From a virus (lineage: Duplodnaviria > Caudoviricetes): DNA of 64,000 nt. The position numbers and the translations under genes are program-made. Positions 1 to 64,000 of the stretch are shown piece by piece. Location of the stretch: IMG/VR virus record IMGVR_UViG_3300028886_000045. The stretch is one strand, 5' to 3'. The notes under the pieces are model-generated. The model made no database searches and had not been told where the DNA came from. It saw only the letters and a program-made list of their open reading frames with translations. How positions within the stretch are numbered: position 1 is the stretch's first letter; the number at the start of each line of letters is the position of its first letter.

Positions 1-3000
1 TCTATCCTAAATGCAGAGGTCTTATCGAATACATTGATACCTTTCGTTTCGTCATTGAACAACTCACTCAACGTAGTCATTTGTTCCCTTGACAGCGTTT
101 CCGTTAGGTTGATAACACCCGTATAGTTACGCATTGCCTTTGGTATCACCGCCAAACGTAGCACTTCTTCGTATGTGGCATCATCCCAATTAATATTGTA
201 GAAATCCAACTTGCACGAACTGATAGAGCCGTTAGAATCGTGGTATCTAAGCCACTCCCTAATCATTGCGCGTATGGTGTTATCTTCACCCATATTATGC
301 AATTCTATCGTGTCCGCATCGCGTGGAAATGTAAACTCCTCCAACGTAGAATAATCGTAGAACTTCAAACTATCGAAAACAATGTCATCCCAATAGATAG
401 TGCTTAACTGACACGGAAATTCTGCCACCCTAAGATGCACAGAAGAAGGCATATTGAATTGTGAAAATGCTGAACCTTTCAAATACAATTCTTTTATGTT
501 TGTTGCATTTGGTATTCCGTATGAAGAAATACCCGAAGCATCAACACCTTGCATTTTCAGAACCTCCAACATCACCAAGTCACCCAATCCGCTTATAGAA
601 GCACCTATCTGCGTATTACGCACGCCATTTTCTAATTCCGCGTCCGATACACCGATATTCAACTCCTTTAGCATACTACCCACCGTACTATCGTAACAGC
701 CTTGCAAACTTGCATCTTGCAGATTTTGGAACTGAGCACTCATATCCAAGTATTCAAGCGATTGCGGATTATAGATAAAGATTGCAGAAGAACCCGACAT
801 ATCATGCAAAGGTATGTTTATCGTCTGTGAAGGTTGCACATCAATAGAATATTTGCCGTTGGATTGTATCTTCGGACTATCACCTATGGCATAACCAAAG
901 TATGTTGGCTCACCATAACGCAAAACCATATTAAAGACAACATTAGCAGGCGTACCACCCCAACGCCAAGAGATAGAACCCTCAACGAAAGAACCACTTG
1001 CAAGCCTTGAATCCCAATACTTGTATTGTTTTGTTATCCACCATTCGCGGAACGTATCACCATTTCCAAGGTTATACAACAGATACTTAGCGTTACTTGC
1101 TTTGTTCTTTAGGTACATTTGCTTATACTTGTAGTCTTCGCTTTCGTTATACAAGGCTGCCGACCAAGTATTTGTGTACTCCTTTTGCAAAGCAAATATT
1201 GCAGACTTCGTAAATCCCGCAGAATACAAAGCGGTCATTACAGAACGGCACAATTCCAAGAATCCGTTAGTTTCTTCCAATGCTTGCCAAAGGTAACTTC
1301 TATCACCACGGAAAGCATAGTTTCCACTTTTTTGTGTCGTTCTGTCAATAGGTGGCTCGTCAAACAGCAACTGTCCCGAATTGATAGTACCGTACTGAAT
1401 ATCAATATCCCACCATAAAGGCAAATAGTGCACGCCATCAAACGTAGTAAGTTGTAGGTTACGCACCAACGAGTCAAATGCTCCGTTTTTCATTGCGAAA
1501 ACGTAGTAAGCCGCCCAATGGTTTAACAACATATGCAAAGGTGCTTCCGTCCAAAACTTTCCGTGATTGTGCGTAATAAGATAATCCTTGTAACAAGAAT
1601 TAACCCAATCAAAGAACTCCTTTATCTTTGTCGCTTGCGCCCTATATTCTTCATCGTTCAAATCGTCACGGTCGGGATAAATGATTTCTATGGAATTTTC
1701 AAACTCCCACTTTTTGTCCGTTGTAAGGGTCTGTTCACCACCCTCACCGCTTGATATAACCTCGTTTGGGTCTGCATCTTCGTCTGCGTGTTCCTTTGGC
1801 GTTGACCACCAATCTTCAATATTCGTAAACGCGCTTATCTCTGAGTCGTTAAGGGTAAATTCCCACCTTGCAACATCCTTGTTATCCCAAAGCACATCTT
1901 TTTTGTCTTTCTTCGTGTTGAACGTGTAAGGGTCTCCGATATAGTTGTATATACTTCTTTGCCCATACAGAAAATCGCTTTTCTTATCGTCCATAAGCAC
2001 AAAGATTCCGTCATAGTGCCACGGCTTACTTGCATCATCCCTACTAACGATAACGCAAGGTATGCTATCGGGGGTCATACGGATTTCATAAGGGAATTTG
2101 TATGCTGAATCTTGATATGCGTTACCATACTTTTCCCTCATCTTCGTAGGGTACACGTCCCTTGCAAATTCAATAGGCGGTGTTACTATGTTCGCACGTT
2201 TCATTGTATCGTCTATAAGTCGTAGCAAAGCAGGTGACTTACAATTTGACGAGTCAATGTAGTAACATTGCATAACGAACTTATTCATAGGCATAGCACC
2301 ATCCTTCATGCTCCAACGTGGCTTTGCGACCGCCTCTTCACTACCATTCGGATAGAACTTAGTGCCATACGTTCCCTTTGAATTATCGTCAATCCATATC
2401 TTCAATGACTTCAAAGGGTTACGCAAAGTCGTTTGACCATGTGAGCGAATACGCATATTCTCACATCGCCAATTTGAAGACGGATTTTTTGGGTTTTTCC
2501 AATCAACATCCGCTAATATCTGCACCTTGGTACGCATATCCACAGAATCCCAAATAGACTGCAATACGTTGTTACCACCCTTACCCGTAACATACATTAC
2601 TGCAATCCTATCCTTGATTAAATCAACATCAACCTCGCCATTCGTGTATATGTTGTTTTCTTCAATCAACTTGGTCATTTCCTCGACATTCGGTGTGTCT
2701 ATCGTCAAGTTCCTAAGTTCTTGCTGAGTACTTATGTTGTTGTCGTACACCCTTATGCTGTAAATCTTAATACTGCCATCCGTAGTGCCACCGATAACGA
2801 TTTGGCTATTATTGGCGAAATCTGACGAACCGTAGGACTGAACGCGAGAAGAAATACCATTATTGATAATTTCCATTAATCCCGTGCTCGAATCGTGCAC
2901 GATAAACGCAAACTTTACCCTTGTATTGGTTGTAAACCTATCCAATATTTGCGCACCGCCATTACTTCGCAGACTTGCAGATGTACCCGTAACCTTTACG

Positions 3001-4526
3001 ATTTCCCTATTATTCGCCACATTACCGATATAGAACAAAGGCGTGTTTTCGTTTCTAAGGTTAAAGGTTTCAAACTCCACCTCCACCGTTCTGCCCTTGT
3101 TCCTTAAATCCTCTGCCGTAGCACCCGCGAATGGACTTATATTGATAGTAGCCGTAGCACCGCCCGAAATCACCAAGGCATTATCCACCCAACCGCATCC
3201 ACTTGTAAACGGCACATTGTTAAACGTGGTACTGTAACCCTTGTATTTCCACTTATCTATCGTTTCCGAAGGCTCGCTGTTACTTCTGCCAATCGCAGAC
3301 AATTTCAGCATAAGCGCACTTGTGGTTTCAATCAATCCCCTACTATTCTCGCTAACGTGCGTTGTGTAAGCACCCAACACCTCGTTTTCAATCGTAGCCC
3401 TAAGTGTGAAATCGCCCTTTTCCGTAGGCATGAAATCCAACGTGTATAACTTACCATCTACCGATGTCGTACCCTCGTCAATGCGCGTTGAAAGCGTGGT
3501 AGAATCGCCACCGCTTAATGGTATCAACTGCCACATGATAGTCGGTTTCTTACCTAAGATATATGGCTTGTACGCCCATTCAATAGACTCCATGACATAC
3601 CTTTCACAATGAATTGTAATGTCCGCGTTACCTTGTAGGAAAGAGGTGGTGTCAAGTTTCCTTGAAATAACCACATAATCCCTATCTGCACCCGTAACCA
3701 CAAATTCATGGTATATCACACGGCTGTAATATGTCACTCCGTCTATTTCCGTCCTTACCCTAAGTTGTAGCGTGTGCTTTCCTACCGATGTAGGCAATAC
3801 AACCGAAATATAGCAAGTCTTATCGCCACTAAGGATTTCAGTAGAACAACCGCTCGGACTCGTCTGTTTGTCTATGTTCCACTCAACATATTTCGTAGCC
3901 TTACAATTTACTTCTACATTAAAGTTTACCTCTTCACCGCTACTATAAATTTTCTGTATTGGGAAATGTGAAACCAAGTCTATTTCCGTGACATTGAAAA
4001 CAATCGTTGCTGTTGAGGATTTGCCCGACTGCATACCCAATACCGTCAAGGTCATTTCGTTGCGACCATCAATGAGATAGTCATCCACGTTAAACTCCTT
4101 TTCTTCGTCAATACTGAATGTCTTTTGTATGGTCTGCTCACCATTACTATTTTTGATAAGCACATTAACGATACCTACCTCCTCGGTTCGCGACCCACCG
4201 CCTTGCGTAAGGTAGTACTCGAACAAAATGCTGTTACCCCTTGTTCCCAATACTACATTATGGCTATAACCATTTCGGATATTCAGTACCATGTACTGCT
4301 CCACGCCATTCTTCCACCTATATTTGTATAGGCGCATAGCCATATCGCGGTTCGTGTCGTAGAACTGCTCGAATGAAGCCAATGTTTCCGCTTTGTCGAA
4401 AACGTATGTATAATCATCCTTTTGACTAATAAAAGGCGTGAAATCCCTCATTTTCGCTTGAAGAAAAGCCATCATAGACTCAAATTCTTCTGTGCCATAT
4501 TCAAGGTCTAATATATTTTCTGCCAT
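1..4526 (-). CDS. Giant putative tail-associated protein (>1500 aa, 3' end outside window) with LamG-like region, CotH-kinase-like domain and LRR-like C-terminal part
   Basis: Missing from the ORF track because there is no stop in the window. ATG at 4526 (MAENILDLEYGTEEF). The same frame was spot-checked open at ~2460 (RIRSHGQTTLRNPLKSLKIW), ~2280 (FVMQCYYIDSS), ~1520 (HWAAYYVFAMKNGAFDSLVRNLQLTTFDGVHYLPLWWDIDIQYG) and at the window edge. Confidence 0.8.
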   Translation of the reverse strand, partial: MAENILDLEYGTEEFESMMAFLQAKMRDFTPFISQKDDYTYVFDKAETLASFEQFYDTNRDMAMRLYKYRWKNGVEQYMVLNIRNGYSHNVVLGTRGNSILFEYYLTQGGGSRTEEVGIVNVLIKNSNGEQTIQKTFSIDEEKEFNVDDYLIDGRNEMTLTVLGMQSGKSSTATIVFNVTEIDLVSHFPIQKIYSSGEEVNFNVEVNCKATKYVEWNIDKQTSPSGCSTEILSGDKTCYISVVLPTSVGKHTLQLRVRTEIDGVTYYSRVIYHEFVVTGADRDYVVISRKLDTTSFLQGNADITIHCERYVMESIEWAYKPYILGKKPTIMWQLIPLSGGDSTTLSTRIDEGTTSVDGKLYTLDFMPTEKGDFTLRATIENEVLGAYTTHVSENSRGLIETTSALMLKLSAIGRSNSEPSETIDKWKYKGYSTTFNNVPFTSGCGWVDNALVISGGATATINISPFAGATAEDLRNKGRTVEVEFETFNLRNENTPLFYIGNVANNREIVKVTGTSASLRSNGGAQILDRFTTNTRVKFAFIVHDSSTGLMEIINNGISSRVQSYGSSDFANNSQIVIGGTTDGSIKIYSIRVYDNNISTQQELRNLTIDTPNVEEMTKLIEENNIYTNGEVDVDLIKDRIAVMYVTGKGGNNVLQSIWDSVDMRTKVQILADVDWKNPKNPSSNWRCENMRIRSHGQTTLRNPLKSLKIWIDDNSKGTYGTKFYPNGSEEAVAKPRWSMKDGAMPMNKFVMQCYYIDSSNCKSPALLRLIDDTMKRANIVTPPIEFARDVYPTKMREKYGNAYQDSAYKFPYEIRMTPDSIPCVIVSRDDASKPWHYDGIFVLMDDKKSDFLYGQRSIYNYIGDPYTFNTKKDKKDVLWDNKDVARWEFTLNDSEISAFTNIEDWWSTPKEHADEDADPNEVISSGEGGEQTLTTDKKWEFENSIEIIYPDRDDLNDEEYRAQATKIKEFFDWVNSCYKDYLITHNHGKFWTEAPLHMLLNHWAAYYVFAMKNGAFDSLVRNLQLTTFDGVHYLPLWWDIDIQYGTINSGQLLFDEPPIDRTTQKSGNYAFRGDRSYLWQALEETNGFLELCRSVMTALYSAGFTKSAIFALQKEYTNTWSAALYNESEDYKYKQMYLKNKASNAKYLLYNLGNGDTFREWWITKQYKYWDSRLASGSFVEGSISWRWGGTPANVVFNMVLRYGEPTYFGYAIGDSPKIQSNGKYSIDVQPSQTINIPLHDMSGSSAIFIYNPQSLEYLDMSAQFQNLQDASLQGCYDSTVGSMLKELNIGVSDAELENGVRNTQIGASISGLGDLVMLEVLKMQGVDASGISSYGIPNATNIKELYLKGSAFSQFNMPSSVHLRVAEFPCQLSTIYWDDIVFDSLKFYDYSTLEEFTFPRDADTIELHNMGEDNTIRAMIREWLRYHDSNGSISSCKLDFYNINWDDATYEEVLRLAVIPKAMRNYTGVINLTETLSREQMTTLSELFNDETKGINVFDKTSAFRI

Positions 4527-4538
4527 ATATCTTTGTCT

Positions 4539-4763
4539 TTATCTTTGGTCTTTTAACCTTATCAGTTTTCCACTTACGGCTACAAACTTGCTCCTTTCCA
4601 ACCTTACCCATCCCATGTCAGTCGTAGAAGCCAACGACCAAATAAGGTGTGTGGAATTGCTTGCAATCAGATAGACAGCGTTCACTTGTCTTGCTACTTC
4701 TGAATTGATGTATTTCACATCTACCGTATTTCGGGGAACACTTACTATCTTAAAACGTGCCAT
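4539..4763 (-). CDS. Hypothetical protein in tail-fibre module
   Basis: 74-aa ORF tightly packed between two large genes. Confidence 0.6.
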   Translation of the reverse strand: MARFKIVSVPRNTVDVKYINSEVARQVNAVYLIASNSTHLIWSLASTTDMGWVRLERSKFVAVSGKLIRLKDQR

Positions 4764-4766
4764 ACG

Positions 4767-6515
4767 CTAACTCAGTGGATAAACAACTGCTTCATTATAC
4801 TTAACTATATCAATAGGCTCGTATGTCTTTCCGCTATCCCCCTTTGTGATACCGAAAGAGATTGTCTTGTAGAAAACGCGCTTTGAATTGTCGAGATACG
4901 TTGTGCCATTTGACCTAATGTTATCCGCAACAAGTACACCCTTTATCTGTGCGTCCAAACAATGTATGTCACCCTTTACAAACTTGCTGTTATATATCGC
5001 GCAAATATCGGCTATGTTTGAACCCTCTGCGACCACCGCGCCATTAAGGAACAATTCAGCACCCGCGCCACCATCGCCTTGTGCGCCACCCAAATACTTT
5101 ATGTAGTCTGCATTGCAACCGATATATATGTCTTTGCCATAGATGCCGTACTTTCCGCAATTCTTGACCAATAGCACGCCCTTTGAATCGTTCAAAGTAA
5201 CCTCATCGCCTACCACGCCACTACCCTTTGATGTAATACACAGATACGCGCCATTCTTGAACTCAATGCTAATGTTACTTGCTGAATTTATCGCGTCTGC
5301 CTCCGTGTCTGACACAATGTAGTTATCCGTGTCCTTTTCGGCTGTTACTTGCAGTTTCTTCTTTGTAGGTGTGTATTGGATTGAACCTTTGATGTAAGCA
5401 CCATTCAAAGAAATATCCGTGCTTTGTATCGTAGCCTTGATAACACCCTCTACATATCCCACGACCTTTGCAAACTTCGTAGTCAAAGTGTATATGCCGT
5501 TTGTTGGCGTAATGTTCGCCTCGCCCGTTTCCATTCCTTCATCATCATAGCACAACACCGCCCCACTTGGTTGTGTCGAATACCCTCCGTTGGAATTGTC
5601 TTGAACCGCGCCACCGAACTTAACCTTTGGGTCTATCCTTACCATGTTAGCGGAAACATTCGTTGCATCCGTGCGTACTGAATAATTATCGCCAAAGAAA
5701 TAACCCTCGGTCTTTGAATCAAACACGTTTTGGTGTATGTTGTGCGCCTCGAACTGCCCACCGAACACCTTGATTTTACCGCTCGTTCCCGTACCTACCG
5801 CGTCATTCGCCTTTGCAAAGTAGAAACTACCGCCATCAATGTATGCCGTATTGCCACCGTGTATGCCATCGTGGGAGGTTTCTGAATATATGTGTGGTCT
5901 GCCACTTATGCGTATGTCCGCGCCCCTTAATCCGTGACCGCCATTATTCTTGACTACCAAGTAACCACAGCCTTGCACTACCATGTTTTGCGCTGAACGT
6001 ATGCACGCGCCTTGATTGTCGGCTATGGCTTGTGTATAGGTACAAACCACGGTGTTTACTTTGTTCTTTGCCAAAGTAACGTACATTGTCTGACTTTCTG
6101 ACGCATAGAAAATGCCATTTGCCAAAGCACCGCTTTCTACAATAGTAACACCATCAAGTATAACGTGCGTGTCATCCGTGATAACTACCTTTCCAACCTT
6201 TTCCTCAGTTGTCATTTTGTTATACACTTTTTGCGAAACCTCGTTTTCGTTACCAATTACGACCTTTCCGTTTAACACGCCACTAAATACATACGTTGCT
6301 TGTGAATTAAGCGAAATTACGCCATTTACAGGGACTGCCTTCGTGCCGTTTACATAGAAATCGCCACTTGTAGCAATATTTCCGTTTGCGCTTGAAACAA
6401 GTGCGTTTATCTTCGCTTGTATCGTTGAAAACAAACCATTCCATTCCGTAGCCGTAAGGGTGCTCCCATTGGCTTTCCCCAACCAAGCCGATAAATCAAT
6501 ATTTGAAATTGCCAT
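4767..6515 (-). CDS. Putative receptor-binding/fibre protein with two Cthe_2159-like (polysaccharide-lyase-like beta-helix) carbohydrate-binding regions
   Basis: Motifs YVFSGVLNGKVVI, HVILDGVTI, GHGLRG..DGIHG..IDGGSF; a second degenerate copy DISLNGAYI..DAINSASNISI; located in the tail module. Confidence 0.65.
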   Translation of the reverse strand: MAISNIDLSAWLGKANGSTLTATEWNGLFSTIQAKINALVSSANGNIATSGDFYVNGTKAVPVNGVISLNSQATYVFSGVLNGKVVIGNENEVSQKVYNKMTTEEKVGKVVITDDTHVILDGVTIVESGALANGIFYASESQTMYVTLAKNKVNTVVCTYTQAIADNQGACIRSAQNMVVQGCGYLVVKNNGGHGLRGADIRISGRPHIYSETSHDGIHGGNTAYIDGGSFYFAKANDAVGTGTSGKIKVFGGQFEAHNIHQNVFDSKTEGYFFGDNYSVRTDATNVSANMVRIDPKVKFGGAVQDNSNGGYSTQPSGAVLCYDDEGMETGEANITPTNGIYTLTTKFAKVVGYVEGVIKATIQSTDISLNGAYIKGSIQYTPTKKKLQVTAEKDTDNYIVSDTEADAINSASNISIEFKNGAYLCITSKGSGVVGDEVTLNDSKGVLLVKNCGKYGIYGKDIYIGCNADYIKYLGGAQGDGGAGAELFLNGAVVAEGSNIADICAIYNSKFVKGDIHCLDAQIKGVLVADNIRSNGTTYLDNSKRVFYKTISFGITKGDSGKTYEPIDIVKYNEAVVYPLS

Positions 6516-6533
6516 ATTTCCTAATTCTAATAT

Positions 6534-6803
6534 TTACGAAAAAACAATAGGAAAAACACCACCGAAAGCAAACGCTTCATTGTCATTGGCGTAATTTTCC
6601 GTTACATTCAGTATATACCCTTCATGCGTTCTGCAAAATTCCAAGTATGCGGATGCGTCTGCCAATAGCGCATCCCATTCCCTTTGTTGCATTGTTATGA
6701 CATTACCACCCTCCATAAGCCGATTAACGGCTTCATTCGTGGAGTTCCACATACTCGCCAATATAGGGTCTCCGTTTCTGTAATCTGTCTTTAACTTCTC
6801 CAT
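6534..6803 (-). CDS. Hypothetical protein, first gene of fibre operon
   Basis: 89-aa ORF directly downstream of the class II promoter at 6838-6908. Confidence 0.7.
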   Translation of the reverse strand: MEKLKTDYRNGDPILASMWNSTNEAVNRLMEGGNVITMQQREWDALLADASAYLEFCRTHEGYILNVTENYANDNEAFAFGGVFPIVFS

Positions 6804-6837
6804 TTGCCCCTAATTTTCATTAACTGCGAAACACTTG

Positions 6838-6908
6838 CAAAGATACTAAAATATACTTTAACTAATCGTTATGAACACATTAATATCTTCACTTGCACAC
6901 ATAATGAA
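6838..6908 (-). promoter_or_regulatory. Class II (putative late) promoter: -7 box TATCTTTG plus TTCA-N13-TGAA palindrome
   Basis: caaagata at 6838-6845; TTCA at 6888, TGAA at 6905-6908. Confidence 0.65.
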
Positions 6909-6913
6909 TATAA

Positions 6914-7099
6914 TCAATCCCTCGATTTTACAAACCCTTCTAATTGGCTTTGTATGCTATCCAATTCCGTTTTGATTATATCAATTCGTTTACGCATTTC
7001 TTCGTACTCTTTCAAGCCGTGTAGTTCTTCTTCTAAGTTATGCAATCCGTCCCCCTTTCGAGGGATGGACTGCCTTGTAGGTACTATCTTTTTCATCAT
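6914..7099 (-). CDS. Hypothetical coiled-coil protein
   Basis: 61 aa; overlaps the stop of the upstream tail gene by 4 nt (ATGA coupling). Confidence 0.65.
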   Translation of the reverse strand: MMKKIVPTRQSIPRKGDGLHNLEEELHGLKEYEEMRKRIDIIKTELDSIQSQLEGFVKSRD

Positions 7100-10000
7100 G
7101 TCAAACTATATTTGTAAGATTCTGAAACTGGCATCCAAAATGGTAGGTAATTTCCGTCTGCAAGTTCAATACAAATTTTAATAGAATCCGTTACCAAATT
7201 TCCATTTTCACTATCCATATACACCTTTGCGCTCATTCCCTTGTATGACAATAAGACTTCTTGCCATGTCTCATTTCCCGAGATAGGTGACATTCCTGCA
7301 CTTGAATCATAAAACCTATAAGAATACTCATTTCCCATACTGACTTTTGCCTTATTAGTCATTATTATATCAATAGGCACGAAATCACTCGCATTTTCTA
7401 CGTTCCATACGAGGCATTCTTCTTTATAAGTCGTATTTTTAATCTTTACCTTTTGAATAGAAGACGTAAGAGAAAGTGACTGCCCCGGCGGTAAAAGGAT
7501 AAATCTTGTTAGAATACCCCTACATGAGAAACGCCCATGACAATTATTCCCTTCTGTCAAAGCAGCCCCTCCGCCCCAAGGATGGCTTGGGTCTTTGATG
7601 CCGTTTCGCGACTCACCCAAAACAAGTGTATAAGGGTCTGCGCAAACAAGGGTAGAATGTTTGAAAAGCGTCCCTACTTGTGCTTGTACGCTATTCCAAT
7701 TTTCAAGGTTAAGCGATGCCCAATTAAGAACTTCCATGCAAGGTTCTGTCTGTATCTTAAACGTAGTACCCGAAATTGGATAACCGAAAACCTTGAAATT
7801 AGAATTTTCGTCTCTGAAATCTTCCAACATCGGCAATACCACCATTCTTGATATACCATCTTGCATATCCGCAAGGACGATTGACTTCAAGTTTTTGGCA
7901 TTAACAATCACCGTCTTGTTTTCTTGTGTCCCTTCTATATATTCAGAATCAGATGTTATCGTTCCCCTTATCGTAACATTTACCAAATCCGCGTCTTCAA
8001 TCTTACCACGCTCCGCGAAAAGTACCTTTGTAGCCACAAAGTCGCTAACTTGTGACTTCTGCCAATACGTTCCTTCGGGTGCAACAGCCGAATTTGTCTG
8101 ATAAGCGGTATTGTCGGGGTCTCTGTTACTATTCGAGCGTCTGCACAGATAAAAAGTCGTTACACCATTAACCGTGCGCATAACCATATCTTGATACAAC
8201 TCATTATCAGCACCGCCCATGTAGGTTGTATCTTTATTCCACAAAGATGGGCCGCGCAAAATCGCCCCACGAATACCCCTTTGTCCCAAACCTTTCCTAT
8301 CTGCCTCGCTTAACTGCCAATCCGTAGCCTTTTCGCCAATTTCAAGTTTCGGCATAGCGATATAGTAGTATTCGCCATCTTTTTGGCAAATAAACCTTAC
8401 CCTTGCTTTTATAGTGCTATTTGAAGGCGCATAGAAAGTTAAAGTATAGCGTTTCCACTTGGAACTAAAGTTAAACTTTCCATAAGGCGTTTGTCCATTT
8501 TCTTTCACTAACGCCCCACTTTCAGTTACACAAACAGATACGACATTTTGCAAGCGTTGAACGTAGGTAGATTCTACACCTTGGATTTCGGCTTTGAAAC
8601 AGTCTTTACCGCCACTACCCTTTGCCCAAAAAGATAGTGTGTACCAATTACCGCCATTAAGCGTAACCTCATGGCTCGCCATTGTAATAGAAGCGTTTTC
8701 TATATCGTGATATAAGTACAAAGCCGTATGCCCTTGGAAATACTCCTCCTCTGTGGTTGAATCCGCGTGCTTTGTCCACGAATTGCCGAAAAGTCCACAT
8801 TCTGACAAAAGATTTTGACCTTGTGGTATCTTATCCTCTGCCAATCCGCTAAATGCTGTGCTTATTCCTGCTATATCCTCGGCATATTCAACCTTGAACC
8901 TACTGAACGTAACCAACCCTTGCAAAGCACCGCTCGTTGGCGTGATTCGTATGCCTATGGTGTTGTTTACAATCAATCCCTTTACTGCTACTTCTGTTTC
9001 GGTACTTGCAACTACCCTTACATTGTTTGGGGTAGAGTTGTTGATATTCACCGTCACATCGCTTGTCTTGGGAACTTTCACCATAAAGGAAACCGCATAC
9101 ATCTTACCTTGCATAAGATTTGGCACAACAATATTCATCGAGCACACATTCATACCCGAAGCCGCGTTTGTGTTGTTTGCATAGGCACAAAATCCGTCAC
9201 TCGTATGCACCAACGTACCGAATCCCATACCATTTACAAGTTCGGATTCATAGCCGAAAAGATTTGGTTGCACGCCATCCGCGCCATTGCTACCCTTTAC
9301 TGCTGAAATATGGTAATGCACATCCTTATCGAAATCCCTACCATTCGCGGTTTTGGTTGTATATACCGTGGTTGTTCTATTCCATTGATAAGGATTTCCC
9401 TCGTTAGGCGTTGCGTCTGCTTGCTCGTCCGTCCAATCCGTTTCCACAATATCAGACGGATAATCCCTACCCTCGCCTGCCTCACTATTGGCACTTATCG
9501 CGTATTCTTCTATGATATACTGAATACCCTTTGCATTGTTACCTATACACAAAGGCGAGGTCACATACCTATTACCCGAAGAATCCAACGAAATCTCAAA
9601 ATTCCACAGATAAGGTTTCTTGCTATATTCTTCTGCCGTTGGCTTGATACCCTCTTTCCAAATCGTTTTGTCTATGGTCATCTGTGCGCCATTAGGGTAC
9701 TTAGCAACACCCTTTTCAAACGTGACAGAATTAGGGAAACCGCTTGGTGGTGTCGTAGCATTGTCACCTACTGCATAGTACTCCTCCATGCCCGCGTAAT
9801 ACGAACCCTTTCCGTTCTGTGTGCGTGTATAAGAGCGCACAGGATTTTTGCCCGCGTCATATACTATTGACGTGCGCACATAAAGCCAATAATCCTCTAT
9901 CAACGTAGGGCAATCTTCCAACCACGTTTTTTGTTCCAACTGCTCCGTTGTAAGCGTACCGCTTGCGTCTTGATAGTAATCTACTTGCACATTGTAGATA

Positions 10001-13000
10001 CCATCGCCATCAATACCCACACGGCTTACTGAATACAAATCCGAAGGCTCGCCCGAACTATATTCTATATGCGTCCAAGTCCACATATATTTTCCGTCCA
10101 CGACTTGAGGCATTTCCGATTGAAACGCGCTGTTGTTTGGTCTTTCCCCCGTATCAGTCAAAGCGTACTTAATCGTTGTCTTACCCAAACTTTTACCTAC
10201 ACGGCTAACCGTGTAAACATCCGTTGGCTCACCTGCGCTATATTCCGTGTGCGTCCAACTCCAAAGAAACTGCCCATCATTCACTATCGGCATATTCTTC
10301 GTGAATTGGTTTGCGTTAGGTCTGTGTGCTTCATCTCCGTATTCACTTACGGCATACTTCACAGAACTTGAAACCGTTAGCACGTTACCCTCTTTGATAA
10401 TGCTAACCGAAACCTTACCCGTCAAGAACGCAAACATTGATTCACCAAACTCAATGTTCCCCAACATAGAATCGGGGTTATACAGATAGAACTCTATCGT
10501 TTCGTCATCTTCATTAATCGTCACACTTCGACTTGGTGTCGGTATAGGAAATTCTTGGTTACGACCTATGTAAACCTGTCTTTCCTCTTCGGTAACGTAT
10601 TCGGGCGCACTTTCACCCACTTGCTTAATGACATCACACGTTATTACCCTTACGTTTGGATTTCCCTCTGCGTCACGGATAACTTGTGATACACTTGGAA
10701 TAATCGTATAGTTTACGACTGAACCAACCTCGAAAACCTTGCTCCATTCGCTGTTTCCGCTTGCGTCAGGTGCTTTGGTGCTTGCAACAGAAGCCAAACA
10801 TTGCCATTTTGCATCCTTATAGAAAACCGTGTCATAGGTGGTATCTGTAACCACATAAGGGTCACTACTGCCCGCAACTTCTGCTGACCAATTACCCCTA
10901 TTCCTTTCCAACTTAATAACTTGACCCTTGTAATCTATGTAATGCACATCTTGTAAGAACGCGCCACGGCAATACAAATAAGGCTGTGTCTCGTCCATTG
11001 AATAACCCTTGAAAGACGAAAGGTTAAAAGGCAAACCAAAGAAGGCGGCGTAGTTGTCCTCATCCAATATAGGCTTATCCACACCATCCAACATAGTTAT
11101 ACGCTTTTCGTAAGAGGAAATGTACCAAGAGGATTGTCTTGTGTTTATCCACCTGTTCCCCTTTGCCACGATAAAGGACTTGTAATCGTTGTTGTTGTGG
11201 CTTTCTTCTGACGGATAGACATTGTTTCCCCACCTATTCAGCATAAGCAACTCCGTAGGCGCATAGTTCTTACCCGATGGAACGCCTAAGTTGTTCTTCA
11301 CCTTTTCGCCATCCAACAGATAATAATCCTCTTCGTTCACCACCGTACCCTCGAAATCTTCTTTCAGCACATAAGGCGGTGCGATAAAATATGACACTTG
11401 CGGTATATCGTTTCCGTTTATATCCTTTTCATAGACGATATTTCCGCTTTCGTCTTTCATATACACGGGTCTGTCTGAACCATAAGCCATTACATCTATA
11501 TAGTTCTCGCCATTTTCACCCATTTCTGCCTTTACATCCGTAACATAGTAGAAACAAGTGAAATACTGACCGCCTCCCAATTCTGCAAGGTTGTTTACCA
11601 CACCCCTTAACACATCACCCTTTCGGAAAGCGTTATAGTCGGTTTCTGAACGCTTTTTAAGATAGCACCTATACGCGCCCGTATTCGGCAAACTTACGAC
11701 CTTATCCACCGTGCCACTTTCTGTATATACGGTGTCACCCTCTTGTGCGCTAAGTCTGTTATATACCAATTCCAACACCTTTAGGGATGAGCGGATTTCC
11801 GCGCTTTCAATCTGCAAGTTACCATTTTCATCCAACTGCCAACCGCGCCCAAAATCCATTGAATTGATAAACACCTTTGAACGGAGAGCCTTTGCAAATT
11901 CCACATAGTTCCCAAAGCGTGCCTTTCCTTGTGCGTTCAATTCACCCTTTACGTTGGTGTCGTTTACTTCTGTCATACCGATTGCCTTTAATCCCTCGGC
12001 AAACGTAATGATACCCTCAGCAACATCATCATCCAAAGCGTTCAAGAATTGCCTTTGACTTCGCAAAGCGGAATATACGTTGCTATCGCTTGGTGCTGTC
12101 GAGTCGTGGTCTTTGATAACGTAGAAATTACCACCGCCATTGCTTACGGTAACGCTTGCACCATTCATTTTAAGGCTTTCAATCTGTTCGGAAAGTGCCT
12201 TTAGCGTTGAATATGCTGAACTTTCGCCTAACGTGTACCTTGGTGCGTCAAACGGAAAGTCCAACTTGCACTCCATACCAATGACACGCGAATATCTATA
12301 TCCCTCCTTGAAGAAAGCACTATCATTCAGCCTTACCCTATGTCCCAACTGAAACAAAGGCAAAGTTTCCGCGTCCGAATATCCTTGCATCTGCCTTTGC
12401 AATACTTCCATAGGATTCTCGCACACCATAGCATTGACATCAAAAGTCCTATCATCAACCTTTGATTTTGCCATGTACTTCTTCATTTCAATAGCCAACT
12501 CTTCCTCTGCCATTGTCAAAAGTTGGTCTCCTACCAAATCCGTATCAAAATTGAAGAATACAAGTTTGTCACCTTTTTGTGGGTACAACACATCATCGGG
12601 GATTGGTCTGCCATAATCCTCGTTCCTTACAATCTCGAAAATCTGTGAATCTTCTGACTTTTCAGTTCGCGCGTTAGGGTTAAACAGCACCTCGAAAGTC
12701 ATGCCGTTCAACTTACCTGACAAGAACTTGCACGACAAAGTTTTGCCATTCAGTATATAGTCTTTGTAGAAATGGAAAGTACCGTTTGGAAACTTCGTTT
12801 GGTCAACGGCTACCCTAAGTTGGTACGCATTCCAAGGGGTCTTGACCTTTTCGCCATTGGATAGTTTCTCCTCGTCATACTTTACCTTTGTCGCAATTTC
12901 ATCTACCAAAAGTTCCTGTCGTGGGAAAATATCGTCATTTGCAACAACGGCTTCAATGATTTCACTTTCGGGTAGATTCTCCTCCGCGTCTATGTTATTG

Positions 13001-14700
13001 TATGGGTATTCAGCCGTTTCGGGCAACATAAGGCGTGTGGCAACAACACCATTTTGCACCACATCATTCCCATAGTTCTTTGAATAGTAAGATGATTTAA
13101 TCTTACCCTTGTTAATATTTGTCATTGTGTAGATGTCACCGCTTTGCAATCCTACACAATCAAATACCAACTTGTCCATATTGTCACCCTTTGGGGTAGC
13201 CGTTGCTGAAATCGTCTGCCCTTTCAACGTACCCGACAATACGTTAATATCCGTATTCACCGTTACATCGCTAAACACGGCATTCAATCCGTTTGTCGTA
13301 ATCGTCAAGTCGTGCTCCGTATCATCCAAGTTGTCTATGTCAAGCACCAAGTACAATCCCGTGCCTACGTTCCCATCGAATGATACCAACCCATCAAACG
13401 TAATACCTAAGATTGCGGTCTTTTCGTTTGTAAGCGTTACAGAATCAAACACCAACCTTTGCCCCTCGTTGTTATTTTCAATGTCCTCTTGTGTTCTGAA
13501 AAACAACGTAGCGGAAACAAAAAGATTTACGTTTTGCGTGCAACTGACCATGACCCTACCGTTGTCAATAGTCATTGCATACACGCCTTTTTGCGCCCTT
13601 GCGTTTCCGTTCTTTGGGAAATAGTAATCTGTCGAAGCAACGCCCTCACCATTCTTTGAAACGCGCATTTTGCCATTATACAAAACGCCATCCACCTTAC
13701 CCTTGCTGTATTCGCTTGTTTCGCCTTTCGTTCCATTCAGAATGTCAGTCCAACGCTCCTTTAGCGAATATGAAAGGTTTACGATTTCAGACGGAAAGTT
13801 AAGGGTTTCCGTATTCAAATCATCAAGCGTTAGTGTTGAGTACTTGAAGAAAGAAGGTGTTAGTGGTCTTGTGTGGTCTATCGCCTTATCATCTACCCCC
13901 GTACTAAATTCCAATTTCTTTCTATACCACGAAGGTATGTTCTTTTCAGAACCGAAACAATAGATACGGGTAGCATAGGTATTCTTAGAACCCGAAGACG
14001 AAATGCCCGACAAGTTCCTACCCTCTTCCAAAACAACACAATCCTCATCCCTTGTTTCCAATTCACACCTTCCGAAATGGATAACGCTATCATCCACCCA
14101 CCACTCGCATTTCCACGCTTGCGCAATAGTCGTTAAGGCACTATAAAGGCTTACGCTATCAAACGAAATAGCCTTTGCCTCCTCATAGTCAATTTCTTGT
14201 GTTGCAAACGTAGAAATTTGGTATGTATAATCTGTAAAGGTGTCCTCACCATTGACAACAGAATGAAAGCGATAACCATACTTTTTAAGGTTATCCACGA
14301 ACAACTGCACGAAAATTTCCAAACGTGCGCTCAAAGTCCATGATGCTTCACGCGAACCATAAACGGGGGAATATTTGTAAAGCCTATTCTTCCATTCAAC
14401 ATAGTACCTATCCATGCGCAACTCGTATTTATACACGTTACCCTCGCGCCTTGGATTCTGTTGTTCTGTTACGATATATTTGCCTGCTACATAGGACGGT
14501 TGCAGTATCTTATCGCCTATAAAGCAATAAGAACCAATAGGAAAATATATCGCCTCCGTCAAGTTGAAAACCAACTGAATATAATCATCCCCCATCAGTT
14601 TTGCAACCCTTACGGAATTTGGCGTAATAGGTACAACCACATCGGAGAAACCGCGCCCCCTATGTATTGTAATTTCAGAAGAATAACCTTGCAAATCCAT
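7096..14700 (-). CDS. Large tail tip / hub-central fibre protein (2534 aa)
   Basis: N-terminal part resembles Bacteroidales phage tail hub proteins (ALTTIAQAWKCEWW, YATRIYCFGSEKNI). It is followed by repeated W.W...Y beta modules and CBM-like regions, and lies downstream of the TMP and Dit-like genes. Confidence 0.8.
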   Translation of the reverse strand: MDLQGYSSEITIHRGRGFSDVVVPITPNSVRVAKLMGDDYIQLVFNLTEAIYFPIGSYCFIGDKILQPSYVAGKYIVTEQQNPRREGNVYKYELRMDRYYVEWKNRLYKYSPVYGSREASWTLSARLEIFVQLFVDNLKKYGYRFHSVVNGEDTFTDYTYQISTFATQEIDYEEAKAISFDSVSLYSALTTIAQAWKCEWWVDDSVIHFGRCELETRDEDCVVLEEGRNLSGISSSGSKNTYATRIYCFGSEKNIPSWYRKKLEFSTGVDDKAIDHTRPLTPSFFKYSTLTLDDLNTETLNFPSEIVNLSYSLKERWTDILNGTKGETSEYSKGKVDGVLYNGKMRVSKNGEGVASTDYYFPKNGNARAQKGVYAMTIDNGRVMVSCTQNVNLFVSATLFFRTQEDIENNNEGQRLVFDSVTLTNEKTAILGITFDGLVSFDGNVGTGLYLVLDIDNLDDTEHDLTITTNGLNAVFSDVTVNTDINVLSGTLKGQTISATATPKGDNMDKLVFDCVGLQSGDIYTMTNINKGKIKSSYYSKNYGNDVVQNGVVATRLMLPETAEYPYNNIDAEENLPESEIIEAVVANDDIFPRQELLVDEIATKVKYDEEKLSNGEKVKTPWNAYQLRVAVDQTKFPNGTFHFYKDYILNGKTLSCKFLSGKLNGMTFEVLFNPNARTEKSEDSQIFEIVRNEDYGRPIPDDVLYPQKGDKLVFFNFDTDLVGDQLLTMAEEELAIEMKKYMAKSKVDDRTFDVNAMVCENPMEVLQRQMQGYSDAETLPLFQLGHRVRLNDSAFFKEGYRYSRVIGMECKLDFPFDAPRYTLGESSAYSTLKALSEQIESLKMNGASVTVSNGGGNFYVIKDHDSTAPSDSNVYSALRSQRQFLNALDDDVAEGIITFAEGLKAIGMTEVNDTNVKGELNAQGKARFGNYVEFAKALRSKVFINSMDFGRGWQLDENGNLQIESAEIRSSLKVLELVYNRLSAQEGDTVYTESGTVDKVVSLPNTGAYRCYLKKRSETDYNAFRKGDVLRGVVNNLAELGGGQYFTCFYYVTDVKAEMGENGENYIDVMAYGSDRPVYMKDESGNIVYEKDINGNDIPQVSYFIAPPYVLKEDFEGTVVNEEDYYLLDGEKVKNNLGVPSGKNYAPTELLMLNRWGNNVYPSEESHNNNDYKSFIVAKGNRWINTRQSSWYISSYEKRITMLDGVDKPILDEDNYAAFFGLPFNLSSFKGYSMDETQPYLYCRGAFLQDVHYIDYKGQVIKLERNRGNWSAEVAGSSDPYVVTDTTYDTVFYKDAKWQCLASVASTKAPDASGNSEWSKVFEVGSVVNYTIIPSVSQVIRDAEGNPNVRVITCDVIKQVGESAPEYVTEEERQVYIGRNQEFPIPTPSRSVTINEDDETIEFYLYNPDSMLGNIEFGESMFAFLTGKVSVSIIKEGNVLTVSSSVKYAVSEYGDEAHRPNANQFTKNMPIVNDGQFLWSWTHTEYSAGEPTDVYTVSRVGKSLGKTTIKYALTDTGERPNNSAFQSEMPQVVDGKYMWTWTHIEYSSGEPSDLYSVSRVGIDGDGIYNVQVDYYQDASGTLTTEQLEQKTWLEDCPTLIEDYWLYVRTSIVYDAGKNPVRSYTRTQNGKGSYYAGMEEYYAVGDNATTPPSGFPNSVTFEKGVAKYPNGAQMTIDKTIWKEGIKPTAEEYSKKPYLWNFEISLDSSGNRYVTSPLCIGNNAKGIQYIIEEYAISANSEAGEGRDYPSDIVETDWTDEQADATPNEGNPYQWNRTTTVYTTKTANGRDFDKDVHYHISAVKGSNGADGVQPNLFGYESELVNGMGFGTLVHTSDGFCAYANNTNAASGMNVCSMNIVVPNLMQGKMYAVSFMVKVPKTSDVTVNINNSTPNNVRVVASTETEVAVKGLIVNNTIGIRITPTSGALQGLVTFSRFKVEYAEDIAGISTAFSGLAEDKIPQGQNLLSECGLFGNSWTKHADSTTEEEYFQGHTALYLYHDIENASITMASHEVTLNGGNWYTLSFWAKGSGGKDCFKAEIQGVESTYVQRLQNVVSVCVTESGALVKENGQTPYGKFNFSSKWKRYTLTFYAPSNSTIKARVRFICQKDGEYYYIAMPKLEIGEKATDWQLSEADRKGLGQRGIRGAILRGPSLWNKDTTYMGGADNELYQDMVMRTVNGVTTFYLCRRSNSNRDPDNTAYQTNSAVAPEGTYWQKSQVSDFVATKVLFAERGKIEDADLVNVTIRGTITSDSEYIEGTQENKTVIVNAKNLKSIVLADMQDGISRMVVLPMLEDFRDENSNFKVFGYPISGTTFKIQTEPCMEVLNWASLNLENWNSVQAQVGTLFKHSTLVCADPYTLVLGESRNGIKDPSHPWGGGAALTEGNNCHGRFSCRGILTRFILLPPGQSLSLTSSIQKVKIKNTTYKEECLVWNVENASDFVPIDIIMTNKAKVSMGNEYSYRFYDSSAGMSPISGNETWQEVLLSYKGMSAKVYMDSENGNLVTDSIKICIELADGNYLPFWMPVSESYKYSLT

Positions 14701-14764
14701 AATATCTAATCTGTATTTATTTATCGTTTTTAATCAACTTTGTGAAAGTTTGCAACTTACGTTG

Positions 14765-14836
14765 CAAAGGTACGAAAAAGGCACAAAAAAAATGGATGCA
14801 ATATGCACCCATTCTTTCACGTTGTAACGTAGTGAA
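14765..14836 (-). promoter_or_regulatory. Class II promoter for tail hub gene
   Basis: caaaggta at 14765-14772; TTCA at 14816, N13, TGAA at 14833-14836. Confidence 0.65.
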
Positions 14837-14840
14837 TAAA

Positions 14841-15257
14841 TCACTCCTTTTTATCGGTTTCCGCTTTCTTTATTTCGGCTAATTTCTTGTACTTCTTCTC
14901 GTCATAGAACTTATCAAACAAATCCGTCCAATCTATTTGTTCGTTCACAGAACGGCACGTTTGCTCAATCCTATCAAGTGACGCAATAATATCGCGAACC
15001 TTATCCGTCACAATTTCGTCAAACAACTCACGCGCTTTTGTCTTTATATTGTAATCTAACAAATCATCAAGCCGTGTCACAAACTTTTCAATGTTCAACT
15101 CACGCCCATTACAAGTTAGATGTATATCCAACTCGTCAGAACCGTTCTTTTGCAGTTCTTCGCTAATCGCCAAAGCATCGCCTTCTTCCATACTATGCAA
15201 TAGCATAAAAGCAACATCATTCTTTCGCGAATCAAAGTTTTCAACCTTAAACTTCAT
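14841..15257 (-). CDS. Hypothetical protein
   Basis: 138-aa ORF following the MutS_I-like gene. Confidence 0.7.
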   Translation of the reverse strand: MKFKVENFDSRKNDVAFMLLHSMEEGDALAISEELQKNGSDELDIHLTCNGRELNIEKFVTRLDDLLDYNIKTKARELFDEIVTDKVRDIIASLDRIEQTCRSVNEQIDWTDLFDKFYDEKKYKKLAEIKKAETDKKE

Positions 15258-15277
15258 ATTGCTATATTTACAGATTA

Positions 15278-15565
15278 TTACTTTTTGTAAATCGGATATT
15301 CAACGATTGCCACACGCTTTCCACACCTTACGAGCCTTGGTAAATAGATGTCAAGTGCTGGTCGTGGGAAACAAAGGTATTTCATGCCATTCTTACGCTT
15401 TTTTTGCGTACACAACTTAATGACTTCTTTCACCTCCTTTATATCGTCTTCATAGACATCATAGAAATCATTATCCCTAAAAAGCATTATTACATTAGGG
15501 TTATCTTTCTTGAAATCTTCGTAATATTTCTTGATTGCGTTCTCGTTATTCTCCAAATTCTTCAT
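15278..15565 (-). CDS. Stand-alone MutS domain I-like protein
   Basis: Y..FK...P..IMLFR..DFY..Y.DD and FP..ALD.YL..LV..G.RVAIVE match MutS N-terminal domain motifs. Confidence 0.75.
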   Translation of the reverse strand: MKNLENNENAIKKYYEDFKKDNPNVIMLFRDNDFYDVYEDDIKEVKEVIKLCTQKKRKNGMKYLCFPRPALDIYLPRLVRCGKRVAIVEYPIYKK

Positions 15566-15574
15566 ATTGCTTTT

Positions 15575-15600
15575 GGCTTTGTTATCCTCTCAGCCGTGAG
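15575..15600 (-). ncRNA. 5'-leader H-type pseudoknot, copy 1
   Basis: RNA CUC AC GGCU GA GAG GAUAACAA AGCC; AUG at 15565; -7 box at 15634-15641. Confidence 0.8.
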
Positions 15601-15793
15601 TTCAAAGTTGTTATTTGTTTCTTATTTACATTGCAAAGGTACTAATATTTTTTGACATATACAAATTTTTTGCCAATTTTTTTTCATAGGAATATAAAAA
15701 AATCCGTTTACTGCCATCCCCACAAAACAAAAGGGGTGCTCGTCTTTCAACAAACACCCCACACAACTAAACTTTTTTATATGTTATTTACTT

Positions 15794-16171
15794 TCAATTC
15801 TTTTCTTTTGCCCACTCTTCAAAGGCATCACTATACGCATAGCGAATAAATAGCATATCACCGCTACCGTCACACCACCAATCATTACAGTGCGAAATAT
15901 AACGCCCTACTTTGTTGTGTTCACCCTTGCATAACTTCTTGTATATAGAACGAAACATGGTTGAAACCACGCGCCCCTTAAAGTGACCGCCTAACTTTGC
16001 GTCATTGGTGCAGTACCCCATCATCCCATCGGTTTCAATATTGCCGTTATCGTCAAGAAACTCCATATCACCGTCACCCCAACTACCGTAGTTGATAGTG
16101 TCTTTTAATAGTTGTTTCTCATCGTCTGTCAGAACTGAAACAATCTGCTTTACTATTTCCATTGCGTTCAT
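15794..16171 (-). CDS. Hypothetical protein
   Basis: ORF; likely start MNAMEIVK at 16171, coupled to the upstream stop. Confidence 0.7.
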   Translation of the reverse strand: MNAMEIVKQIVSVLTDDEKQLLKDTINYGSWGDGDMEFLDDNGNIETDGMMGYCTNDAKLGGHFKGRVVSTMFRSIYKKLCKGEHNKVGRYISHCNDWWCDGSGDMLFIRYAYSDAFEEWAKEKN

Positions 16172-16548
16172 GCCTTTTCCTCCTTGTAATAACATTCTAC
16201 TTTCAGCCCATTACGCACCATGTATTTAAGCAATACCTTGCTTTCCTTGTAGAACAAATTAAGCCTAACCTTCTCAATCTTTTTGGCACTAAATATGTTC
16301 TCGAATGGTTTTTCACCATTACATTTAATGCTATACTTTAGGCTTCTTTCGTCATTAAAGTATGTCACCAACTGATGAACCCAAGGCAATTTTGGATTTT
16401 GGGGGTGTTCTTCTTTGTAAACATAGACGAACACCGCAAGGCAGTTTCCTTGTCTTATGTCAATCTTAAACTTACGAGGCTTTACCTCGTCACCCCTTTG
16501 CTGAACTATTGTAATAGTACCAAGTTTTGATGAATAATAATGTAGCAT
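16168..16548 (-). CDS. Hypothetical protein
   Basis: 126-aa ORF. Confidence 0.7.
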   Translation of the reverse strand: MLHYYSSKLGTITIVQQRGDEVKPRKFKIDIRQGNCLAVFVYVYKEEHPQNPKLPWVHQLVTYFNDERSLKYSIKCNGEKPFENIFSAKKIEKVRLNLFYKESKVLLKYMVRNGLKVECYYKEEKA

Positions 16549-16626
16549 AGTCTTATCTCCTATTCTTTTGATTATGATTTATTTCTAACATTTGGCAGAA
16601 AAAGCGGTCATTACAACCGCCTTTTG

Positions 16627-17238
16627 CTATTCGCGCCAATCGTCATAAATCTCGATATAGCCTTCATTTACCACGACCTTACCATATTTCTTAATGAAAT
16701 TCATAAGGTCTTCAAGGCTGTTAATTCTAACATACCAATCGTACTCTTCGCCTTCTTTGCGATAAGCCTCCTCGCATGGTTTAGTATCTGACCATGCACT
16801 TGTTCTTGATACTTTGTACTCTATACCCATATTGCTATTATCTTTGTCTTGTGACTTGTTATCGCTTGGTAACTCGTCATAATACCAACCATCACGATGA
16901 TACACGTTGAACACTTGCTCATCAACAGAAACGTAACAATATCCATCTTCGTCACGTTGTGATTCTAAGTCTTTCAGACTGAAAACGCCCTCAGTCTTTA
17001 CACCCTTTGGGTCTATTCTGTCACCGAACAAACGCCAATCCCCATTGTCCAACTCTTCACCCTCATAGATGAACCACACATAAGAATCCAACGCAGTTCT
17101 AAGTTTGAGCAAAACGCGCTTTTCTTTCTGCCACTTCGTGCTTCCAATAGGTGAAAGGTGGAGTGCCATCTGTGAACGCATTGGGATTTCAAGGCTCTTC
17201 TTCATACCTCTGTGCTTGATTTCTTTCATACTCTTCAT
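16627..17238 (-). CDS. DUF2958-like protein with extra C-terminal domain
   Basis: WFIYEGEE..GDWRLFG..EG.FSL.DLES motif. Start moved to 17238 because the ORF-track extension runs through the promoter and leader. Confidence 0.6.
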   Translation of the reverse strand: MKSMKEIKHRGMKKSLEIPMRSQMALHLSPIGSTKWQKEKRVLLKLRTALDSYVWFIYEGEELDNGDWRLFGDRIDPKGVKTEGVFSLKDLESQRDEDGYCYVSVDEQVFNVYHRDGWYYDELPSDNKSQDKDNSNMGIEYKVSRTSAWSDTKPCEEAYRKEGEEYDWYVRINSLEDLMNFIKKYGKVVVNEGYIEIYDDWRE

Positions 17239-17247
17239 ATGCTTGGT

Positions 17248-17273
17248 GGTCTTGTTATGCTCTTGACCGTGAG
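17248..17273 (-). ncRNA. 5'-leader pseudoknot, copy 2
   Basis: CUC AC GGUC AA GAG CAUAACAA GACC; AUG at 17238; -7 box at 17312-17319. Confidence 0.8.
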
Positions 17274-17461
17274 TAAAAAGGTGAAACAACTTGTAATTCT
17301 TAATTACAATGCAAAGGTACACATTTTTCTTGAAACTTCCAAATTTTTTACCAACTTTTTTCAAAAAAAATAAAAGAAATTGGTATTTTTGCCGTTTTTG
17401 TAATCCCTACATGGCAATTTTATACCAATTTCCTAAAATTTGTATTCAAAAAATCCGTTTT

Positions 17462-17869
17462 CTAAATTCTGTTGCGTGGGTTCGGTTCGTCAAACCCTAA
17501 TGTAATAGTAGCCGTATAATTCAAATCTTCGCTTATAGACGCGCTTTTTCCTGTATATATAAGGTGGAAAACTACGTTTGGCATACCATCCACCTCCAAG
17601 TTAAAACTATCGCCATACGCTAAATTTAGTAGGTTTTCTTTTCGCGTTTCATATTCAGCCTTTGTCTCACCAAACACGACAAACGGCAATGTAAGGGAAC
17701 GCGCCTTGCATCTTCTGAACAAAGGCAATGCCCTATTGCCATTTTCTAAACGCGATGTATTGGTTACATAGTCTTTCATTTCCAAAGGCTGTTTTAAGGT
17801 ATTCAGAAAACCCTCGCCCATCATCACGCCTACCAAGTAATTACCATTTACTTTTATCTGTTTCAACAT
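17462..17869 (-). CDS. Putative distal tail (Dit-like) protein, paralog 2
   Basis: Follows the TMP; clearly paralogous to 17871-18275. Confidence 0.65.
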   Translation of the reverse strand: MLKQIKVNGNYLVGVMMGEGFLNTLKQPLEMKDYVTNTSRLENGNRALPLFRRCKARSLTLPFVVFGETKAEYETRKENLLNLAYGDSFNLEVDGMPNVVFHLIYTGKSASISEDLNYTATITLGFDEPNPRNRI

Positions 17870-17870
17870 A

Positions 17871-18275
17871 TTACCCCCTTTTTCTATATGGTTTCGGTTC
17901 GTTAAATCCCAATGTTAGCAAACACGACAATCCGTTATCTGCATAACTTACGTTTTTGCCCGTATATATCAGTTCATGCACCTCGCTTTCATCGTGGGAC
18001 GTACTTAATTCTATCTTATCGCTATCCACCAAGTCCAATAAATGCGCCTTATTGGTTTCAAAATCCGCTTTCGTATCGCCAAAGACTACAAATGTAAGGA
18101 CGAGGGAACGTGCCTTAAAGCGGTTCGGCATATCCACCAAGGTTTTCCCATTTTTTAGCCTTGATTCGTTGTATATACACTCTTTACGTTCAAGGGGTTG
18201 GTGGAGGGCGTTCAAGAAACCGTCCCCCATCATTACCCCATTAACGTATGCACCATTTATCTTTATCTGTGCCAT
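17871..18275 (-). CDS. Putative distal tail (Dit-like) protein, paralog 1
   Basis: Immediately after the TMP; shared GVMMG.GFLN.L.QPLE.K and KARSL.L.FVVFG.TKA motifs. Confidence 0.65.
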   Translation of the reverse strand: MAQIKINGAYVNGVMMGDGFLNALHQPLERKECIYNESRLKNGKTLVDMPNRFKARSLVLTFVVFGDTKADFETNKAHLLDLVDSDKIELSTSHDESEVHELIYTGKNVSYADNGLSCLLTLGFNEPKPYRKRG

Positions 18276-18278
18276 ATC

Positions 18279-21200
18279 TTACAACTTCTCCATTTGCCTA
18301 CGCATTCTGTCCATTTCGTCAGCCATTCGCTTAATTGGCTCTACGACATCCCCCGTGTTCGTTTCAATGTTTTGCAGAACCAAGTAGGATTGTGCCAACA
18401 AGTTCCTTGTGTCCTCGGCAATAGACCTCTGCGTAACGATTTCAGATACCAAGCCTTGCAATGACGTGTTAAGTGATACGCTTTCAGAAAGTGACGCGCT
18501 ACTTTCAAAGCGGTTTCTTTCGCTTTCGGCTATCTTTGCAACCTCTTCCGCGTATCTGTCAAAGAACTCCGTCACCGTTTCGGTTTCGTTGTCCCTTTTA
18601 CGCGCTTCTGTGACTTCCGCGCTATGCTTTCCGACACTTACTTCTTCGTCTTTCTTTTCGGACTTCGTTGTGTTCGGTGTTGCATTCTGCCTTTCTGCGA
18701 TTTCTTGATTGTACGCTTTCAATACCACAGATAAGTCATTTACGCTTTCATACATCTTTTTGATGTAGTCGCTTATGGCATCAAGGGTGGGAACGACATT
18801 TGCGTTTTCTGTGTTATCCGTATCGTTATCCACTTCAACCTCAAATGTTGCACCCTTAGAAAGTGCCGTGTTAGCCTTTTCTGCCATCATTGACATAATT
18901 GTATCAACGCGCTCGGCTAATAGGGTAGAATTGCGTGCAATGACTTCGTTACTCGTCTGCAAAGCCGTAAACCTTCCATTCAGTTCATCGGCTGTGTCTT
19001 GTGACATACCCTCAAAACCCTTGGTCGTACCCTCTTGCTCAGAAACTTGCTTATATCCCGTCAAGTCTGCTATTTGGTCGCGCTTCTGCATAGCCTCTTG
19101 CACCATATCCTCATAGCGTTTTCTGAACTTTTCGACTTCTGCTTGTGACATTTTACCACCGCTATCCGTCAATTTCTTGGAATAGTCATCGTACCATTGT
19201 TGCAACTTATCCTTATACAAAGCACCTATTTCGTTAGATAGCAATGCCTTGGTAAACTTCTCCGTCAAATCGTCTGTGAAATCCGAAGCCGAAGCCTCCA
19301 TATCCATTAACGTATCAACGAAATTCCCATACATATCATCGAAAGACATTTGCGCTACTTGTTCACGCATAGCCTTATCGTTTTCCTTGATAGCCTCGTC
19401 ACATTCAATAATCTTTTCGAGGTATTCTTGGAAATCGCCATCCAACTTTGCCCAAAATAGGCTTTGGTCTTCTTTGATTTTCTGCAACTGCTCACCCGAC
19501 ATCATCGTCAAATCCCTAATATCGGAAATACCGATTTTGTTATAGTACTCCTTTAGGTCGCGATTCATACGATAACCATACGAGTGTGAGCCTATGCTTG
19601 CGCCCGCGCCCAACCTTTCTTGTGCCAAAGTTCTTGTAGCCTCAATCTCGTTGTTATAGATTCTTTCGATTTCCTTTCCAACTTCTTTGATTTCACTACC
19701 CCACGATTCACTTAGATACTCCTTTTTCTTGCTTATCAGTTCATCCCATATACTGATAAGTTCCTCATATTCGCCCTTTGCGTTTTCGTACCCCGAATCG
19801 TCTTTGCCCAAACCTATAAGGTCGGCTGCCGCCGTAGCCAACTGAATTGCTGCGCTTATGATTGCAAGAATGGCAGATGCCTTTTCAATCGTAGATATTG
19901 AGGTGTCTGTCACCGTAGATACGGCTGTCATGGCAGCACCAACAGAAGACACCATATTACCAATATCCTTAATATAACGCCCTGCGTCACCGCCAAATTC
20001 ATTCACTTGCTCACCCAAATCATTCATCGCAGAACCAAGGGAACTTAGGCTCTTTCCTACTTCTGCTCTTGATTTCTTGACCTTTGCATTCGCGGTTTTC
20101 TCCTTATTCAACGCATTCTTGTATCTGTTTTCTGACTTTGTTAGTTTGTCTTGTGCGTCAATAAGTTTATTGGTCGGTATGCCTTGCTTTGCGCGGTTCA
20201 AGTCCTCTTGCGCTTCTGTAACTGCAATTATCGCCTCCCTTTCGCGTGCCAAAGCGTCCTCAACCCTTTGTTGCGCTTCTGCTTGCTCCTCTGCCGTGCC
20301 ACTTTCCATAGCATTGGCATAGTCTTGCTCCGCTTGTTCCCTTACATTGGTGGCAATATCCTTTTCTTGCTCCCTACCTTTCAGTTCGCTTTCATAATAC
20401 GCCTTACTTTCCTCACCGCTAAGTCCGCTTAACCAATTTACTTGTTTCTGTGCGTCTGCAAATTCTTTGGCTGTGTCCTTTACTTCCACCTTTGCCTCTG
20501 CCATTTCCTTTACGCCCTCTTTCCAAGTCTTGAAAGGGTTACGGCTTGTAACCTCTTCGCTTATCTTATTCATAAGGTCTGCAATGGCTTGCAGTTGGTC
20601 GGGTGGTAGGTCTGTCAAAGCAGCCTTCGCGTTCTTTAGTTTAGAGTACAAGGTATCTAACCCTTCAGTAGTAACATACTGTGGGTCTTCCATAGCCGAC
20701 AAATAATTTGGGTCTTTCTTGATTTCTTCCAAACTATTGTTTGCTACAACTTCATCCTTTTCCTTTCTGTATCGCTTTTCTTCGCTGACCTTTTCCCACT
20801 CATTCGCGCCCTTGATACGCAAATCATTAACGCGCTTTATGTGTTCCAACTCAGTTGCTTGTAGTTGCTGTTGCTTATCGCCATATTGTTTCAGATATTC
20901 GATTTTCTTTGGTTCGAGATTATCTGACTTGTTATCAAGCGTTAAAGCAATCTTATCCTGTGCCTTTTCGGAAAGTTCATCACTTTTCTCAATGATACCT
21001 TTCTGCAAATTAGCATCCTTCAGTTGCACATCCAATTCAATCTTTTCGCTTGCAATCTGTTGCAACTCAGCCTTTAGGGTTTGCAATTCCTTGCTTAACC
21101 TTTCCTTTTCGCCTTTCTTGAAATCTGCCCCTTGCAGTTGGATTTCCACCTCTTGAATGCGCTTTTTCTTTTCCTTTTCCTTTTCATCGACTGCCTTTGA

Positions 21201-24200
21201 CCTATCCGTAATATCGGCAATCATCTCCTCATTCTTTTGGCGGTTGTTCCTATTCTGCTCCGCGATTTCGTCCAAAGCCTTTAGGTCTGCTTTCAGTTTC
21301 GCGATTTCTTGCGCACGCTTATCTTCGTCATCCTTGTAGGTTTCATAAACCTCCTTGAATGACTTAGCCTCTTCTGCAATCAGTTGTGCATTAAGTTGTG
21401 CGTTAAGCGCAATCTTCTTTTTCTTGTAGTTGAGGTAATCTTCGTAGTATTTGCCACCCTTTGCAAACTCGCCCGTTCCGCTTTCCAAAGCGTTCTTATC
21501 AAATTCTACTGCGCCCCTACCTTGAACCCCTGCGGACTTCACCTTGCCGTTTTTGTCCTTTTTCTCGTCCTTTGCCTTACGCTCCTTATGGTCGGGGTCT
21601 ATATTCCACAACTTCTCGATTTCGTCTTGCAATGCCTTGACTGCATCCTCATTCTTTGCCTTTAGGTCTGCAATCCTATCATTCACATTCTTGTTACGTT
21701 GCAAGCCGATTTTCTTCTCTGCCTCTTCGACTTCGTTCTCGGCTTTTAACATCGCGTCAATCTGACATTGTGCAATATCCTTTTCGATTTCCCTTAGTTT
21801 CTTCTTCCACCTTTCGGCTTGCGCTTCACGTTCCTTACGCATATCCCTTAACGCCTTTTCACGCGCCAACTTATCGTTTTCAGCCGTAGCCTTTGCGTCC
21901 TTTTCGGCATTCTTCTTTTCCTCTGTCGCGGTCTTTGCCTTTTCCTCTGCTTCTGACTTTCGCTTATCAACTTCTTGCTGTGCGTAATCAGCCGCCAACC
22001 CATATTGTTGTGCCTTTTGCAAGTGGTCTTTCCTTTGCGCGTCTGTCAAATTGCCGTTGTTCGCGCGTTCTGCATGGAATGAAGCATTTTTTCGTAGGGC
22101 ATTCACCGTACCTTGTGTTTCCTTTCCATTACCCACGTTAAACTTGGTTTTCATCCATTGTGGCAAATCTTCAACCTTGGTTGTAAGTTCAAGTTCAATC
22201 TTGTACTTCTTAGCGATATGTGCGAGTTCATCGTTAAGGTCTTTGACTGACATTTTGGAAAGACGCGCCCTTTCCGCAAATTGCTTTTGCGTTGAGGAAA
22301 GCCTTTCGGCTTCATAGTTAGCCTTTCTTTGCGCTTCTGCCGCACGCCAATTCGCCTCGCTAACGTCTTCCGTTACATCCTTAATCGTTGAAATAGTTCT
22401 AAAGTAATCCCTATATGCGGTTTGCATCGTTCTGATTTCGGATGCTGTGTACCCCATAGCCTTACCCAATCTTTCAACATCAGCATTAGCCTCGACTAAT
22501 TGGTGTGCTTGTTTCTTTAGTTGGGAAATTTCGTTTCCATTCTTAGCCTTGATGTCCTTTCTTTCACTTAGCGATTTGCCCGACAAATCGGGGTGTCTTA
22601 GTACCTCAATCCTATCCATGATTTTCTTGTAGTCTGCCAAAGACTTCTCATCAACCATGCCCGCGAGACTTGCACTAATAGCACCACCGCCTTGCAATTT
22701 TTCAAGGCTTTCCGCTAATTGGTTTTTCGCTTCTTCTACACTTTTATCCTCAACTTCGCCAATCTTTGTCTTGACATCAATTTCGCGCCTTATTTCCTTT
22801 TCTTGCTCCATTTTGGCAATAAGTTCATCACGCTTATTGTTAAGGGAGTCCAAAGTTTCCTTTTCGTTTTCCGCGCTTATGCCATACTCCTTCATCAATC
22901 GGTTAAGGTTATCGTATGCGTCCTTATACACCTTGGTATCGGGGGGCGCAGCATTCAAGGCGAAATAATCAGCCTTTACGGTTTGCTTTTCCTTGCTTGC
23001 ATTCTTTTCAAAATCGCTATTCACCTTTGCGATTTCCTTATTGTATTCCTTTGCAAGTTTCGTTGCCTCGTCCTCATAGGTGATAATCTTATAAAGTCCA
23101 TAGCCAACGGCGGCGATGGCTGCGGCAGCGAGCACATAAGGGTTAGCCAACATATCCAAACCTGTCATTGCCATAACAGCCTTGAATTTGCTCGCCTTTC
23201 CTATGTTCTTTCCCATTTCCACGCCAACTATACGCTCCGTTGTCAATCGTTGCTTTCCGTGCGCTTCTAACAATGCGTCCTCTGTCACTTGCTTTTCTTT
23301 CAAAAGGACTTGCTTTTGATTTTCAGCCGTGACAATCTTTTCTTGTATCAATATGGCTTTCGCCTCTGCCTTATCCAACCTTGCAATATTACGCTTTGAA
23401 GCATTCAAAGCAACTTGCTTTTCACATTCGGCTACTATTTGCGCTTGTGTGACTGCTTGTTTGCGTAATGTCAAAAGTTCTTCGTCTGCCTTTGCTATCT
23501 TCGCATCGCGCACCGCCAACTCTGCCATTTGGGACGCATCTGCCTTAGTAGCGTGCTTTCTGATTTCCAATACGGCTTGTTCCCTTTCGGCTTCTAACTG
23601 CGCCCTAATCAACATAAGTTGCTCCGCCGCCATCGTCTGTGCAGTAGCCTTCTGTGTATTCATTTCCACTTGAATACCTGCTTGTTTCTGCATTTCCAAT
23701 GTCATCCTTTCTGCAAGTGCCACCTCTTGCGCTTGCATACTATTATTGAATGCCACAGATACGCTATTATAGGCACTTTCACCCAAACGCAAAGCCTTAT
23801 ATGTGGCAATAACACCGATAAGTGCCTCCGCTCCGTGTATCACGCTTTCGATTTCTTCCCTTGACCAATCGCCCGCGCCCGCGACAAACTCCCTTAGTTT
23901 ACCAATGCCCTCGGTAACATTATCAATGAAATCCTTTGCAATTCCATCGCTTTCTTGGAACGTAAGTATAAAGCCTTCCCATGCAGATTGCAACATCTTT
24001 ATAGAACCCGCGAGGTTATTTGTCATATTTGCAGACATACCCCCCGTGGTGTCTTGGTTCATCTGTGCGCTTATCTTATCACGCAATTCAAGGATTTTTT
24101 GGCTTTCTTGTATAAGGGTAATGAACTGAGTACCACCGCGCGGCCCAATAAGTTTCATACCCTTACCCGTGTCCAAATTCTTCAACTTTTCCAAACCTGC

Positions 24201-25280
24201 CACAAATTCATCCAATGAATGCACGTTTTCCATGCCTTCAATCTTTCCTTGTGCCACCTTGGTAAAAATGTTCCTAAGTGATGTCATAGCCGTGGAAGCC
24301 TCCACACCCGAATCTTTCAACTTACCAAACAAAGCCAAGACATCCTCAATATTCAAGCCTATGGAATGAGCCATCGGTCCGAAAGTTGCGAGGTTATCGC
24401 GTATCATTCGGAAATCAAGTGCCGAAGACATAGTAGCCGAAGCCATAGCATTTGTGTACTTGATAGCCATTTCTTCATAGTCTTTTTCAGCCACGCCAAA
24501 CATTCTAAGCGCAGCACCCGTGGTTGATGCCGCCTCGTCCAACGATGCGCCCGTGGCTTGTGCAAAGTGCAACACAGGCTCTTCCATTGCGTGAATATCA
24601 GAAGCCGAAAAACCTAACTTTGACAAAGCAATCTGCAATTCGGTTACTTGTGAAGCCGTGAACACCGTTTTTCTACCTAACTCCTCGGCTGTGTCCTTAA
24701 ACCCTTGCATTTGTTCGTCTGTTGCGCCCAATATGGCTTTAAGTTGGGAATTTGCCGTTTGGAAAGACATAATTGTATTCTTTGCCTCGCCAATCAGTCC
24801 AACGGCTGAGTAAAGTCCACGCAAAGCAAGGTTGGCAGCGGTGTAGTTCGCTATGAAATTCTTCATACCGATAACAAAACGCCCCGTCGAATCAGCAGCA
24901 CCATCCATAGCCTTTGCAAACATATCCGCTTGACCGCGTGCGTTACGCATCCCTTGCGCCATCGTTATTCCCAAACTTGTTGCCCTTTGCACCGCATTCG
25001 AGTAACCATTCAAACCGCCCGTTGCTTGACGGAAATTTATGTTTAGTGTAGGTGCTTGTATCGCATTGCCTATACTTGCACCTGCTTGTGCTGCCGCTTG
25101 CACCAACGTATTCAGTTCCCCCTTTGCCTTTGCAAGTTGGTTTTGCCACATAGTGACATCAACTTGTGGGGTCAGAACCAAATTCACGTTTTTTAGTTTC
25201 TGCTCCAAACTATTGATTTCCTTGATAAGTGCCGTTAGTTTGGTGTAGTCCGTTTCTACTGTGAAATATAGATTTGCCAC
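18279..25280 (-). CDS. Tail tape measure protein (TP901-type core), 2333 aa
   Basis: GTG start; FTASQV...LSKLGF / LQSAWEG core; long alpha-helical Ala/Lys/Glu-rich sequence. Confidence 0.92.
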   Translation of the reverse strand: MANLYFTVETDYTKLTALIKEINSLEQKLKNVNLVLTPQVDVTMWQNQLAKAKGELNTLVQAAAQAGASIGNAIQAPTLNINFRQATGGLNGYSNAVQRATSLGITMAQGMRNARGQADMFAKAMDGAADSTGRFVIGMKNFIANYTAANLALRGLYSAVGLIGEAKNTIMSFQTANSQLKAILGATDEQMQGFKDTAEELGRKTVFTASQVTELQIALSKLGFSASDIHAMEEPVLHFAQATGASLDEAASTTGAALRMFGVAEKDYEEMAIKYTNAMASATMSSALDFRMIRDNLATFGPMAHSIGLNIEDVLALFGKLKDSGVEASTAMTSLRNIFTKVAQGKIEGMENVHSLDEFVAGLEKLKNLDTGKGMKLIGPRGGTQFITLIQESQKILELRDKISAQMNQDTTGGMSANMTNNLAGSIKMLQSAWEGFILTFQESDGIAKDFIDNVTEGIGKLREFVAGAGDWSREEIESVIHGAEALIGVIATYKALRLGESAYNSVSVAFNNSMQAQEVALAERMTLEMQKQAGIQVEMNTQKATAQTMAAEQLMLIRAQLEAEREQAVLEIRKHATKADASQMAELAVRDAKIAKADEELLTLRKQAVTQAQIVAECEKQVALNASKRNIARLDKAEAKAILIQEKIVTAENQKQVLLKEKQVTEDALLEAHGKQRLTTERIVGVEMGKNIGKASKFKAVMAMTGLDMLANPYVLAAAAIAAVGYGLYKIITYEDEATKLAKEYNKEIAKVNSDFEKNASKEKQTVKADYFALNAAPPDTKVYKDAYDNLNRLMKEYGISAENEKETLDSLNNKRDELIAKMEQEKEIRREIDVKTKIGEVEDKSVEEAKNQLAESLEKLQGGGAISASLAGMVDEKSLADYKKIMDRIEVLRHPDLSGKSLSERKDIKAKNGNEISQLKKQAHQLVEANADVERLGKAMGYTASEIRTMQTAYRDYFRTISTIKDVTEDVSEANWRAAEAQRKANYEAERLSSTQKQFAERARLSKMSVKDLNDELAHIAKKYKIELELTTKVEDLPQWMKTKFNVGNGKETQGTVNALRKNASFHAERANNGNLTDAQRKDHLQKAQQYGLAADYAQQEVDKRKSEAEEKAKTATEEKKNAEKDAKATAENDKLAREKALRDMRKEREAQAERWKKKLREIEKDIAQCQIDAMLKAENEVEEAEKKIGLQRNKNVNDRIADLKAKNEDAVKALQDEIEKLWNIDPDHKERKAKDEKKDKNGKVKSAGVQGRGAVEFDKNALESGTGEFAKGGKYYEDYLNYKKKKIALNAQLNAQLIAEEAKSFKEVYETYKDDEDKRAQEIAKLKADLKALDEIAEQNRNNRQKNEEMIADITDRSKAVDEKEKEKKKRIQEVEIQLQGADFKKGEKERLSKELQTLKAELQQIASEKIELDVQLKDANLQKGIIEKSDELSEKAQDKIALTLDNKSDNLEPKKIEYLKQYGDKQQQLQATELEHIKRVNDLRIKGANEWEKVSEEKRYRKEKDEVVANNSLEEIKKDPNYLSAMEDPQYVTTEGLDTLYSKLKNAKAALTDLPPDQLQAIADLMNKISEEVTSRNPFKTWKEGVKEMAEAKVEVKDTAKEFADAQKQVNWLSGLSGEESKAYYESELKGREQEKDIATNVREQAEQDYANAMESGTAEEQAEAQQRVEDALAREREAIIAVTEAQEDLNRAKQGIPTNKLIDAQDKLTKSENRYKNALNKEKTANAKVKKSRAEVGKSLSSLGSAMNDLGEQVNEFGGDAGRYIKDIGNMVSSVGAAMTAVSTVTDTSISTIEKASAILAIISAAIQLATAAADLIGLGKDDSGYENAKGEYEELISIWDELISKKKEYLSESWGSEIKEVGKEIERIYNNEIEATRTLAQERLGAGASIGSHSYGYRMNRDLKEYYNKIGISDIRDLTMMSGEQLQKIKEDQSLFWAKLDGDFQEYLEKIIECDEAIKENDKAMREQVAQMSFDDMYGNFVDTLMDMEASASDFTDDLTEKFTKALLSNEIGALYKDKLQQWYDDYSKKLTDSGGKMSQAEVEKFRKRYEDMVQEAMQKRDQIADLTGYKQVSEQEGTTKGFEGMSQDTADELNGRFTALQTSNEVIARNSTLLAERVDTIMSMMAEKANTALSKGATFEVEVDNDTDNTENANVVPTLDAISDYIKKMYESVNDLSVVLKAYNQEIAERQNATPNTTKSEKKDEEVSVGKHSAEVTEARKRDNETETVTEFFDRYAEEVAKIAESERNRFESSASLSESVSLNTSLQGLVSEIVTQRSIAEDTRNLLAQSYLVLQNIETNTGDVVEPIKRMADEMDRMRRQMEKL

Positions 25281-25315
25281 GTTTCTTGAATTTTAATGAA
25301 ATACAAATTTTGACA

Positions 25316-25385
25316 CAAAGATAATCTTTATATTTGGTACAACACACACTTGCAATTTGTTATTCTTCACTTATTCGCTAATGAA
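25316..25385 (-). promoter_or_regulatory. Class II promoter for tape measure operon
   Basis: caaagata at 25316-25323; TTCA at 25366, N12, TGAA at 25382-25385. Confidence 0.7.
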
Positions 25386-25530
25386 AACTAACACGCTTTG
25401 TTTGTTCGCTATATTCCTAAAATGTGACACTTTCAGAAAAATAATACCAACTTTTACACACGTTTTAATAACTTTCGTATCATTTTCGTTTGTATAAATT
25501 CAAAAAATAACCTAATTTCTACCTTTTGGC

Positions 25531-25561
25531 TTTGTTGTTTGTGTTTTTTTCCGTAACTTTG
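25531..25561 (+). promoter_or_regulatory. Bacteroidetes sigma-A type promoter driving a small RNA
   Basis: TTTG at 25531-25534, 19-nt spacer, TAACTTTG at 25554-25561. Confidence 0.7.
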
Positions 25562-25565
25562 CAGA

Positions 25566-25655
25566 ATCTTAATTACTCCTCCACTACCCTTTGGTGTGGG
25601 GGAACTTAAAAGGTTTGGAGACGCACCGTCCGTGAGGGATAGTGCGTTTCTTTTG
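25566..25655 (+). ncRNA. Putative ~90-nt trans-acting antisense small RNA
   Basis: Promoter, hairpin 25577-25603, linker ACUUAAAAGGUUUG, terminator hairpin 25621-25647 with a U-rich tail; no AUG. The 5' end is approximate. Confidence 0.65.
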
Positions 25656-25721
25656 TCTATACACAGAAAATGCGCCACCCCCTAAAGGATGACGCACCAA
25701 CTATATAAAACAACCAATTAA

Positions 25722-25916
25722 CTAAAGTTCGCCATAACAAGAAAACTCTTCTTTGTGGTACATACTACGGCTATAACTATGAAAGGTTTCACGAGCCTTT
25801 TCCGACTTCGCCTCGTTCTCCCATTGTGCCACAATATCCCATTGGCGATTATCCATTTTTGGCACAATATTCAAACGCTCTTCGTCTGTCTTGTACTTAC
25901 TTGCATCTATCATCAT
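25722..25916 (-). CDS. Hypothetical protein
   Basis: 64-aa ORF followed by a hairpin at 25670-25696. Confidence 0.65.
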   Translation of the reverse strand: MMIDASKYKTDEERLNIVPKMDNRQWDIVAQWENEAKSEKARETFHSYSRSMYHKEEFSCYGEL

Positions 25917-25936
25917 ATTGCTTTGGTCTTAAAAGG

Positions 25937-26437
25937 TTAATCAATAAAGAAACCGATTACGGTGGTGATACCATCCTTATCTGTTGATTTTGACGAATAA
26001 AGTTCGTCATAATCACAGAAAGCACCATCAGCCTCCGAAATGACAAAATGGCAATCGTCTTCCAACTTTTCGATTTCTTCAAGTGTTTCTTGCAAATCCT
26101 TGATTTTGCTTATGGTTTCTTCCATTTCGCAACTATTGGTAACTGCCTTCAAGTTGTCACACATAGGCATTAGGCATTCTTTCAAGAATTTGCCGTTATC
26201 ACCTTTGTACCAACCCCTACGACCCTCAGCCATATTCTCGTCCTTACGAAAATACTTATCCACATCACAAAGGTATGTACCCACGTTGTCATCTACCAAC
26301 AGAAAGCAACACGGCTTAAAACCGCTATTCTTCAAGTCTTCAAGACTATCACATAAAGCCTCCAAACCTATAATGGCTTTGCGGTTATCAACCTTGATTT
26401 GTGGGTAGCCTCTGAAATCATCAATGTCGTACTTCAT
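25937..26437 (-). CDS. Hypothetical protein
   Basis: 166-aa acidic ORF. Confidence 0.7.
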   Translation of the reverse strand: MKYDIDDFRGYPQIKVDNRKAIIGLEALCDSLEDLKNSGFKPCCFLLVDDNVGTYLCDVDKYFRKDENMAEGRRGWYKGDNGKFLKECLMPMCDNLKAVTNSCEMEETISKIKDLQETLEEIEKLEDDCHFVISEADGAFCDYDELYSSKSTDKDGITTVIGFFID

Positions 26438-26631
26438 ACTTCTAATACTTAAAAGGTTTAACTTATTATACTTGTTACTTCTTATTATCGAAATTCGTTG
26501 TTACAACCACATTCGGCAATAGTCTTTGCATATCATCCGCATACATTCTTGCCTCACGCTTTGTACGAAATCCCCTATGGAGGTTTCCGTTAAAGAATAC
26601 TACATATCCTTTTTTCATATTTGCGCCCTCC

Positions 26632-26841
26632 TTACTTATTTGCCCTAACGCAATTATTATACATTATCTGCAAGGCTTGTTTGCGTGTGTAACCGCAACT
26701 TGACCCCTTCAACGTGTCCCATAGTTGGCTATCATGCTCGGTATATGATATATATCTGTTACGATATTCTACGACCACATGGTAACTACCATAACCCTTC
26801 CAACTTACTGAAACCTTGTTTTCTAATTGTGCTAAAGTCAT
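26632..26841 (-). CDS. Hypothetical protein
   Basis: 69-aa ORF behind pseudoknot copy 3. Confidence 0.7.
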   Translation of the reverse strand: MTLAQLENKVSVSWKGYGSYHVVVEYRNRYISYTEHDSQLWDTLKGSSCGYTRKQALQIMYNNCVRANK

Positions 26842-26850
26842 ATCCTTTGT

Positions 26851-26876
26851 GGCTTTGTTATTCTCTTAGCCGTGAG
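26851..26876 (-). ncRNA. 5'-leader pseudoknot, copy 3
   Basis: CUC AC GGCU AA GAG AAUAACAA AGCC; AUG at 26841; -7 box at 26912-26919. Confidence 0.8.
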
Positions 26877-26984
26877 TTCTAATTGATTAACTTTGTTTCT
26901 TAATTACGATGCAAAGGTACAAAAAATATTTGTAATATGCAAATTTTTTGCCAACTTTTTTTCAAACTTTTTTCAAAAAAAATT

Positions 26985-27012
26985 GGTACGCTATCCTCAC
27001 GGACAACGTACC
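26985..27012 (-). terminator. GUGA-loop terminator family hairpin
   Basis: ggtacg-ctatcctcacggacaa-cgtacc, followed on the minus strand by a U tract. Confidence 0.65.
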
Positions 27013-27274
27013 CAAACTCATAAGATGAATAATATCACACTATATCAGTAATTTCTTATATTCCTTACCTTTTTGGTAAAAAGGACGCATCCATGTTTCA
27101 GAATGCGCCCCTAACAAGTATAATGAAGAGAACACCTATAACGAAACCTTAACGAAAACATCATTTCCGATATTTTCAATAGCATCAATCCTTGCTATTC
27201 GCTTGGATTCGCCAACTGTTACATATAGCCGACCGCCTTTTATCGGTTTAAGAAACTCCTTCAGTTCGCTAACC

Positions 27275-27583
27275 TTATAGTACGGATTCATTGCTTTTCT
27301 GCTTTTTGTTGTTGAACAACGCTTTTGGGTAAGTCCAACCGATTATCTCGTTTTGCTTTGCATAAGCCTCGTATGCGCTTGTTGGTATGGTCTTTATGCG
27401 TGGCTCATACTTTGTCTTTATCGCAATTACGATTGTCTTTGTCTTTGCGGTTTGTGGCTCGGTCTTCTGCCATACGCAACTTCTCGCTGTCTTTGTGGCA
27501 TAGACAAAAGCATCTTCCATTTCTTCGATTGTGTAACTTTCCTTTTTCTTATCCTTGATATATTCGTAAAATCTTTTGTTCAT
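27275..27583 (-). CDS. Hypothetical protein
   Basis: 102-aa ORF. Confidence 0.65.
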   Translation of the reverse strand: MNKRFYEYIKDKKKESYTIEEMEDAFVYATKTARSCVWQKTEPQTAKTKTIVIAIKTKYEPRIKTIPTSAYEAYAKQNEIIGWTYPKALFNNKKQKSNESVL

Positions 27584-27960
27584 TTTCCTTTTCCTTTCTT
27601 AATTTCTTTATGAATGTTATTCAACTTATCCGCAATTTCTTCAAGCGCATTGCGTATTTCCTTTAGAACAAATACCATACTTATAATGGCACTACACAAA
27701 ATTACCTCAAACATTGCGGTGTCTTTTTTTCTATTTTCTTTGGTGTGGTGGGCAGTTTGGATGCCTACTACCGTACCGCCCACCGTGACCAAATACCTAA
27801 AAGTGATAATATGAAATTTCCTACTTGAAAATTGCCAAAGAAAACCACATTATGCCTATCATTACAATAGAATAGCAAACTGCGATAACGTCTTCTTTAT
27901 CGGCATTCTTTATGTCGTTTATTATATCCTTCATAACTTTACGCTTTTATCGGTTAGTAA

Positions 27961-28173
27961 TTACTGAAATGCTACCATTTCGTTAGCCAATCCAATCCAT
28001 TTCTCCGCTTTCTTTCCGAAAACTGACAACTGATTAGCGATGTCCTTTAAGTCGTTCTTCTGAACCTTGCTTAATGGCTTGCTAACCATATTGCTTAGAT
28101 GAAAGTAATAGTCGATTGCATCAACTAAACCATTAAAGCGTGACTCTGCGATTTGCTTTAAGTTCTGTTTCAT
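27961..28173 (-). CDS. Hypothetical protein
   Basis: 70-aa ORF behind pseudoknot copy 4. Confidence 0.7.
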   Translation of the reverse strand: MKQNLKQIAESRFNGLVDAIDYYFHLSNMVSKPLSKVQKNDLKDIANQLSVFGKKAEKWIGLANEMVAFQ

Positions 28174-28183
28174 TCTTGTTAAT

Positions 28184-28209
28184 GGTCTTTTTATTCTCTT
28201 AACCTTGAG
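28184..28209 (-). ncRNA. 5'-leader pseudoknot, copy 4
   Basis: CUC AA GGUU AA GAG AAUAAAAA GACC (one U-G pair); AUG at 28173; -7 box at 28241-28248. Confidence 0.75.
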
Positions 28210-28380
28210 TTCTAAATTGTTTTGTTTCTTAATTACAATGCAAAGGTAATAATATTTTTTGAACTATGCAAATATTTTACTAACTTTTTTCGTAAAAATA
28301 CCAACTTTTTAACATTTTGCCATGTGGACTTTACAAAATTGCATGGTATAATAAATATTATACATTATTATATATAAATA

Positions 28381-28412
28381 TTTGCCTATTCAGATTATTT
28401 ATTGTAACTTTG
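28381..28412 (+). promoter_or_regulatory. Promoter of HTH gene
   Basis: TTTG at 28381-28384, 20-nt spacer, TAACTTTG at 28405-28412. Confidence 0.7.
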
Positions 28413-28431
28413 CACATAAAAAGAAAACGCT

Positions 28432-28839
28432 ATGTATTGGAATGACATTTTAAGGAAATACAACCTTACGAAAAAGGAGGTTGCTGAAAGATTGGGGCAA
28501 AAACGTAGTAATATCTGTGCGCTTACATCCCCAAAGCATAACATTAAGTTGCAATCCGCTATGAATTTCTGCCGTGCCATTGGGTGCTCAATCAAGGAGG
28601 TGTTGTTTGGTGAGGATTATCTTACGTTCCATATCTTCGTCAATAACGACTACTACTTTGCGACATCCTACAATGACTTGGTAGAACTATTAGACTATTT
28701 GCCTATTTCCAATTTCACACGCTTGCACCTATGCTATGAGGAAAAGCATTACTATGACACGAAACTTGCAATATTGGAAATCGCAAAGAACTTGGATGAG
28801 GCTAACAAATCCTTTGATTTCGACATCAAAGACGATTAA
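28432..28839 (+). CDS. XRE/Cro-CI family helix-turn-helix regulator
   Basis: LTKKEVAERLGQKRSNI..FCRAIGCSIKEVL; the only convincing plus-strand CDS; has its own promoter and terminator. Confidence 0.8.
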   Translation: MYWNDILRKYNLTKKEVAERLGQKRSNICALTSPKHNIKLQSAMNFCRAIGCSIKEVLFGEDYLTFHIFVNNDYYFATSYNDLVELLDYLPISNFTRLHLCYEEKHYYDTKLAILEIAKNLDEANKSFDFDIKDD

Positions 28840-28840
28840 A

Positions 28841-28870
28841 AGCGGAAAGCATTTCACAATGCCCTCCGCT
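28841..28870. terminator. Hairpin between convergent HTH and tail chaperone genes
   Basis: agcgga-aagcatttcacaatgccc-tccgct. Confidence 0.6.
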
Positions 28871-28951
28871 TCCGTAAACATCAAATAACAAAATAACTAA
28901 TAACTAAAACCTAAAACCTAATTCTATGATACATTTATTCCACTTACTTTC

Positions 28952-29544
28952 CTATTCGTCTTTCCGCTTACGACCCTCCATGCGCCTTGCCATCATTTCC
29001 TTACCCGAAATCTTCTTTACCACGCTACCATAGCAAGTGTGTAACTTATCCTTTGCCATGATAACTAAATTTCTGTATGGTATTTCTTCAAACACTTCTT
29101 TGTACGACAGATGCAGAGATTCACAGAACGTAGCAATCTGCCCCATTAAGCACTCGTTACCGACTACTTTTGCTTTGCTATCACGCTCCGCACGTTCCTC
29201 GCTAAAAGGGATAGCCTTAAAAAATTTTCGGTACTTATTAACTTGATACACGTTTCCAAACCATCAACCACTTCGTTTACAGTACCATTCGATAGTTCGT
29301 CTGCCAAATCTTCGTTTCCTTGGATGAACCATGAAAGTGCCTTGCAAGCATCCATACTTTGCGACATCATTTTAAGCATATCGCCTATGGTCTTTTCACC
29401 CCCATACTTAGTAATGTAGTACCCCGCGCCTGCTATCTTCTTAATCGTAGGCGGTAAGACGAAATACGCCCTACCATTAACGACAACCGTTTCACCATCC
29501 AACCCTATCAAGGCAGATGATATAAGTCTTGCGCCATTTTCCAT
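28952..29544 (-). CDS. Tail assembly chaperone, frameshift-extended (GT-like) form
   Basis: Overlapping ORFs 29164-29544 and 28952-29251 joined by slippery U UUU UUA at 29218-29224. Confidence 0.75.
29164..29544 (-). CDS. Tail assembly chaperone (short form)
   Basis: Directly after the major tail protein. Confidence 0.8.
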   Translation of the reverse strand: MENGARLISSALIGLDGETVVVNGRAYFVLPPTIKKIAGAGYYITKYGGEKTIGDMLKMMSQSMDACKALSWFIQGNEDLADELSNGTVNEVVDGLETCIKLISTENFLRLSLLARNVRSVIAKQK

Positions 29545-29631
29545 TTAGTCGTTTGTTGCTTTGATGTTAAGAAAAGGGGGAAAAGGATAAATCCCAATCC
29601 CCCACTTGGTTATTTACGTTTGTGTTGTTCC

Positions 29632-30195
29632 TTAACCGATATACTCATGCTCGACCCAAATCTCAGGTGACCATGACTCGCGGTTAGTGTTGCCACTATT
29701 AGAAGGCTCAAGTGCCGTTGCGACAACTGCCAAACCAATAGCACCATCAGTATTAGCCTCACGAACATTCACATTTGCCTTTGGAAGAACACAATAAATG
29801 TCATCCGTGGTAAGTGCAATCATGCACATATAAATGTTGTTTGGAATACCCCTTTGGCGTTTCCATGAGTGGTCTGTTGCAGTACCACCCAAAAGGTCTG
29901 CTTTGGTCTTGAAATCGTACTGACCGATAGTAAATGCAAAGGTGACATCACCCATGACTTTCTTACCCATACGATAAACCGAACCCGAAAGTTGATTCTT
30001 GTAAGAATCCTGTGAAGACTCAGCCTCCTCAATCGCCCATGTGTCTTGGTGGATATTCTTCACCTCAACACATCCCTCTTGTGCGATAAGTGCTTGAATC
30101 TTAGCATTATCAACTGGCTCGACTGTTACGCTTGCAGCAGGAATGTACCAAAGTTGCTTGATGTCTATTGCAGAAAATTGCGTTTGCTGTGCCAT
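29632..30195 (-). CDS. Major tail (tube) protein
   Basis: Synteny (neck genes, this gene, chaperone); 187-aa beta-rich sequence. Confidence 0.75.
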   Translation of the reverse strand: MAQQTQFSAIDIKQLWYIPAASVTVEPVDNAKIQALIAQEGCVEVKNIHQDTWAIEEAESSQDSYKNQLSGSVYRMGKKVMGDVTFAFTIGQYDFKTKADLLGGTATDHSWKRQRGIPNNIYMCMIALTTDDIYCVLPKANVNVREANTDGAIGLAVVATALEPSNSGNTNRESWSPEIWVEHEYIG

Positions 30196-30201
30196 AATAT
30201 T

Positions 30202-30591
30202 TTATACGTTTAATATTTCAAATAATACTTTTAGATTCACGAAATAATAGCGCAAATCCCTTTCTTCTTCTTCGCCAACCGACATTTTCTTAAATCGGTA
30301 TCTTTCGCCTTCAGCCGTTCCACACCCACTATACAAAGGCTTTAACATTGTTTGCGCCACCTTTAGCCTTATGCCGTCCTTTTCATCGGCACGGTTCGGT
30401 ACGCAATAGTTAATCTCACACATTGAACGATTCCAATACTTACCGCTCTCGATTCTTCGTGTGATAACAACCACCCTTTCGGTATCAATCTCACCTTCGG
30501 GTTCATTGCCCTTTAGATAGATAGGAACATCAGTAAAGACTTCCGCGCACTTGTCAAATAGTATTTCACCAATAGTTTCTTGTGTAATCAT
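30202..30591 (-). CDS. Putative tail terminator/completion protein
   Basis: Synteny and size. Confidence 0.6.
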   Translation of the reverse strand: MITQETIGEILFDKCAEVFTDVPIYLKGNEPEGEIDTERVVVITRRIESGKYWNRSMCEINYCVPNRADEKDGIRLKVAQTMLKPLYSGCGTAEGERYRFKKMSVGEEEERDLRYYFVNLKVLFEILNV

Positions 30592-30872
30592 TTCAGTAAG
30601 TTCATAAGTTGCAGAAACGCGCCCGAAAGTACATCGTACCCCTTTGCTTCCACGTTAGACGCATATTCCGCATCGTTATACAAAACCAACCGCCTCGGTG
30701 TTGCGTGATACTTGTTACTACTTCTTAGGTTTCCCGTTCTATTTTGGTAGTCTCCGTATTGTTTCGCATAGTCTGTGGCTAATTCACCCGCCGCCTTGTA
30801 CATTTCCATGACATCAATAGGCGCACGCGCTAACTGCTTTTTGACATCCGATAAATCACACCTTATAGCCAT
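30588..30872 (-). CDS. HK97 gp10-like neck protein
   Basis: RTGNLRSS and AEYASNVEAKGYDVL motifs. Confidence 0.75.
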   Translation of the reverse strand: MAIRCDLSDVKKQLARAPIDVMEMYKAAGELATDYAKQYGDYQNRTGNLRSSNKYHATPRRLVLYNDAEYASNVEAKGYDVLSGAFLQLMNLLK

Positions 30873-31174
30873 ATTGTAGAATAATCCAAATAATTCAAGT
30901 GCGTTACGTTGAATACACGACCCTCTGCCCTATTAGGCTCAACTTTCACGAAATCACCAACCTTGACATTGACATCCCTATTCGCCACTATCTTATAATG
31001 CGGACGGTAAACCTTTCCGTTCTCATCGTGAAATTCTTGTATAGAATTATCGTCACAACGGCATTTTCCGATTTCAACCCACTCCTCTACCGATTCCGTG
31101 GGTCTGCCGTACTTATCCTTTCCAAGCGTTTCCGACTTCTTATATAATGTATGCGGTGTATAGTACATTACCAA
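30863..31174 (-). CDS. Putative head closure protein
   Basis: KDKYGRP..W..IGKCRCD; synteny. Confidence 0.6.
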   Translation of the reverse strand: MVMYYTPHTLYKKSETLGKDKYGRPTESVEEWVEIGKCRCDDNSIQEFHDENGKVYRPHYKIVANRDVNVKVGDFVKVEPNRAEGRVFNVTHLNYLDYSTIWL

Positions 31175-31503
31175 ATGTCAGTTTTGTCAATTATCGTAGA
31201 AATATTAAGCATAGCAAGGATTTCCTCGTTTGGCTCAACTCCGTATTTACGACAAAGCCACAAATACCACTTTGCCAATCCGTCCATATCCCACGATACA
31301 GAAAACCCCGATTCATTCACAGATTTAATTTTTGGCGAGAAAATCAAACCCTCGATAATAGGGATTATAGCCTTGTTTACTTCATCAACCTTAGACTTAA
31401 TATCCTCAGTCAAATCCAAACCCAAAGCCTCTATATCAGCGAAATCCGCGTCTGTGATATTGAACGCTTGCAACTTGGAACTTATGTATGCCTTAATCGT
31501 CAT
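31168..31503 (-). CDS. Putative head-tail adaptor
   Basis: SVNESGFSVSWD motif; synteny. Confidence 0.6.
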   Translation of the reverse strand: MTIKAYISSKLQAFNITDADFADIEALGLDLTEDIKSKVDEVNKAIIPIIEGLIFSPKIKSVNESGFSVSWDMDGLAKWYLWLCRKYGVEPNEEILAMLNISTIIDKTDIW

Positions 31504-31925
31504 TATGCGGTCTTTGTTGTTGCTTTTCTTCCACGCTTAGGTGTTTCAGCCTTTTCAGCCTTTTCTGTTGCATCCTCTGCCTTTTCAGCCTCGTTTGCAT
31601 TTTCGGCTACATTCTCAGCCTTTTCTGCTTCATTCGCATTATCGGCTTCGTCTGCGTCCTTTTCAGCCTCCTTGGTTTCATTCTCATTCGCGCTGTCTGT
31701 GGGAACTTCATTACCATTGTCTTGTGGATTTGGTACTACACCTTGCGATGTAGTACCTTCATCCTCTGACTTTGCTTTCTGTTCCACACTTTCCACCGCC
31801 TCCGCCAACTTACGCGCTACCAAAGAATTAGCACGCGCTTCGTCAAAATCAGCGATTTCACCCACCGCGAAAATGTGTGCGTAATTATCCTTATCGTGGA
31901 ATTGTGTTAGAACTTTTACTTTCAT
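31503..31925 (-). CDS. Capsid-adjacent protein with acidic low-complexity tail
   Basis: Small N-terminal domain, then EA/NA repeats and a basic end. Confidence 0.65.
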   Translation of the reverse strand: MKVKVLTQFHDKDNYAHIFAVGEIADFDEARANSLVARKLAEAVESVEQKAKSEDEGTTSQGVVPNPQDNGNEVPTDSANENETKEAEKDADEADNANEAEKAENVAENANEAEKAEDATEKAEKAETPKRGRKATTKTA

Positions 31926-31937
31926 ACCTTTCGATGT

Positions 31938-33026
31938 TTAGGCTTGTACTTGTGTTGAATCAAGTGTGTAGATACGATCTACGTTGTTGATAACTGGCAG
32001 TACCATAGCCTGTGAACTTGTGAACTCACGCAATGGGTCATTTACGGAATAACGGCTTACGAGAATGAACTCGTCTGCTGTTTCGTAAGTAACGCCTGCA
32101 ACTGGGTTGGTGCTCTCTACCGTGTTAGTCCAAACAAGTGAACCAAGGATAGGGTCACAAACGAAAGTTGCTACGCCCGTCTGCCAAGGTGAGTGATTCT
32201 GCCTACGACCATTAATCTCGGTCTTAACCTTGCGTGCTACGCGGTGCAAAGTGATACCCCACTTTGTCTGCAATACTTGCTTTGCCTTATCAAAGTCAAG
32301 AATTGGCACGTTGTTTTGAGCGGAACTGATACCCATATCGAAGGCGTACTGACCGCGTACTTGCTGTGACTGATAGAAGCCTTGCAACCAAGTATCGTCT
32401 GCGTAAACATCAGTAATGATGTTGTTATCGTCCATAGCCTTGTCGAAAATCTTCTGAATATCGTCAAGTGGGGTAGATGTTGCAAGGTTGTTACGCCAAA
32501 CAACTGCCACACCGAACTTGTTCTCGTTCTTGTAGCCGACATCAATACGGACGCCCGTGCCGTTGTTCCTATCTGTGACACCGACACCGCTTGAAAGTTC
32601 TGAAAGGAACAAATCCTCCAAACGCTCCCAAATACCCTCGATAACGCGAGGTACATCGGCAAACATTGTCTGCAAGATACGGGTAAGTGGCTGTTGCTGT
32701 GCAATGATAGCGTACAAGTCCTTCATTTGCTTTTCGGTCATGTACAACTTCATACCCATCTTAGGTATCTCACCATGTGCGGTTTCGATAGCATCACGGC
32801 TCTTCAATGGCAATTCACTATCAAGTGAAACGACATCGGCAGCAACCCTTGTGTATTCAGCAAGAATTGATGACCAACGACCATCCGCGCTATATACTGG
32901 TTCGAGCAAATCCTTATACATATAAGGGAGCGATGTCCTACGCTGCTCGTTCAATCGCTCAACTACTGAAAGTACAAGTTGTGGAAAAAACTTATCCACA
33001 TACTCAAAATAAAGTGACTTTCCCAT
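31938..33026 (-). CDS. Major capsid protein (lambda E-like)
   Basis: 362 aa; ADVVSLDSELPLKSR and GEIPKMG motifs; follows scaffold and decoration genes. Confidence 0.85.
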   Translation of the reverse strand: MGKSLYFEYVDKFFPQLVLSVVERLNEQRRTSLPYMYKDLLEPVYSADGRWSSILAEYTRVAADVVSLDSELPLKSRDAIETAHGEIPKMGMKLYMTEKQMKDLYAIIAQQQPLTRILQTMFADVPRVIEGIWERLEDLFLSELSSGVGVTDRNNGTGVRIDVGYKNENKFGVAVVWRNNLATSTPLDDIQKIFDKAMDDNNIITDVYADDTWLQGFYQSQQVRGQYAFDMGISSAQNNVPILDFDKAKQVLQTKWGITLHRVARKVKTEINGRRQNHSPWQTGVATFVCDPILGSLVWTNTVESTNPVAGVTYETADEFILVSRYSVNDPLREFTSSQAMVLPVINNVDRIYTLDSTQVQA

Positions 33027-33030
33027 TTAC

Positions 33031-33417
33031 TTATGCCTCCTCGTCTTTTTGGAAATCAATGTAAGGGCAAGCAGCCTTGAACGCTGTAAGTTTAGCACCT
33101 GTAAGCGCGTAAGGCAGAGCCTCAGAATTTACAACACCCCACGTCATGATAGCGGCTGCGGGACGCTTGCTATCAATCGTGTTATACAATATTCCTGCGT
33201 AGTTGTAGTTCTCTGGAAGAGCACCATACGCATCACCTTCAACAGGCATTGGCTTGTATGTACCATTGTTTACAATGATAACGTGTCCTGCCTTGATTGC
33301 ACCGCTAAAGCCAGTGACATCCAAGGTGCGACCGCCCTCTATGCCCTTAATGTACTTTTTGATAACAACTGAGTTGTCCTCAATCTGTACCTTCTCGACT
33401 GTCAAATTCTGTTTCAT
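33031..33417 (-). CDS. Head decoration protein
   Basis: GGRTLDV..IKAGHVI..GILY..G.VN; lies between scaffold and capsid. Confidence 0.7.
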   Translation of the reverse strand: MKQNLTVEKVQIEDNSVVIKKYIKGIEGGRTLDVTGFSGAIKAGHVIIVNNGTYKPMPVEGDAYGALPENYNYAGILYNTIDSKRPAAAIMTWGVVNSEALPYALTGAKLTAFKAACPYIDFQKDEEA

Positions 33418-33432
33418 ATTAACTTCAATAAA

Positions 33433-34305
33433 TTAGTGTACTAATGCCTTTGCAACACTATCCATATCTTCCTTAGTGGCTTTATCTCCACCCAAGATTT
33501 CGCCTTTGTCAAGTGGAAGAGCACTTGTTTTGATATGACTTGCAACGCCACTTAGGTACTCGACAACAGAACTTTCCTCTGCATCGTCAGCAATAGTGAA
33601 ACCCTCGTCAATACGCCATTGTGGAATACCCAACTCCTTTGCCTTGTTGGTGATAAAGTTCCTATGCGCTTCAAGTTTCTGCTGTTGTGCTTTCTTTTCT
33701 GCGTCTGCCTTGATTTGCTCATAGCCATCAAGTAGCACCTTGTTTTTGTCTTGCAAATCAGAAATCACCTTGTTTGTCGCATCGGTTTGCGCCTTGTGCG
33801 ATTCAAGGATTTCCGAAATACGCTTTTCGTAAGCCTCTGCTTGCGCCTTGCTCCTTGCGTTGGTCTCCTCGATATACTTCTTGAAATAGTCAGGAACTTC
33901 TTGGTTCTTCTTGATTTCTTCCAATCGTTTCTTCTCGGCTTCCTCTTCTTCCGCTTTCTTGCGTGCGGCCTCTTCTTCGGCTTTCTTACGCGCTGCCTCC
34001 TCTTCGGCTTTCTTCTTTGCGTCTGCGTCTTTCTTCTTACGCTCTTCTTCGGCTTTCTTCTGTTCCTCCTCAATTTTCTTCCTTTCGGCTTCTTCGCCTG
34101 CTTTCCTTGCAGTTGAAGCGCGTCTATCATACTCCTTTTGGAGACCCTCTAAGAAAGGCTTTTGACCACCTACTACCGCGTCCAAGTTTTCATCAGTAAC
34201 AAACCCCAAGTTAGCCAAACTTTCAGCGTGTGCCTGTAAAACTTCATCGCCTAACCCAAGCGAACTATACGCTTGTTTTAGTTTTGCATAGATTTTTTCT
34301 TTCAT
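33433..34305 (-). CDS. Capsid scaffolding protein
   Basis: Lys/Glu/Ala coiled coil with KKAEEEAAR repeats; first gene of the head operon. Confidence 0.75.
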   Translation of the reverse strand: MKEKIYAKLKQAYSSLGLGDEVLQAHAESLANLGFVTDENLDAVVGGQKPFLEGLQKEYDRRASTARKAGEEAERKKIEEEQKKAEEERKKKDADAKKKAEEEAARKKAEEEAARKKAEEEEAEKKRLEEIKKNQEVPDYFKKYIEETNARSKAQAEAYEKRISEILESHKAQTDATNKVISDLQDKNKVLLDGYEQIKADAEKKAQQQKLEAHRNFITNKAKELGIPQWRIDEGFTIADDAEESSVVEYLSGVASHIKTSALPLDKGEILGGDKATKEDMDSVAKALVH

Positions 34306-34340
34306 TGATATTTACTTTGTTGCTTAAAATTTTAACATTG

Positions 34341-34410
34341 CAAAGGTACGCATAAGAAATTATACCAAGAAACTTTTGTAAGGTACAACATTCATTTTAC
34401 ACCAAATGAA
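34341..34410 (-). promoter_or_regulatory. Class II promoter for head/tail operon
   Basis: caaaggta at 34341-34348; perfect palindrome TTCATTT-tacacc-AAATGAA at 34391-34410. Confidence 0.75.
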
Positions 34411-34513
34411 TAAGAAACTATATAATTAGCCGTTTTTGGGCTTGTTATGCTATTTTCTTTTAATCGGAATGTGCGTTTTTCTGTGCTTTTATGATATTAG
34501 GACATAAAAAAAA

Positions 34514-34537
34514 CGTGCTATCTTCACAGACAACACG
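34514..34537 (-). terminator. GUGA-loop terminator family hairpin
   Basis: cgtg-ctatcttcacagacaa-cacg, followed by U8 on the minus strand. Confidence 0.65.
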
Positions 34538-34579
34538 AAATAATTACGGTTTTGAAAAAACTCTTGTATATAAATTCTA

Positions 34580-34858
34580 CTAACCCTTCAAAGTGACAAT
34601 GAAATACACGTTGTAACGACTATCAGCACAAACAACCGTCAATTCGTGTATCTTTGCACGATATTTGTATGTAGCCAAATTCAACCCTTTAAGGCTTCTG
34701 TTGATAATCTGCTCGTTAAGGTGCAACTTCTTTCTGTTGCTTATGTATTGGCGTTGCAACTTGCATCCCTTTTCTTCGCACATCTTATGTATTTCACTAA
34801 GACATTCACGAATTGATGCGTCCTTTACAAGTTCTTTGCCTACATACATTTTAGCCAT
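34580..34858 (-). CDS. Hypothetical protein (single-gene cassette)
   Basis: 92-aa ORF with its own promoter, pseudoknot and terminator. Confidence 0.7.
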   Translation of the reverse strand: MAKMYVGKELVKDASIRECLSEIHKMCEEKGCKLQRQYISNRKKLHLNEQIINRSLKGLNLATYKYRAKIHELTVVCADSRYNVYFIVTLKG

Positions 34859-34867
34859 ATCGTTTGT

Positions 34868-34893
34868 GGTCTTGTTATTCTCTTGACCGTGAG
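34868..34893 (-). ncRNA. 5'-leader pseudoknot, copy 5
   Basis: CUC AC GGUC AA GAG AAUAACAA GACC; AUG at 34858; -7 box at 34928-34935. Confidence 0.8.
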
Positions 34894-34996
34894 TTCTAAA
34901 TTCTTCTGTTATTTCTTAACTACGATGCAAAGGTACTAAATTATTTTGAACTATGCAAATTTTTTACCAACTTTTTTTTTGAAAAAAATAAAAAAA

Positions 34997-35021
34997 CGCA
35001 CTATCCATCACGGACGGTGCG
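34997..35021 (-). terminator. Lysis operon terminator (GUGA family)
   Basis: cgcac-tatccatcacggacg-gtgcg plus U tract. Confidence 0.7.
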
Positions 35022-35052
35022 CAAAACTATTAAAAAAATATGAAGACTTAAA

Positions 35053-35583
35053 TCAAAAATACTTAAATTTAATATATAAAATGACAAATAAAATAACCAA
35101 TGCTAATATTGCGTGCCAATAGGTGAAACCGAAAACGCCCTTTTCCGTGACTTTCTTTTCCTTTACACTTGTAGCCTTTGTAACGGAATCATTCTTTACC
35201 ACGCTTGTATTATTATAATGTGACACGCTATCCGCTTTCTGAACGCTTGTATATCCCACATTCTGTATGTTGTCCGTTCTTCTGCTAACGTGCCTTTCCT
35301 TTATCTTTTCCCTTATTCGCAACGTGTCCCCCTTATCGTTAAGAACAACCTCCACAGTTCGGTCATTGATAACTGAGTCCAATGCTTGCAAATCCCTTTC
35401 CGTTCTTTCCACCTTATCGGTCTTTTCTTCGTGAAAGTCTTTCTTTTCATTTTCCGTTGCTGTTGTTTCTGTCTTTACCTCTGTTTCCGTTACCGACTTT
35501 TCGATTTCGCTATGCGTCTTGCACCCAATCAGCAAAACCGCCACCGATAGAAGAAACACCAAACTTTTCATTACCCTTTTCAT
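35053..35583 (-). CDS. Putative unimolecular spanin
   Basis: Lipobox LLIGC after a signal peptide, plus a C-terminal TM helix; follows the endolysin. Confidence 0.65.
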   Translation of the reverse strand: MKRVMKSLVFLLSVAVLLIGCKTHSEIEKSVTETEVKTETTATENEKKDFHEEKTDKVERTERDLQALDSVINDRTVEVVLNDKGDTLRIREKIKERHVSRRTDNIQNVGYTSVQKADSVSHYNNTSVVKNDSVTKATSVKEKKVTEKGVFGFTYWHAILALVILFVILYIKFKYF

Positions 35584-35584
35584 A

Positions 35585-36190
35585 CTATGCAACTTTTTTA
35601 AGTTCATCGTAAATATCCCTTCTTTCTTTCAAGCCATTTGTCCCACCATTGATGCGCTTTGTTATTGTTATAATATCGTCTTTGTCTGCGATTTCATTCA
35701 AGCCGTGTGTGTACCAATACCACATTGCCGACCTCACCGCGCCCAATGGCTTTGCAAGCAAATCGGGGTTAGCCACGACATCATAACCGCAATAGTTCCT
35801 ATATAGCGCATAGTTCGTGCGACCCGTTATCTGTATCAATCCCCTACCCCTAAACGTGTAGCCATCCATTGAAGCCTCGCCATTGTTTCCCATTCTGTTT
35901 GCGTACACCCTTGATGCTATCTTTCGTGGCTTGTGCGCATATAGGCTTGCATTCTTCGCGTTGAAATACTTTGGGAATACTACGACCAACCTATTTGCTG
36001 AATAGTTGAGGTTTTCTTCAACCCTTGCAAATCCGCTTGATTCGTGTAGCACTTGTGCCAAAAAGTGATTCATGCGCTTTTCGGTTGTTATACCGAACTC
36101 CTCCGCGAACTTGTTAATGTATGGTAGGTATGTATCTACATACTTCACCGCGCTTGGATATGCCTTAATTATTTTGCTCCTCAGTTCCAT
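35585..36190 (-). CDS. Endolysin, glycoside hydrolase family 19
   Basis: FLAQVLHES, ENLNYS, FRGRGLIQITGRTNY and ITKRINGG motifs. Confidence 0.93.
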   Translation of the reverse strand: MELRSKIIKAYPSAVKYVDTYLPYINKFAEEFGITTEKRMNHFLAQVLHESSGFARVEENLNYSANRLVVVFPKYFNAKNASLYAHKPRKIASRVYANRMGNNGEASMDGYTFRGRGLIQITGRTNYALYRNYCGYDVVANPDLLAKPLGAVRSAMWYWYTHGLNEIADKDDIITITKRINGGTNGLKERRDIYDELKKVA

Positions 36191-36662
36191 GCTTGTCTTC
36201 TTTTTTGTCTTCTGTTGTTAGATACTTGACAACCGCCTTTGCTATCTCATCGGGGTCAGTTCTATGCTTTGTGATTTCCGCAACCAACCGCGCGATTTGG
36301 TGGTACTCGTCCTTATCCTTATCTTCTGCCTTTTCATAGATGCTCTTCAATTCTATCAATCCTAAACCAATAGAGCCTATAAAGGTCATTAGTGGGAATA
36401 TCGGCAATTTATATCCGTACAGAATATCTAAGTAATGAATACCGACAATCTGCATACAATCCACCACGCTTACAGCGATAAGGATATTGTAATACTTTGC
36501 CAATTTCTCTACTGTTCGCCTAAATCCGTAAGATGTTCTTGCTTCACCCCTCTGCTTTGCTTTTCTCACTCCCGACCACAAATCAGCCATAACCGCAAAG
36601 AACACTAAAACGTATTCCATAGCGAAAATCAAACTTACAATCATCAACTGCTCTTTATTCAT
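36165..36662 (-). CDS. Holin
   Basis: Hydrophobic helices, DLWSGVRKA..TSYGFRRT and IELKSIYE. Start moved to 36662 because a promoter lies in the ORF-track extension. Confidence 0.85.
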   Translation of the reverse strand: MNKEQLMIVSLIFAMEYVLVFFAVMADLWSGVRKAKQRGEARTSYGFRRTVEKLAKYYNILIAVSVVDCMQIVGIHYLDILYGYKLPIFPLMTFIGSIGLGLIELKSIYEKAEDKDKDEYHQIARLVAEITKHRTDPDEIAKAVVKYLTTEDKKEDKHGTEEQNN

Positions 36663-36699
36663 TTTGTTACATAAATTTTCAATTTGTTTGTTTTCGCTA

Positions 36700-36769
36700 C
36701 AAAGATAACTCTTTTCCTTCAAGAAATCGTTTGCGCAAGAAACTAATATCGCATTTTGTACGAAATGAA
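36700..36769 (-). promoter_or_regulatory. Class II promoter for lysis operon
   Basis: caaagata at 36700-36707; CGCATTT-N6-AAATGAA at 36750-36769. Confidence 0.65.
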
Positions 36770-36938
36770 AGAAGGGTGCGTGAAAACAACCACACACCCC
36801 CAATCAATAAACAATTACAACAATCAAGACATTCTAACCTTAAATGTACTAAAGTATCTTTTCAATGCACCGCAAATGATACGCTTTAGAATGAAAGCCT
36901 CCGTCTTGCTACCCTTTGTCGGTACTTCGATTTCAAAC

Positions 36939-37343
36939 CTATACGTTTCCATTTTCCAATGCTTCAATAGTTCCTTTCCTTGGTATCATCCTATACTCCC
37001 ACCTAAACCTTGGCAGATACACCATTACGATATGTTGCATAACGTGTAGGGAACTTATGGGTCTTGTTATCAACAGCCTACCAACCCATAACCTTTTGTC
37101 ACGCCAATACACACCATTTCTGTGCATCTTTCCGTTTTTCAGTTTCTCAAAACCATATCGCCTCAGTTCCATTTCCGTTATACTGAAACTTTTCAACCGC
37201 CTATCATCGCGCCCTATGGTGATTTCTTCCACCGCGCCACGATTCAAGGGTCTTGTTATAGTGTATTCCGTATCTGTCACAGCCGATACCCTATAACGGT
37301 GGTCTTTATATCTGACAATATCGTTATGAAACAATGCTTCCAT
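36939..37343 (-). CDS. Hypothetical protein (distant member of ..GF..H..Q paralog family)
   Basis: ITEMELRRYGF..LHVMQH resembles 60451-60864. Confidence 0.65.
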   Translation of the reverse strand: MEALFHNDIVRYKDHRYRVSAVTDTEYTITRPLNRGAVEEITIGRDDRRLKSFSITEMELRRYGFEKLKNGKMHRNGVYWRDKRLWVGRLLITRPISSLHVMQHIVMVYLPRFRWEYRMIPRKGTIEALENGNV

Positions 37344-38058
37344 ACTTTCCTACTTGCAATAACCCATAGCGATGAGTTTTTGCTCAATCGCCTTTAGTCT
37401 TTCTTCCCTTTTCCTTTTGCTATTTTCATAGCCTTTGCGCCTTTGCTTTTCCAACTCTGACAAAACCATATATACCTTAATCTATTATTACTTGTCCAAC
37501 CCTTACTTTATAATTGGGATAATTGCCGTAAAAGCGTGCTTCTACCCAAACTATCCCCCACCAATGCAAATCCGTAGTATATCCTACATCTATTAGTAAT
37601 TGAATAATATCCCTATGCCGTGGAAAAACCGCCTTCAGCAACGCGACTTGCTGAAAGTAATCCAATGCGTTCCAACGTAGGCGGTTCAACCTAAACCCCC
37701 TACCCTTTAGTTCTTTTGTCATTACGCCTTATGAATTTGTTGCAAGCCGTTTGTGTGGCATCACCGAAATTCTCGTTTCCGCATCCCTTGAACTTTCTGT
37801 AAAACGCACAATGTCCGCAAATGCTCGTTGTGTATTCCATATTGTTACCCTTTCGGACGCGCAACTTGGTAGGCAATTTAGATTTCATTCCGTACAGCCT
37901 TTTTGATAATCGACTTACATACGACCAAAACAAACCCACCGATAATTACTAACGTGAATTGCTTCAATGTCAATATAGACGCAAACCCCACAAATACCAT
38001 TACTATGACAATAGCGCATAGTATGGAAATGATAATGTTACTCCTATCCATAAGCCTA

Positions 38059-38718
38059 TCAAGAAACGTAATCGGCAAAGTTATCCGCAGCCTTCAAAGC
38101 CTCCGCCCTTGTTTCAATTATCTTTGTACCCCTCATTCTGAATGGCACGACTTCAACAATTCCATTTTTCAATGTATCATTAAAACTCCATGCGTCATCA
38201 TCTTTGTCATATTCTTTTAGCACTTTTATAAGTGCCTTACGGAATGACTTATTATTACAGTACATTACTTTCGTCTTTTCGGTTTCGTGCCCAATATCAA
38301 AAAGCATATCGCCTACACCGAAACCCATGCACGCACGGTGTGAAAAGCCGTAATACTTTAGGGTTTTAGTATTGAAAACGACTTGTGGATGACCTACAAC
38401 CTTACGCCACCCCTCGCCAACCAATATCCAAGGCATATCCTCAATGTGGTAACTGCTTCCGTCTGCTATCACAACCAACTTTTCAAATTGGCTATTCCAA
38501 CCGAATATACCACATAACTTATTCTTTCCGTATTCGGAAAAGCCGTTTACATAACGCTTTCTTACCGAAAAGTACACGTTACCAAACAACTTCCAAGCCT
38601 TGATACACATATCCTTACCGCCTGCACATCCCCTTATGTAATAAGGATAGCCGTTTTCTAACTTGACATAAGCCTCGCCATTAAAGCATTTAATCTTACT
38701 TAAAAGGTCTTTTATCAT
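38059..38718 (-). CDS. Hypothetical protein
   Basis: 219 aa; YGFSHRA..GFGVGD motif. Confidence 0.7.
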   Translation of the reverse strand: MIKDLLSKIKCFNGEAYVKLENGYPYYIRGCAGGKDMCIKAWKLFGNVYFSVRKRYVNGFSEYGKNKLCGIFGWNSQFEKLVVIADGSSYHIEDMPWILVGEGWRKVVGHPQVVFNTKTLKYYGFSHRACMGFGVGDMLFDIGHETEKTKVMYCNNKSFRKALIKVLKEYDKDDDAWSFNDTLKNGIVEVVPFRMRGTKIIETRAEALKAADNFADYVS

Positions 38719-38819
38719 TTCCTTTATGCTTTTTTTTATTTATTCTACACTTGTCCGAACATCTGCAAGGGGCGTTCAAATCGCCACCGCAAAATCCGTA
38801 ACCTTCTATATCTTCGTAC

Positions 38820-39086
38820 TTAAACTTTTTGCATTCCCCGCAATACATTGCTAACTTTCAAATACAGACTGCAACAACAGTGGTTTTCCTTGCGATAACC
38901 GCTACAAGGGCAATTTTTCTCCTCGCTTTCGTTATGACATGGGCATTCGCCATTATTGCGTATAAGTCCTTTGATTATACCATTTACGATTTTCTCATTT
39001 GGGTTTAATATCCACCCCTCTTTGACATTAGCCTTGACATAAGCAAGGATAAAGTCTTTGTTTTTCTCTAATTCTTCTTTTGTCAT
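38820..39086 (-). CDS. Ferredoxin-thioredoxin reductase catalytic subunit-like protein
   Basis: LNPN..GL..N..CPC..CPC..CCCSLY cysteine pattern. Confidence 0.8.
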   Translation of the reverse strand: MTKEELEKNKDFILAYVKANVKEGWILNPNEKIVNGIIKGLIRNNGECPCHNESEEKNCPCSGYRKENHCCCSLYLKVSNVLRGMQKV

Positions 39087-39439
39087 TTAACCTTGAAATT
39101 ATCCGCTAATTCTACCAAACCGCATATCCTTAGACTCTGTTGGAATTTATGCACAAACGAAGGGAAAGGCAAACGAAAATTCCCACCATCCGTATATACA
39201 TCCATACCCCTATACAACCATATCTTGATATTGTCTTTGTGGTACAGATAGCACCCTTCATCTATTTTCTTGAAACCATTCAGCAAAAGCAAGGTCTGCG
39301 TAAGAATCATAACACCTATTCCTTCATCGGAATATTTTACATAATCCGACACCGTCCATTGCCTTATGTTGCTATCCACAGCATCATGGAAACTAAACCA
39401 ATCCCCTATCTGCGGTCTTATATTGTTTGTATTATCCAT
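39083..39439 (-). CDS. Hypothetical protein, paralog of 39452-39820
   Basis: PQIGDWF.F.D..DS..R.W.VSDY.KY and QQSLR.CGL.ELA shared. Confidence 0.75.
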   Translation of the reverse strand: MDNTNNIRPQIGDWFSFHDAVDSNIRQWTVSDYVKYSDEGIGVMILTQTLLLLNGFKKIDEGCYLYHKDNIKIWLYRGMDVYTDGGNFRLPFPSFVHKFQQSLRICGLVELADNFKVK

Positions 39440-39451
39440 AAGCCAAAAGCA

Positions 39452-39820
39452 CTAAATCATTGGGCTTTTATCTTTTACTTCAAATCTTTCTGCTAATTCC
39501 GACAAACCACAAACCCTCAATGATTGTTGGTATTCATGCACATAATATGGCATTGGCAGAATACTACGAGCCTTACCCTCTATACTTACCACCATTATAT
39601 CATTTGCCACTATTACGCACACGCCATTTTGCGAAAGAACACAATGTCCCCTACCATACGGCTTAAATCCATTGCAAGAAAGCAAATACCTTGACAAAAC
39701 CACGCCCTCAATATTCACGTTGAAATATTTGGCATAGTCTGACACCTCCCATTTCCTTACTTTGGAATCCAACGTATCATAGAACGTGAACCAATCACCG
39801 ATTTGTGGTTTTATTGCCAT
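39452..39820 (-). CDS. Hypothetical protein, paralog of 39083-39439
   Basis: Same shared motifs as 39083-39439. Confidence 0.75.
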   Translation of the reverse strand: MAIKPQIGDWFTFYDTLDSKVRKWEVSDYAKYFNVNIEGVVLSRYLLSCNGFKPYGRGHCVLSQNGVCVIVANDIMVVSIEGKARSILPMPYYVHEYQQSLRVCGLSELAERFEVKDKSPMI

Positions 39821-40033
39821 AACTAAATCATTGGAATTTTACCAACATTTTGCTTGAAATAGCCGTATGCCGTAGCAAAAATCTTTAGCACCCTTTCCTT
39901 TGTTTCTTCGTCAAACACGTTAGGGTCTATCGAGGTGAGTCCATCGTCTGAAAACGAAAGACTATATGAATCATTTTCCACATCGTCATTCAGTTGCACC
40001 ATAAGCAACTTTGGATGTGGCACTTTTCTTAAT

Positions 40034-40534
40034 TTATTCTCCATTGCTTTCCGAATTTTCAAATTTAACGATTTCTATGCCCGCCTCCTTCAGCAAATCC
40101 AAACCGCTTGTGTCGTGGTAATCCCTATCATACACCAAACGCACAATACCTGCTTGTACCATCATCTTAGCACAATGAATACAAGGCGCATCCGTGCAGT
40201 ACATTGTAGCACCGTCACTACTATGTGTACTTTTGGCTACCTTTGTAATGGCATTCGCCTCCGCGTGCAAAACCTCATCCTTTGTCTTTAGGATATTCCC
40301 ATTTCTGACCGCCCTATCAAATTCTGCTTGTGACCTTGCACGGATAACCACGCCATCGCTAACGTAATCCTCACACCAATTAGGAAATCCGCTCGGTGTT
40401 CCATTATATCCGTCACTAATGATAGTTCTATCCTTGACCATTAAAGCACCAACCTTGCGCCTTATAGCCTTGGATGATGTTGCCCATATATGCGCCATTT
40501 GCATATACTTGCTGTCCGCTTCTTTCTGCGTCAT
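40034..40534 (-). CDS. dCMP deaminase
   Basis: KVGA..GYNGTP, HAEANAI and PCIHC zinc motifs. Confidence 0.93.
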   Translation of the reverse strand: MTQKEADSKYMQMAHIWATSSKAIRRKVGALMVKDRTIISDGYNGTPSGFPNWCEDYVSDGVVIRARSQAEFDRAVRNGNILKTKDEVLHAEANAITKVAKSTHSSDGATMYCTDAPCIHCAKMMVQAGIVRLVYDRDYHDTSGLDLLKEAGIEIVKFENSESNGE

Positions 40535-40556
40535 AGAAATTTCTTAAAATATGTTG

Positions 40557-40605
40557 CAAAGGTACTAATTTTCTACCAACTTTCCAAACTTTACGCCAAC
40601 TTTTT
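40557..40605 (-). promoter_or_regulatory. Class I promoter without pseudoknot
   Basis: TACCTTTG at 40557-40564, with TTTG and AAAAAGTTGG upstream. Confidence 0.65.
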
Positions 40606-40615
40606 ACAAAGTTTT

Positions 40616-41017
40616 TTAATTTGCAATCTGTATATCGAAAGGCTTGCTAATATCTATCATATCATCGTAGGTATAGCACACCTCGCTTTCCGTCCCACCC
40701 TTTAGGACTTTGGCAATCAAAGGGAATATCTTTATATCCCCCTTGGTACGATATTTGCCCCCATGCACCTTAAACCCCCTATAAAAGCCTACAATGTAAG
40801 TTTTCTCCCCATAACGGTTCAATCCGAACAACTGAACCTTTGCGCCTAACGGAATAGGCAGTTTTTGGGCAAACTTTCCACACATAATTTCATGCACTTT
40901 CCTTATGTGCTTTCGGTGCTCTTCCAACTGCTTTTGCAATTCCGTTTCCGTTTGAAACATTTTCTCGCGCTTTTTAAGGAAATCGGGAAAATTGCCGTAG
41001 AAATCAGTTATTACCAT
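40616..41017 (-). CDS. Hypothetical protein
   Basis: 133 aa; weak similarity to the 56960-58310 family (coiled coil + G.....P...K..K.G). Confidence 0.7.
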   Translation of the reverse strand: MVITDFYGNFPDFLKKREKMFQTETELQKQLEEHRKHIRKVHEIMCGKFAQKLPIPLGAKVQLFGLNRYGEKTYIVGFYRGFKVHGGKYRTKGDIKIFPLIAKVLKGGTESEVCYTYDDMIDISKPFDIQIAN

Positions 41018-41026
41018 ACTTTCGTG

Positions 41027-41341
41027 TTAAGCATTCTCTGTTTTCTTGACATAATCCCTCATCAAACGCTTCTTTGCGTTCTTCAAGTTCAAAGCCTCAA
41101 TGTAGATACAATCCTTTTCAATCGTAACCTTTTTGTTCTTTGCTACTGTCCCATTGTAATTTATGGTTGCAGTACCTACCACATCGGCAATCTTCCACTC
41201 GCCCGTCTTTACGTTGAACGAATACAATGTGTGACCATTTCGGTGTTTCATACAACCGATTTTCTTGTACTCAGTCTTTTCTTTCTGTGTCACTTCTTGA
41301 CGCACTTTCTTGTCAAAGTGAAAAATCTTATCTAACAGCAT
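41027..41341 (-). CDS. Hypothetical protein
   Basis: GHTLYSFN..YIEALN.KNA motif. Confidence 0.7.
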   Translation of the reverse strand: MLLDKIFHFDKKVRQEVTQKEKTEYKKIGCMKHRNGHTLYSFNVKTGEWKIADVVGTATINYNGTVAKNKKVTIEKDCIYIEALNLKNAKKRLMRDYVKKTENA

Positions 41342-41528
41342 ATTCTATATATTTTTTAATTAATTTATCGGTGTTATCAAATCGCAAAGGTGATAAAGGA
41401 AATAGACGATATGCCCATCGGGTTCGGAACATACCACGAAACCGCCCTTTTCATCCCTTCTTCTTACTTCGTAACGTCTTCTTTCGTGAAGAATAACGTC
41501 CCCCTTTTTCAGTCGCTTGTATTGATAC

Positions 41529-42005
41529 CTATTCATTTTCTAATTCGTTTATCTCGCCTAACACCCTTTTGGCGTTATGGCTTTTCTTCTTTACGCGCTT
41601 ACTTTGTACTTCCAATTCGCTTTCAACTTTCCTTTCATTGGCGAACTCCTTGCTATCTATGCGCCTAACGCTTTTCACAACCCCCGAAATCCACCTCCGC
41701 ATCGTTCCCCTACTGCAATCATCCAATAAGTTGGTACAGTAAAGATTTGCGTCTTCCAAATCAAAGACAAAGCCTTGGTAGCATACATCATACGCAAAAT
41801 GTGAGGTTTCTATGTGAAGCCTATCACCACGTTTTACACCCCACGTTTCGTTAAAGTCGTTTTCGCGCTTTTCGACATATTGTTTTCTTAGCGTTGCTAA
41901 CTTTATGTTTAGGCGTTGGATTTCAAGTTTAAGGATTTTCTCCTCGCGCCTAAACTCCAAACGCCCTACACCTTTTTTCTTGTTTACCTTTTTGCGTTTC
42001 CGCAT
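41529..42005 (-). CDS. Hypothetical protein
   Basis: 158-aa ORF. Confidence 0.6.
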   Translation of the reverse strand: MRKRKKVNKKKGVGRLEFRREEKILKLEIQRLNIKLATLRKQYVEKRENDFNETWGVKRGDRLHIETSHFAYDVCYQGFVFDLEDANLYCTNLLDDCSRGTMRRWISGVVKSVRRIDSKEFANERKVESELEVQSKRVKKKSHNAKRVLGEINELENE

Positions 42006-42460
42006 AACTCCTCAAATCTGTTTTCTATTGCCCTTCGCAATTTACGCGCCTTTGGTACTACACCCCCATTGCAAATTTCGTCATACTGACTTCTTAGGGC
42101 TTCATACATGGCGTTATCTATGCAATCACTATCAAGCGCATTTCGTAAGTCCCTCAGTTCTTTAGTGATTTTCTGTTTTCTTTCGCTTTCTTCTGCGCGA
42201 ATTTCCTTCAGTCGCGCCCTTTCGCTTTGGTACTTATCAATAATGTTTTCCGTTAGCGATTTTTTGTGTGTGTACTTCTGTGAACTTGTTAAATGATAGC
42301 CACCACACGCCTCGCAATAATACGCCCTTTGTGGCGCGTGTCCGTTTTCTTGCATTTCTTCTGCATTGAACTTTAAGAAAGTCATTGCCTTCTTTTCAGT
42401 TTCAAATAGCATTTTTAATCGCCCACAATCACGGCAAAACACACGATTCTTTGGCTTCAT
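41984..42460 (-). CDS. Hypothetical zinc-binding protein
   Basis: CRDC and RAYYCEACGGYHLTS motifs. Confidence 0.7.
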   Translation of the reverse strand: MKPKNRVFCRDCGRLKMLFETEKKAMTFLKFNAEEMQENGHAPQRAYYCEACGGYHLTSSQKYTHKKSLTENIIDKYQSERARLKEIRAEESERKQKITKELRDLRNALDSDCIDNAMYEALRSQYDEICNGGVVPKARKLRRAIENRFEELCGNAKR

Positions 42461-42526
42461 ACCCTATTAGTGACAGTTTGTTACGGTTGTCCCTTCCGCT
42501 TGAAATGTTAATATATTAAATGTATT

Positions 42527-42877
42527 TTAGTCTCCATTCTGACTATTGACGAAACTATAAAGTCCATCCAAGTCACGGCTTGCATACTTCTTTTGTAAAG
42601 CCTCGACTATGCCACCAAAGCAATCCTTTAGGCTTTTCATATATTCGCGTCCATTATGATTTGTCCAATTTTCGCGATACCATTTGCCTTGATAGTTTCC
42701 GACCGTGAACGCATCACCGCCAAAAGCATCCACCATATAGTCGGCATAGAACCAATCACAATCCTTGCATTCTCTGATTTTTACAATGTTGAAAATACCG
42801 CGCTTTTTAAGCACCACGCTTACACTATTTGCAAAACTCTTGAATGATTCGTAGTCATTTACGATGATATACCCCAT
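42527..42877 (-). CDS. Hypothetical protein, paralog of 42998-43360
   Basis: Shared MVDAFGGDA, QGKWY.EN.T and NSQN motifs. Confidence 0.8.
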   Translation of the reverse strand: MGYIIVNDYESFKSFANSVSVVLKKRGIFNIVKIRECKDCDWFYADYMVDAFGGDAFTVGNYQGKWYRENWTNHNGREYMKSLKDCFGGIVEALQKKYASRDLDGLYSFVNSQNGD

Positions 42878-42885
42878 ATCTCGGT

Positions 42886-42911
42886 GGCTTTGTTATTCTC
42901 TTAGCCGTGAG
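42886..42911 (-). ncRNA. 5'-leader pseudoknot, copy 6
   Basis: CUC AC GGCU AA GAG AAUAACAA AGCC; AUG at 42877; -7 box at 42938-42945. Confidence 0.8.
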
Positions 42912-42997
42912 TTCTAATCAGTTCTTTATTTACAATGCAAAGGTACGAAAAAGTTTTGAATTACGCAAATTTTTCACAAACTTTTTACCAACTTTTT

Positions 42998-43360
42998 TTA
43001 GTCTTCATTCTGACTATTGATAAAGTCGCAAAGTTCTTGTGTGTTGCGCACTTTGAATAGTTCTACCAAAGCATCTGAAACGCCATCAAAGCACTCCTCG
43101 AAACTATCCTTAAACTCGCGTTCTGTGCCTTTCGTGAAATTCTCACAATACCATTTGCCTTGCAAGCAACCTACCATATAAGCATCACCGCCAAAGGCAT
43201 CCACCATGAAACTTGCAAGAAACCAATCAAAATCCGCGTAATTGCGTGTCTTTACCATGTTGAAAACACCTTGCTTATTAAGCAACTTGCTAATAAGTGA
43301 TACGCTACACTTGAAATCCTCATAGTTTTCAACAGCCATATTCAAACCATTCAAATCCAT
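42998..43360 (-). CDS. Hypothetical protein, paralog of 42527-42877
   Basis: Same shared motifs as 42527-42877. Confidence 0.8.
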   Translation of the reverse strand: MDLNGLNMAVENYEDFKCSVSLISKLLNKQGVFNMVKTRNYADFDWFLASFMVDAFGGDAYMVGCLQGKWYCENFTKGTEREFKDSFEECFDGVSDALVELFKVRNTQELCDFINSQNED

Positions 43361-43369
43361 AAACCTTGT

Positions 43370-43395
43370 GACCTTGTTATCCTCTCGGTCGTGAG
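43370..43395 (-). ncRNA. 5'-leader pseudoknot, copy 7
   Basis: CUC AC GACC GA GAG GAUAACAA GGUC; AUG at 43360; -7 box at 43431-43438. Confidence 0.8.
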
Positions 43396-43561
43396 TTCTA
43401 ATTGATTAACTTGTTTTCTTAATTACAATGCAAAGGTACGCATTTTTTTTGAAACTACCAAATATTTTACCAACTTTTTTTCAAAAAAAAATCATTTTTG
43501 TGTGTTTATTGCCAAAACCGCAAAAAAACACCCCCTTATTATAAGGGGATGCTTGAAATAT

Positions 43562-43867
43562 TTACTTTGCGCTCATTATATCCACAAACATCTTTGCAAG
43601 TTGCTTGTTTACTTCGTCAATCACCTCCTTTACGGCTGTGTACTGACCGCCCAATCTTTCAAGTGCCTTTTCAGCCTTTGCAACGTCTTCCAAGTTCTGT
43701 GCGAATAATTGCGCACCGCTTTCTACCAAAAGGTAACGCTTTTTCAGTTGCGCCAACTCCTTTTTAAGATACTTTACGTTAAGCATCTTACCTTCTTCTT
43801 TCATGAGGTTTTCGTAGAATGACTTCTTTTCGTTGTAGTACTCATTCTTGTATTCTCTAATCTTCAT
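43562..43867 (-). CDS. Hypothetical coiled-coil protein
   Basis: 101-aa ORF behind pseudoknot copy 8. Confidence 0.7.
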   Translation of the reverse strand: MKIREYKNEYYNEKKSFYENLMKEEGKMLNVKYLKKELAQLKKRYLLVESGAQLFAQNLEDVAKAEKALERLGGQYTAVKEVIDEVNKQLAKMFVDIMSAK

Positions 43868-43876
43868 ATCTTCTGT

Positions 43877-43902
43877 GGCTTTGTTATTCTCTTAGCCGTG
43901 AG
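43877..43902 (-). ncRNA. 5'-leader pseudoknot, copy 8
   Basis: CUC AC GGCU AA GAG AAUAACAA AGCC; AUG at 43867; -7 box at 43937-43944. Confidence 0.8.
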
Positions 43903-44039
43903 TTCTAAAAGTTATTGTCGTTTCTTAATTACAATGCAAAGGTACGAAAAATATTTGAAACCACCAAATTTTTTGACAACTTTTTTCAAGAAAAGACACA
44001 AAAAAATCGTAAGGGTTCATTCCCCTACGATTTCTTCAC

Positions 44040-44993
44040 CTACAAACGCTTGAAACTTTCTATTTCTTCGTCTGTCATACCGAAATGCAAACCAAGCATT
44101 TCTATCTTATCATCCAACTCGCCCAACGCTTTCTTTCCAAAGTTTCGCAATTTCAAGAAATCCGTCTTATTATGTCTTACAACATCTTCTATTGTGTTGG
44201 CATCCGCATAATTAAGGCAATTCAGAACCCTAACGGAAAAGTTCATTTCCCTAACCCTTGTTTTCAGTAGTTGCACCTTTTCTATGTCATAGCCACTTAT
44301 AGCATATTCTGCCCTTGCGTTTTCGATTTTGACTTTATCCCCACGCTTTGCCAACTTTACCTTTTCACGCAACTCGTACTCGCAAAGCCTTTTCGCCAAC
44401 TTCTTTTGGTTCAGTTCCAAGGTGTGTATATGTTCCCTTTGTAGGATTGTCTTTCTTTTCAGTTCTTCACAACGCCTTTCCGTTTCTTGCAGTTCGCTAA
44501 TACGCTTTGATGCTTTCCGCAAAGTCTTAGCCAACCGAACCGTCATTAGTTGTCGTGATAGCCTCTGCAAACGCCTTGGGTTGTAGGTCTTTTGTGACGA
44601 AAAGAATTGTATCATCAAATCCATATAGTCATCATCAACCTTTATCCCCATGCCACTTATCACACTCATTAGGTCTTTCATCGCAGTCAGATAATAACCG
44701 CCCTTATCCCCCATAATCGCACGTTGCACCGACTGAATTTGTGCGTGATATTCATGGAGTTTCCGTGTTAGTTCTTCTCTGCTTTCCGCTATTGCATTAT
44801 CAAGTGTCGCAACCTCTTCGACCTTTGGCAGATTATCAAACATGGTTTCTTTGTCTATATACACCATGTTCCCAATCCGCTTTGTCTTGAAATAGCCCTT
44901 TTCTACATAGTTGGAAACCGTTTGGACTGAAACCCCCAATATATCCGCTACTTGCTTACGCCCTATATATGTAGCATTAATTGTTTTTGCCAT
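44040..44993 (-). CDS. HTH + coiled coil + RNA polymerase alpha-subunit C-terminal domain fusion
   Basis: N-terminal QVADILGVSVQTVSNYVEKG; C-terminal FSVRVLNCL..TIEDVV..FLKLRNFGKKALGEL..LGLHFGM. Confidence 0.85.
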   Translation of the reverse strand: MAKTINATYIGRKQVADILGVSVQTVSNYVEKGYFKTKRIGNMVYIDKETMFDNLPKVEEVATLDNAIAESREELTRKLHEYHAQIQSVQRAIMGDKGGYYLTAMKDLMSVISGMGIKVDDDYMDLMIQFFSSQKTYNPRRLQRLSRQLMTVRLAKTLRKASKRISELQETERRCEELKRKTILQREHIHTLELNQKKLAKRLCEYELREKVKLAKRGDKVKIENARAEYAISGYDIEKVQLLKTRVREMNFSVRVLNCLNYADANTIEDVVRHNKTDFLKLRNFGKKALGELDDKIEMLGLHFGMTDEEIESFKRL

Positions 44994-45345
44994 TCTTTCG
45001 CTTCTTTTTCCTTGCAAGGCGTTTCCGTTCATTGTAACGCGCACGCTCTTCGCTCGTCATGCTATCGTACCTTTCCTTTGCCTTGCGCTTGATTTCTTCT
45101 TTGTTCCTTTCGTAACGCCTTTTGTTATACGCCTTACGCTCCTCCTCCGACATAGCGGAATATGTAGCGTTTCCGTCATACCCCTTTTCCTTCTGCTTTA
45201 GATACACGGCATGACGATACAACCTTTTTTCCGTTGCTGACTTATTCGCCCTTCTTTCACGCGCCTTTTCCAACAACCTTTCCCTATTGGCTTCGTAGTA
45301 AGCCTTATTTAACTCCTTACGGTTTTTTTTCTGTTTCTGTGTCAT
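44977..45345 (-). CDS. Highly basic hypothetical protein
   Basis: Y.E.N.E..K repeats. Confidence 0.65.
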   Translation of the reverse strand: MTQKQKKNRKELNKAYYEANRERLLEKARERRANKSATEKRLYRHAVYLKQKEKGYDGNATYSAMSEEERKAYNKRRYERNKEEIKRKAKERYDSMTSEERARYNERKRLARKKKRKNGKNN

Positions 45346-45538
45346 TCTTTATCTGATTTTCCAACATCAGACGCAAAGCGGAAATATCGCTTTCCAACTC
45401 CGCGACCCTTTGCCGATTGTAACTTAAACTTGTTTGCTTTCCGCGTATCAAACGCCTTATCGCTTGCACTTTCTGCTTTTGGTCTTGGTTCATTATTCCT
45501 ATACCGAACCTTACACCATTTTCTTTTTCTGTTATCAT
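45317..45538 (-). CDS. Hypothetical protein
   Basis: 73-aa ORF. Confidence 0.6.
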   Translation of the reverse strand: MITEKENGVRFGIGIMNQDQKQKVQAIRRLIRGKQTSLSYNRQRVAELESDISALRLMLENQIKNDTETEKKP

Positions 45539-45570
45539 ATCTTAATTCTTAAAAGGTGGAACATCATTAA

Positions 45571-45801
45571 CTATCGGTTTCTGTCGGCAAAATCCGCAAA
45601 GTCCCTTAGATAGTATTCACGCATTTTTTCCCCATGCTTCAACGCTATCCATTTTTTAGCAACCGCTAATGTTTCTTTACGCATATCTGCCAACAGACTC
45701 CTTACGTTGCTTGTGTGCACATAATAATCGCTATCTTTAGCATAGGTGCTTATCTCGTCCAAAGATTCAGCAACCTCTTCGATTCTGTTGTCTATGTTCA
45801 T
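45571..45801 (-). CDS. Hypothetical protein
   Basis: 76-aa ORF coupled to the upstream gene. Confidence 0.65.
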   Translation of the reverse strand: MNIDNRIEEVAESLDEISTYAKDSDYYVHTSNVRSLLADMRKETLAVAKKWIALKHGEKMREYYLRDFADFADRNR

Positions 45802-46115
45802 GCCATATCCTTATAAACCATTCTAATCCAACACTTGACGATGACCTCGTTATGCTTGAAAACAGACTCCTTCTCTTGCTTGCTTAGATGGTATTCAACA
45901 AATTTGATTTCCTTAAAATCAATGTTTGTCGCAACCAAGACGAAAGCACCGTCTGAATTGCGGATGTAAAGGTTCGTTTCGCTGTTTGAATTACGGCTAA
46001 TGCAATGCAACTTGAAACATAAGTTTCCGTACTTATAGATGTGTGAAGCACTACCTTCGCGGTCTGAACACTTTACTACGCTGTAAATTGTTTCTACATC
46101 CTTCCAATTCTTCAT
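45798..46115 (-). CDS. Hypothetical protein
   Basis: Start reassigned to 46115 (MKNWKD) from the leader position. Confidence 0.7.
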   Translation of the reverse strand: MKNWKDVETIYSVVKCSDREGSASHIYKYGNLCFKLHCISRNSNSETNLYIRNSDGAFVLVATNIDFKEIKFVEYHLSKQEKESVFKHNEVIVKCWIRMVYKDMA

Positions 46116-46124
46116 ATCTTTTGT

Positions 46125-46150
46125 GGTCTTTATATCCCCTTGACCGTGGG
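46125..46150 (-). ncRNA. 5'-leader pseudoknot, copy 9
   Basis: CCC AC GGUC AA GGG GAUAUAAA GACC; AUG at 46115; -7 box at 46185-46192. Confidence 0.8.
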
Positions 46151-46507
46151 GGTTAATATTCAACTTATTTTCTTAATCACAATGCAAAGGTACAAATATT
46201 TTTTGAATTACGCAAATTTTTTACCAACTTTTTTTTCAAAAAAATGGATTTTTCCTACTTTAGCAAAATTCAAGCGGTGTAAATTGTGCGTTTTTACGGC
46301 TTTTATATACTTTGTCCTACAACTTACCACCTTATTACATAATATGCTTTCATACGGCTTGTTTGTGGGTGCTTTCGGCTTATCTTACTCTTACACAATA
46401 AGGTCTTTGCTATATACCAAATACAAACGATTTAGGGGAAATCCCCCCTTAATTTCCCCTAATTTCCCATAATGTTCCTATACGCACCGCCTTGGCACAA
46501 AAAAATA

Positions 46508-46531
46508 GGGTGGCGTTTCACAACGCTACCC
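46508..46531 (-). terminator. Intrinsic terminator
   Basis: gggtggcgtt-tcac-aacgctaccc plus U tract. Confidence 0.7.
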
Positions 46532-46567
46532 CATCCGTAAACCTAATGATTAACTAATATATTACTA

Positions 46568-47452
46568 CTAAAACTCAAACTCGTTCTCCAAGAACTCGAC
46601 CATAAGGCGGTTCATTGGTAGGACTTGTGGCATATCCAAAGTCTTCACTTTGTAAAGTTCGGTAGCCGAATCGTACAAGTCCCAAACCGAAAGCCTTTGT
46701 GCGCTTTCGTATCGCTTCAACAAGTCTTCTGTGTAAAGCGAAATCTGCGCTTGGTTAAGCGGATAATCGGGCGCACCCACAAAGTGTTTGCTATCATGCT
46801 TTACCCTTACGGCTGTAAGCATACCGATAAGCCTTAGTGTCTCGTCCGCTGTGACACTTATCTCCTTCATGCGTTCTATACGCTTGCGGTCTGTTTCGAC
46901 AATGTGACGCGCGTCAATCAGCCACGACTTAACCGTGTCTATCAGACTTGGTACGGATATTTTCTCGTTACCGTAGGTGCTCGCGTACTTATCCTTTGCA
47001 AGCATACATTGGTTGTGGCAGATTATTACGTTAGTGCCAAAACCGACTTGGATGCCCCTTTGATGGTATGCAACCGCCAAATTGGTTGTGTGCTCTTGTG
47101 TATCGAAATCCTTGATGCGGATATTCGCAAACACGCGCCTTAGTGTGTGCGCTTCAACGGCACGCTCGCCATACTGCTCCTCAAAGCGTGGGCAAAGTGT
47201 AACCCCCGGCGTTCTGCCATCTTTGTTCTGTGCCGCGAACAAATCCCATATCTCGGTTTCATAGCCGACCTCCTTTGACATTGCGCTTAAATCGTCAAGG
47301 AGTTGAAAATGGTATATACCAAAGTTAGGTAAGCCCGTATTGCCATCAATCTCCTTATAGGTCTTGCGCAACTGCTCCATAGTGATGTCTTGTACCTTAA
47401 CATCCTTGAAATCCAAAAACTGAGTACCGTTTGTAACTGAAAGATTTTCCAT
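46568..47452 (-). CDS. DUF932-like protein
   Basis: IQVGFG.NV.ICHNQ and SVWDLY..ATE motifs; class I promoter at 47544-47551. Confidence 0.65.
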   Translation of the reverse strand: MENLSVTNGTQFLDFKDVKVQDITMEQLRKTYKEIDGNTGLPNFGIYHFQLLDDLSAMSKEVGYETEIWDLFAAQNKDGRTPGVTLCPRFEEQYGERAVEAHTLRRVFANIRIKDFDTQEHTTNLAVAYHQRGIQVGFGTNVIICHNQCMLAKDKYASTYGNEKISVPSLIDTVKSWLIDARHIVETDRKRIERMKEISVTADETLRLIGMLTAVRVKHDSKHFVGAPDYPLNQAQISLYTEDLLKRYESAQRLSVWDLYDSATELYKVKTLDMPQVLPMNRLMVEFLENEFEF

Positions 47453-47710
47453 ATCTAAAAAAGTTTAAGAAGTTAAAAAGTGGGGATGACTTACACCCCT
47501 ATCCCCTTGGGTGTTGAAATCGGTTTTGTTCTGATTTCTGATGCAAAGGTACAACAAATGTTTGACACTTGCAAATTTTTTACCAACTTTTTTTGTAATT
47601 TTCTTGAAATATCACATTTTTGTAATGTGTAGTTTGCAAAAAGTTGGTATAATAACGCCTTACACCTTATTATAAATATATAAGGGGATGCTTTATGCAC
47701 CCCCCTATAT

Positions 47711-47944
47711 TCAAAGGACATACTTAAAAACGAGCCAATGTATAAGGTAGCCGACAATACATCCAAGGGTATCAAAACCCAAATCTACCCAACACCAATG
47801 ACCATAACCGTGCTTATCGTCATATTCCTTTGTTACGCTTGCACCTATCGCAATAGCCACGCCATGCGTACCAAGCAATAAAGATAGCAAAAAGCATACA
47901 CCAAAATGCTTAATGCTGTTTTTGTCAATGTGTTTTATCTGCAT
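47711..47944 (-). CDS. Small membrane protein
   Basis: KHF..C..KEY.D..W.W.DL..D.LG; hydrophobic. Confidence 0.65.
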   Translation of the reverse strand: MQIKHIDKNSIKHFGVCFLLSLLLGTHGVAIAIGASVTKEYDDKHGYGHWCWVDLGFDTLGCIVGYLIHWLVFKYVL

Positions 47945-47959
47945 AATAATAAAATTTAA

Positions 47960-48448
47960 TTAAAGTTTGAAATAATTTCGTATATCATATACCTTATCCT
48001 TATCTTTCAGTTTGTCAAGGGCGAGGTGATAAATGAAATCAAACATTCGTTCCCTATCCATTTCCACACCGCTTGCACTTAACATATTCATAATAGTATC
48101 ACTTGAATCTGAGGAAATCATACACATAGTGACAAATAAGGCGTTTTTGTTGTAACACGGCTCTTCGCATAACTGATAGCCGAATTTCCCAATCATTCCC
48201 TCCCATACCGTGCGCGTCCACGATGGTTTGGGCATCATTTCCGATACTATCCTATCCGCTTCACTATCCGTTAGGTAGTTGTGCCACTTCACGGATTGTA
48301 GCATATCGAGATATTCCCTTGCTTGTTGTGGGTAGTTGTCAATGAATTTGTGCATCATGCTTTTCGTGACTTTCCCCAAAACGTGCATTTTTTCTTCGTC
48401 TTCTGAATGTATGATATAATCGTACAAATTCTTAAATTCTTCCTTCAT
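47960..48448 (-). CDS. Conserved phage hypothetical protein
   Basis: NYLT..EA..IV..M and AL.KLKD.D motifs. Confidence 0.75.
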   Translation of the reverse strand: MKEEFKNLYDYIIHSEDEEKMHVLGKVTKSMMHKFIDNYPQQAREYLDMLQSVKWHNYLTDSEADRIVSEMMPKPSWTRTVWEGMIGKFGYQLCEEPCYNKNALFVTMCMISSDSSDTIMNMLSASGVEMDRERMFDFIYHLALDKLKDKDKVYDIRNYFKL

Positions 48449-48459
48449 GCCGTTTCCCC

Positions 48460-48999
48460 CTACTTGCTAAGTTTCTTTAATATCTCGTTCAATAACTTGT
48501 GCGTTTCCGCGCTTCCGTCCTCTAACTTCTTTATGCGGTTTTCCCATTCTTGTTTTTCCGCATATTCCGTATCAAGGAGGCTTATCAATGTCTTGCAGTC
48601 ATCTACTTTCTTCTGATTTCGTGGGACTTCTGTTTCCACGCTTTTCAAGTAGTCTTCTGCTTTCTTCAACGTGGCACGCAATTCGCGCACAATAGGCTCT
48701 TTGTCTGTTGCTACCAACGTAACCGCGCCCGTCTTTTCCGTTGGAAACATATAAGCCGTTATATCCACCGCGTCCGTGTAATTCTTTCCGTCAATGCAGT
48801 ATGTGACATCCACAACCGTCCTTGATGCTTGCACGCTTGGCGTTAGTGGGAACGTGTTCTGCTGTTGTTGCTGAACCTCTACCCTTTGTTGTCCTACCGT
48901 GACTACTGAACCCTCGGAATATAGGATTTCGTCACTTTTCTTTATTAGGGCATATATAGGACTGCCCACGGTCATATCCCTAAACAATACGTTGCTCAT
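48460..48999 (-). CDS. Conserved phage hypothetical protein
   Basis: 179 aa; C-terminal coiled coil. Confidence 0.75.
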   Translation of the reverse strand: MSNVLFRDMTVGSPIYALIKKSDEILYSEGSVVTVGQQRVEVQQQQQNTFPLTPSVQASRTVVDVTYCIDGKNYTDAVDITAYMFPTEKTGAVTLVATDKEPIVRELRATLKKAEDYLKSVETEVPRNQKKVDDCKTLISLLDTEYAEKQEWENRIKKLEDGSAETHKLLNEILKKLSK

Positions 49000-49089
49000 A
49001 GTTTATACCCCCTATCTTCTTATACTTTCCAAGGTGGTAGTTTTTACACTACCCCCTCGGATTGCATTATATACAGATATTACACACGT

Positions 49090-49893
49090 TTACTGACCAC
49101 CTGTTTGCGCGGTTGTCTTTGCGACACCACCATAGGCACTAAAGAATGATTGCAGTTGGTACTTTAGATTCTGTACCTCTTGCGCTATCGGTGCTATCGC
49201 TGCCGATGTTCCTTGCTGTGTCCTTATCAAGTCGAGTTCTGTCTGTAAGCGTTGCTTATCCGCTACCACATCTTGATAGCGTGAATTTTCCCACGCTTGA
49301 CGGAAACTTGCCACCTCTGCGCGAACCAAACCACTTTCAGCCCTCATGACTGTTGACAAATCGTTTGTCTGATTGATGGTTTCTATGCGCCCTTGATAAC
49401 CTTGTTCAAGAATCTGCTTTTGGGTCGCACAACAACAGTCCTTGAGTTGCTGTATAAGGTTGAGGTTTCCAAGGTTGATTGCATTTGTAACCCCTGCGAA
49501 TCCCATGCCGTTTTGCGCACCAAGTTGGTTGATGCTATTGGTGATATTCGCAATAGCGGCAGACAAAGCGTTATAATTCACGTTGAGGCTCTGTGACAAC
49601 TGACTGATTGCAAACGTATTGCCTTGAATTGCTTCACGCGCCCACTCGTTGTTATTGTTATCGTTAATCTGCGCTTGCAGACTATTCAACTTGTTTTGGG
49701 TTTCTATGTCAAGTGCTGCCGTACCGACACCGCCTCTGTTAGCATAGTTCCCAAATGCACCGCCACCGAACAAAGCCAGCATAACCAAATACATCCAAGG
49801 ATTATTGTTAGCCATAGCCATAGCAGTAGCCGAATCCATACCTCCGCCATTTCCGATAATTGGCAGAATGTTGATACCTTCCTTTTCGTTCAT
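49090..49893 (-). CDS. Conserved phage protein with Gly-rich hydrophobic N-terminus and DCCC coiled coil
   Basis: PWMYLVMLALFGGG; QQLKDCCCATQKQI. Confidence 0.8.
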   Translation of the reverse strand: MNEKEGINILPIIGNGGGMDSATAMAMANNNPWMYLVMLALFGGGAFGNYANRGGVGTAALDIETQNKLNSLQAQINDNNNNEWAREAIQGNTFAISQLSQSLNVNYNALSAAIANITNSINQLGAQNGMGFAGVTNAINLGNLNLIQQLKDCCCATQKQILEQGYQGRIETINQTNDLSTVMRAESGLVRAEVASFRQAWENSRYQDVVADKQRLQTELDLIRTQQGTSAAIAPIAQEVQNLKYQLQSFFSAYGGVAKTTAQTGGQ

Positions 49894-50011
49894 TTTTTTC
49901 GATTTTTACAAGTTACACAATTAAATTAATTACCACTTCGATTAGCCAATCTTACGTTTTCCTATATAGTATTTTATCAAGGTCTGTGTTTTTCCGATAC
50001 TTTGATTATGT

Positions 50012-50263
50012 TTATTCCTTTTTGAAAATCTCAGTCTCATTAAATTCTAAAGGCTTTATATCCTTCTGTCTATCCAACATCTTCTCGAAGCATTGCAACA
50101 TTGCGCTTGGATTATCTACCGCATTCGGTATTTCCGCGTCCCCCATTACATAAGCCTCTATCTTTTTTGCGTTAGTCACCAAAGATTTTGTGTTTTTGGA
50201 ATACCCTTTTGCCATCATAACAGCAAAGGCTCGTAACGCTACTTTGTTTGTAATTGCTATCAT
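50012..50263 (-). CDS. Hypothetical protein
   Basis: 83 aa; first gene after a class II promoter. Confidence 0.7.
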   Translation of the reverse strand: MIAITNKVALRAFAVMMAKGYSKNTKSLVTNAKKIEAYVMGDAEIPNAVDNPSAMLQCFEKMLDRQKDIKPLEFNETEIFKKE

Positions 50264-50330
50264 AATAAATTTATTAAAGGTTATATACTCGCATTTTCAC
50301 GCATATGCGTGTTTGTGTTTTTCTATGTTG

Positions 50331-50400
50331 CAAAGATAACAATACTTTTCCTAACCGCAACATTCCTAATGCTAACTTGTTTCATCTTGTTTTAAGTGAA
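50331..50400 (-). promoter_or_regulatory. Class II promoter for 50263-47711 cluster
   Basis: caaagata at 50331-50338; TTCATCT-N6-AAGTGAA at 50381-50400. Confidence 0.7.
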
Positions 50401-50489
50401 TCTTTATCTTACGAAAGCAAAGAAATAGGGCGCAAAACTGAAACTATATCAGCCCTACGCCCTTTCGTGTCTTTATGATAATAGATTAT

Positions 50490-51641
50490 TTAGCCTTCTA
50501 TCGGTATCAATTCCATTTCTTCCAACTTAAAAGGCTTTGTTGGCACGAAATTTTCAGATACCCAAACGAAATCCTTATAAGAACTAAAGTAATTTCTTAC
50601 AAAGGTCTTCTTTCGTTCTTCGTTTTCATCTTTCGCGCCATTGGTAGGATTGTAGATAAACTCTGCCCACGGATATTCCTTTGACAATTCCTCATCCGCA
50701 TCACCCAAAACCAAGAAACGATACCTAAAAGTACAATTCTTTTTCCAAGCATCCAAACGCTTTCTAAGACTATCGCCATTTGAATACTTTGAAGAATAGA
50801 GCGTTGCAACCAAAGCCTCGTTACGCACCGCCCTTATATACTCTTCTTTTCTGTCTGCCATATCGGGATTAATCGTGAAGAAGAAATCCAAATGCGTATC
50901 TATTCGCGTCTGACAACCCCTTGTTTCCTTCTTCCACAGATACTCCTCCAATGACCTTGTAATATAGTGCTTGATATATATGTGGCTGTATGTAGGCAAA
51001 AACGACTGAAACGCAAAATCCGTGTTGCACCATTTACATTGATGCGTGGCGCGGTGTTGGCTGTAAAAATACCCTTGCTTGTAGGTGTGCATATTGTAGC
51101 AAGCCTTAATCAAAGCCGTAGGCATATCCAACACAATACCTTTCATCTTTTCGGTATATGTTCCCACCACGCCCTTGTCACCATAGTTAGGCTTGTGGAC
51201 ATATCCGTTTGCACCATAACACTCCCATTGCATAGAAAAGGCTTCGTAGTCTTTGAACAAATCCAAAACCCCATCCAATGTTTCCCCATCTTGCAAAGCC
51301 AAAAACTCGTCATTGTCTATAATGAAACACCAATCAATTTCCTTGTGGTATTTCTTGATATAATCCAATCCGACATTAAAATACAAATGTTGCGGATTGC
51401 ACCCCCTTGTAGTCTTTAGGTGTAAAGCCATCTTAAAGGATTCTTCGTTTAGGAACTCCCTCGCGTTTACCAATTCCACCTTATCACCGAATTTGTCGGT
51501 TATATCCTTGTGGCTTTCGCTGTCATAGTCTTCAATAATGCAAATGTAATCAATACCAAAATCCAAATGGTACTTTATCCATTCTTCCAAATATTCGCGC
51601 TCATCCTTAATGGCTGTCAAAATACATGATTTATAACCCAT
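50490..51641 (-). CDS. Glycosyltransferase (GT92 / GT2-like, GT-A fold)
   Basis: IKDE..YL.EWI.YH...G.D and W..IIDNDEFL (DxD) motifs. Confidence 0.85.
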   Translation of the reverse strand: MGYKSCILTAIKDEREYLEEWIKYHLDFGIDYICIIEDYDSESHKDITDKFGDKVELVNAREFLNEESFKMALHLKTTRGCNPQHLYFNVGLDYIKKYHKEIDWCFIIDNDEFLALQDGETLDGVLDLFKDYEAFSMQWECYGANGYVHKPNYGDKGVVGTYTEKMKGIVLDMPTALIKACYNMHTYKQGYFYSQHRATHQCKWCNTDFAFQSFLPTYSHIYIKHYITRSLEEYLWKKETRGCQTRIDTHLDFFFTINPDMADRKEEYIRAVRNEALVATLYSSKYSNGDSLRKRLDAWKKNCTFRYRFLVLGDADEELSKEYPWAEFIYNPTNGAKDENEERKKTFVRNYFSSYKDFVWVSENFVPTKPFKLEEMELIPIEG

Positions 51642-51751
51642 TTCTTCAATTTTTTTAAGTGTTTTAATGAAAGTCCGTCAAATTATAGAAACTTGACGAA
51701 CTTTCGGTTTAAGAAAAAATCACCCCCTCCTTGTTAAATGTTACCTACTTC

Positions 51752-51919
51752 TTAACTTCCGTGTATTACGGTCGCTGGTGTGTAGTGTACGTTGGAAACC
51801 TCAAAGTTCCCATTGCCATCATCACTACCAACTATTGAAACATTTGGTGTTACGAACTCCTCGCCCGAAGCAAATTCTTCGTAATCGTACTCAGACTCAA
51901 AAATTTTCAAATACTTCAT
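51752..51919 (-). CDS. Small protein MKYLKIFE..PNVS..VHY (55 aa)
   Basis: Translated by hand: MKYLKIFESEYDYEEFASGEEFVTPNVSIVGSDDGNGNFEVSNVHYTPATVIHGS. Confidence 0.6.
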   Translation of the reverse strand: MKYLKIFESEYDYEEFASGEEFVTPNVSIVGSDDGNGNFEVSNVHYTPATVIHGS

Positions 51920-51954
51920 TTTCTTCTTGCTTTTAATATTAAACTATCTTTTTC

Positions 51955-53508
51955 TTAACTCAATCTACTGTTTATGTCATTTATAGCAGTAGCAGAAACC
52001 TTTTCGTTATCTTCCACCGTCTTCTGAACATCGCCCAAAGCCGTTGCAGTTACCAACTCATTGTTTTCTATGTTCTTTTGAACATCGCCCAAAGCCGTAG
52101 CAGTTACCAATTCGTTATTCTCGATTTCCTTTCTGACATTGCCAAAGGCTGTTGCGACCACCTTTTCGCTATCTTCAATTTCCTTACGCATATTACCGAA
52201 AGCAGTAGCCACTACTAACTCGTTATTCTCAATATCCTTTCCGATATTACCTATTGCCGTAGCAGTTACCAACTCGTCTTCTTCAATATCCTTACGGATG
52301 TTACCCAAAGCCGTTGCAACTACCAACTCATTGCTTTCGATTTCCTTACGCATATTGCCGAATGCAGTTGCTACAACCAACTCGTTTCTTTCGATTTCTT
52401 TTCGTAGGTTGTTGATAGCCGTAGCAGTAACGATTTCATTTTGCTCCATGTTGTTCCTAAGTGTTGCCACCGTCTGAGCCAATTCATTGATAATCGTTGC
52501 CAAATGCTTTACGTTCTGACTACTTACGTTTGTACCATCATAGCCACCCAAACCTAAAATGTAGGCATAGCCTTCAGTTGTGACCTCAACAGCATTCTTT
52601 CTGTTATTTTCGGTTGTACCTATACCAACAGAAAACAAGGTCTTGTTTTGAACGGAAACATTGTACTTACCACAGGCGTGCTCTGCATTATTCGTAGTAT
52701 ATGTGTACAAACCTTCAGCGTGCGAATACTGACCTGACGCATGAGTTCGGAAACCTTCTGTATGGGAACAATTACCATAAGCACAAAGACTAACGTAAAC
52801 CGTACCGCCCACTTCTAAACTTTCATCTATGCCTTCACTAAGTAACAGCCTATAATCACCCTCGTTTTCTTGGAAAACACATTGTAATACTTCAACAACG
52901 GTGTTATCGGTCTTGTAAACAAGACTTCGCGCAAGTATTGGGCTGTTCACATAAATTACTGTCCCCCCCTCTGTATAAGCGCGTGTTGCTTGGATTTCAT
53001 ATTCCAAATTTCCACCTTCTGCGTGCGAATTTGTTCCATAACTCACCGTGCCTTGCCCCTCTGTATGTGAAATTTCTCCATATGCTATCGTACCGCCACC
53101 TTCTGCGTGGCTTTGTTCGCCATATGCTGTATTTCCCACACCCTCCACATGGGTACAATCGCCTAATGCTAAATTCCTTTGACCTTGTGCCAACGAATTT
53201 AACCCCGATGCTGTATTTGTCGCATTTCTACCCTTTGCAAAGAAAGCGAATCCGTTGTTTTCACTAACTTCTATCGGTTTGTTTCCCAATTCGTTGTATT
53301 CCGTAATCCCATAAAGGTGACCGTGCGTCCAAATCTGCCCCGTGCTCTTAATGAATACGACTTGTTGGTAAAGCACATCAGGCGTACCATTCGTGACTTC
53401 ACCGCTAAGTCCCAAAGTGTACGAGGTATTGCTGTCATTGGCAGACATTTTCTTGTTTGCCAACGTAGCAATATCCGCAACGTGTATCTTCTTTTTTATT
53501 CTTGACAT
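51955..53508 (-). CDS. Trimeric adhesin-like fibre: SHAEG head repeats plus 18-residue coiled-coil repeats
   Basis: Multiple (S/T)H(A/T/V)EG..T.A.G repeats, FSVGIG..RKNA neck and C-terminal repeats. Confidence 0.8.
   Translation of the reverse strand: MSRIKKKIHVADIATLANKKMSANDSNTSYTLGLSGEVTNGTPDVLYQQVVFIKSTGQIWTHGHLYGITEYNELGNKPIEVSENNGFAFFAKGRNATNTASGLNSLAQGQRNLALGDCTHVEGVGNTAYGEQSHAEGGGTIAYGEISHTEGQGTVSYGTNSHAEGGNLEYEIQATRAYTEGGTVIYVNSPILARSLVYKTDNTVVEVLQCVFQENEGDYRLLLSEGIDESLEVGGTVYVSLCAYGNCSHTEGFRTHASGQYSHAEGLYTYTTNNAEHACGKYNVSVQNKTLFSVGIGTTENNRKNAVEVTTEGYAYILGLGGYDGTNVSSQNVKHLATIINELAQTVATLRNNMEQNEIVTATAINNLRKEIERNELVVATAFGNMRKEIESNELVVATALGNIRKDIEEDELVTATAIGNIGKDIENNELVVATAFGNMRKEIEDSEKVVATAFGNVRKEIENNELVTATALGDVQKNIENNELVTATALGDVQKTVEDNEKVSATAINDINSRLS
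51958..52440 (-). repeat. Nine tandem 54-bp (18-aa) coding repeats
   Basis: Consensus NELV(V/T)ATA(F/L/I)GN.RK.IE. Confidence 0.9.
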
Positions 53509-53533
53509 AATTTACCTTGTGATTTTATTTCGG

Positions 53534-53604
53534 CAAAGATAAGCAAAATTTCCTACTTTGTTCTCGTTTCACAATTCCTTTTTGCTCATTTTGCCCATAA
53601 TGAA
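53534..53604 (-). promoter_or_regulatory. Class II promoter for adhesin gene
   Basis: caaagata at 53534-53541; CTCATTT-N6-TAATGAA at 53585-53604. Confidence 0.65.
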
Positions 53605-53620
53605 CTTTATTGATTATTCC

Positions 53621-55045
53621 TTACCATTCCACCCAATCCTCTATATCCGTTATCCTATCTTCGTGCTCCTTTAGTGCCATTGCAACCACCTTTTCGGTTG
53701 TTTCAAGTTCTGCCCTAATATCTGCCCCCAAATCGGAAATCTTCGTTGAGAAATAGTTATAGACATCTGACGCAATAGCGAGACCACTTGTAGGATAGTC
53801 GTTTTCTTGGTCTGCCATTGTTGCGGTGGTTACGGTAACGTAAATTTCGGGGAAATCATAACTGCCGTTTATCGCTACTTCAACATACATCGGTTCGTCT
53901 TCGTCATGCGTATCGTAACTATCTACATATAAAGAATTACCCCCTAACAAGAACGAATCCTCCCTATATATATGTTCCCCCTCTACTTCTTCGTACTCAC
54001 CCGTTTCTTCATTATAGACTTCTTCATATGTTGCGCCTTCGTCTATAACAATCGGATTCATTACAAGTTGGGTGGCTACATCATTTCGCAAGTCACCATC
54101 GTAATTGTAATCAATCGTAACATCAGCGAATACAAGTTGCTGAAGGGAACTTTCTGCCTTACCCTTTGCGACATCAATATAAGCCTTTACACCCTCGACC
54201 GTAGCGATACCATTGTTAGCAACCACTTGTGCGCCACTTGCAAACGTGCCGTACACCACGGTTACGCTTTCATTCCTTATCAAGCCGTTTGTTTGGCTGA
54301 GTGTCGTGGTTACATATCCGCTTGCATCCGTAGCAACCGCGTTTGCATTGTTTGATGCAAGGTCAAGTGCGTTTACCTTATCGTCTGCATAACTTTGCGC
54401 GTCTGCCTTTGCCTTTGCGACTGAGCCGTTTGTGTTGGCATCGGCTACAAGTGTAGCAATTTGCGTCTGCATTTTCGCTGCACCCGTAACATCGCTTTTA
54501 ATCCAATCAGCAACCTCTTTTAGCGTATCAAAATCTGCATCGGCATTTGCAACAACCCTTGCAACCGCCTCCACAATTCCGTCCTCAATAGCCTTGTAAA
54601 GACCCGTAGCCGAAACCGCGTTTGAAGGCTCGCCTTGCCCTGCCGTGTTCGCCTTTGCCTTTTGTCCAATCTCCGTCTTTATATCATTGATACTTTTCTG
54701 CACCTTACCAAAGGCGGTTTTTATATCGTCTGACGCGGAAATTGGCGCGTTCTCTTGTGCCACACTATAACCACTTAGGATTTGGCTTGCAACATCAAAG
54801 TTGATTTTCCAAGTTTCCAACGCGCTAATTCGTGACGCATCGGCACTTGAAAGACCATAAGCCTTCCCCCTATTGTATATTTCATTCGTGGCTTCGCGGA
54901 ATATAATGGTCTTGTACCATTTGCCGTTAGCCGTGCTTGCTTGTGTAACGATATACGCCCACTTCTCGGCTTCTGTGGCATAAGCCGTACCGTCCAACGT
55001 ACCACCGCTATTTGAAGCATAAATAAACTTTCTGTAATTTGCCAT
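53621..55045 (-). CDS. Putative fibre protein
   Basis: AFGKVQK and FDTLKEVADWI fibre-type motifs; ends with one copy of the EKVVA.AL repeat unit. Confidence 0.7.
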   Translation of the reverse strand: MANYRKFIYASNSGGTLDGTAYATEAEKWAYIVTQASTANGKWYKTIIFREATNEIYNRGKAYGLSSADASRISALETWKINFDVASQILSGYSVAQENAPISASDDIKTAFGKVQKSINDIKTEIGQKAKANTAGQGEPSNAVSATGLYKAIEDGIVEAVARVVANADADFDTLKEVADWIKSDVTGAAKMQTQIATLVADANTNGSVAKAKADAQSYADDKVNALDLASNNANAVATDASGYVTTTLSQTNGLIRNESVTVVYGTFASGAQVVANNGIATVEGVKAYIDVAKGKAESSLQQLVFADVTIDYNYDGDLRNDVATQLVMNPIVIDEGATYEEVYNEETGEYEEVEGEHIYREDSFLLGGNSLYVDSYDTHDEDEPMYVEVAINGSYDFPEIYVTVTTATMADQENDYPTSGLAIASDVYNYFSTKISDLGADIRAELETTEKVVAMALKEHEDRITDIEDWVEW

Positions 55046-55086
55046 ATGACTTATTTTTGCTTAAACAATAAATTACTTCTGATTTG

Positions 55087-55156
55087 CAAAGTTAAGCCAT
55101 ATTACGCACTTACACAAATAAATACATACGGATTACTTCACTTTGTTTCTAATGAT
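55087..55156 (-). promoter_or_regulatory. Class II promoter for fibre gene (also has -33 TTTG)
   Basis: caaagtta at 55087-55094; TTCACTT-N6-TAATGAT at 55137-55156. Confidence 0.65.
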
Positions 55157-55182
55157 AACTTAGGAATATACGCATAAAAAAA

Positions 55183-55210
55183 ACACCCATATCTTCACAG
55201 ACGGAGGTGT
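55183..55210 (-). terminator. tRNA operon terminator (GUGA family)
   Basis: acacc-catatcttcacagacgga-ggtgt plus U tract. Confidence 0.65.
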
Positions 55211-55264
55211 ATGTTAAACCTGTTAAACTAATTATAATGCTGAAATATTCTTGCTCTGATATTG

Positions 55265-55335
55265 TTGTCCCAAAAGGACTCGAACCTTTTCAAACAGAAC
55301 CAAAACCTGTTGTGCTACCATTACACCATAGGACA
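55265..55335 (-). tRNA. tRNA-Gln (UUG)
   Basis: Cloverleaf: acceptor TGTCCTA/TGGGACA, anticodon arm ACAGG-TT TTG GT-TCTGT, GGTTCGAGTCC T arm; no encoded CCA. Confidence 0.93.
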
Positions 55336-55631
55336 TTATTTTTCACAAAGGTTAGCGCACCCAAAGGCTTGGGGAAAACCGCCTTGGTGGGATTGGGTGG
55401 GATAGCGCAAGGCAGAGACAAACCATTGCCGAAGGTAGCGCATAACCTTGTGAAATTGGGGATGCCTCCACTATTAGGTTTCGGCTTTTTGGCTGTAATT
55501 CGCACCCCCTTTCCGTGCGAAGGTTTTATAGTCTTTTACCTTGACCAACTCGCGATTTTTAAGTCTTATCTGACCTTGAACACCGCCAACCATCCGAAGG
55601 GAAATCCGAAAGATAATCGGCTATCGTGTTG

Positions 55632-55712
55632 TACCCAAAAAGGGACTCGAACCCTTACGCTTTTCAGCATCGGTGTTTGAGACCGACTCGGCTACCATTA
55701 CGACATTTGGGT
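55632..55712 (-). tRNA. tRNA-Leu (CAA)
   Basis: Acceptor ACCCAAA/TTTGGGT, anticodon arm TCGGT-CT CAA AC-ACCGA, long variable arm, GGTTCGAGTCC. Confidence 0.92.
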
Positions 55713-55915
55713 ATATTATAAAGGGGGTGAAGGCTTACAAGGCTATACACAGACTATCGCACGTTGTCTGTCGTATAATGGGACTACCTTTGCTCCATCC
55801 CCTTTGTGTATGTGATAAGAAGGGCGATGTACGATACCCCTCGAACCACTTTTGTAAGATAGGAGGGGGTCGTTTGAATACCCCCTACAAACCTTTATCG
55901 TGAAAACCGCATTTC

Positions 55916-56230
55916 TTAGAAACAGCGGTTTATCTTGTTTCTTACTTCTTTGCCGTAGTTCTTTTCAACGAAATCCTCTAAATCGTATATTAACTTTAGG
56001 CGTATTGACATCAACTCTGTTGTAATGCTACCAAGGTAAAGATGGATAGACTCGATGCCTTCAAGTGCCTTCTGCCATTCAGCAAGCATCCACTTTTCCT
56101 CTTCTGTTTCTGCATTCTTCTTGAAGAAAGACACCAATGTAACGACTGCCAAAGTAATGTTGTTGTCCTCTTTTAGGTCGTTAGCCTTCTTGACTGCCTT
56201 ATTGAATGAACTTAAAACCAAATTCTTCAT
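55916..56230 (-). CDS. Hypothetical protein
   Basis: 104-aa ORF behind pseudoknot copy 10. Confidence 0.7.
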   Translation of the reverse strand: MKNLVLSSFNKAVKKANDLKEDNNITLAVVTLVSFFKKNAETEEEKWMLAEWQKALEGIESIHLYLGSITTELMSIRLKLIYDLEDFVEKNYGKEVRNKINRCF

Positions 56231-56239
56231 AATTCTTGT

Positions 56240-56265
56240 GACCTTGTTATTCTCTCGGTCGTGAG
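56240..56265 (-). ncRNA. 5'-leader pseudoknot, copy 10
   Basis: CUC AC GACC GA GAG AAUAACAA GGUC; AUG at 56230; -7 box at 56299-56306. Confidence 0.8.
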
Positions 56266-56630
56266 TTTTAGATTCGTTGTTTCTTTCTTATTACAATGCA
56301 AAGGTACAACAATTATTTGATATATGCAAATTTTTTACCAACTTTTTTCAATATTTTTTCATTTTTCTTGATTTTGCCATCCCTACATGGCAAAAATGCT
56401 ACATATATATCACTTTGTTGTACTTCTGTGCACACTTCGCTTGTACGTTATTGCAATGCTGAAACGTATTATATAAGGTGTAACTATCATGTGTAGCCTC
56501 AACGAATGCACAAACCTCCCTTAAAGAATGCGTCTGAAACACCGTTTTGAATATGCTTTGCACTTGATACAAGTTACCAATGTGTCTTAACTTCAACCCC
56601 TTTTTCCTAAGTAGGGAATATAATCTTTCC

Positions 56631-56954
56631 TTATCCATTCTTCTTTTTCTTTCGTTGTTCTATATCGTTTTCAAAGACGCGAACAAAATCCCCATAAGGA
56701 TGATTTGTGTTTCCTGTCCAATAACGCCTCCAAGTGCGTTGATATGCCTTGCGTAACTTTTCATCCGTAGCGTGTTGGTAACAATGCTCACAGACACAGA
56801 AACACCCCTCGTACCTATCCAACTGCACCGTATGGTTTTCTGCGTATTTCCAAGGCAATCCACAGATTTCGCAATAACTCCACGATGGGTTTAGTATTCT
56901 AAGCACCAAGGGAACACCCCAAATCCTTTTTAGCCTTTCTTTGCTTATTTTCAT
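56631..56954 (-). CDS. Hypothetical zinc-finger protein
   Basis: CEICG..C.HC motifs. Confidence 0.65.
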   Translation of the reverse strand: MKISKERLKRIWGVPLVLRILNPSWSYCEICGLPWKYAENHTVQLDRYEGCFCVCEHCYQHATDEKLRKAYQRTWRRYWTGNTNHPYGDFVRVFENDIEQRKKKKNG

Positions 56955-56959
56955 TCGAT

Positions 56960-57355
56960 TTAATCTTTACAATGTCCTAACACTTCCACCTTAATATCCC
57001 AATTCTCCGTGTTTAGTTTTGGTACATCACAGAAAAAATAAGTCTGCTTTCCCCTTGTACCATCCTTCTTCATCTTCCACATATACGGATAGAAATTTTC
57101 ATCTTGGATTTCTATTCTTTCGTATATACCGATTACTTCCTCTTTTATGTCCTTTGAGATATGATGCGTGATAAATCTTACTATGTCACCTTTCCTTATA
57201 CCCAACTCCTTTTCAATCAAGGGGAATGTTATCTCCTTTAGGAATGCTTTCGCTTCCCTTTCTGCTTTTCGCGCTTCTTTTTCAAGTTCACGCGCCCTTT
57301 CGTGCCATTTGCGATAAGCATTATAGCCTTTATAGTTTTCTATATCCAACTTCAT
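56960..57355 (-). CDS. Paralog family member (coiled coil + GIxKGDI..KKDG..EVLGH)
   Basis: Shared motifs with the next two genes. Confidence 0.75.
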   Translation of the reverse strand: MKLDIENYKGYNAYRKWHERARELEKEARKAEREAKAFLKEITFPLIEKELGIRKGDIVRFITHHISKDIKEEVIGIYERIEIQDENFYPYMWKMKKDGTRGKQTYFFCDVPKLNTENWDIKVEVLGHCKD

Positions 57356-57358
57356 TTC

Positions 57359-57433
57359 CTACTTGCTTTTAATATTCGTGTTCAGTTTTACCCCCAACAC
57401 TTCCACCTTGAAATCATCTGCATTAAGATACAA
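57359..57433 (-). pseudogene. C-terminal relic of the same paralog family
   Basis: Reads LYLNADDFKVEVLGVK, versus FLNSDDFKVEVLGH in 57873-58310. Confidence 0.65.
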
Positions 57434-57452
57434 CTAAAGGGGATAACCCCCT

Positions 57453-57863
57453 TTAGTCTTCTATGTGTCCTAAGATTTCCACCTCATAGTCGTAATCCAT
57501 TTGGTTGTATGGATTGATGCAAGGCGTTTTCCACATTGACTCGTATATCTTACCCTTACTACCGTCTTTCTTCAACTTGAAAAGGCGTGGGTAAATAGTG
57601 CCGTATTCGATTTCCATCTTATCATAAACGCCTTCGACTTGATTAATTAGACTATTCTTGCTTTTGCCGTTCTTTGAAGAAATGCGGATAATATCACCCT
57701 TCTTGATACCTAACACGCTTTCCAACTTTGGGAAAAGCACATTTTCATAGAGGCTATTTTTCTCCTCGTTAAGCCTTTTAATCTTTTCCTTGTGGGCTTC
57801 GATTACCTCTATACACTCGTTGATTCGCTCGTATTCAGCGTATTCTTTATAAGGTATTTTCAT
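57453..57863 (-). CDS. Paralog family member
   Basis: LGIKKGDII..KLKKDGSKGK..EVEILGH. Confidence 0.75.
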   Translation of the reverse strand: MKIPYKEYAEYERINECIEVIEAHKEKIKRLNEEKNSLYENVLFPKLESVLGIKKGDIIRISSKNGKSKNSLINQVEGVYDKMEIEYGTIYPRLFKLKKDGSKGKIYESMWKTPCINPYNQMDYDYEVEILGHIED

Positions 57864-57872
57864 AACTTGTAT

Positions 57873-58310
57873 TTATTTAGAATTATAATGTTTATCAAAT
57901 TCTTTCATATGTCCTAACACTTCCACTTTGAAATCGTCAGAATTAAGAAATGGCAAATGCCATTGTGCAAAACTTTTTTTCAGTACCTCGCCCTTGTTTC
58001 CTATCGGATGGACGGTAGGGCAATACACCTTATAGAATCTATCATAGAAAACAGAAATGAACACGCCTTTTTTTTCTATCATTTGCCCATCTCTTCTAAC
58101 AAAAGAAAATTTCACTATATCACCTACTTTTAGGTTTAGTTTCGTTTCGATTTCATCTGCTATCACCTCGGCTTTGATTCTTTCTGCTTCTATTAGCCTT
58201 TCTTCTGCCTTTCTTCGCATTTCCATCGCTTGCTCTTGCAGTCTTTCGGCTTCTTTTTCCGTGTCACAAAGTGTTTTGTAACCCTTCAATTCTTGCACAT
58301 TTATCTTCAT
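57873..58310 (-). CDS. Paralog family member
   Basis: LKVGDIV..KVEVLGH. Confidence 0.75.
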   Translation of the reverse strand: MKINVQELKGYKTLCDTEKEAERLQEQAMEMRRKAEERLIEAERIKAEVIADEIETKLNLKVGDIVKFSFVRRDGQMIEKKGVFISVFYDRFYKVYCPTVHPIGNKGEVLKKSFAQWHLPFLNSDDFKVEVLGHMKEFDKHYNSK

Positions 58311-58373
58311 AGTGTTTACGTTTTTGTCAATTACACTAAACTACACTTAAAAGGTTTGTTCTATGTGGGGATT

Positions 58374-58697
58374 TTACTCCCCACGCATTGTTTCAAAGAA
58401 CTTTTCAAATTCTTCTATATCGTAATGCTTTACGCACCTTAAAGTCCCCCTATCCAACTCGTCCATCATTTCAGACAATTCAAAAGAAGAAACCTCGATT
58501 TCCTTTAGCCTTACTTCGTTTGTTACATCCCATGAACCATCGAAATAAAAGATTGACTTTGCACTCTTTTCGCTTGTAGCAAGGTATTCTAAGGCAAATC
58601 TGCGCCTATGTACTGCCTCCTTTCTAAGTCTGTCATATACCGTGACCCAACTCTTCAAGTAAACCGCCCATACCTTGAATTTCTTTTCCTTTACCAT
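58374..58697 (-). CDS. Hypothetical protein
   Basis: 107-aa ORF behind pseudoknot copy 11. Confidence 0.7.
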   Translation of the reverse strand: MVKEKKFKVWAVYLKSWVTVYDRLRKEAVHRRRFALEYLATSEKSAKSIFYFDGSWDVTNEVRLKEIEVSSFELSEMMDELDRGTLRCVKHYDIEEFEKFFETMRGE

Positions 58698-58705
58698 AAT
58701 ACTAT

Positions 58706-58731
58706 GACCTTTTTATTCACTTGGTCGTGTG
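58706..58731 (-). ncRNA. 5'-leader pseudoknot, copy 11
   Basis: CAC AC GACC AA GUG AAUAAAAA GGUC; AUG at 58697; -7 box at 58765-58772. Confidence 0.8.
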
Positions 58732-58811
58732 TTCTAAAGTTTGTTTATTCTCTTAATTACAATGCAAAGGTACGAATATTTCTTGAAACTACCAAATATT
58801 TTAACACTTTT

Positions 58812-59633
58812 TTAGAATAAACTTAATTGTGTGTACTTTGGAGTTTTCTTCTCCTTTGGTACAGAAGGCTTCTTTGCTTCTGCCTTTGACTTGCTTTCTG
58901 CCTTTTCCTTTTCTGCAATCGCCTTTTTCTGATTCCAAATACGACAAGTCAGAAACGTATTAGGCTCGCCACATTTGCGTATGCTTGGAACATTCGTAGG
59001 GAATGGGTACATTGTTTCGTTTATGATATAGCCTAATCGCATATCGTTTGGCTCTATAAGCGTATCATGGCACACCACCTCGCCAAACCATCCATGCACG
59101 GCTATATTGATTGCAGTCATTTTGCAACACATAGCATCCAAGTCCTCACCTACAATATAGGGTTTCCGTTCTGTGAACTTCGCCACCCTTGACGCACCTG
59201 CCAACAGACACCGTCCGCTACCACACGCACAATCATTTATTGTTACACGCTCACCGAACTTTGTACGCACACCCTTATCCTTTACGCTTTCTGCGTCAAT
59301 CGTCATTTCTGCCATCATTTCACAGATATTGCTTGGCGTGAAGAACTGTCCCTTTCCGTCACCGCTTGTTATAAGCGACATATACAAGTCCCCCCACAAA
59401 TCGCACCAATCATGGCTTTTTATTTCTTCTGATAGTTCGGTAAAGTACTCCGCCATCATTTCGTGGAACTTTGCGTTATCTTCTTTCGTGTACTGCCATC
59501 CATCTATCTTTCCCCCCATTGGGTCGAAGAAACCGATTATGTACGAAAGTAAGTCATCAAGCACGGTGAGTTTGCTTCTGCCCTTGCTATGTGCGAAATT
59601 GTCTATTAGAATTTTAAGTTTTTGCTGTGCCAT
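58812..59633 (-). CDS. N6-adenine DNA methyltransferase-like protein (HsdM-like, no NPPY/F)
   Basis: GQFFTP, DCACGSGR and EDLD..C.KM..IN motifs; likely start MAQQKL. Confidence 0.8.
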   Translation of the reverse strand: MAQQKLKILIDNFAHSKGRSKLTVLDDLLSYIIGFFDPMGGKIDGWQYTKEDNAKFHEMMAEYFTELSEEIKSHDWCDLWGDLYMSLITSGDGKGQFFTPSNICEMMAEMTIDAESVKDKGVRTKFGERVTINDCACGSGRCLLAGASRVAKFTERKPYIVGEDLDAMCCKMTAINIAVHGWFGEVVCHDTLIEPNDMRLGYIINETMYPFPTNVPSIRKCGEPNTFLTCRIWNQKKAIAEKEKAESKSKAEAKKPSVPKEKKTPKYTQLSLF

Positions 59634-59857
59634 TTTATATTTGTTGTCTGTTGTTTTCAAAACTATCACAACTACCCCATAAATCCGTAGGGGTGTTGCT
59701 TTTCGCACACAAACCTATGGATTTTACACGATGTTGGCAGTTATAACATATATCCGCTTTCATGTATTTACATTTCGTGGAATCCATGCTTTTGTAGCAT
59801 CTTTCACACGATATGTTTTTCACTATGCCGTAATGTCTGCAAAATATCATTCAGTTT

Positions 59858-60454
59858 TCATTTTAACAACGATGTTTCAACTTGGTACTCTGCCAACTTC
59901 TTCTTCATTCCCCATATACGCATACCAAGCAAACGTAGGATTTTCAATTCTTCTTCTGTGCTTACCTTGTAGTCGTTCATCTTCTGTGCAACTACATTCA
60001 TACAACACACCCCCACGCGCTTAGTAATCATCTTTGTTTCTTCTGTGCTTGCATATATGATAAGTCCGCATCTGTGTGGGTTGTTGTCTGTGTACCCCTC
60101 GACCTCCGAATGCGAATACATAACATGGGAACGACAATCATATCTGCCTTTATACAGAAAGTTAAACACACGCTCGCCTATCGAATAAGGCACGGCATAG
60201 TACAAATATCCTAACTTTGGGTCATTATGCGTGTGTGCTTTCTTAAAGTCTGCCAAAAAGTCCGACCAAGAGCGTTTTATCTCAACCTCAATAAGCCGTT
60301 TCGCCTTTGTCAGTACGAGCAAATCGGCTTCGTGATTCAAGAAACCCCAATTACAATTTGGTACGACTATGTTTCTGCCAATATAGTAAGGCGAATCGTT
60401 GTACCCCGTTATGATAGTTTCTATTTGTGCAAGCGTTAATGCAGTTTCCTTCAT
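59858..60454 (-). CDS. PD-(D/E)xK nuclease-fold protein (MmcB-like)
   Basis: EADLLVL..EVEIKRS.SDFLADFKK. Confidence 0.75.
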   Translation of the reverse strand: MKETALTLAQIETIITGYNDSPYYIGRNIVVPNCNWGFLNHEADLLVLTKAKRLIEVEIKRSWSDFLADFKKAHTHNDPKLGYLYYAVPYSIGERVFNFLYKGRYDCRSHVMYSHSEVEGYTDNNPHRCGLIIYASTEETKMITKRVGVCCMNVVAQKMNDYKVSTEEELKILRLLGMRIWGMKKKLAEYQVETSLLK

Positions 60455-60864
60455 CTTTCCTCTGTTTTGAAATTGTCTGCCAAATCATTCAATCTGCACA
60501 ATCTCAAAGCGTGTTGCAGTTCGTGAACGTATCTGATAGTTAAATGATATATGCAACATTGTAATGTGTAACCCTCAGAGGTAAACACACCGCCATTTTC
60601 CAACTTGAAATCATAATGATGTGGCTTATCGTCTATCCTATGATAAAGAAAACCATTACGCAATTCAAACCCATTCCTTTCAAGGATTTCGAGGGTTAGT
60701 GTGATAGGCTCAACATCATCAACGGCAATATTCTTTTCGCTACAATAGCCATCGGGTTCGTTGTTAATGACATTTCTATCGCCATCAATCTCGAATACCC
60801 CAACTATCTCATTGGTTCGCTTTAAGCGTACATAATCCCCTATTTGTAATTCTGAACATTTCAT
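60451..60864 (-). CDS. Hypothetical protein, family of 39083/39452
   Basis: QIGD..LERNGF..VHELQHALRLC..DLADNFK. Confidence 0.75.
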   Translation of the reverse strand: MKCSELQIGDYVRLKRTNEIVGVFEIDGDRNVINNEPDGYCSEKNIAVDDVEPITLTLEILERNGFELRNGFLYHRIDDKPHHYDFKLENGGVFTSEGYTLQCCIYHLTIRYVHELQHALRLCRLNDLADNFKTEER

Positions 60865-61559
60865 ATTAAATTTCTTTTTTTAGATTTATGGTGAATATCC
60901 CAAATAGCCCTTTGCTATCAGCAACCATTTTCAGCAATCTACCCCAAACATCATTAGGGAATATATCTTTTCTGTGCTCATAAAGATATATCATTTCTTT
61001 TTTGCCTATCTTGCTTTTTAGCCTAACATTCTTTCTGCCTTTTTTTATTTGGCTAAAATATTTGTTTGCTATTCTTTTTTTCATGATTCTGCCCTTTATG
61101 TTTTGTTATCTGTTGCACTTTCAGCCTTGCCCCATATCCATATCTTACGAAACAGACATAGGGAAAAAGGCTAAATATCACGCTTCGAGTTTTTCACCCA
61201 TTAGCAACTCCCAACAATCCTTGAAGCCATCAATATAGCATTGTGCCATAGCACGCGCCATTGATTCAGCCTTTGGCGTAACATTCTTAATGCCCCCTTG
61301 TAGGATATTTGCGACACGCGCCCTTGCAGTTTCTTTGTCTAACATAGCCACTAAGTTTATAACATACCCTCCAAGTCATCCCATGCTATTGAGCGACCTT
61401 TCCTTATGCGTGTTTCCACATACTTCCTTACCTTTCTTGGTAGTGTTGCTAACTCATCACCGTTGGTTATCACTTTTCCCTCACCATCAGTCTTGTAAGG
61501 CTGTTTCTTCCACGCTTCCATTTGCTTTGTAAAATTATCCATAATTTCCCTATTTGGGT

Positions 61560-62003
61560 TTATTTGACAACTTCCACCTTAACCCTACGCATCCAAGCCT
61601 CGACCTCTTCCCTATCGAAATAGATAAATTTGCCCATTGGCTTGTAGTGCGGTATTCGTCTTTCGTAAGTAAGTTTATAAAGATACGCCTTACTCATACC
61701 CAATAGCAAAGCCGTTTCATCCAAGGTAATCATTTTCTTGCTATAAATCACCTTTAGACGCTCTGCCTCGGACACATTAGCGGTATCTTCACTTTCCCCT
61801 TGTAAGATTTCCTTTTTGCGGTTTTCCGTGTCTTGGTCTTTATCCACAAACTCGGACATATCCACACACTCCTTTTCGTTTCCGCAAATGTGAATCCCAC
61901 TCGTATTTTTTACACAGAATGCACAATTAAGGCAAACGCTTCTTGGCACTACAATTTCTTTCATATTCTTATCTTTAATCATTCTCGGAATAATCCGATA
62001 CAT
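61560..62003 (-). CDS. Excisionase-like HTH_17 DNA-binding protein
   Basis: TLDETALLLGMSKAYLYKLT..IPHYKP.GK..YFDREE. Confidence 0.8.
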   Translation of the reverse strand: MYRIIPRMIKDKNMKEIVVPRSVCLNCAFCVKNTSGIHICGNEKECVDMSEFVDKDQDTENRKKEILQGESEDTANVSEAERLKVIYSKKMITLDETALLLGMSKAYLYKLTYERRIPHYKPMGKFIYFDREEVEAWMRRVKVEVVK

Positions 62004-62514
62004 TTAGCACAAAATCCTTGACATCCATATAGTCTATGCCAAAGTTCTCGGCTGTTTTCTTATCACTATCGGAAAACTGCCCTTCCAAACCGCTTGCATC
62101 GCCTATCATAAGCATTTTCTTCTTTAGGTCTGACACCTTTTCATTGAAGAAATACTCACGGCTGAAACTTTCCAACATTCCCACATTGGGTTTTCTGTCC
62201 ATGTTGCTTTTGTCATTCGACTTGCAATATTTGAACGTACACTCGCATCCGCAATATTCAGCAAGCGCACGGCATACATAAGCCATTTTACCCTTGACAA
62301 AGTTTTCCTCATTGACAAAACCCTTTTCAATTCCACCTTGGTTTGTCACTATACATACTATCTGTGGTTGCAATTTCTTAATCGCATCCCACACATACAA
62401 CTTTAGCGACATATCCCAAATACCCCTTGGAAATGGTGAGGTGACACTATTGTTTGTGTCTATCAACGTACCATCCAAATCGGCAAAAATGATTTTCTTA
62501 CTACACTTTTCCAT
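61975..62514 (-). CDS. HAD-IIIA phosphatase (polynucleotide 3'-phosphatase-like)
   Basis: DLDGTLI, TNQGG, RKP..GM and GDASG..FSDSD motifs. Confidence 0.85.
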   Translation of the reverse strand: MEKCSKKIIFADLDGTLIDTNNSVTSPFPRGIWDMSLKLYVWDAIKKLQPQIVCIVTNQGGIEKGFVNEENFVKGKMAYVCRALAEYCGCECTFKYCKSNDKSNMDRKPNVGMLESFSREYFFNEKVSDLKKKMLMIGDASGLEGQFSDSDKKTAENFGIDYMDVKDFVLNVSDYSEND

Positions 62515-62536
62515 TGTTTTTATTTATTTTCAAGCC

Positions 62537-62896
62537 TTACTTTCGATAATATTGCCTTATAAGCCATGCACACAAATAACCACATACATTATGATTTGTG
62601 TCATTAATCTCACACCTTTCCACCGCCTTTATTGCAACATGGAGCATTTCGTCTATCACGGTTTCGTATTTATCGTGACCCTCACGGATAAAGACCAACT
62701 CCGCGCCACTATCAAGCGCATAAGTCACACTATTGCAATCTGCGTTCTTAATATCCGCAACAATCGCGTTTCTTTCGTCTTCTGTTATACACACTTTGTT
62801 GTTCTGATAGAACTCGGCAAAGTCCTTTTCTTCTGCACCAATAAGTATATAGACATCAGAAAGAAATATGTCAATCGGTATAATTTTTATCTGCAT
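62537..62896 (-). CDS. Hypothetical protein
   Basis: 119 aa; degenerate HExxH-like DEMLH. Confidence 0.65.
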   Translation of the reverse strand: MQIKIIPIDIFLSDVYILIGAEEKDFAEFYQNNKVCITEDERNAIVADIKNADCNSVTYALDSGAELVFIREGHDKYETVIDEMLHVAIKAVERCEINDTNHNVCGYLCAWLIRQYYRK

Positions 62897-62899
62897 ACG

Positions 62900-63259
62900 C
62901 TAACTATCCTCATAATTATCTAAATCACCCAATCCCTTTTTAAGTCTTTCGTGAAACTCCGCTTCACCATCATCAGCCTCCAAAAGATAATCTATTCTTT
63001 CGGCATAGACATAAGCCTTTTTAAGCATTTCCACACCTTTCCGCATTTCTTCAATCGTTTCCTTTGAATAACCATACTCGTTAGGTGGCGTATGCTTGTG
63101 CGCCTTTACATAAGCCTTATAATCGTCTCCGTACCAATCCGATGATAAAACCTCACTTACTTCTTCTTCGTTCAGTTCTTCACCGTCTATGTATCGGTTT
63201 ATCTTTTCAACGATATAAGGTATTCGCCTTTGGCTATAATCAAAACAACCCCCACTCAT
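62900..63259 (-). CDS. Conserved phage hypothetical protein
   Basis: MSGG.FDY.Q..RIDYLL..DDGE..F..RL. Confidence 0.75.
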   Translation of the reverse strand: MSGGCFDYSQRRIPYIVEKINRYIDGEELNEEEVSEVLSSDWYGDDYKAYVKAHKHTPPNEYGYSKETIEEMRKGVEMLKKAYVYAERIDYLLEADDGEAEFHERLKKGLGDLDNYEDS

Positions 63260-63262
63260 AGT

Positions 63263-63589
63263 TTATGCGATTCTTTCCCCTATACTGATAACAAAATATC
63301 TTTCCCCTACTTCCGCGCCCCAATAAGGACTTCCGTAACCCAACTTTATACCTTTACATTTATACTGCATGGTACGCTTGGTATAGCCATAGACAAACGT
63401 AACAGTGTCAAAATTCTTGATATAATCATCCATTTTGATACTGCTATCCTTTCGTTTATCGGCTTCATACCTTGCATAGTCAATAAGCCTTTTTATCCAA
63501 TATTCTTTTATCACGCGGTATTCTTCGTTTTTGATACGACACTCAATCATTTCGTACCACCGCTTTTTTAAGTTCAGTCTTAAATCCAT
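63263..63589 (-). CDS. ASCH domain protein
   Basis: L.L.LKK.WYEMI....K.EEYR..K.YW..RL and F..GY motifs; promoter TAACTTTG at 63613-63620. Confidence 0.75.
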   Translation of the reverse strand: MDLRLNLKKRWYEMIECRIKNEEYRVIKEYWIKRLIDYARYEADKRKDSSIKMDDYIKNFDTVTFVYGYTKRTMQYKCKGIKLGYGSPYWGAEVGERYFVISIGERIA

Positions 63590-63696
63590 ATTTTTTGATG
63601 TTTATATGGTTGCAAAGTTAGTAAAAAAATTGCAGATTACCAACTTTTCTACTAACTTTTTTGGTATTATTTTACTTTTTTATACTTTCAGCCCCT

Positions 63697-64000
63697 TTAA
63701 TAAGGCAATTCCCTACGTTTGGGTATCTCATACATACCCTTTGGCGCAACCAAAGCGACTCCTTGACCTATCAAGTCGTTATAGTCAATATAATGCGCAT
63801 TGCACCATTGTATCAACTTGTAGCATTTCCAATCCCTCAACTTATCGCGTATATCCATTTTCAAGTCTTCGTACTCCTCGCTTTCCTCTTGTGTCATATC
63901 CGACAAAGGACGCAAATACGGCTTGACATTCGCGATTTCTTCTACCATAAACCCTTCTATACCATCTACATACAAAGACGATTCCAAGCCTTTGTAGTGA
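63697..64000 (-). CDS. Hypothetical protein (5' end probably outside window)
   Basis: KPYLRPLSDMT.EE..H.IDY..LI..G.AL.AP.GMY. Confidence 0.7.
   Translation of the reverse strand, partial: HYKGLESSLYVDGIEGFMVEEIANVKPYLRPLSDMTQEESEEYEDLKMDIRDKLRDWKCYKLIQWCNAHYIDYNDLIGQGVALVAPKGMYEIPKRRELPY

Follow-up and report, generated by a model that had tools for sequence, protein, structure and literature searches.

A repeated, covarying 26-nt RNA element at a fixed distance from start codons probably governs translation initiation in a rumen phage that makes no use of Shine-Dalgarno sequences

How does a phage mark the start codons of its genes if the ribosomes of its host do not read Shine-Dalgarno (SD) sequences? 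Ribosomes of the Bacteroidia, the host class, are unable to use SD pairing, and IMGVR_UViG_3300028886_000045 is a cattle-gut (rumen) phage of Bacteroidota with an entire genome of 178,667 bp (~179 kb). A first-pass annotation of a 64,000-nt stretch of this genome (the window, to which coordinates refer unless stated otherwise) had described 11 copies of a 26-nt pseudoknot with the layout S1a(3)-L1(2)-S2a(4)-L2(2)-S1b(3)-L3(8)-S2b(4), each just ahead of a start codon. All 11 lie where it had placed them, on the minus strand, and each has this layout (Table 1). The stem types that it had listed are also correct.

Table 1. Copies of the pseudoknot in the window and the open reading frames behind them.
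Feature	Position	Strand	Stem 1	Stem 2	Loop detail	Score (bits)	Spacing to ATG (nt)	ORF	Length (aa)	Product
Knot	15575..15600	-	CUC/GAG	GGCU/AGCC		49.2	9	15281-15565	95	MutS domain I
Knot	17248..17273	-	CUC/GAG	GGUC/GACC		43.4	9	16630-17238	203	
Knot	26851..26876	-	CUC/GAG	GGCU/AGCC		52.9	9	26635-26841	69	
Knot, U-G wobble	28184..28209	-	CUC/GAG	GGUU/GACC	L1 = AA	46.4	10	27964-28173	70	
Knot	34868..34893	-	CUC/GAG	GGUC/GACC		53.6	9	34583-34858	92	
Knot	42886..42911	-	CUC/GAG	GGCU/AGCC		52.9	8	42530-42877	116	
Knot	43370..43395	-	CUC/GAG	GACC/GGUC		54.0	9	43001-43360	120	
Knot	43877..43902	-	CUC/GAG	GGCU/AGCC		52.9	9	43565-43867	101	
Knot	46125..46150	-	CCC/GGG	GGUC/GACC	L3 = GAUAUAAA	39.7	9	45801-46115	105	
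Knot	56240..56265	-	CUC/GAG	GACC/GGUC		49.1	9	55919-56230	104	
Knot	58706..58731	-	CAC/GUG	GACC/GGUC		49.5	8	58377-58697	107	

A pattern built from the non-covarying letters only, CNCANGNNNNAGNGNATANNAA, matched exactly these 11 sites in the window, with 0 matches expected by chance (100 dinucleotide-preserving shuffles of the window). The full genome contains 29 copies: 28 canonical copies of 26 nt and one 24-nt variant with shorter loops. All 29 are on the coding strand, with 0 on the opposite strand and 0 in shuffled sequence. Two other searches of the whole genome gave the same picture. A pattern of loop letters alone had 27 forward matches, 0 reverse matches, and 0 matches with a reversed-pattern control, and a structure-only descriptor, combined with a nearby ATG and an ORF, matched 29 sites, all of them on the coding strand, and nothing in shuffled sequence. 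As the element precedes ~29 of ~290 genes (~10%), the term "phage-wide" was an overstatement. Some copies have further neighbors or relatives: the ORF at 34583-34858 is upstream of the capsid module, a terminator-like hairpin (43548-43531) follows the ORF at 43565-43867, and the knot at 42886..42911 has an identical copy in strain contigs L295 and L296.

The pattern of sequence variation indicates that the element is paired. Full pairing was found in 27/27 copies that had been picked by their loop letters, with pairing not a search condition. In an alignment of 28 copies, 100% of cells are paired, and pairing falls to 16-46% once the partners are slid by 1-3 columns. Both stems covary, as the first-pass annotation had proposed: 4/7 base pairs have changes on both sides, and the observed covariation score was reached by 0/500 shuffles. 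Genome-wide, stem 2 has an additional type (GACU/AGUC) and additional wobble forms (GACU/GGUC and GACC/GGUU). Three G-U wobbles across the genome fit the sense RNA only. The earlier view that the stems cross, that they form on the sense strand alone, and that the element acts as RNA is supported. Judging from this covariation, the 26-nt element is a genuine RNA fold within the 5' leader, which takes the form of an H-type pseudoknot or of two mini-hairpins that exclude each other.

The consensus of the element is CUCACGNNNNRAGAGNAUAACAANNNN. The stems vary freely while the loop letters stay nearly fixed (A10, A17, A22, U23, A24, A25, A27, and A28 are nearly invariant). On both sides of the knot the RNA is single-stranded and rich in A (5', UUAGAA; 3', ACAA), and several ACA or CAC triplets occur within the element and its 3' flank. 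Either stem alone is weak (mean energies of −2.0 and −2.9 kcal/mol), so a ribosome could open the element easily, and a partner could stabilize the fold.

The element is tied to the start codon. In the window, all 11 copies end 8-10 nt ahead of an ATG, as had been reported, and genome-wide 22 of 28 copies have a spacing of 9 nt, 4 have 8 nt, and 2 have 10 nt. The spacers of these 28 copies fall into 25 different sequences, so the length of the spacer is kept while its sequence varies. The window copies also lie 26-38 nt after a TTTG...TACCTTTG promoter (11/11, again in agreement with the earlier description), and genome-wide the promoter (TTTG...TACCTTTGCA), the leader, and the knot precede 23 small ORFs, with terminators after some of them. 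However, the promoter is absent upstream of 6 of the 29 copies, which sit directly behind a stop codon or a terminator and have unchanged spacing to the ATG. Thus, the element goes with the start codon and not with the promoter. These promoterless copies and the conserved length of the variable spacers make the link to translation stronger than the first-pass annotation could see. The genes behind the element encode proteins of 58-203 amino acids, mostly of unknown function, and include a DUF2958 protein and MutS domain I proteins; those in the window are unrelated, as had been claimed, save for three paralogous pairs. One decayed copy (at ~154,100 in the genome) is still ahead of an intact ORF, so the element is not indispensable.

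The phage genome itself makes no use of SD sequences. SD-like motifs are present at −18 to −4 in 0 of 26 element-bearing genes, and their frequency in genes without the element (25/266) is at the background level (6.7% at random positions). The idea that the element occupies an SD-like position is therefore borne out, in that its distance from the start is fixed in a genome without SD use. Genes without the element have an A-rich patch at −14 to −12, and element-bearing genes keep an A at −6 and a purine at −3. In Bacteroidia, the reported determinants of initiation are A−3, A−6, A−12, A−13, and low structure, and the anti-SD is sequestered by bS21, bS18, and bS6 (PMC7797042, PMC13000457). As the base preferences near the starts of this phage match these determinants, the host context fits a role for the knot in docking the ribosome.

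The element has no counterpart in Rfam 15 and is very narrowly distributed. In line with the suspicion that it was not a described family, a cmscan run over the entire window with gathering scores found no matching family. With a 1.2-kb stretch containing 3 copies or an 86-nt stretch as the query, there was no riboswitch match at E ≤ 10, and the DUF805 and DUF805b motifs (RF03081, RF02914) did not come up at this threshold either. When viral, metagenome, and genome collections were scanned by pattern, a single copy outside this genome emerged, on an integrase-bearing contig (L056). This copy adds a further compensated stem type (GGCC/GGCC), sits behind a different leader, and is on a contig that has no protein in common with this phage across its 10 kb. 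When 185,579 species genomes were scanned in the same way, no Bacteroidota-labeled record matched, and 11 matches by pattern alone were in other or unlabeled lineages. The 5' part of the leader is common to over 100 other phage contigs, and gut phage loci with the same promoter and leader (~0.8 Mb) contain 0 copies of the element. In these scans the family is limited to this rumen phage lineage plus contig L056, a far smaller range than one would expect of "a general solution".

Taken with its place before the AUG, the fold probably controls how ribosomes that ignore SD sequences begin translation. We tentatively propose, at somewhat less than even confidence, that the knot is a positive signal by which the 30S subunit of the host docks or is positioned. 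It would act in cis on initiation at the AUG 8-10 nt downstream: the compact knot and its flanking A-rich single-stranded RNA would bind ribosomal protein bS1, the 30S platform, or both, and the bound knot would abut the mRNA exit side, so that the AUG is placed in the P site. On strongly transcribed accessory (and probably early) genes, the structure of the knot could then take the place of the SD helix. Both the binding partner (bS1 or the platform) and the enhancing direction of the effect are our inference. Other systems offer a precedent for the partner. S1 binds H-type pseudoknots with nanomolar affinity, and in the tisB mRNA an H-type pseudoknot is essential for the binding of both 30S and S1 (PMC7708055). 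Also, ACA motifs enhance translation (PMC3879156). Finally, the copy on contig L056, which has no shared protein beside it, argues weakly against the need for a phage-specific partner. A more specific version seems doubtful to us but worth stating: the knot may be an IRES-like bacterial substitute for the SD helix that docks directly on the platform or on bS1 of SD-blind Bacteroidota ribosomes, with the start codon set by a fixed 9-nt ruler. If so, then the phage uses structure-based ribosome recruitment to win translation for its accessory genes.

Several observations do not sit easily with a docking signal. First, low structure near the start normally favors initiation in Bacteroidia, and a knot in this region (about −10 to −35) could equally inhibit. 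Second, A−12 and A−13, which normally help initiation, are base-paired within stem 2. Third, a generic enhancer that acts on the host ribosome might be expected to spread more widely than this narrow family. Fourth, the nearly invariant loop letters would suit recognition by a specific protein equally well.

This last point leads to the main alternative explanation, which we consider rather unlikely: the knot could be a translational operator, with a trans-acting protein (from the phage or possibly from the host) that reads the invariant loops and blocks or activates 30S access, so that ~29 small accessory or early genes are switched together. T4 RegA, which acts on early mRNAs, and coat-protein operators are precedents for such control. 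Besides the contrast between fixed loops and free stems, the restriction of the element to one promoter-leader class and its operons is regulon-like; the family is limited to one phage lineage; the knot is inside the region that a 30S subunit must occupy; and a bound protein could stabilize a fold whose single stems are weak. Precedents of this kind are known from T4 (reviewed in PMC3014915). However, no candidate binder was found: homologs of cold-shock proteins, S1, or bS21 were not found in the genome, in which most genes have no known family. (Pfam RegA, PF01818, had no match in the phage genome but also none in any control genome.) Furthermore, blocking does not require a spacing that is held to ±1 nt with variable spacer sequence, and no protein encoded on the 10 kb of contig L056, where the outside copy lies, is shared with this phage.

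It is improbable that the knot acts instead on the stability or processing of the mRNA, by marking or protecting a processed 5' end, so as either to block 5'-end-dependent decay or to signal cleavage between cistrons. Contigs from one rumen RNA library bear on this. One covers the knot at 28184..28209 and ends at 28209, which is the first base of the knot, and another ends at 34900, 7 nt upstream of the knot at 34868..34893, and continues into adapter sequence; also in favor, the intercistronic copies are directly behind stop codons. But these two ends are at different offsets, and assembled contigs cannot define RNA ends; a third contig end (42913) falls at a repeat where DNA contigs break as well. 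A 5' stabilizer need not be 8-10 nt from the AUG, either. And as the promoter-proximal knots begin 26-38 nt past the TTTG, their distance from the expected transcription start should be roughly 20-35 nt, which does not place them at the 5' end.

We think it very unlikely that the knot is a minimal riboswitch that senses a ligand or a condition (preQ1-I-like, or a thermo- or Mg-sensor) and tunes all of these genes. The topology is that of the preQ1-I aptamer, in which a hairpin loop pairs with the 3' tail past an A-rich stretch, the 2-nt junction loop could make a pocket, and the stems are marginally stable. Nevertheless, the 86-nt query matched none of the riboswitch models in Rfam, even at a threshold of E ≤ 10; stem 1 is just 3 bp long; the fold includes neither the AUG nor positions −9 to −1 and so lacks an expression platform; and the 29 downstream ORFs are unrelated and have no common pathway. 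Among the four roles put forward in the first-pass annotation, the riboswitch and the 5' decay block look weakest.

Just as remote is the idea that the knot has no RNA function of its own and travels with a promoter-leader cassette that is duplicated, moves by recombination, and reshuffles small genes in the manner of the PeSLs of T4-type phages (PMC4122927): promoter, leader, and knot are repeated in tandem before small ORFs, sometimes with terminators, assemblies break at these repeats, and other phages share the 5' part of the leader, but duplication alone leaves unexplained the compensated stem changes (not one cell is unpaired), the copies without promoter and leader, the drift of spacers in sequence and not in length, or the different leader on contig L056. 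A role in recombination and a function as RNA may coexist.

Indeed, PeSL cassettes resemble the arrangement seen here, as they are regulatory units that recur beside small variable ORFs in plastic genome regions; they differ in being terminator-promoter composites, thought to be recombination sites, and not covarying folds linked to starts (PMC4122927, PMC2839356). A repeated promoter cassette that flanks small variable ORFs is found in this phage too, except that 6/29 copies of the element have no promoter.

PreQ1-I (RF00522) and the frameshift knots of the luteovirus type share with the element a very small H-type fold in which loop 1 has 2 nt and loop 3, rich in A, can lie along the minor groove of stem 1. 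We rejected preQ1-I: stem 1 has 3 bp rather than 5, cmscan gave no match, the neighbors are not queuosine or preQ1 genes, and no RBS is sequestered, as the AUG and the 8-10-nt spacer are outside the fold. A −1 frameshift knot of the luteovirus type was rejected as well, because the copies are in non-coding leader or intercistronic RNA and because the slippery heptamer X XXY YYZ, which such knots follow at 5-8 nt within a coding region, is absent (the 5' flank is UUAGAA-like).

Among phage operators, the gene 32 knot is found a long way upstream of the RBS of a single gene, which it autoregulates, and RegA sites are unstructured and overlap the AUG. The likeness of T4/RB69 gene 32 and the RegA regulon to the present element is that, in phage mRNA leaders, a 5' pseudoknot (gene 32) or an operator common to many early mRNAs (RegA) governs initiation (PMC3014915).

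The SAS/ESAS elements of Cluster K mycobacteriophages are similar in distribution. Like the present element, they are short and asymmetric, with many repeats in one phage group; they lie in a single orientation a few nucleotides before the starts of unrelated non-structural genes; they are mostly paired with ATG and essentially absent from host genomes; and their role is thought to lie in translation initiation (PMC3203893). The combination that characterizes SAS (repeated, in one orientation, next to starts of unrelated genes, and absent from the host) is present here, the last point resting on the scan of species genomes. In contrast to our element, which has covarying pairs, no SD core, a distance of 8-10 nt from the start, and an SD-blind host, SAS is a conserved 13-bp sequence (GGGATAGGAGCCC) that includes the SD core AGGAG and lies 3-7 bp from the start, and RNA pairing is unsupported (PMC3203893). 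We therefore rejected the element as an example of the SAS sequence type (the consensus is different and an SD-like motif is present in 0/26 genes).

Also comparable are the +42 standby pseudoknot of tisB and a SELEX ligand of S1, which, like the present knot in its 5' leader, are small H-type knots beside single-stranded RNA; there, 30S and S1 cannot bind unless the knot is present, and translation depends on this binding (PMC7708055). It is the mechanism that we favor here. The tisB knot is ~100 nt from a sequestered RBS, belongs to one gene, and works together with an SD sequence (PMC7708055), whereas the present knot is 9 nt from the AUG, is repeated 29 times, and has no SD sequence. In this phage, H-type pairing is backed by compensatory changes, which come from natural covariation in both stems.

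In the window, all 11 proposed copies of the 26-nt element (or knot) are present on the minus strand at the starts claimed for them, from 15575 to 58706. Direct reading gave the layout S1a(3)-L1(2)-S2a(4)-L2(2)-S1b(3)-L3(8)-S2b(4) for each, and, as the first-pass annotation held, each is preceded by a TTTG...TACCTTTG promoter and stops 8–10 nt short of an ATG (11/11). When two helices and A-rich loops were the sole demand, a scan of the window found 11 copies on the minus strand and none on the plus strand. (An extra match at 47595 was rejected as an obvious chance match.) Similarly, a pattern of the non-covarying letters picks out the 11 copies and nothing else; the expectation from 100 shuffles is 0. 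The full virus record (178,667 bp, 96% complete according to CheckV) contains more copies. A loop-only pattern matched 27 times on the coding strand, and neither the opposite strand nor a reversed control gave any match. A covariance model built on sequence plus stem 2 (R1) gave scores of 37–55 bits to 28 copies and at most 12.5 bits to everything else. Finally, a structure-only descriptor, which also demands an ATG 7–11 nt downstream plus an ORF, matched 29 times on the coding strand, 0 times on the opposite strand, and 0 times in shuffled sequence. Two of the weak R1 matches are a 24-nt variant and a decayed copy (see the table). The copies in two strain contigs (L295 and L296) are identical and hence say nothing new about covariation, and no variants inside copies were among the best-supported differences in four bovine runs.

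The two stems pair perfectly in 27 of the 27 copies that were chosen from the whole genome without a pairing requirement. In an alignment of 28 copies (A1), 100% of the cells are standard pairs and 4 of the 7 pairs have changes on both sides (U-A, C-G, and A-U in stem 1; A-U/G-C, C-G/U-A, and C-G/U-A in stem 2). The observed covariation score was reached by 0 of 500 shuffles of this alignment, and sliding the partners by 1–3 columns lowers pairing to 16–46%. The claim of a strand-specific wobble also held up: three copies have a G-U pair, for which the other strand would give A-C mismatches. If we consider only the distinct founder types (five for stem 2, counting a copy from outside this genome, and three for stem 1), then we infer that full complementarity by chance is very unlikely.

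The crossing helices are either an H-type pseudoknot or two mutually exclusive hairpins, which covariation cannot separate. By established pseudoknot geometry, both loops are long enough sterically: one has 2 nt to cross a 4-bp stem, and the other has 8 nt to cross a 3-bp stem. The single helices are weak (mean of −2.0 and −2.9 kcal/mol), and we found no consistent competing structure in the surrounding leader. A third helix, in which UUA in the 5' flank would pair with UAA in loop 3, was ruled out by variant copies that lack compensation. In the GGUC-type copies (e.g., 43370–43395, minus strand), loop 3 and stem 2b read UAACAAGGU, which we take to be the same as the universal stretch of 16S rRNA that is complementary to primer 1492R. 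Since other copies show covariation in stem 2b, this is probably a coincidence.

A near-consensus Bacteroidota promoter and then a conserved leader start (TTGTAATTAAGAAAC...) precede 23 of the 29 copies, and in these promoter-borne copies the knot begins 34–46 nt past the first base of TACCTTTGCA. In the promoterless copies, what lies just upstream is a stop codon, a terminator-like hairpin, or ordinary intergenic sequence. The knot has conserved flanks (5' UUAGAA and 3' A-Y-A-A), and the spacer between the knot and the ATG measures 9 nt for 22 copies, with four more at 8 nt and two at 10 nt; the U at −1 is invariant in the 9-nt spacers. There are 25 distinct spacer sequences, with a mean pairwise identity of 65%, versus 83% for loop positions. 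Because the lengths hold while the sequences differ, the length of the spacer is under selection, and not only its sequence. Some of the cassettes occur in tandem and have a terminator-like hairpin at the end.

The genes after the element are small and mostly unrelated, as had been claimed: the ORFs are of 58–203 amino acids (median of about 100) and, save for three pairs, are unrelated to each other. The same ORFs were predicted by an independent gene caller in one strain contig. The only Pfam families represented are DUF2958, in one protein, and MutS domain I, in two stand-alone proteins. No homologues of these genes were found in relatives' fragments, and charge and pI did not identify an obvious RNA-binding candidate among the encoded proteins. 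As for other genes in the window, a protein with HTH_17 and RNA polymerase alpha C-terminal domains is encoded amid the knot cassettes and could have a bearing on how their promoter class is read. A Tad6-like protein is, from its domain match, a candidate anti-defence gene.

Coordinates of variant, promoterless, and outside copies of the element and of selected genes
Feature	Position	Strand	Remarks
Promoterless copies (6/29)	genome 3662, ~4296, 64000, 70753, 73290, 73665		same ATG distance
24-nt variant	genome 4296-4319 (L036:4296-4319, a locus outside the window)	+	both stems intact; loops 2 and 3 each 1 nt shorter
Decayed copy	near genome 154,100 (L035:4094-4124, a locus outside the window)	+	stem 2 unpaired; promoter, leader, and ORF retained
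Outside copy	L056:9305-9330 (foreign contig)		CUC/GAG with new compensated stem 2, GGCC/GGCC
MutS domain I, 95 aa	window 15281-15565	-	knot-headed; clear Pfam match
MutS domain I, 105 aa	L039:10787-11101	+	knot-headed; Pfam score below cut-off
tRNA genes (two)	window 55265-55335, 55632-55712	-	between knot cassettes
HTH_17 and RNA polymerase alpha C-terminal domain, 334 aa	window 44040-45044	-	PF03118, E=1.8e-15
Tad6-like, type I Thoeris inhibitor, 219 aa	window 38059-38718	-	PF25188, E=1.8e-13

The element had not been recognized as a described family, and no family in Rfam 15 matches it in searches of rising leniency. In IMG/VR viral contigs, exact and degenerate patterns matched only by chance, with the stems unpaired, and a fixed-stem, free-loop pattern had only chance matches among the at least 116 matches listed. 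In JGI metagenome contigs, we found 0 matches and then, with a degenerate pattern, 14, of which only the copy in L056 is genuine. Across 185,579 species genomes, the exact pattern had 0 matches and no Bacteroidota-labelled record was among 11 later letter-pattern matches, most of which come from Clostridia, from lineages of other kinds, or from bins with no label beyond "bacterium". The L056 copy precedes a 62-amino-acid ORF, with 9 nt between it and the ATG, and has a different leader, behind a TAACTTTG promoter. Its contig (10 kb, 47% GC) encodes an integrase and SSB, and no proteins are common to this contig and the phage. R1 found nothing in three capsid-protein relatives (L033, L043, and L044; 59–66% identity). 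The end of the promoter and the start of the leader, TTTGCATTGTAATTAAGA (first 18 nt; e.g., window 43402–43470, minus strand), are common to over 100 other IMG/VR contigs of 20–220 kb (loci L189–L294). Most of the distinct leaders there run on into a GGUG-AGACA-CACC hairpin, not the knot; this hairpin is conserved and lies about 20 nt before the ATG. Neither R1 nor the structure-only descriptor found the knot in these contigs (757 kb, or ~0.8 Mb). Because the Rfam and pattern scans yield L056 alone outside of the phage and records very near it, and the leader-sharing loci lack the knot, the knot family is sharply defined and narrow, and the descriptor scan of these gut phage loci argues against this exact geometry being general.

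The phage has promoters of the Bacteroidota type. The closest kin of its capsid protein are from uncultured human-gut phage fragments (59% identity), followed by Cellulophaga and Riemerella phages. The phage's DNA turns up repeatedly in bovine gut runs of 12 studies, as well as in RNA libraries. In one RNA library, contigs cover 3 of the 7 copies examined. Depth in this library varies strongly: the capsid operon is covered far more deeply than the regions beside it, a pattern consistent with transcription. The contigs define neither ends nor strands.

The genome does not use Shine-Dalgarno (SD) pairing: SD-like motifs at −18 to −4 are at background level, with 25 cases among the 266 genes that lack the element versus 6.7% at random positions, and with none among the 26 genes that have it. 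Genes without the element are A-rich at −14 to −12 (56–62% A) and often have U at −1 (58%), which is a Bacteroidia-type start context. Genes with the element have A at −6 in 85% of cases and a purine at −3 in 89%. Published work on Bacteroidia describes an anti-SD that bS21, bS18, and bS6 sequester, and it gives A-3, A-6, A-12, A-13, and low structure as features that help initiation; contacts with bS1 are suspected to matter (PMC7797042; PMC13000457). The start context in the phage matches these determinants. The mRNA upstream of −3 is not visible by cryo-EM (PMC13000457).

The fixed ruler to the AUG, the independence from promoters, the strict bias for the sense strand, and the non-coding placement point to a role in translation initiation. 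Our preferred explanation, which we hold tentatively and at somewhat below even chances, is that the element is a positive docking or positioning element. First, a spacing that holds to ±1 nt while the spacer drifts suggests a geometry relative to the ribosome. Second, leader pseudoknots are known high-affinity ligands of S1 and can be needed for 30S binding (PMC7708055), and ACA-type motifs enhance translation (PMC3879156). Third, the copy in L056 has no nearby protein in common with the phage. On the other hand, structure close to the start usually hinders initiation in Bacteroidia.

The main alternative, which we consider unlikely, is that the element is an operator for a trans-acting regulator. 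The narrow distribution and near-invariant loops would suit a specific protein. Searches of the phage for bS21, S1, RegA, and cold-shock proteins had no matches, but the RegA search was equally blank in every control genome and is therefore uninformative. A phage antisense sRNA that acts on the conserved loop was rejected, as the intergenic regions yielded no seed of the UUGUUAUNCNC type.

Spread of the cassettes by recombination, for which the PeSLs of T4-type phages are a precedent (PMC4122927), may explain the copy number by analogy, but it leaves the covariation unexplained. (Cassette "joints" were rejected as evidence of recombination because other genome copies map onto the repeat; the letters inserted at 34894/43416, for example, prove to be the leader that belongs to the 17248 copy.) Another idea is that the knot protects the 5' end of the mRNA. 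In one rumen RNA library, contigs end at 28209, the first base of a knot, and at 34900, 7 nt upstream of one and followed by adapter (both minus strand). However, these are only two ends, at differing offsets, and they may represent either 5' ends of RNA or artefacts of assembly. The idea of a riboswitch would have to do without an expression platform and with an incoherent set of genes. The wobbles and the promoterless copies leave no room for an operator at the DNA level, and neither an anti-terminator nor a plain repeat needs a fixed ruler to the AUG.

For the choice of start codons by Bacteroidota ribosomes without SD pairing, the known determinants are only scattered upstream adenines and low structure. 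The knot offers a direct handle on SD-independent initiation: a discrete, mutation-tolerant fold of 26 nt, at a fixed distance of 9 nt from 29 start codons, is a compact and portable object to use in reporters, toeprints, and cryo-EM. If the knot recruits ribosomes, then bacteria would have a new class of initiation signal, and the knot would be a useful expression part for engineering Bacteroides and Prevotella. If it is an operator, then about 29 small genes would form a regulon of the phage, and the knot would point to an RNA-binding regulator.

We found no comparable element in Bacteroidota or their phages in the literature searched. The nearest system in mechanism is the S1-binding leader pseudoknots, although for the knot, S1 binding is only proposed. 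Among described phenomena, the Start-Associated Sequence of Cluster K mycobacteriophages (PMC3203893) comes closest, and it resembles the knot in its genomic behaviour. Unlike the knot, the Start-Associated Sequence is a sequence motif with an SD core, and RNA pairing is unsupported for it. The element belongs with these leader pseudoknots and start-associated phage repeats.

Follow-up and report, generated by a model that had tools for sequence, protein, structure and literature searches.

A conserved plus-strand unit upstream of a phage tape-measure gene is a candidate RNA regulator of the phage's own genes

The window, by which we mean the whole 64,000-nucleotide stretch of DNA analyzed here, is the reverse strand of positions 82343-146342 of an IMG/VR phage record (G000:C1) of 178,667 bp, rated 96% complete. 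The phage promoters are of the Bacteroidota kind (-33 TTTG / -7 TAnnTTTG), and the names attached to homologues of the tape-measure protein in homology searches were those of Prevotella and Bacteroidaceae metagenome-assembled genomes. Open reading frames (ORFs) of at least 80 aa total 46,498 aa on the minus strand versus 9,958 aa on the plus strand. The small plus-strand unit studied here thus runs against the gene direction, which confirms what the first-pass annotation had claimed for its promoter. The unit and its surroundings are placed as follows, in positions of the window.

18279-25280, minus strand: tape-measure gene (2,333 aa, PF10145)
25281-25721: intergenic gap of 441 nt, between the tape-measure gene and a 64-aa gene, which holds the unit
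25316-25385, minus strand: tape-measure promoter, with the -7 box TATCTTTG at 25316-25323 and an upstream palindrome TTCA..TGAA at 25366-25385
25669-25698, minus strand: strong terminator ending the upstream early operon, 90% identical in the relative L019
28381-28839, plus strand: HTH gene including its promoter (coding 28432-28839), encoding a 135-aa Cro/C1-type HTH protein (HTH_26, E 3.4e-6)

Because the minus-strand terminator at 25669-25698 ends the early operon, the locus of the unit lies outside the normal minus-strand mRNA, and the tape-measure promoter is directed away from that of the unit. The HTH gene at 28432-28839 is the only plus-strand protein gene nearby and is kept in the relatives L019, L021, and L037. 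Its -7 box TGTAACTTTGCAC is very similar to the -7 box of the unit, TAACTTTG, and this close likeness of the two promoters suggests that the HTH gene and the unit may be under common control.

On the plus strand of the gap, the unit comprises the following elements.

25531-25562, plus strand: promoter, with -33 TTTG at 25531-25534, a 19-nt spacer, and -7 TAACTTTG at 25555-25562, which runs on as TTTGCA
25566-25655, plus strand: predicted AUG-less transcript of ~90 nt
25567-25576, plus strand: 5'-terminal single-stranded TCTTAATTAC, with an opening energy of 1.1 kcal/mol
25577-25603, plus strand: hairpin 1 of the predicted fold
About 25604-25617, plus strand: linker, or seed, ACUUAAAAGGUUUG, with its core CUUAAAAGGU at 25605-25614, predicted to be accessible
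25617-25657, plus strand: intrinsic terminator, a two-tier hairpin (to 25651) with an inner UCC-GUGA-GGA, followed by a U-rich tail

The start of the transcript was placed at the usual distance from the -7 box and its end at the U tract of the terminator. The promoter, hairpin, linker, and terminator described by the first-pass annotation were all found in place, and its reading of the unit as AUG-less held, since there is no ATG on the plus strand from 25566 to 25655. The plus-strand fold of the unit has a dG of -38.6 to -39.5 kcal/mol (z about -5.2), which none of 200 shuffles equaled; the minus strand of the locus folds about equally well overall, in a fold that includes the separate terminator at 25669-25698. 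In the MFE structure, five bases of the linker pair with the 5' end, and opening the 10-nt core costs only 1.5 kcal/mol. Rfam returned nothing for the unit at the gathering threshold (best E 0.1, 16.6 bits versus a threshold of 58.7 bits).

The orientation of the unit can be read from its terminator. Hairpins of the same type, with the loop GTCCGTGAGGATA, recur in the genome and in relatives (window 25617-25651, plus strand; G000:C1 near 119351 and 111341; L019 near 750; L010 near 1517), and in every case a T tract or T-rich tail follows on the loop-reading strand, which argues that the plus strand is the one terminated at this locus. In addition, three G.U pairs of the terminator are invariant and one further pair changes from A-U to G.U, which fits a plus-strand RNA only; because such pairs would be C.A mismatches in a minus-strand RNA, the structure is oriented on the plus strand. 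Several related phages share this recurrent design, in which the inner UCC-GUGA-GGA hairpin is fixed and the outer stem enclosing it varies.

A blastn search of phage databases with the gap and an IMG/VR scan with tape-measure peptides found no close relatives, and exact linker or terminator patterns found no match in IMG/VR and the JGI metagenomes. Relatives with the same gene order were reached by homology search with the tape-measure N-terminus; the assemblies in which relatives turned up are ERZ28633731, ERZ27297816, and DRR595546. L037 is nearly identical to the window, and the tape-measure N-terminal regions of L019 and L021 are 86-87% identical to that of the window; the neighboring early proteins of these two are only 45% and 69% identical. 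Comparison of the window with L019 gave the following identities.

Promoter: 29/32, both boxes and their spacing kept
5' leader: 11/13
Hairpin 1: 16/28, all scored pairs kept
Linker (25601-25619): 19/19, in L021 as well as in L019
Terminator: 42/44
Spacer towards the tape-measure promoter: 79/136 (58%)

The pairing of hairpin 1 is maintained through one compensatory A-U/C-G change and two C-G/U.G changes, the latter giving U.G pairs that suit the plus-strand RNA alone; there are only two distinct sRNA sequences, so structure statistics have no power, and 255 of 500 shuffles reached the observed values. Variable stems around a fixed single-stranded segment are, as these alignments read, the pattern of an RNA gene. 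L037 matches the window throughout the unit and has five differences from it in the adjoining stretch of roughly 55 nt. Conservation of the seed in relatives, a check named by the first-pass annotation, was thereby established, with the seed identical in L019, L021, and L037. In silico, the locus is an independent transcription unit without an ORF, its promoter and terminator are both conserved, and it looks like a genuine, selected plus-strand RNA gene.

The linker contains the word CTTAAAAGGT, which has six exact copies on the plus strand of the window and none on the minus strand. In the whole 178,667-bp genome there are nine copies on the window's plus strand versus none on the other, where Markov models of order 0-6 expect 0.2-1.7. 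The first-pass annotation had listed five repeats besides the linker; all five are exact and on the plus strand (cores at 26448, 58346, 25928, 45548, and 38699), at the distances from AUGs that it had given. The complementary word, ACCUUUUAAG, is called the tag below, and the five tags of the window are placed as follows.

26447-26459, minus strand: 13 nt complementary, core 10 nt before AUG 26437 of a 166-aa gene
25928-25938, minus strand: 11 nt complementary, 11 nt before AUG 25916 of the 64-aa gene
58345-58358, minus strand: 14 nt complementary, 35 nt before AUG 58310 of a 145-aa gene
45548-45557, minus strand: 10 nt, 9 nt before AUG 45538 of a 73-aa gene
38698-38708, minus strand: 11 nt, in codons 4-7 of a 219-aa gene starting at 38718

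Three further copies beyond the window also lie before starts, at 1-14 nt. The eight copies outside the locus are thus all located between -45 and +19 of a start codon, seven of them 1-35 nt before an AUG and one in codons 4-7, so the count by strand and start distance that had been proposed as a check came out in favor of the claim over the full genome. By a crude set of 373 starts, ~14% of the genome lies within this interval, and the chance of finding all eight copies there is about 1e-7. The targets are dispersed over about 166 kb of the phage genome. The protein of the tagged gene at 38059-38718 (minus strand, 219 aa) has a Tad6 domain (type I Thoeris inhibitor, E 1.8e-13), which makes this gene a candidate anti-defense gene.

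The word is specific in several respects. Its 30 variants with one mismatch show no enrichment, with a combined 9 occurrences on the coding strand and 11 on the opposite one, and wobble variants of the tag showed no clear enrichment either, the one candidate (50526-50535) lying inside a gene. The first-pass annotation had cautioned that the word may simply be common in Bacteroidetes leaders; this concern was not borne out in 41 genomes of a Bacteroidota host family, in which the word occurs 0-10 times per 1.7-4.3 Mb, on both strands, and less frequently than a reversed control word. One copy occupies about +5 to +14 of a 5' untranslated region that directly follows a good promoter. The word is therefore present in RNA, which argues for action at the RNA level. 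A role of the tag as a promoter -7 box was ruled out, as this copy is downstream of a good promoter and most others lie between cistrons. No start codon follows the copy at the locus, in contrast to all the others; on the minus strand this copy lies beyond the early-operon terminator. Nowhere but in the linker does the complement of the phage-specific start-region tag have its own transcription unit. Duplex folding of the whole sRNA against all start regions gave no signal, the reversed sRNA scoring equally.

Many other genes of the phage carry a different start region. About 30 copies of a promoter-leader cassette, each of roughly 130 nt, are found genome-wide (in the window, for example, at 26841-26960, 28180-28290, and 43370-43480, minus strand). 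The cassette consists of an upstream AAAAAGTTGG, a -33 TTTGCA, a -7 TACCTTTGCA, a leader that starts with GTAATTAAGA, and a small pseudoknot located 8-10 nt before the AUG, with stems that covary (e.g., GACC/GGTC, GGCT/AGCC, CTC/GAG, CCC/GGG). The cassette and its pseudoknot leader have no Rfam match, and a known riboswitch was discarded as an explanation on this ground. The leader word GTAATTAAGA has 24 copies on the coding strand versus 0.3-4.7 expected from Markov models. Inspection of the leaders of the tagged genes bore out the first-pass claim that they lack the pseudoknot. The 237-kb phage G001, which has one tag copy and three leader-word copies and shares one promoter-cassette word with the phage, has no homologous locus and was set aside as not being a useful relative.

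Comparison of start regions among relatives showed that tags come and go while the seed stays the same: one target tag is co-conserved with the seed, and others were gained or lost. The tag is exact before the 64/68-aa orthologue (69% identical) in three lineages, those of the window, L019, and L021, while the sequence on either side of it has diverged, both upstream and in the spacer that leads to the AUG, as have the N-terminal codons. The 166/167-aa homologues (45% identical) have the tag ACCTTTTAAG in the window and a pseudoknot leader in L019 and L021 (the window 26437 leader versus L019:8810-8875 and L021:8822-8887). Conversely, L019 and L021 have a tag before a small gene whose counterpart in the window has none. 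Since the 166/167-aa homologues differ in this way, tag and pseudoknot are interchangeable start-region modules, and their exchange between lineages fits either a separately controlled gene class or a purely cis-acting module. No lineage with a changed seed was found in pattern scans (IMG/VR and JGI metagenomes) and homologue searches, and searches with the Tad6-like and 166-aa proteins reached no further lineages.

More distant relatives (L023-L026) were also compared. The tape-measure N-terminal regions of L023 and L025 are 52-57% identical to that of the window, and both have an antisense-oriented terminator of the same type directly upstream of the tape-measure gene. In L025 the terminator is accompanied by TTTG-21 nt-TAATTTTG, a promoter that clearly resembles that of the unit. 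What lies between promoter and terminator in L023 and L025 bears no relation to the unit of the window, and L023-L026 contain neither the tag nor multi-copy complements to the linkers of their analogous units. In L023 and L024, the tape-measure AUG comes only 4-5 nt after a -7-like box, CACCTTTGCCGTATG (L023:9985-10003, L024:9985-10003), and the start is preceded by a TTCAA..TTGAA palindrome, which suggests that their late tape-measure mRNA is nearly leaderless. The terminase large subunit of L025 (L025:5299-7572, G002:C3) has Hint and LAGLIDADG matches, suggesting that it carries an intein. The L025 region belongs to a 3.2-Mb genome and lies on a 141-kb contig of 52% GC with genes on both strands, so it is probably a prophage.

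The unit of the window is a good candidate for an RNA through which the phage regulates its own genes, and we consider the chances about even that it encodes a trans-acting antisense sRNA controlling the tagged start regions of eight phage genes. The ~90-nt sRNA would be transcribed, probably by host RNA polymerase, from the standard -33/-7 promoter and ended by the intrinsic terminator. The linker core CUUAAAAGGU would then pair with the phage-specific tag ACCUUUUAAG, in a duplex extended to 11-14 nt at several sites, and thereby block ribosome loading on unstructured leaders devoid of a Shine-Dalgarno sequence, resulting in repression, perhaps with mRNA decay. To our knowledge, Bacteroidota do not use Shine-Dalgarno-led initiation. 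That the sRNA is made, pairs with the tags, and blocks ribosome loading is what we infer from these features, repression being the most likely direction of effect; the swap of tag and pseudoknot between homologous genes leads us to keep activation as a possible direction. A large number of targets would lock both the seed and the tags, which would explain why only the exact 10-mer is enriched. Among the points against a trans-acting sRNA are that the 10-bp sRNA-tag duplex is A/U-rich and weak and that Bacteroidota, as far as we know, lack Hfq.

The main competing explanations do without trans pairing. The antisense promoter and terminator upstream of the tape-measure gene could act in cis, shielding or tuning the late tail operon by pairing with read-through transcripts past the early-operon terminator or by promoter interference, with an incidental match to the tag. 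We regard this as unlikely. It draws its support from L023 and L025, whose analogous units, with neither seed nor tag, hint at a position-dependent role in cis and, in sequence terms, point to an older role tied to the position at the early/late boundary; covariance-model matches in these two, however, are driven mainly by the generic terminator hairpin. A cis-antisense RNA is moreover complementary to its target whatever its sequence, so that a linker conserved at 19/19 beside a spacer conserved at 58% would go unexplained, as would the linker being the exact complement of a start-region word present in nine copies. Alternatively, ACCUUUUAAG itself could act in cis as a start-region module, recognized by the ribosome or by a protein of phage or host, for instance in control of the T4 RegA/RegB kind or as an enhancer equivalent to the pseudoknot, the plus-strand unit being functionally unrelated and the copy in the gap a decoy or leftover. 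The tag could be such a module given its swap with the pseudoknot, as homologous genes have one in one lineage and the other in another; its position, which at most sites is 9-14 nt ahead of the AUG and matches that of the pseudoknot in other leaders, and its gain and loss between lineages point the same way. Yet sites for proteins usually come with degenerate variants, which show no enrichment in this phage; the tags are spaced anywhere between 1 and 35 nt from the AUG, and one falls within codons. As for the ribosome, the 16S rRNAs of three host-family members contain no perfect complement to the tag of at least 8 nt, their best pairing being a weak wobble duplex with an internal segment. 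Nor does this explanation account for the conserved orphan copy, which falls exactly within the open linker of a unit that has its own promoter and terminator on the opposite strand; we think the explanation improbable.

That the unit is a coincidence, a chance promoter-like match beside terminator hairpins together with a functionless repeated word, deserves weighing because the promoter pattern by itself is not rare (12 full matches on the non-coding strand of the phage) and high one-strand counts are common in this genome. Many purine-rich coding 10-mers reach 9-15 copies by coding bias, and one of them creates a false third complementarity peak, in the hairpin 1 loop (CAAAGGGTA, 16 sites inside genes), which was discarded as an artefact. 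CTTAAAAGGT, in contrast, is not purine-rich, adjoins gene starts (7/8 before the AUG), and is far above expectation, and the unit is conserved segment by segment. A chance origin therefore appears very unlikely.

The trans-acting sRNA could also be given a wider reach. Its predicted 5' end, TCTTAATTAC, is exactly complementary to GUAAUUAAGA, with which the cassette leader begins and of which there are about 23 other copies, and this complementarity is kept in L019 and L021, where it spans 11 nt. As a two-seed master regulator, the sRNA would address about 31 phage leaders, one seed, UCUUAAUUAC, pairing with GUAAUUAAGA at the very start of about 23 early cassette mRNAs and the other, the linker, with the tag on the eight start regions without a pseudoknot. 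In a variant, the sRNA-tag helix 9-14 nt before the AUG would replace the cis pseudoknot and activate translation. Because the 5'-end word is partly palindromic (TAATTA), we treat this complementarity as a lead and not as a finding, and we would be somewhat surprised if the two-seed extension proved correct.

A trans-acting antisense sRNA with a single linker seed has counterparts among known systems. DicF is a trans-acting base-pairing sRNA encoded by a phage or prophage, and GibS is a Bacteroides sRNA. Phage and prophage examples of trans sRNAs include 24B_1 of a Stx phage (PMC4426718) and the sRNAs of Pseudomonas phage PAK_P3 (PMC4933390). Like such trans-acting sRNAs, the phage unit has its own promoter, a Rho-independent terminator, a predicted length of about 90 nt, and a conserved unpaired seed complementary to several mRNA initiation regions. 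It differs in being predicted to target genes of the phage itself, in the marking of all of them by the same 10-mer in place of assorted imperfect matches, in its possible second seed at the 5' end, and in a host phylum without Hfq.

The first-pass annotation had drawn an analogy with P1 C4 and P4 CI. These RNAs, which maintain prophage immunity, are cut from a same-strand transcript of the operon they control and have their targets within that transcript. The likeness holds for the recognition by a phage RNA of a short sequence repeated at more than one target site and breaks down for same-strand processing and for targets within the same transcript: the unit is on the opposite strand with its own promoter, its eight targets are spread over about 166 kb, and no evidence of lysogeny was seen for the phage. 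Lacking the features that define P1 C4 and P4 CI, the unit is not a member of that family. Lambda OOP and P22 sar are cis-antisense RNAs that overlap the gene they regulate. The unit resembles them in being predicted to give a short transcript with a dedicated promoter and terminator that runs against the gene direction; unlike them, it overlaps no ORF, lies wholly in the gap at 25281-25721, where only a possible read-through RNA would be overlapped, and matches distant sites through its conserved part. T4 RegA and RegB exemplify protein control of many early start regions. As in the proposed system, a single factor acts on numerous phage mRNAs by way of a short motif close to the start codon, whereas here the factor would be an RNA, and a strict 10-mer takes the place of a loose A/U-rich or GGAG site. 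As far as our literature searches found, no regulatory RNA has been described for phages of Bacteroidota.

Even if the unit were only a cis insulator, it would remain a conserved element of the early/late boundary in these phages. If it is a trans-acting antisense sRNA, a phage that addresses its own genes through a strict tag would possess a compact device for post-transcriptional timing. Consisting of two hairpins, a single seed, and eight tags of identical sequence, it would also be a tractable entry to the workings of translation start regions in Bacteroidota, and it would suggest that tag and anti-tag could serve as a portable pair for controlling genes in gut members of the phylum.
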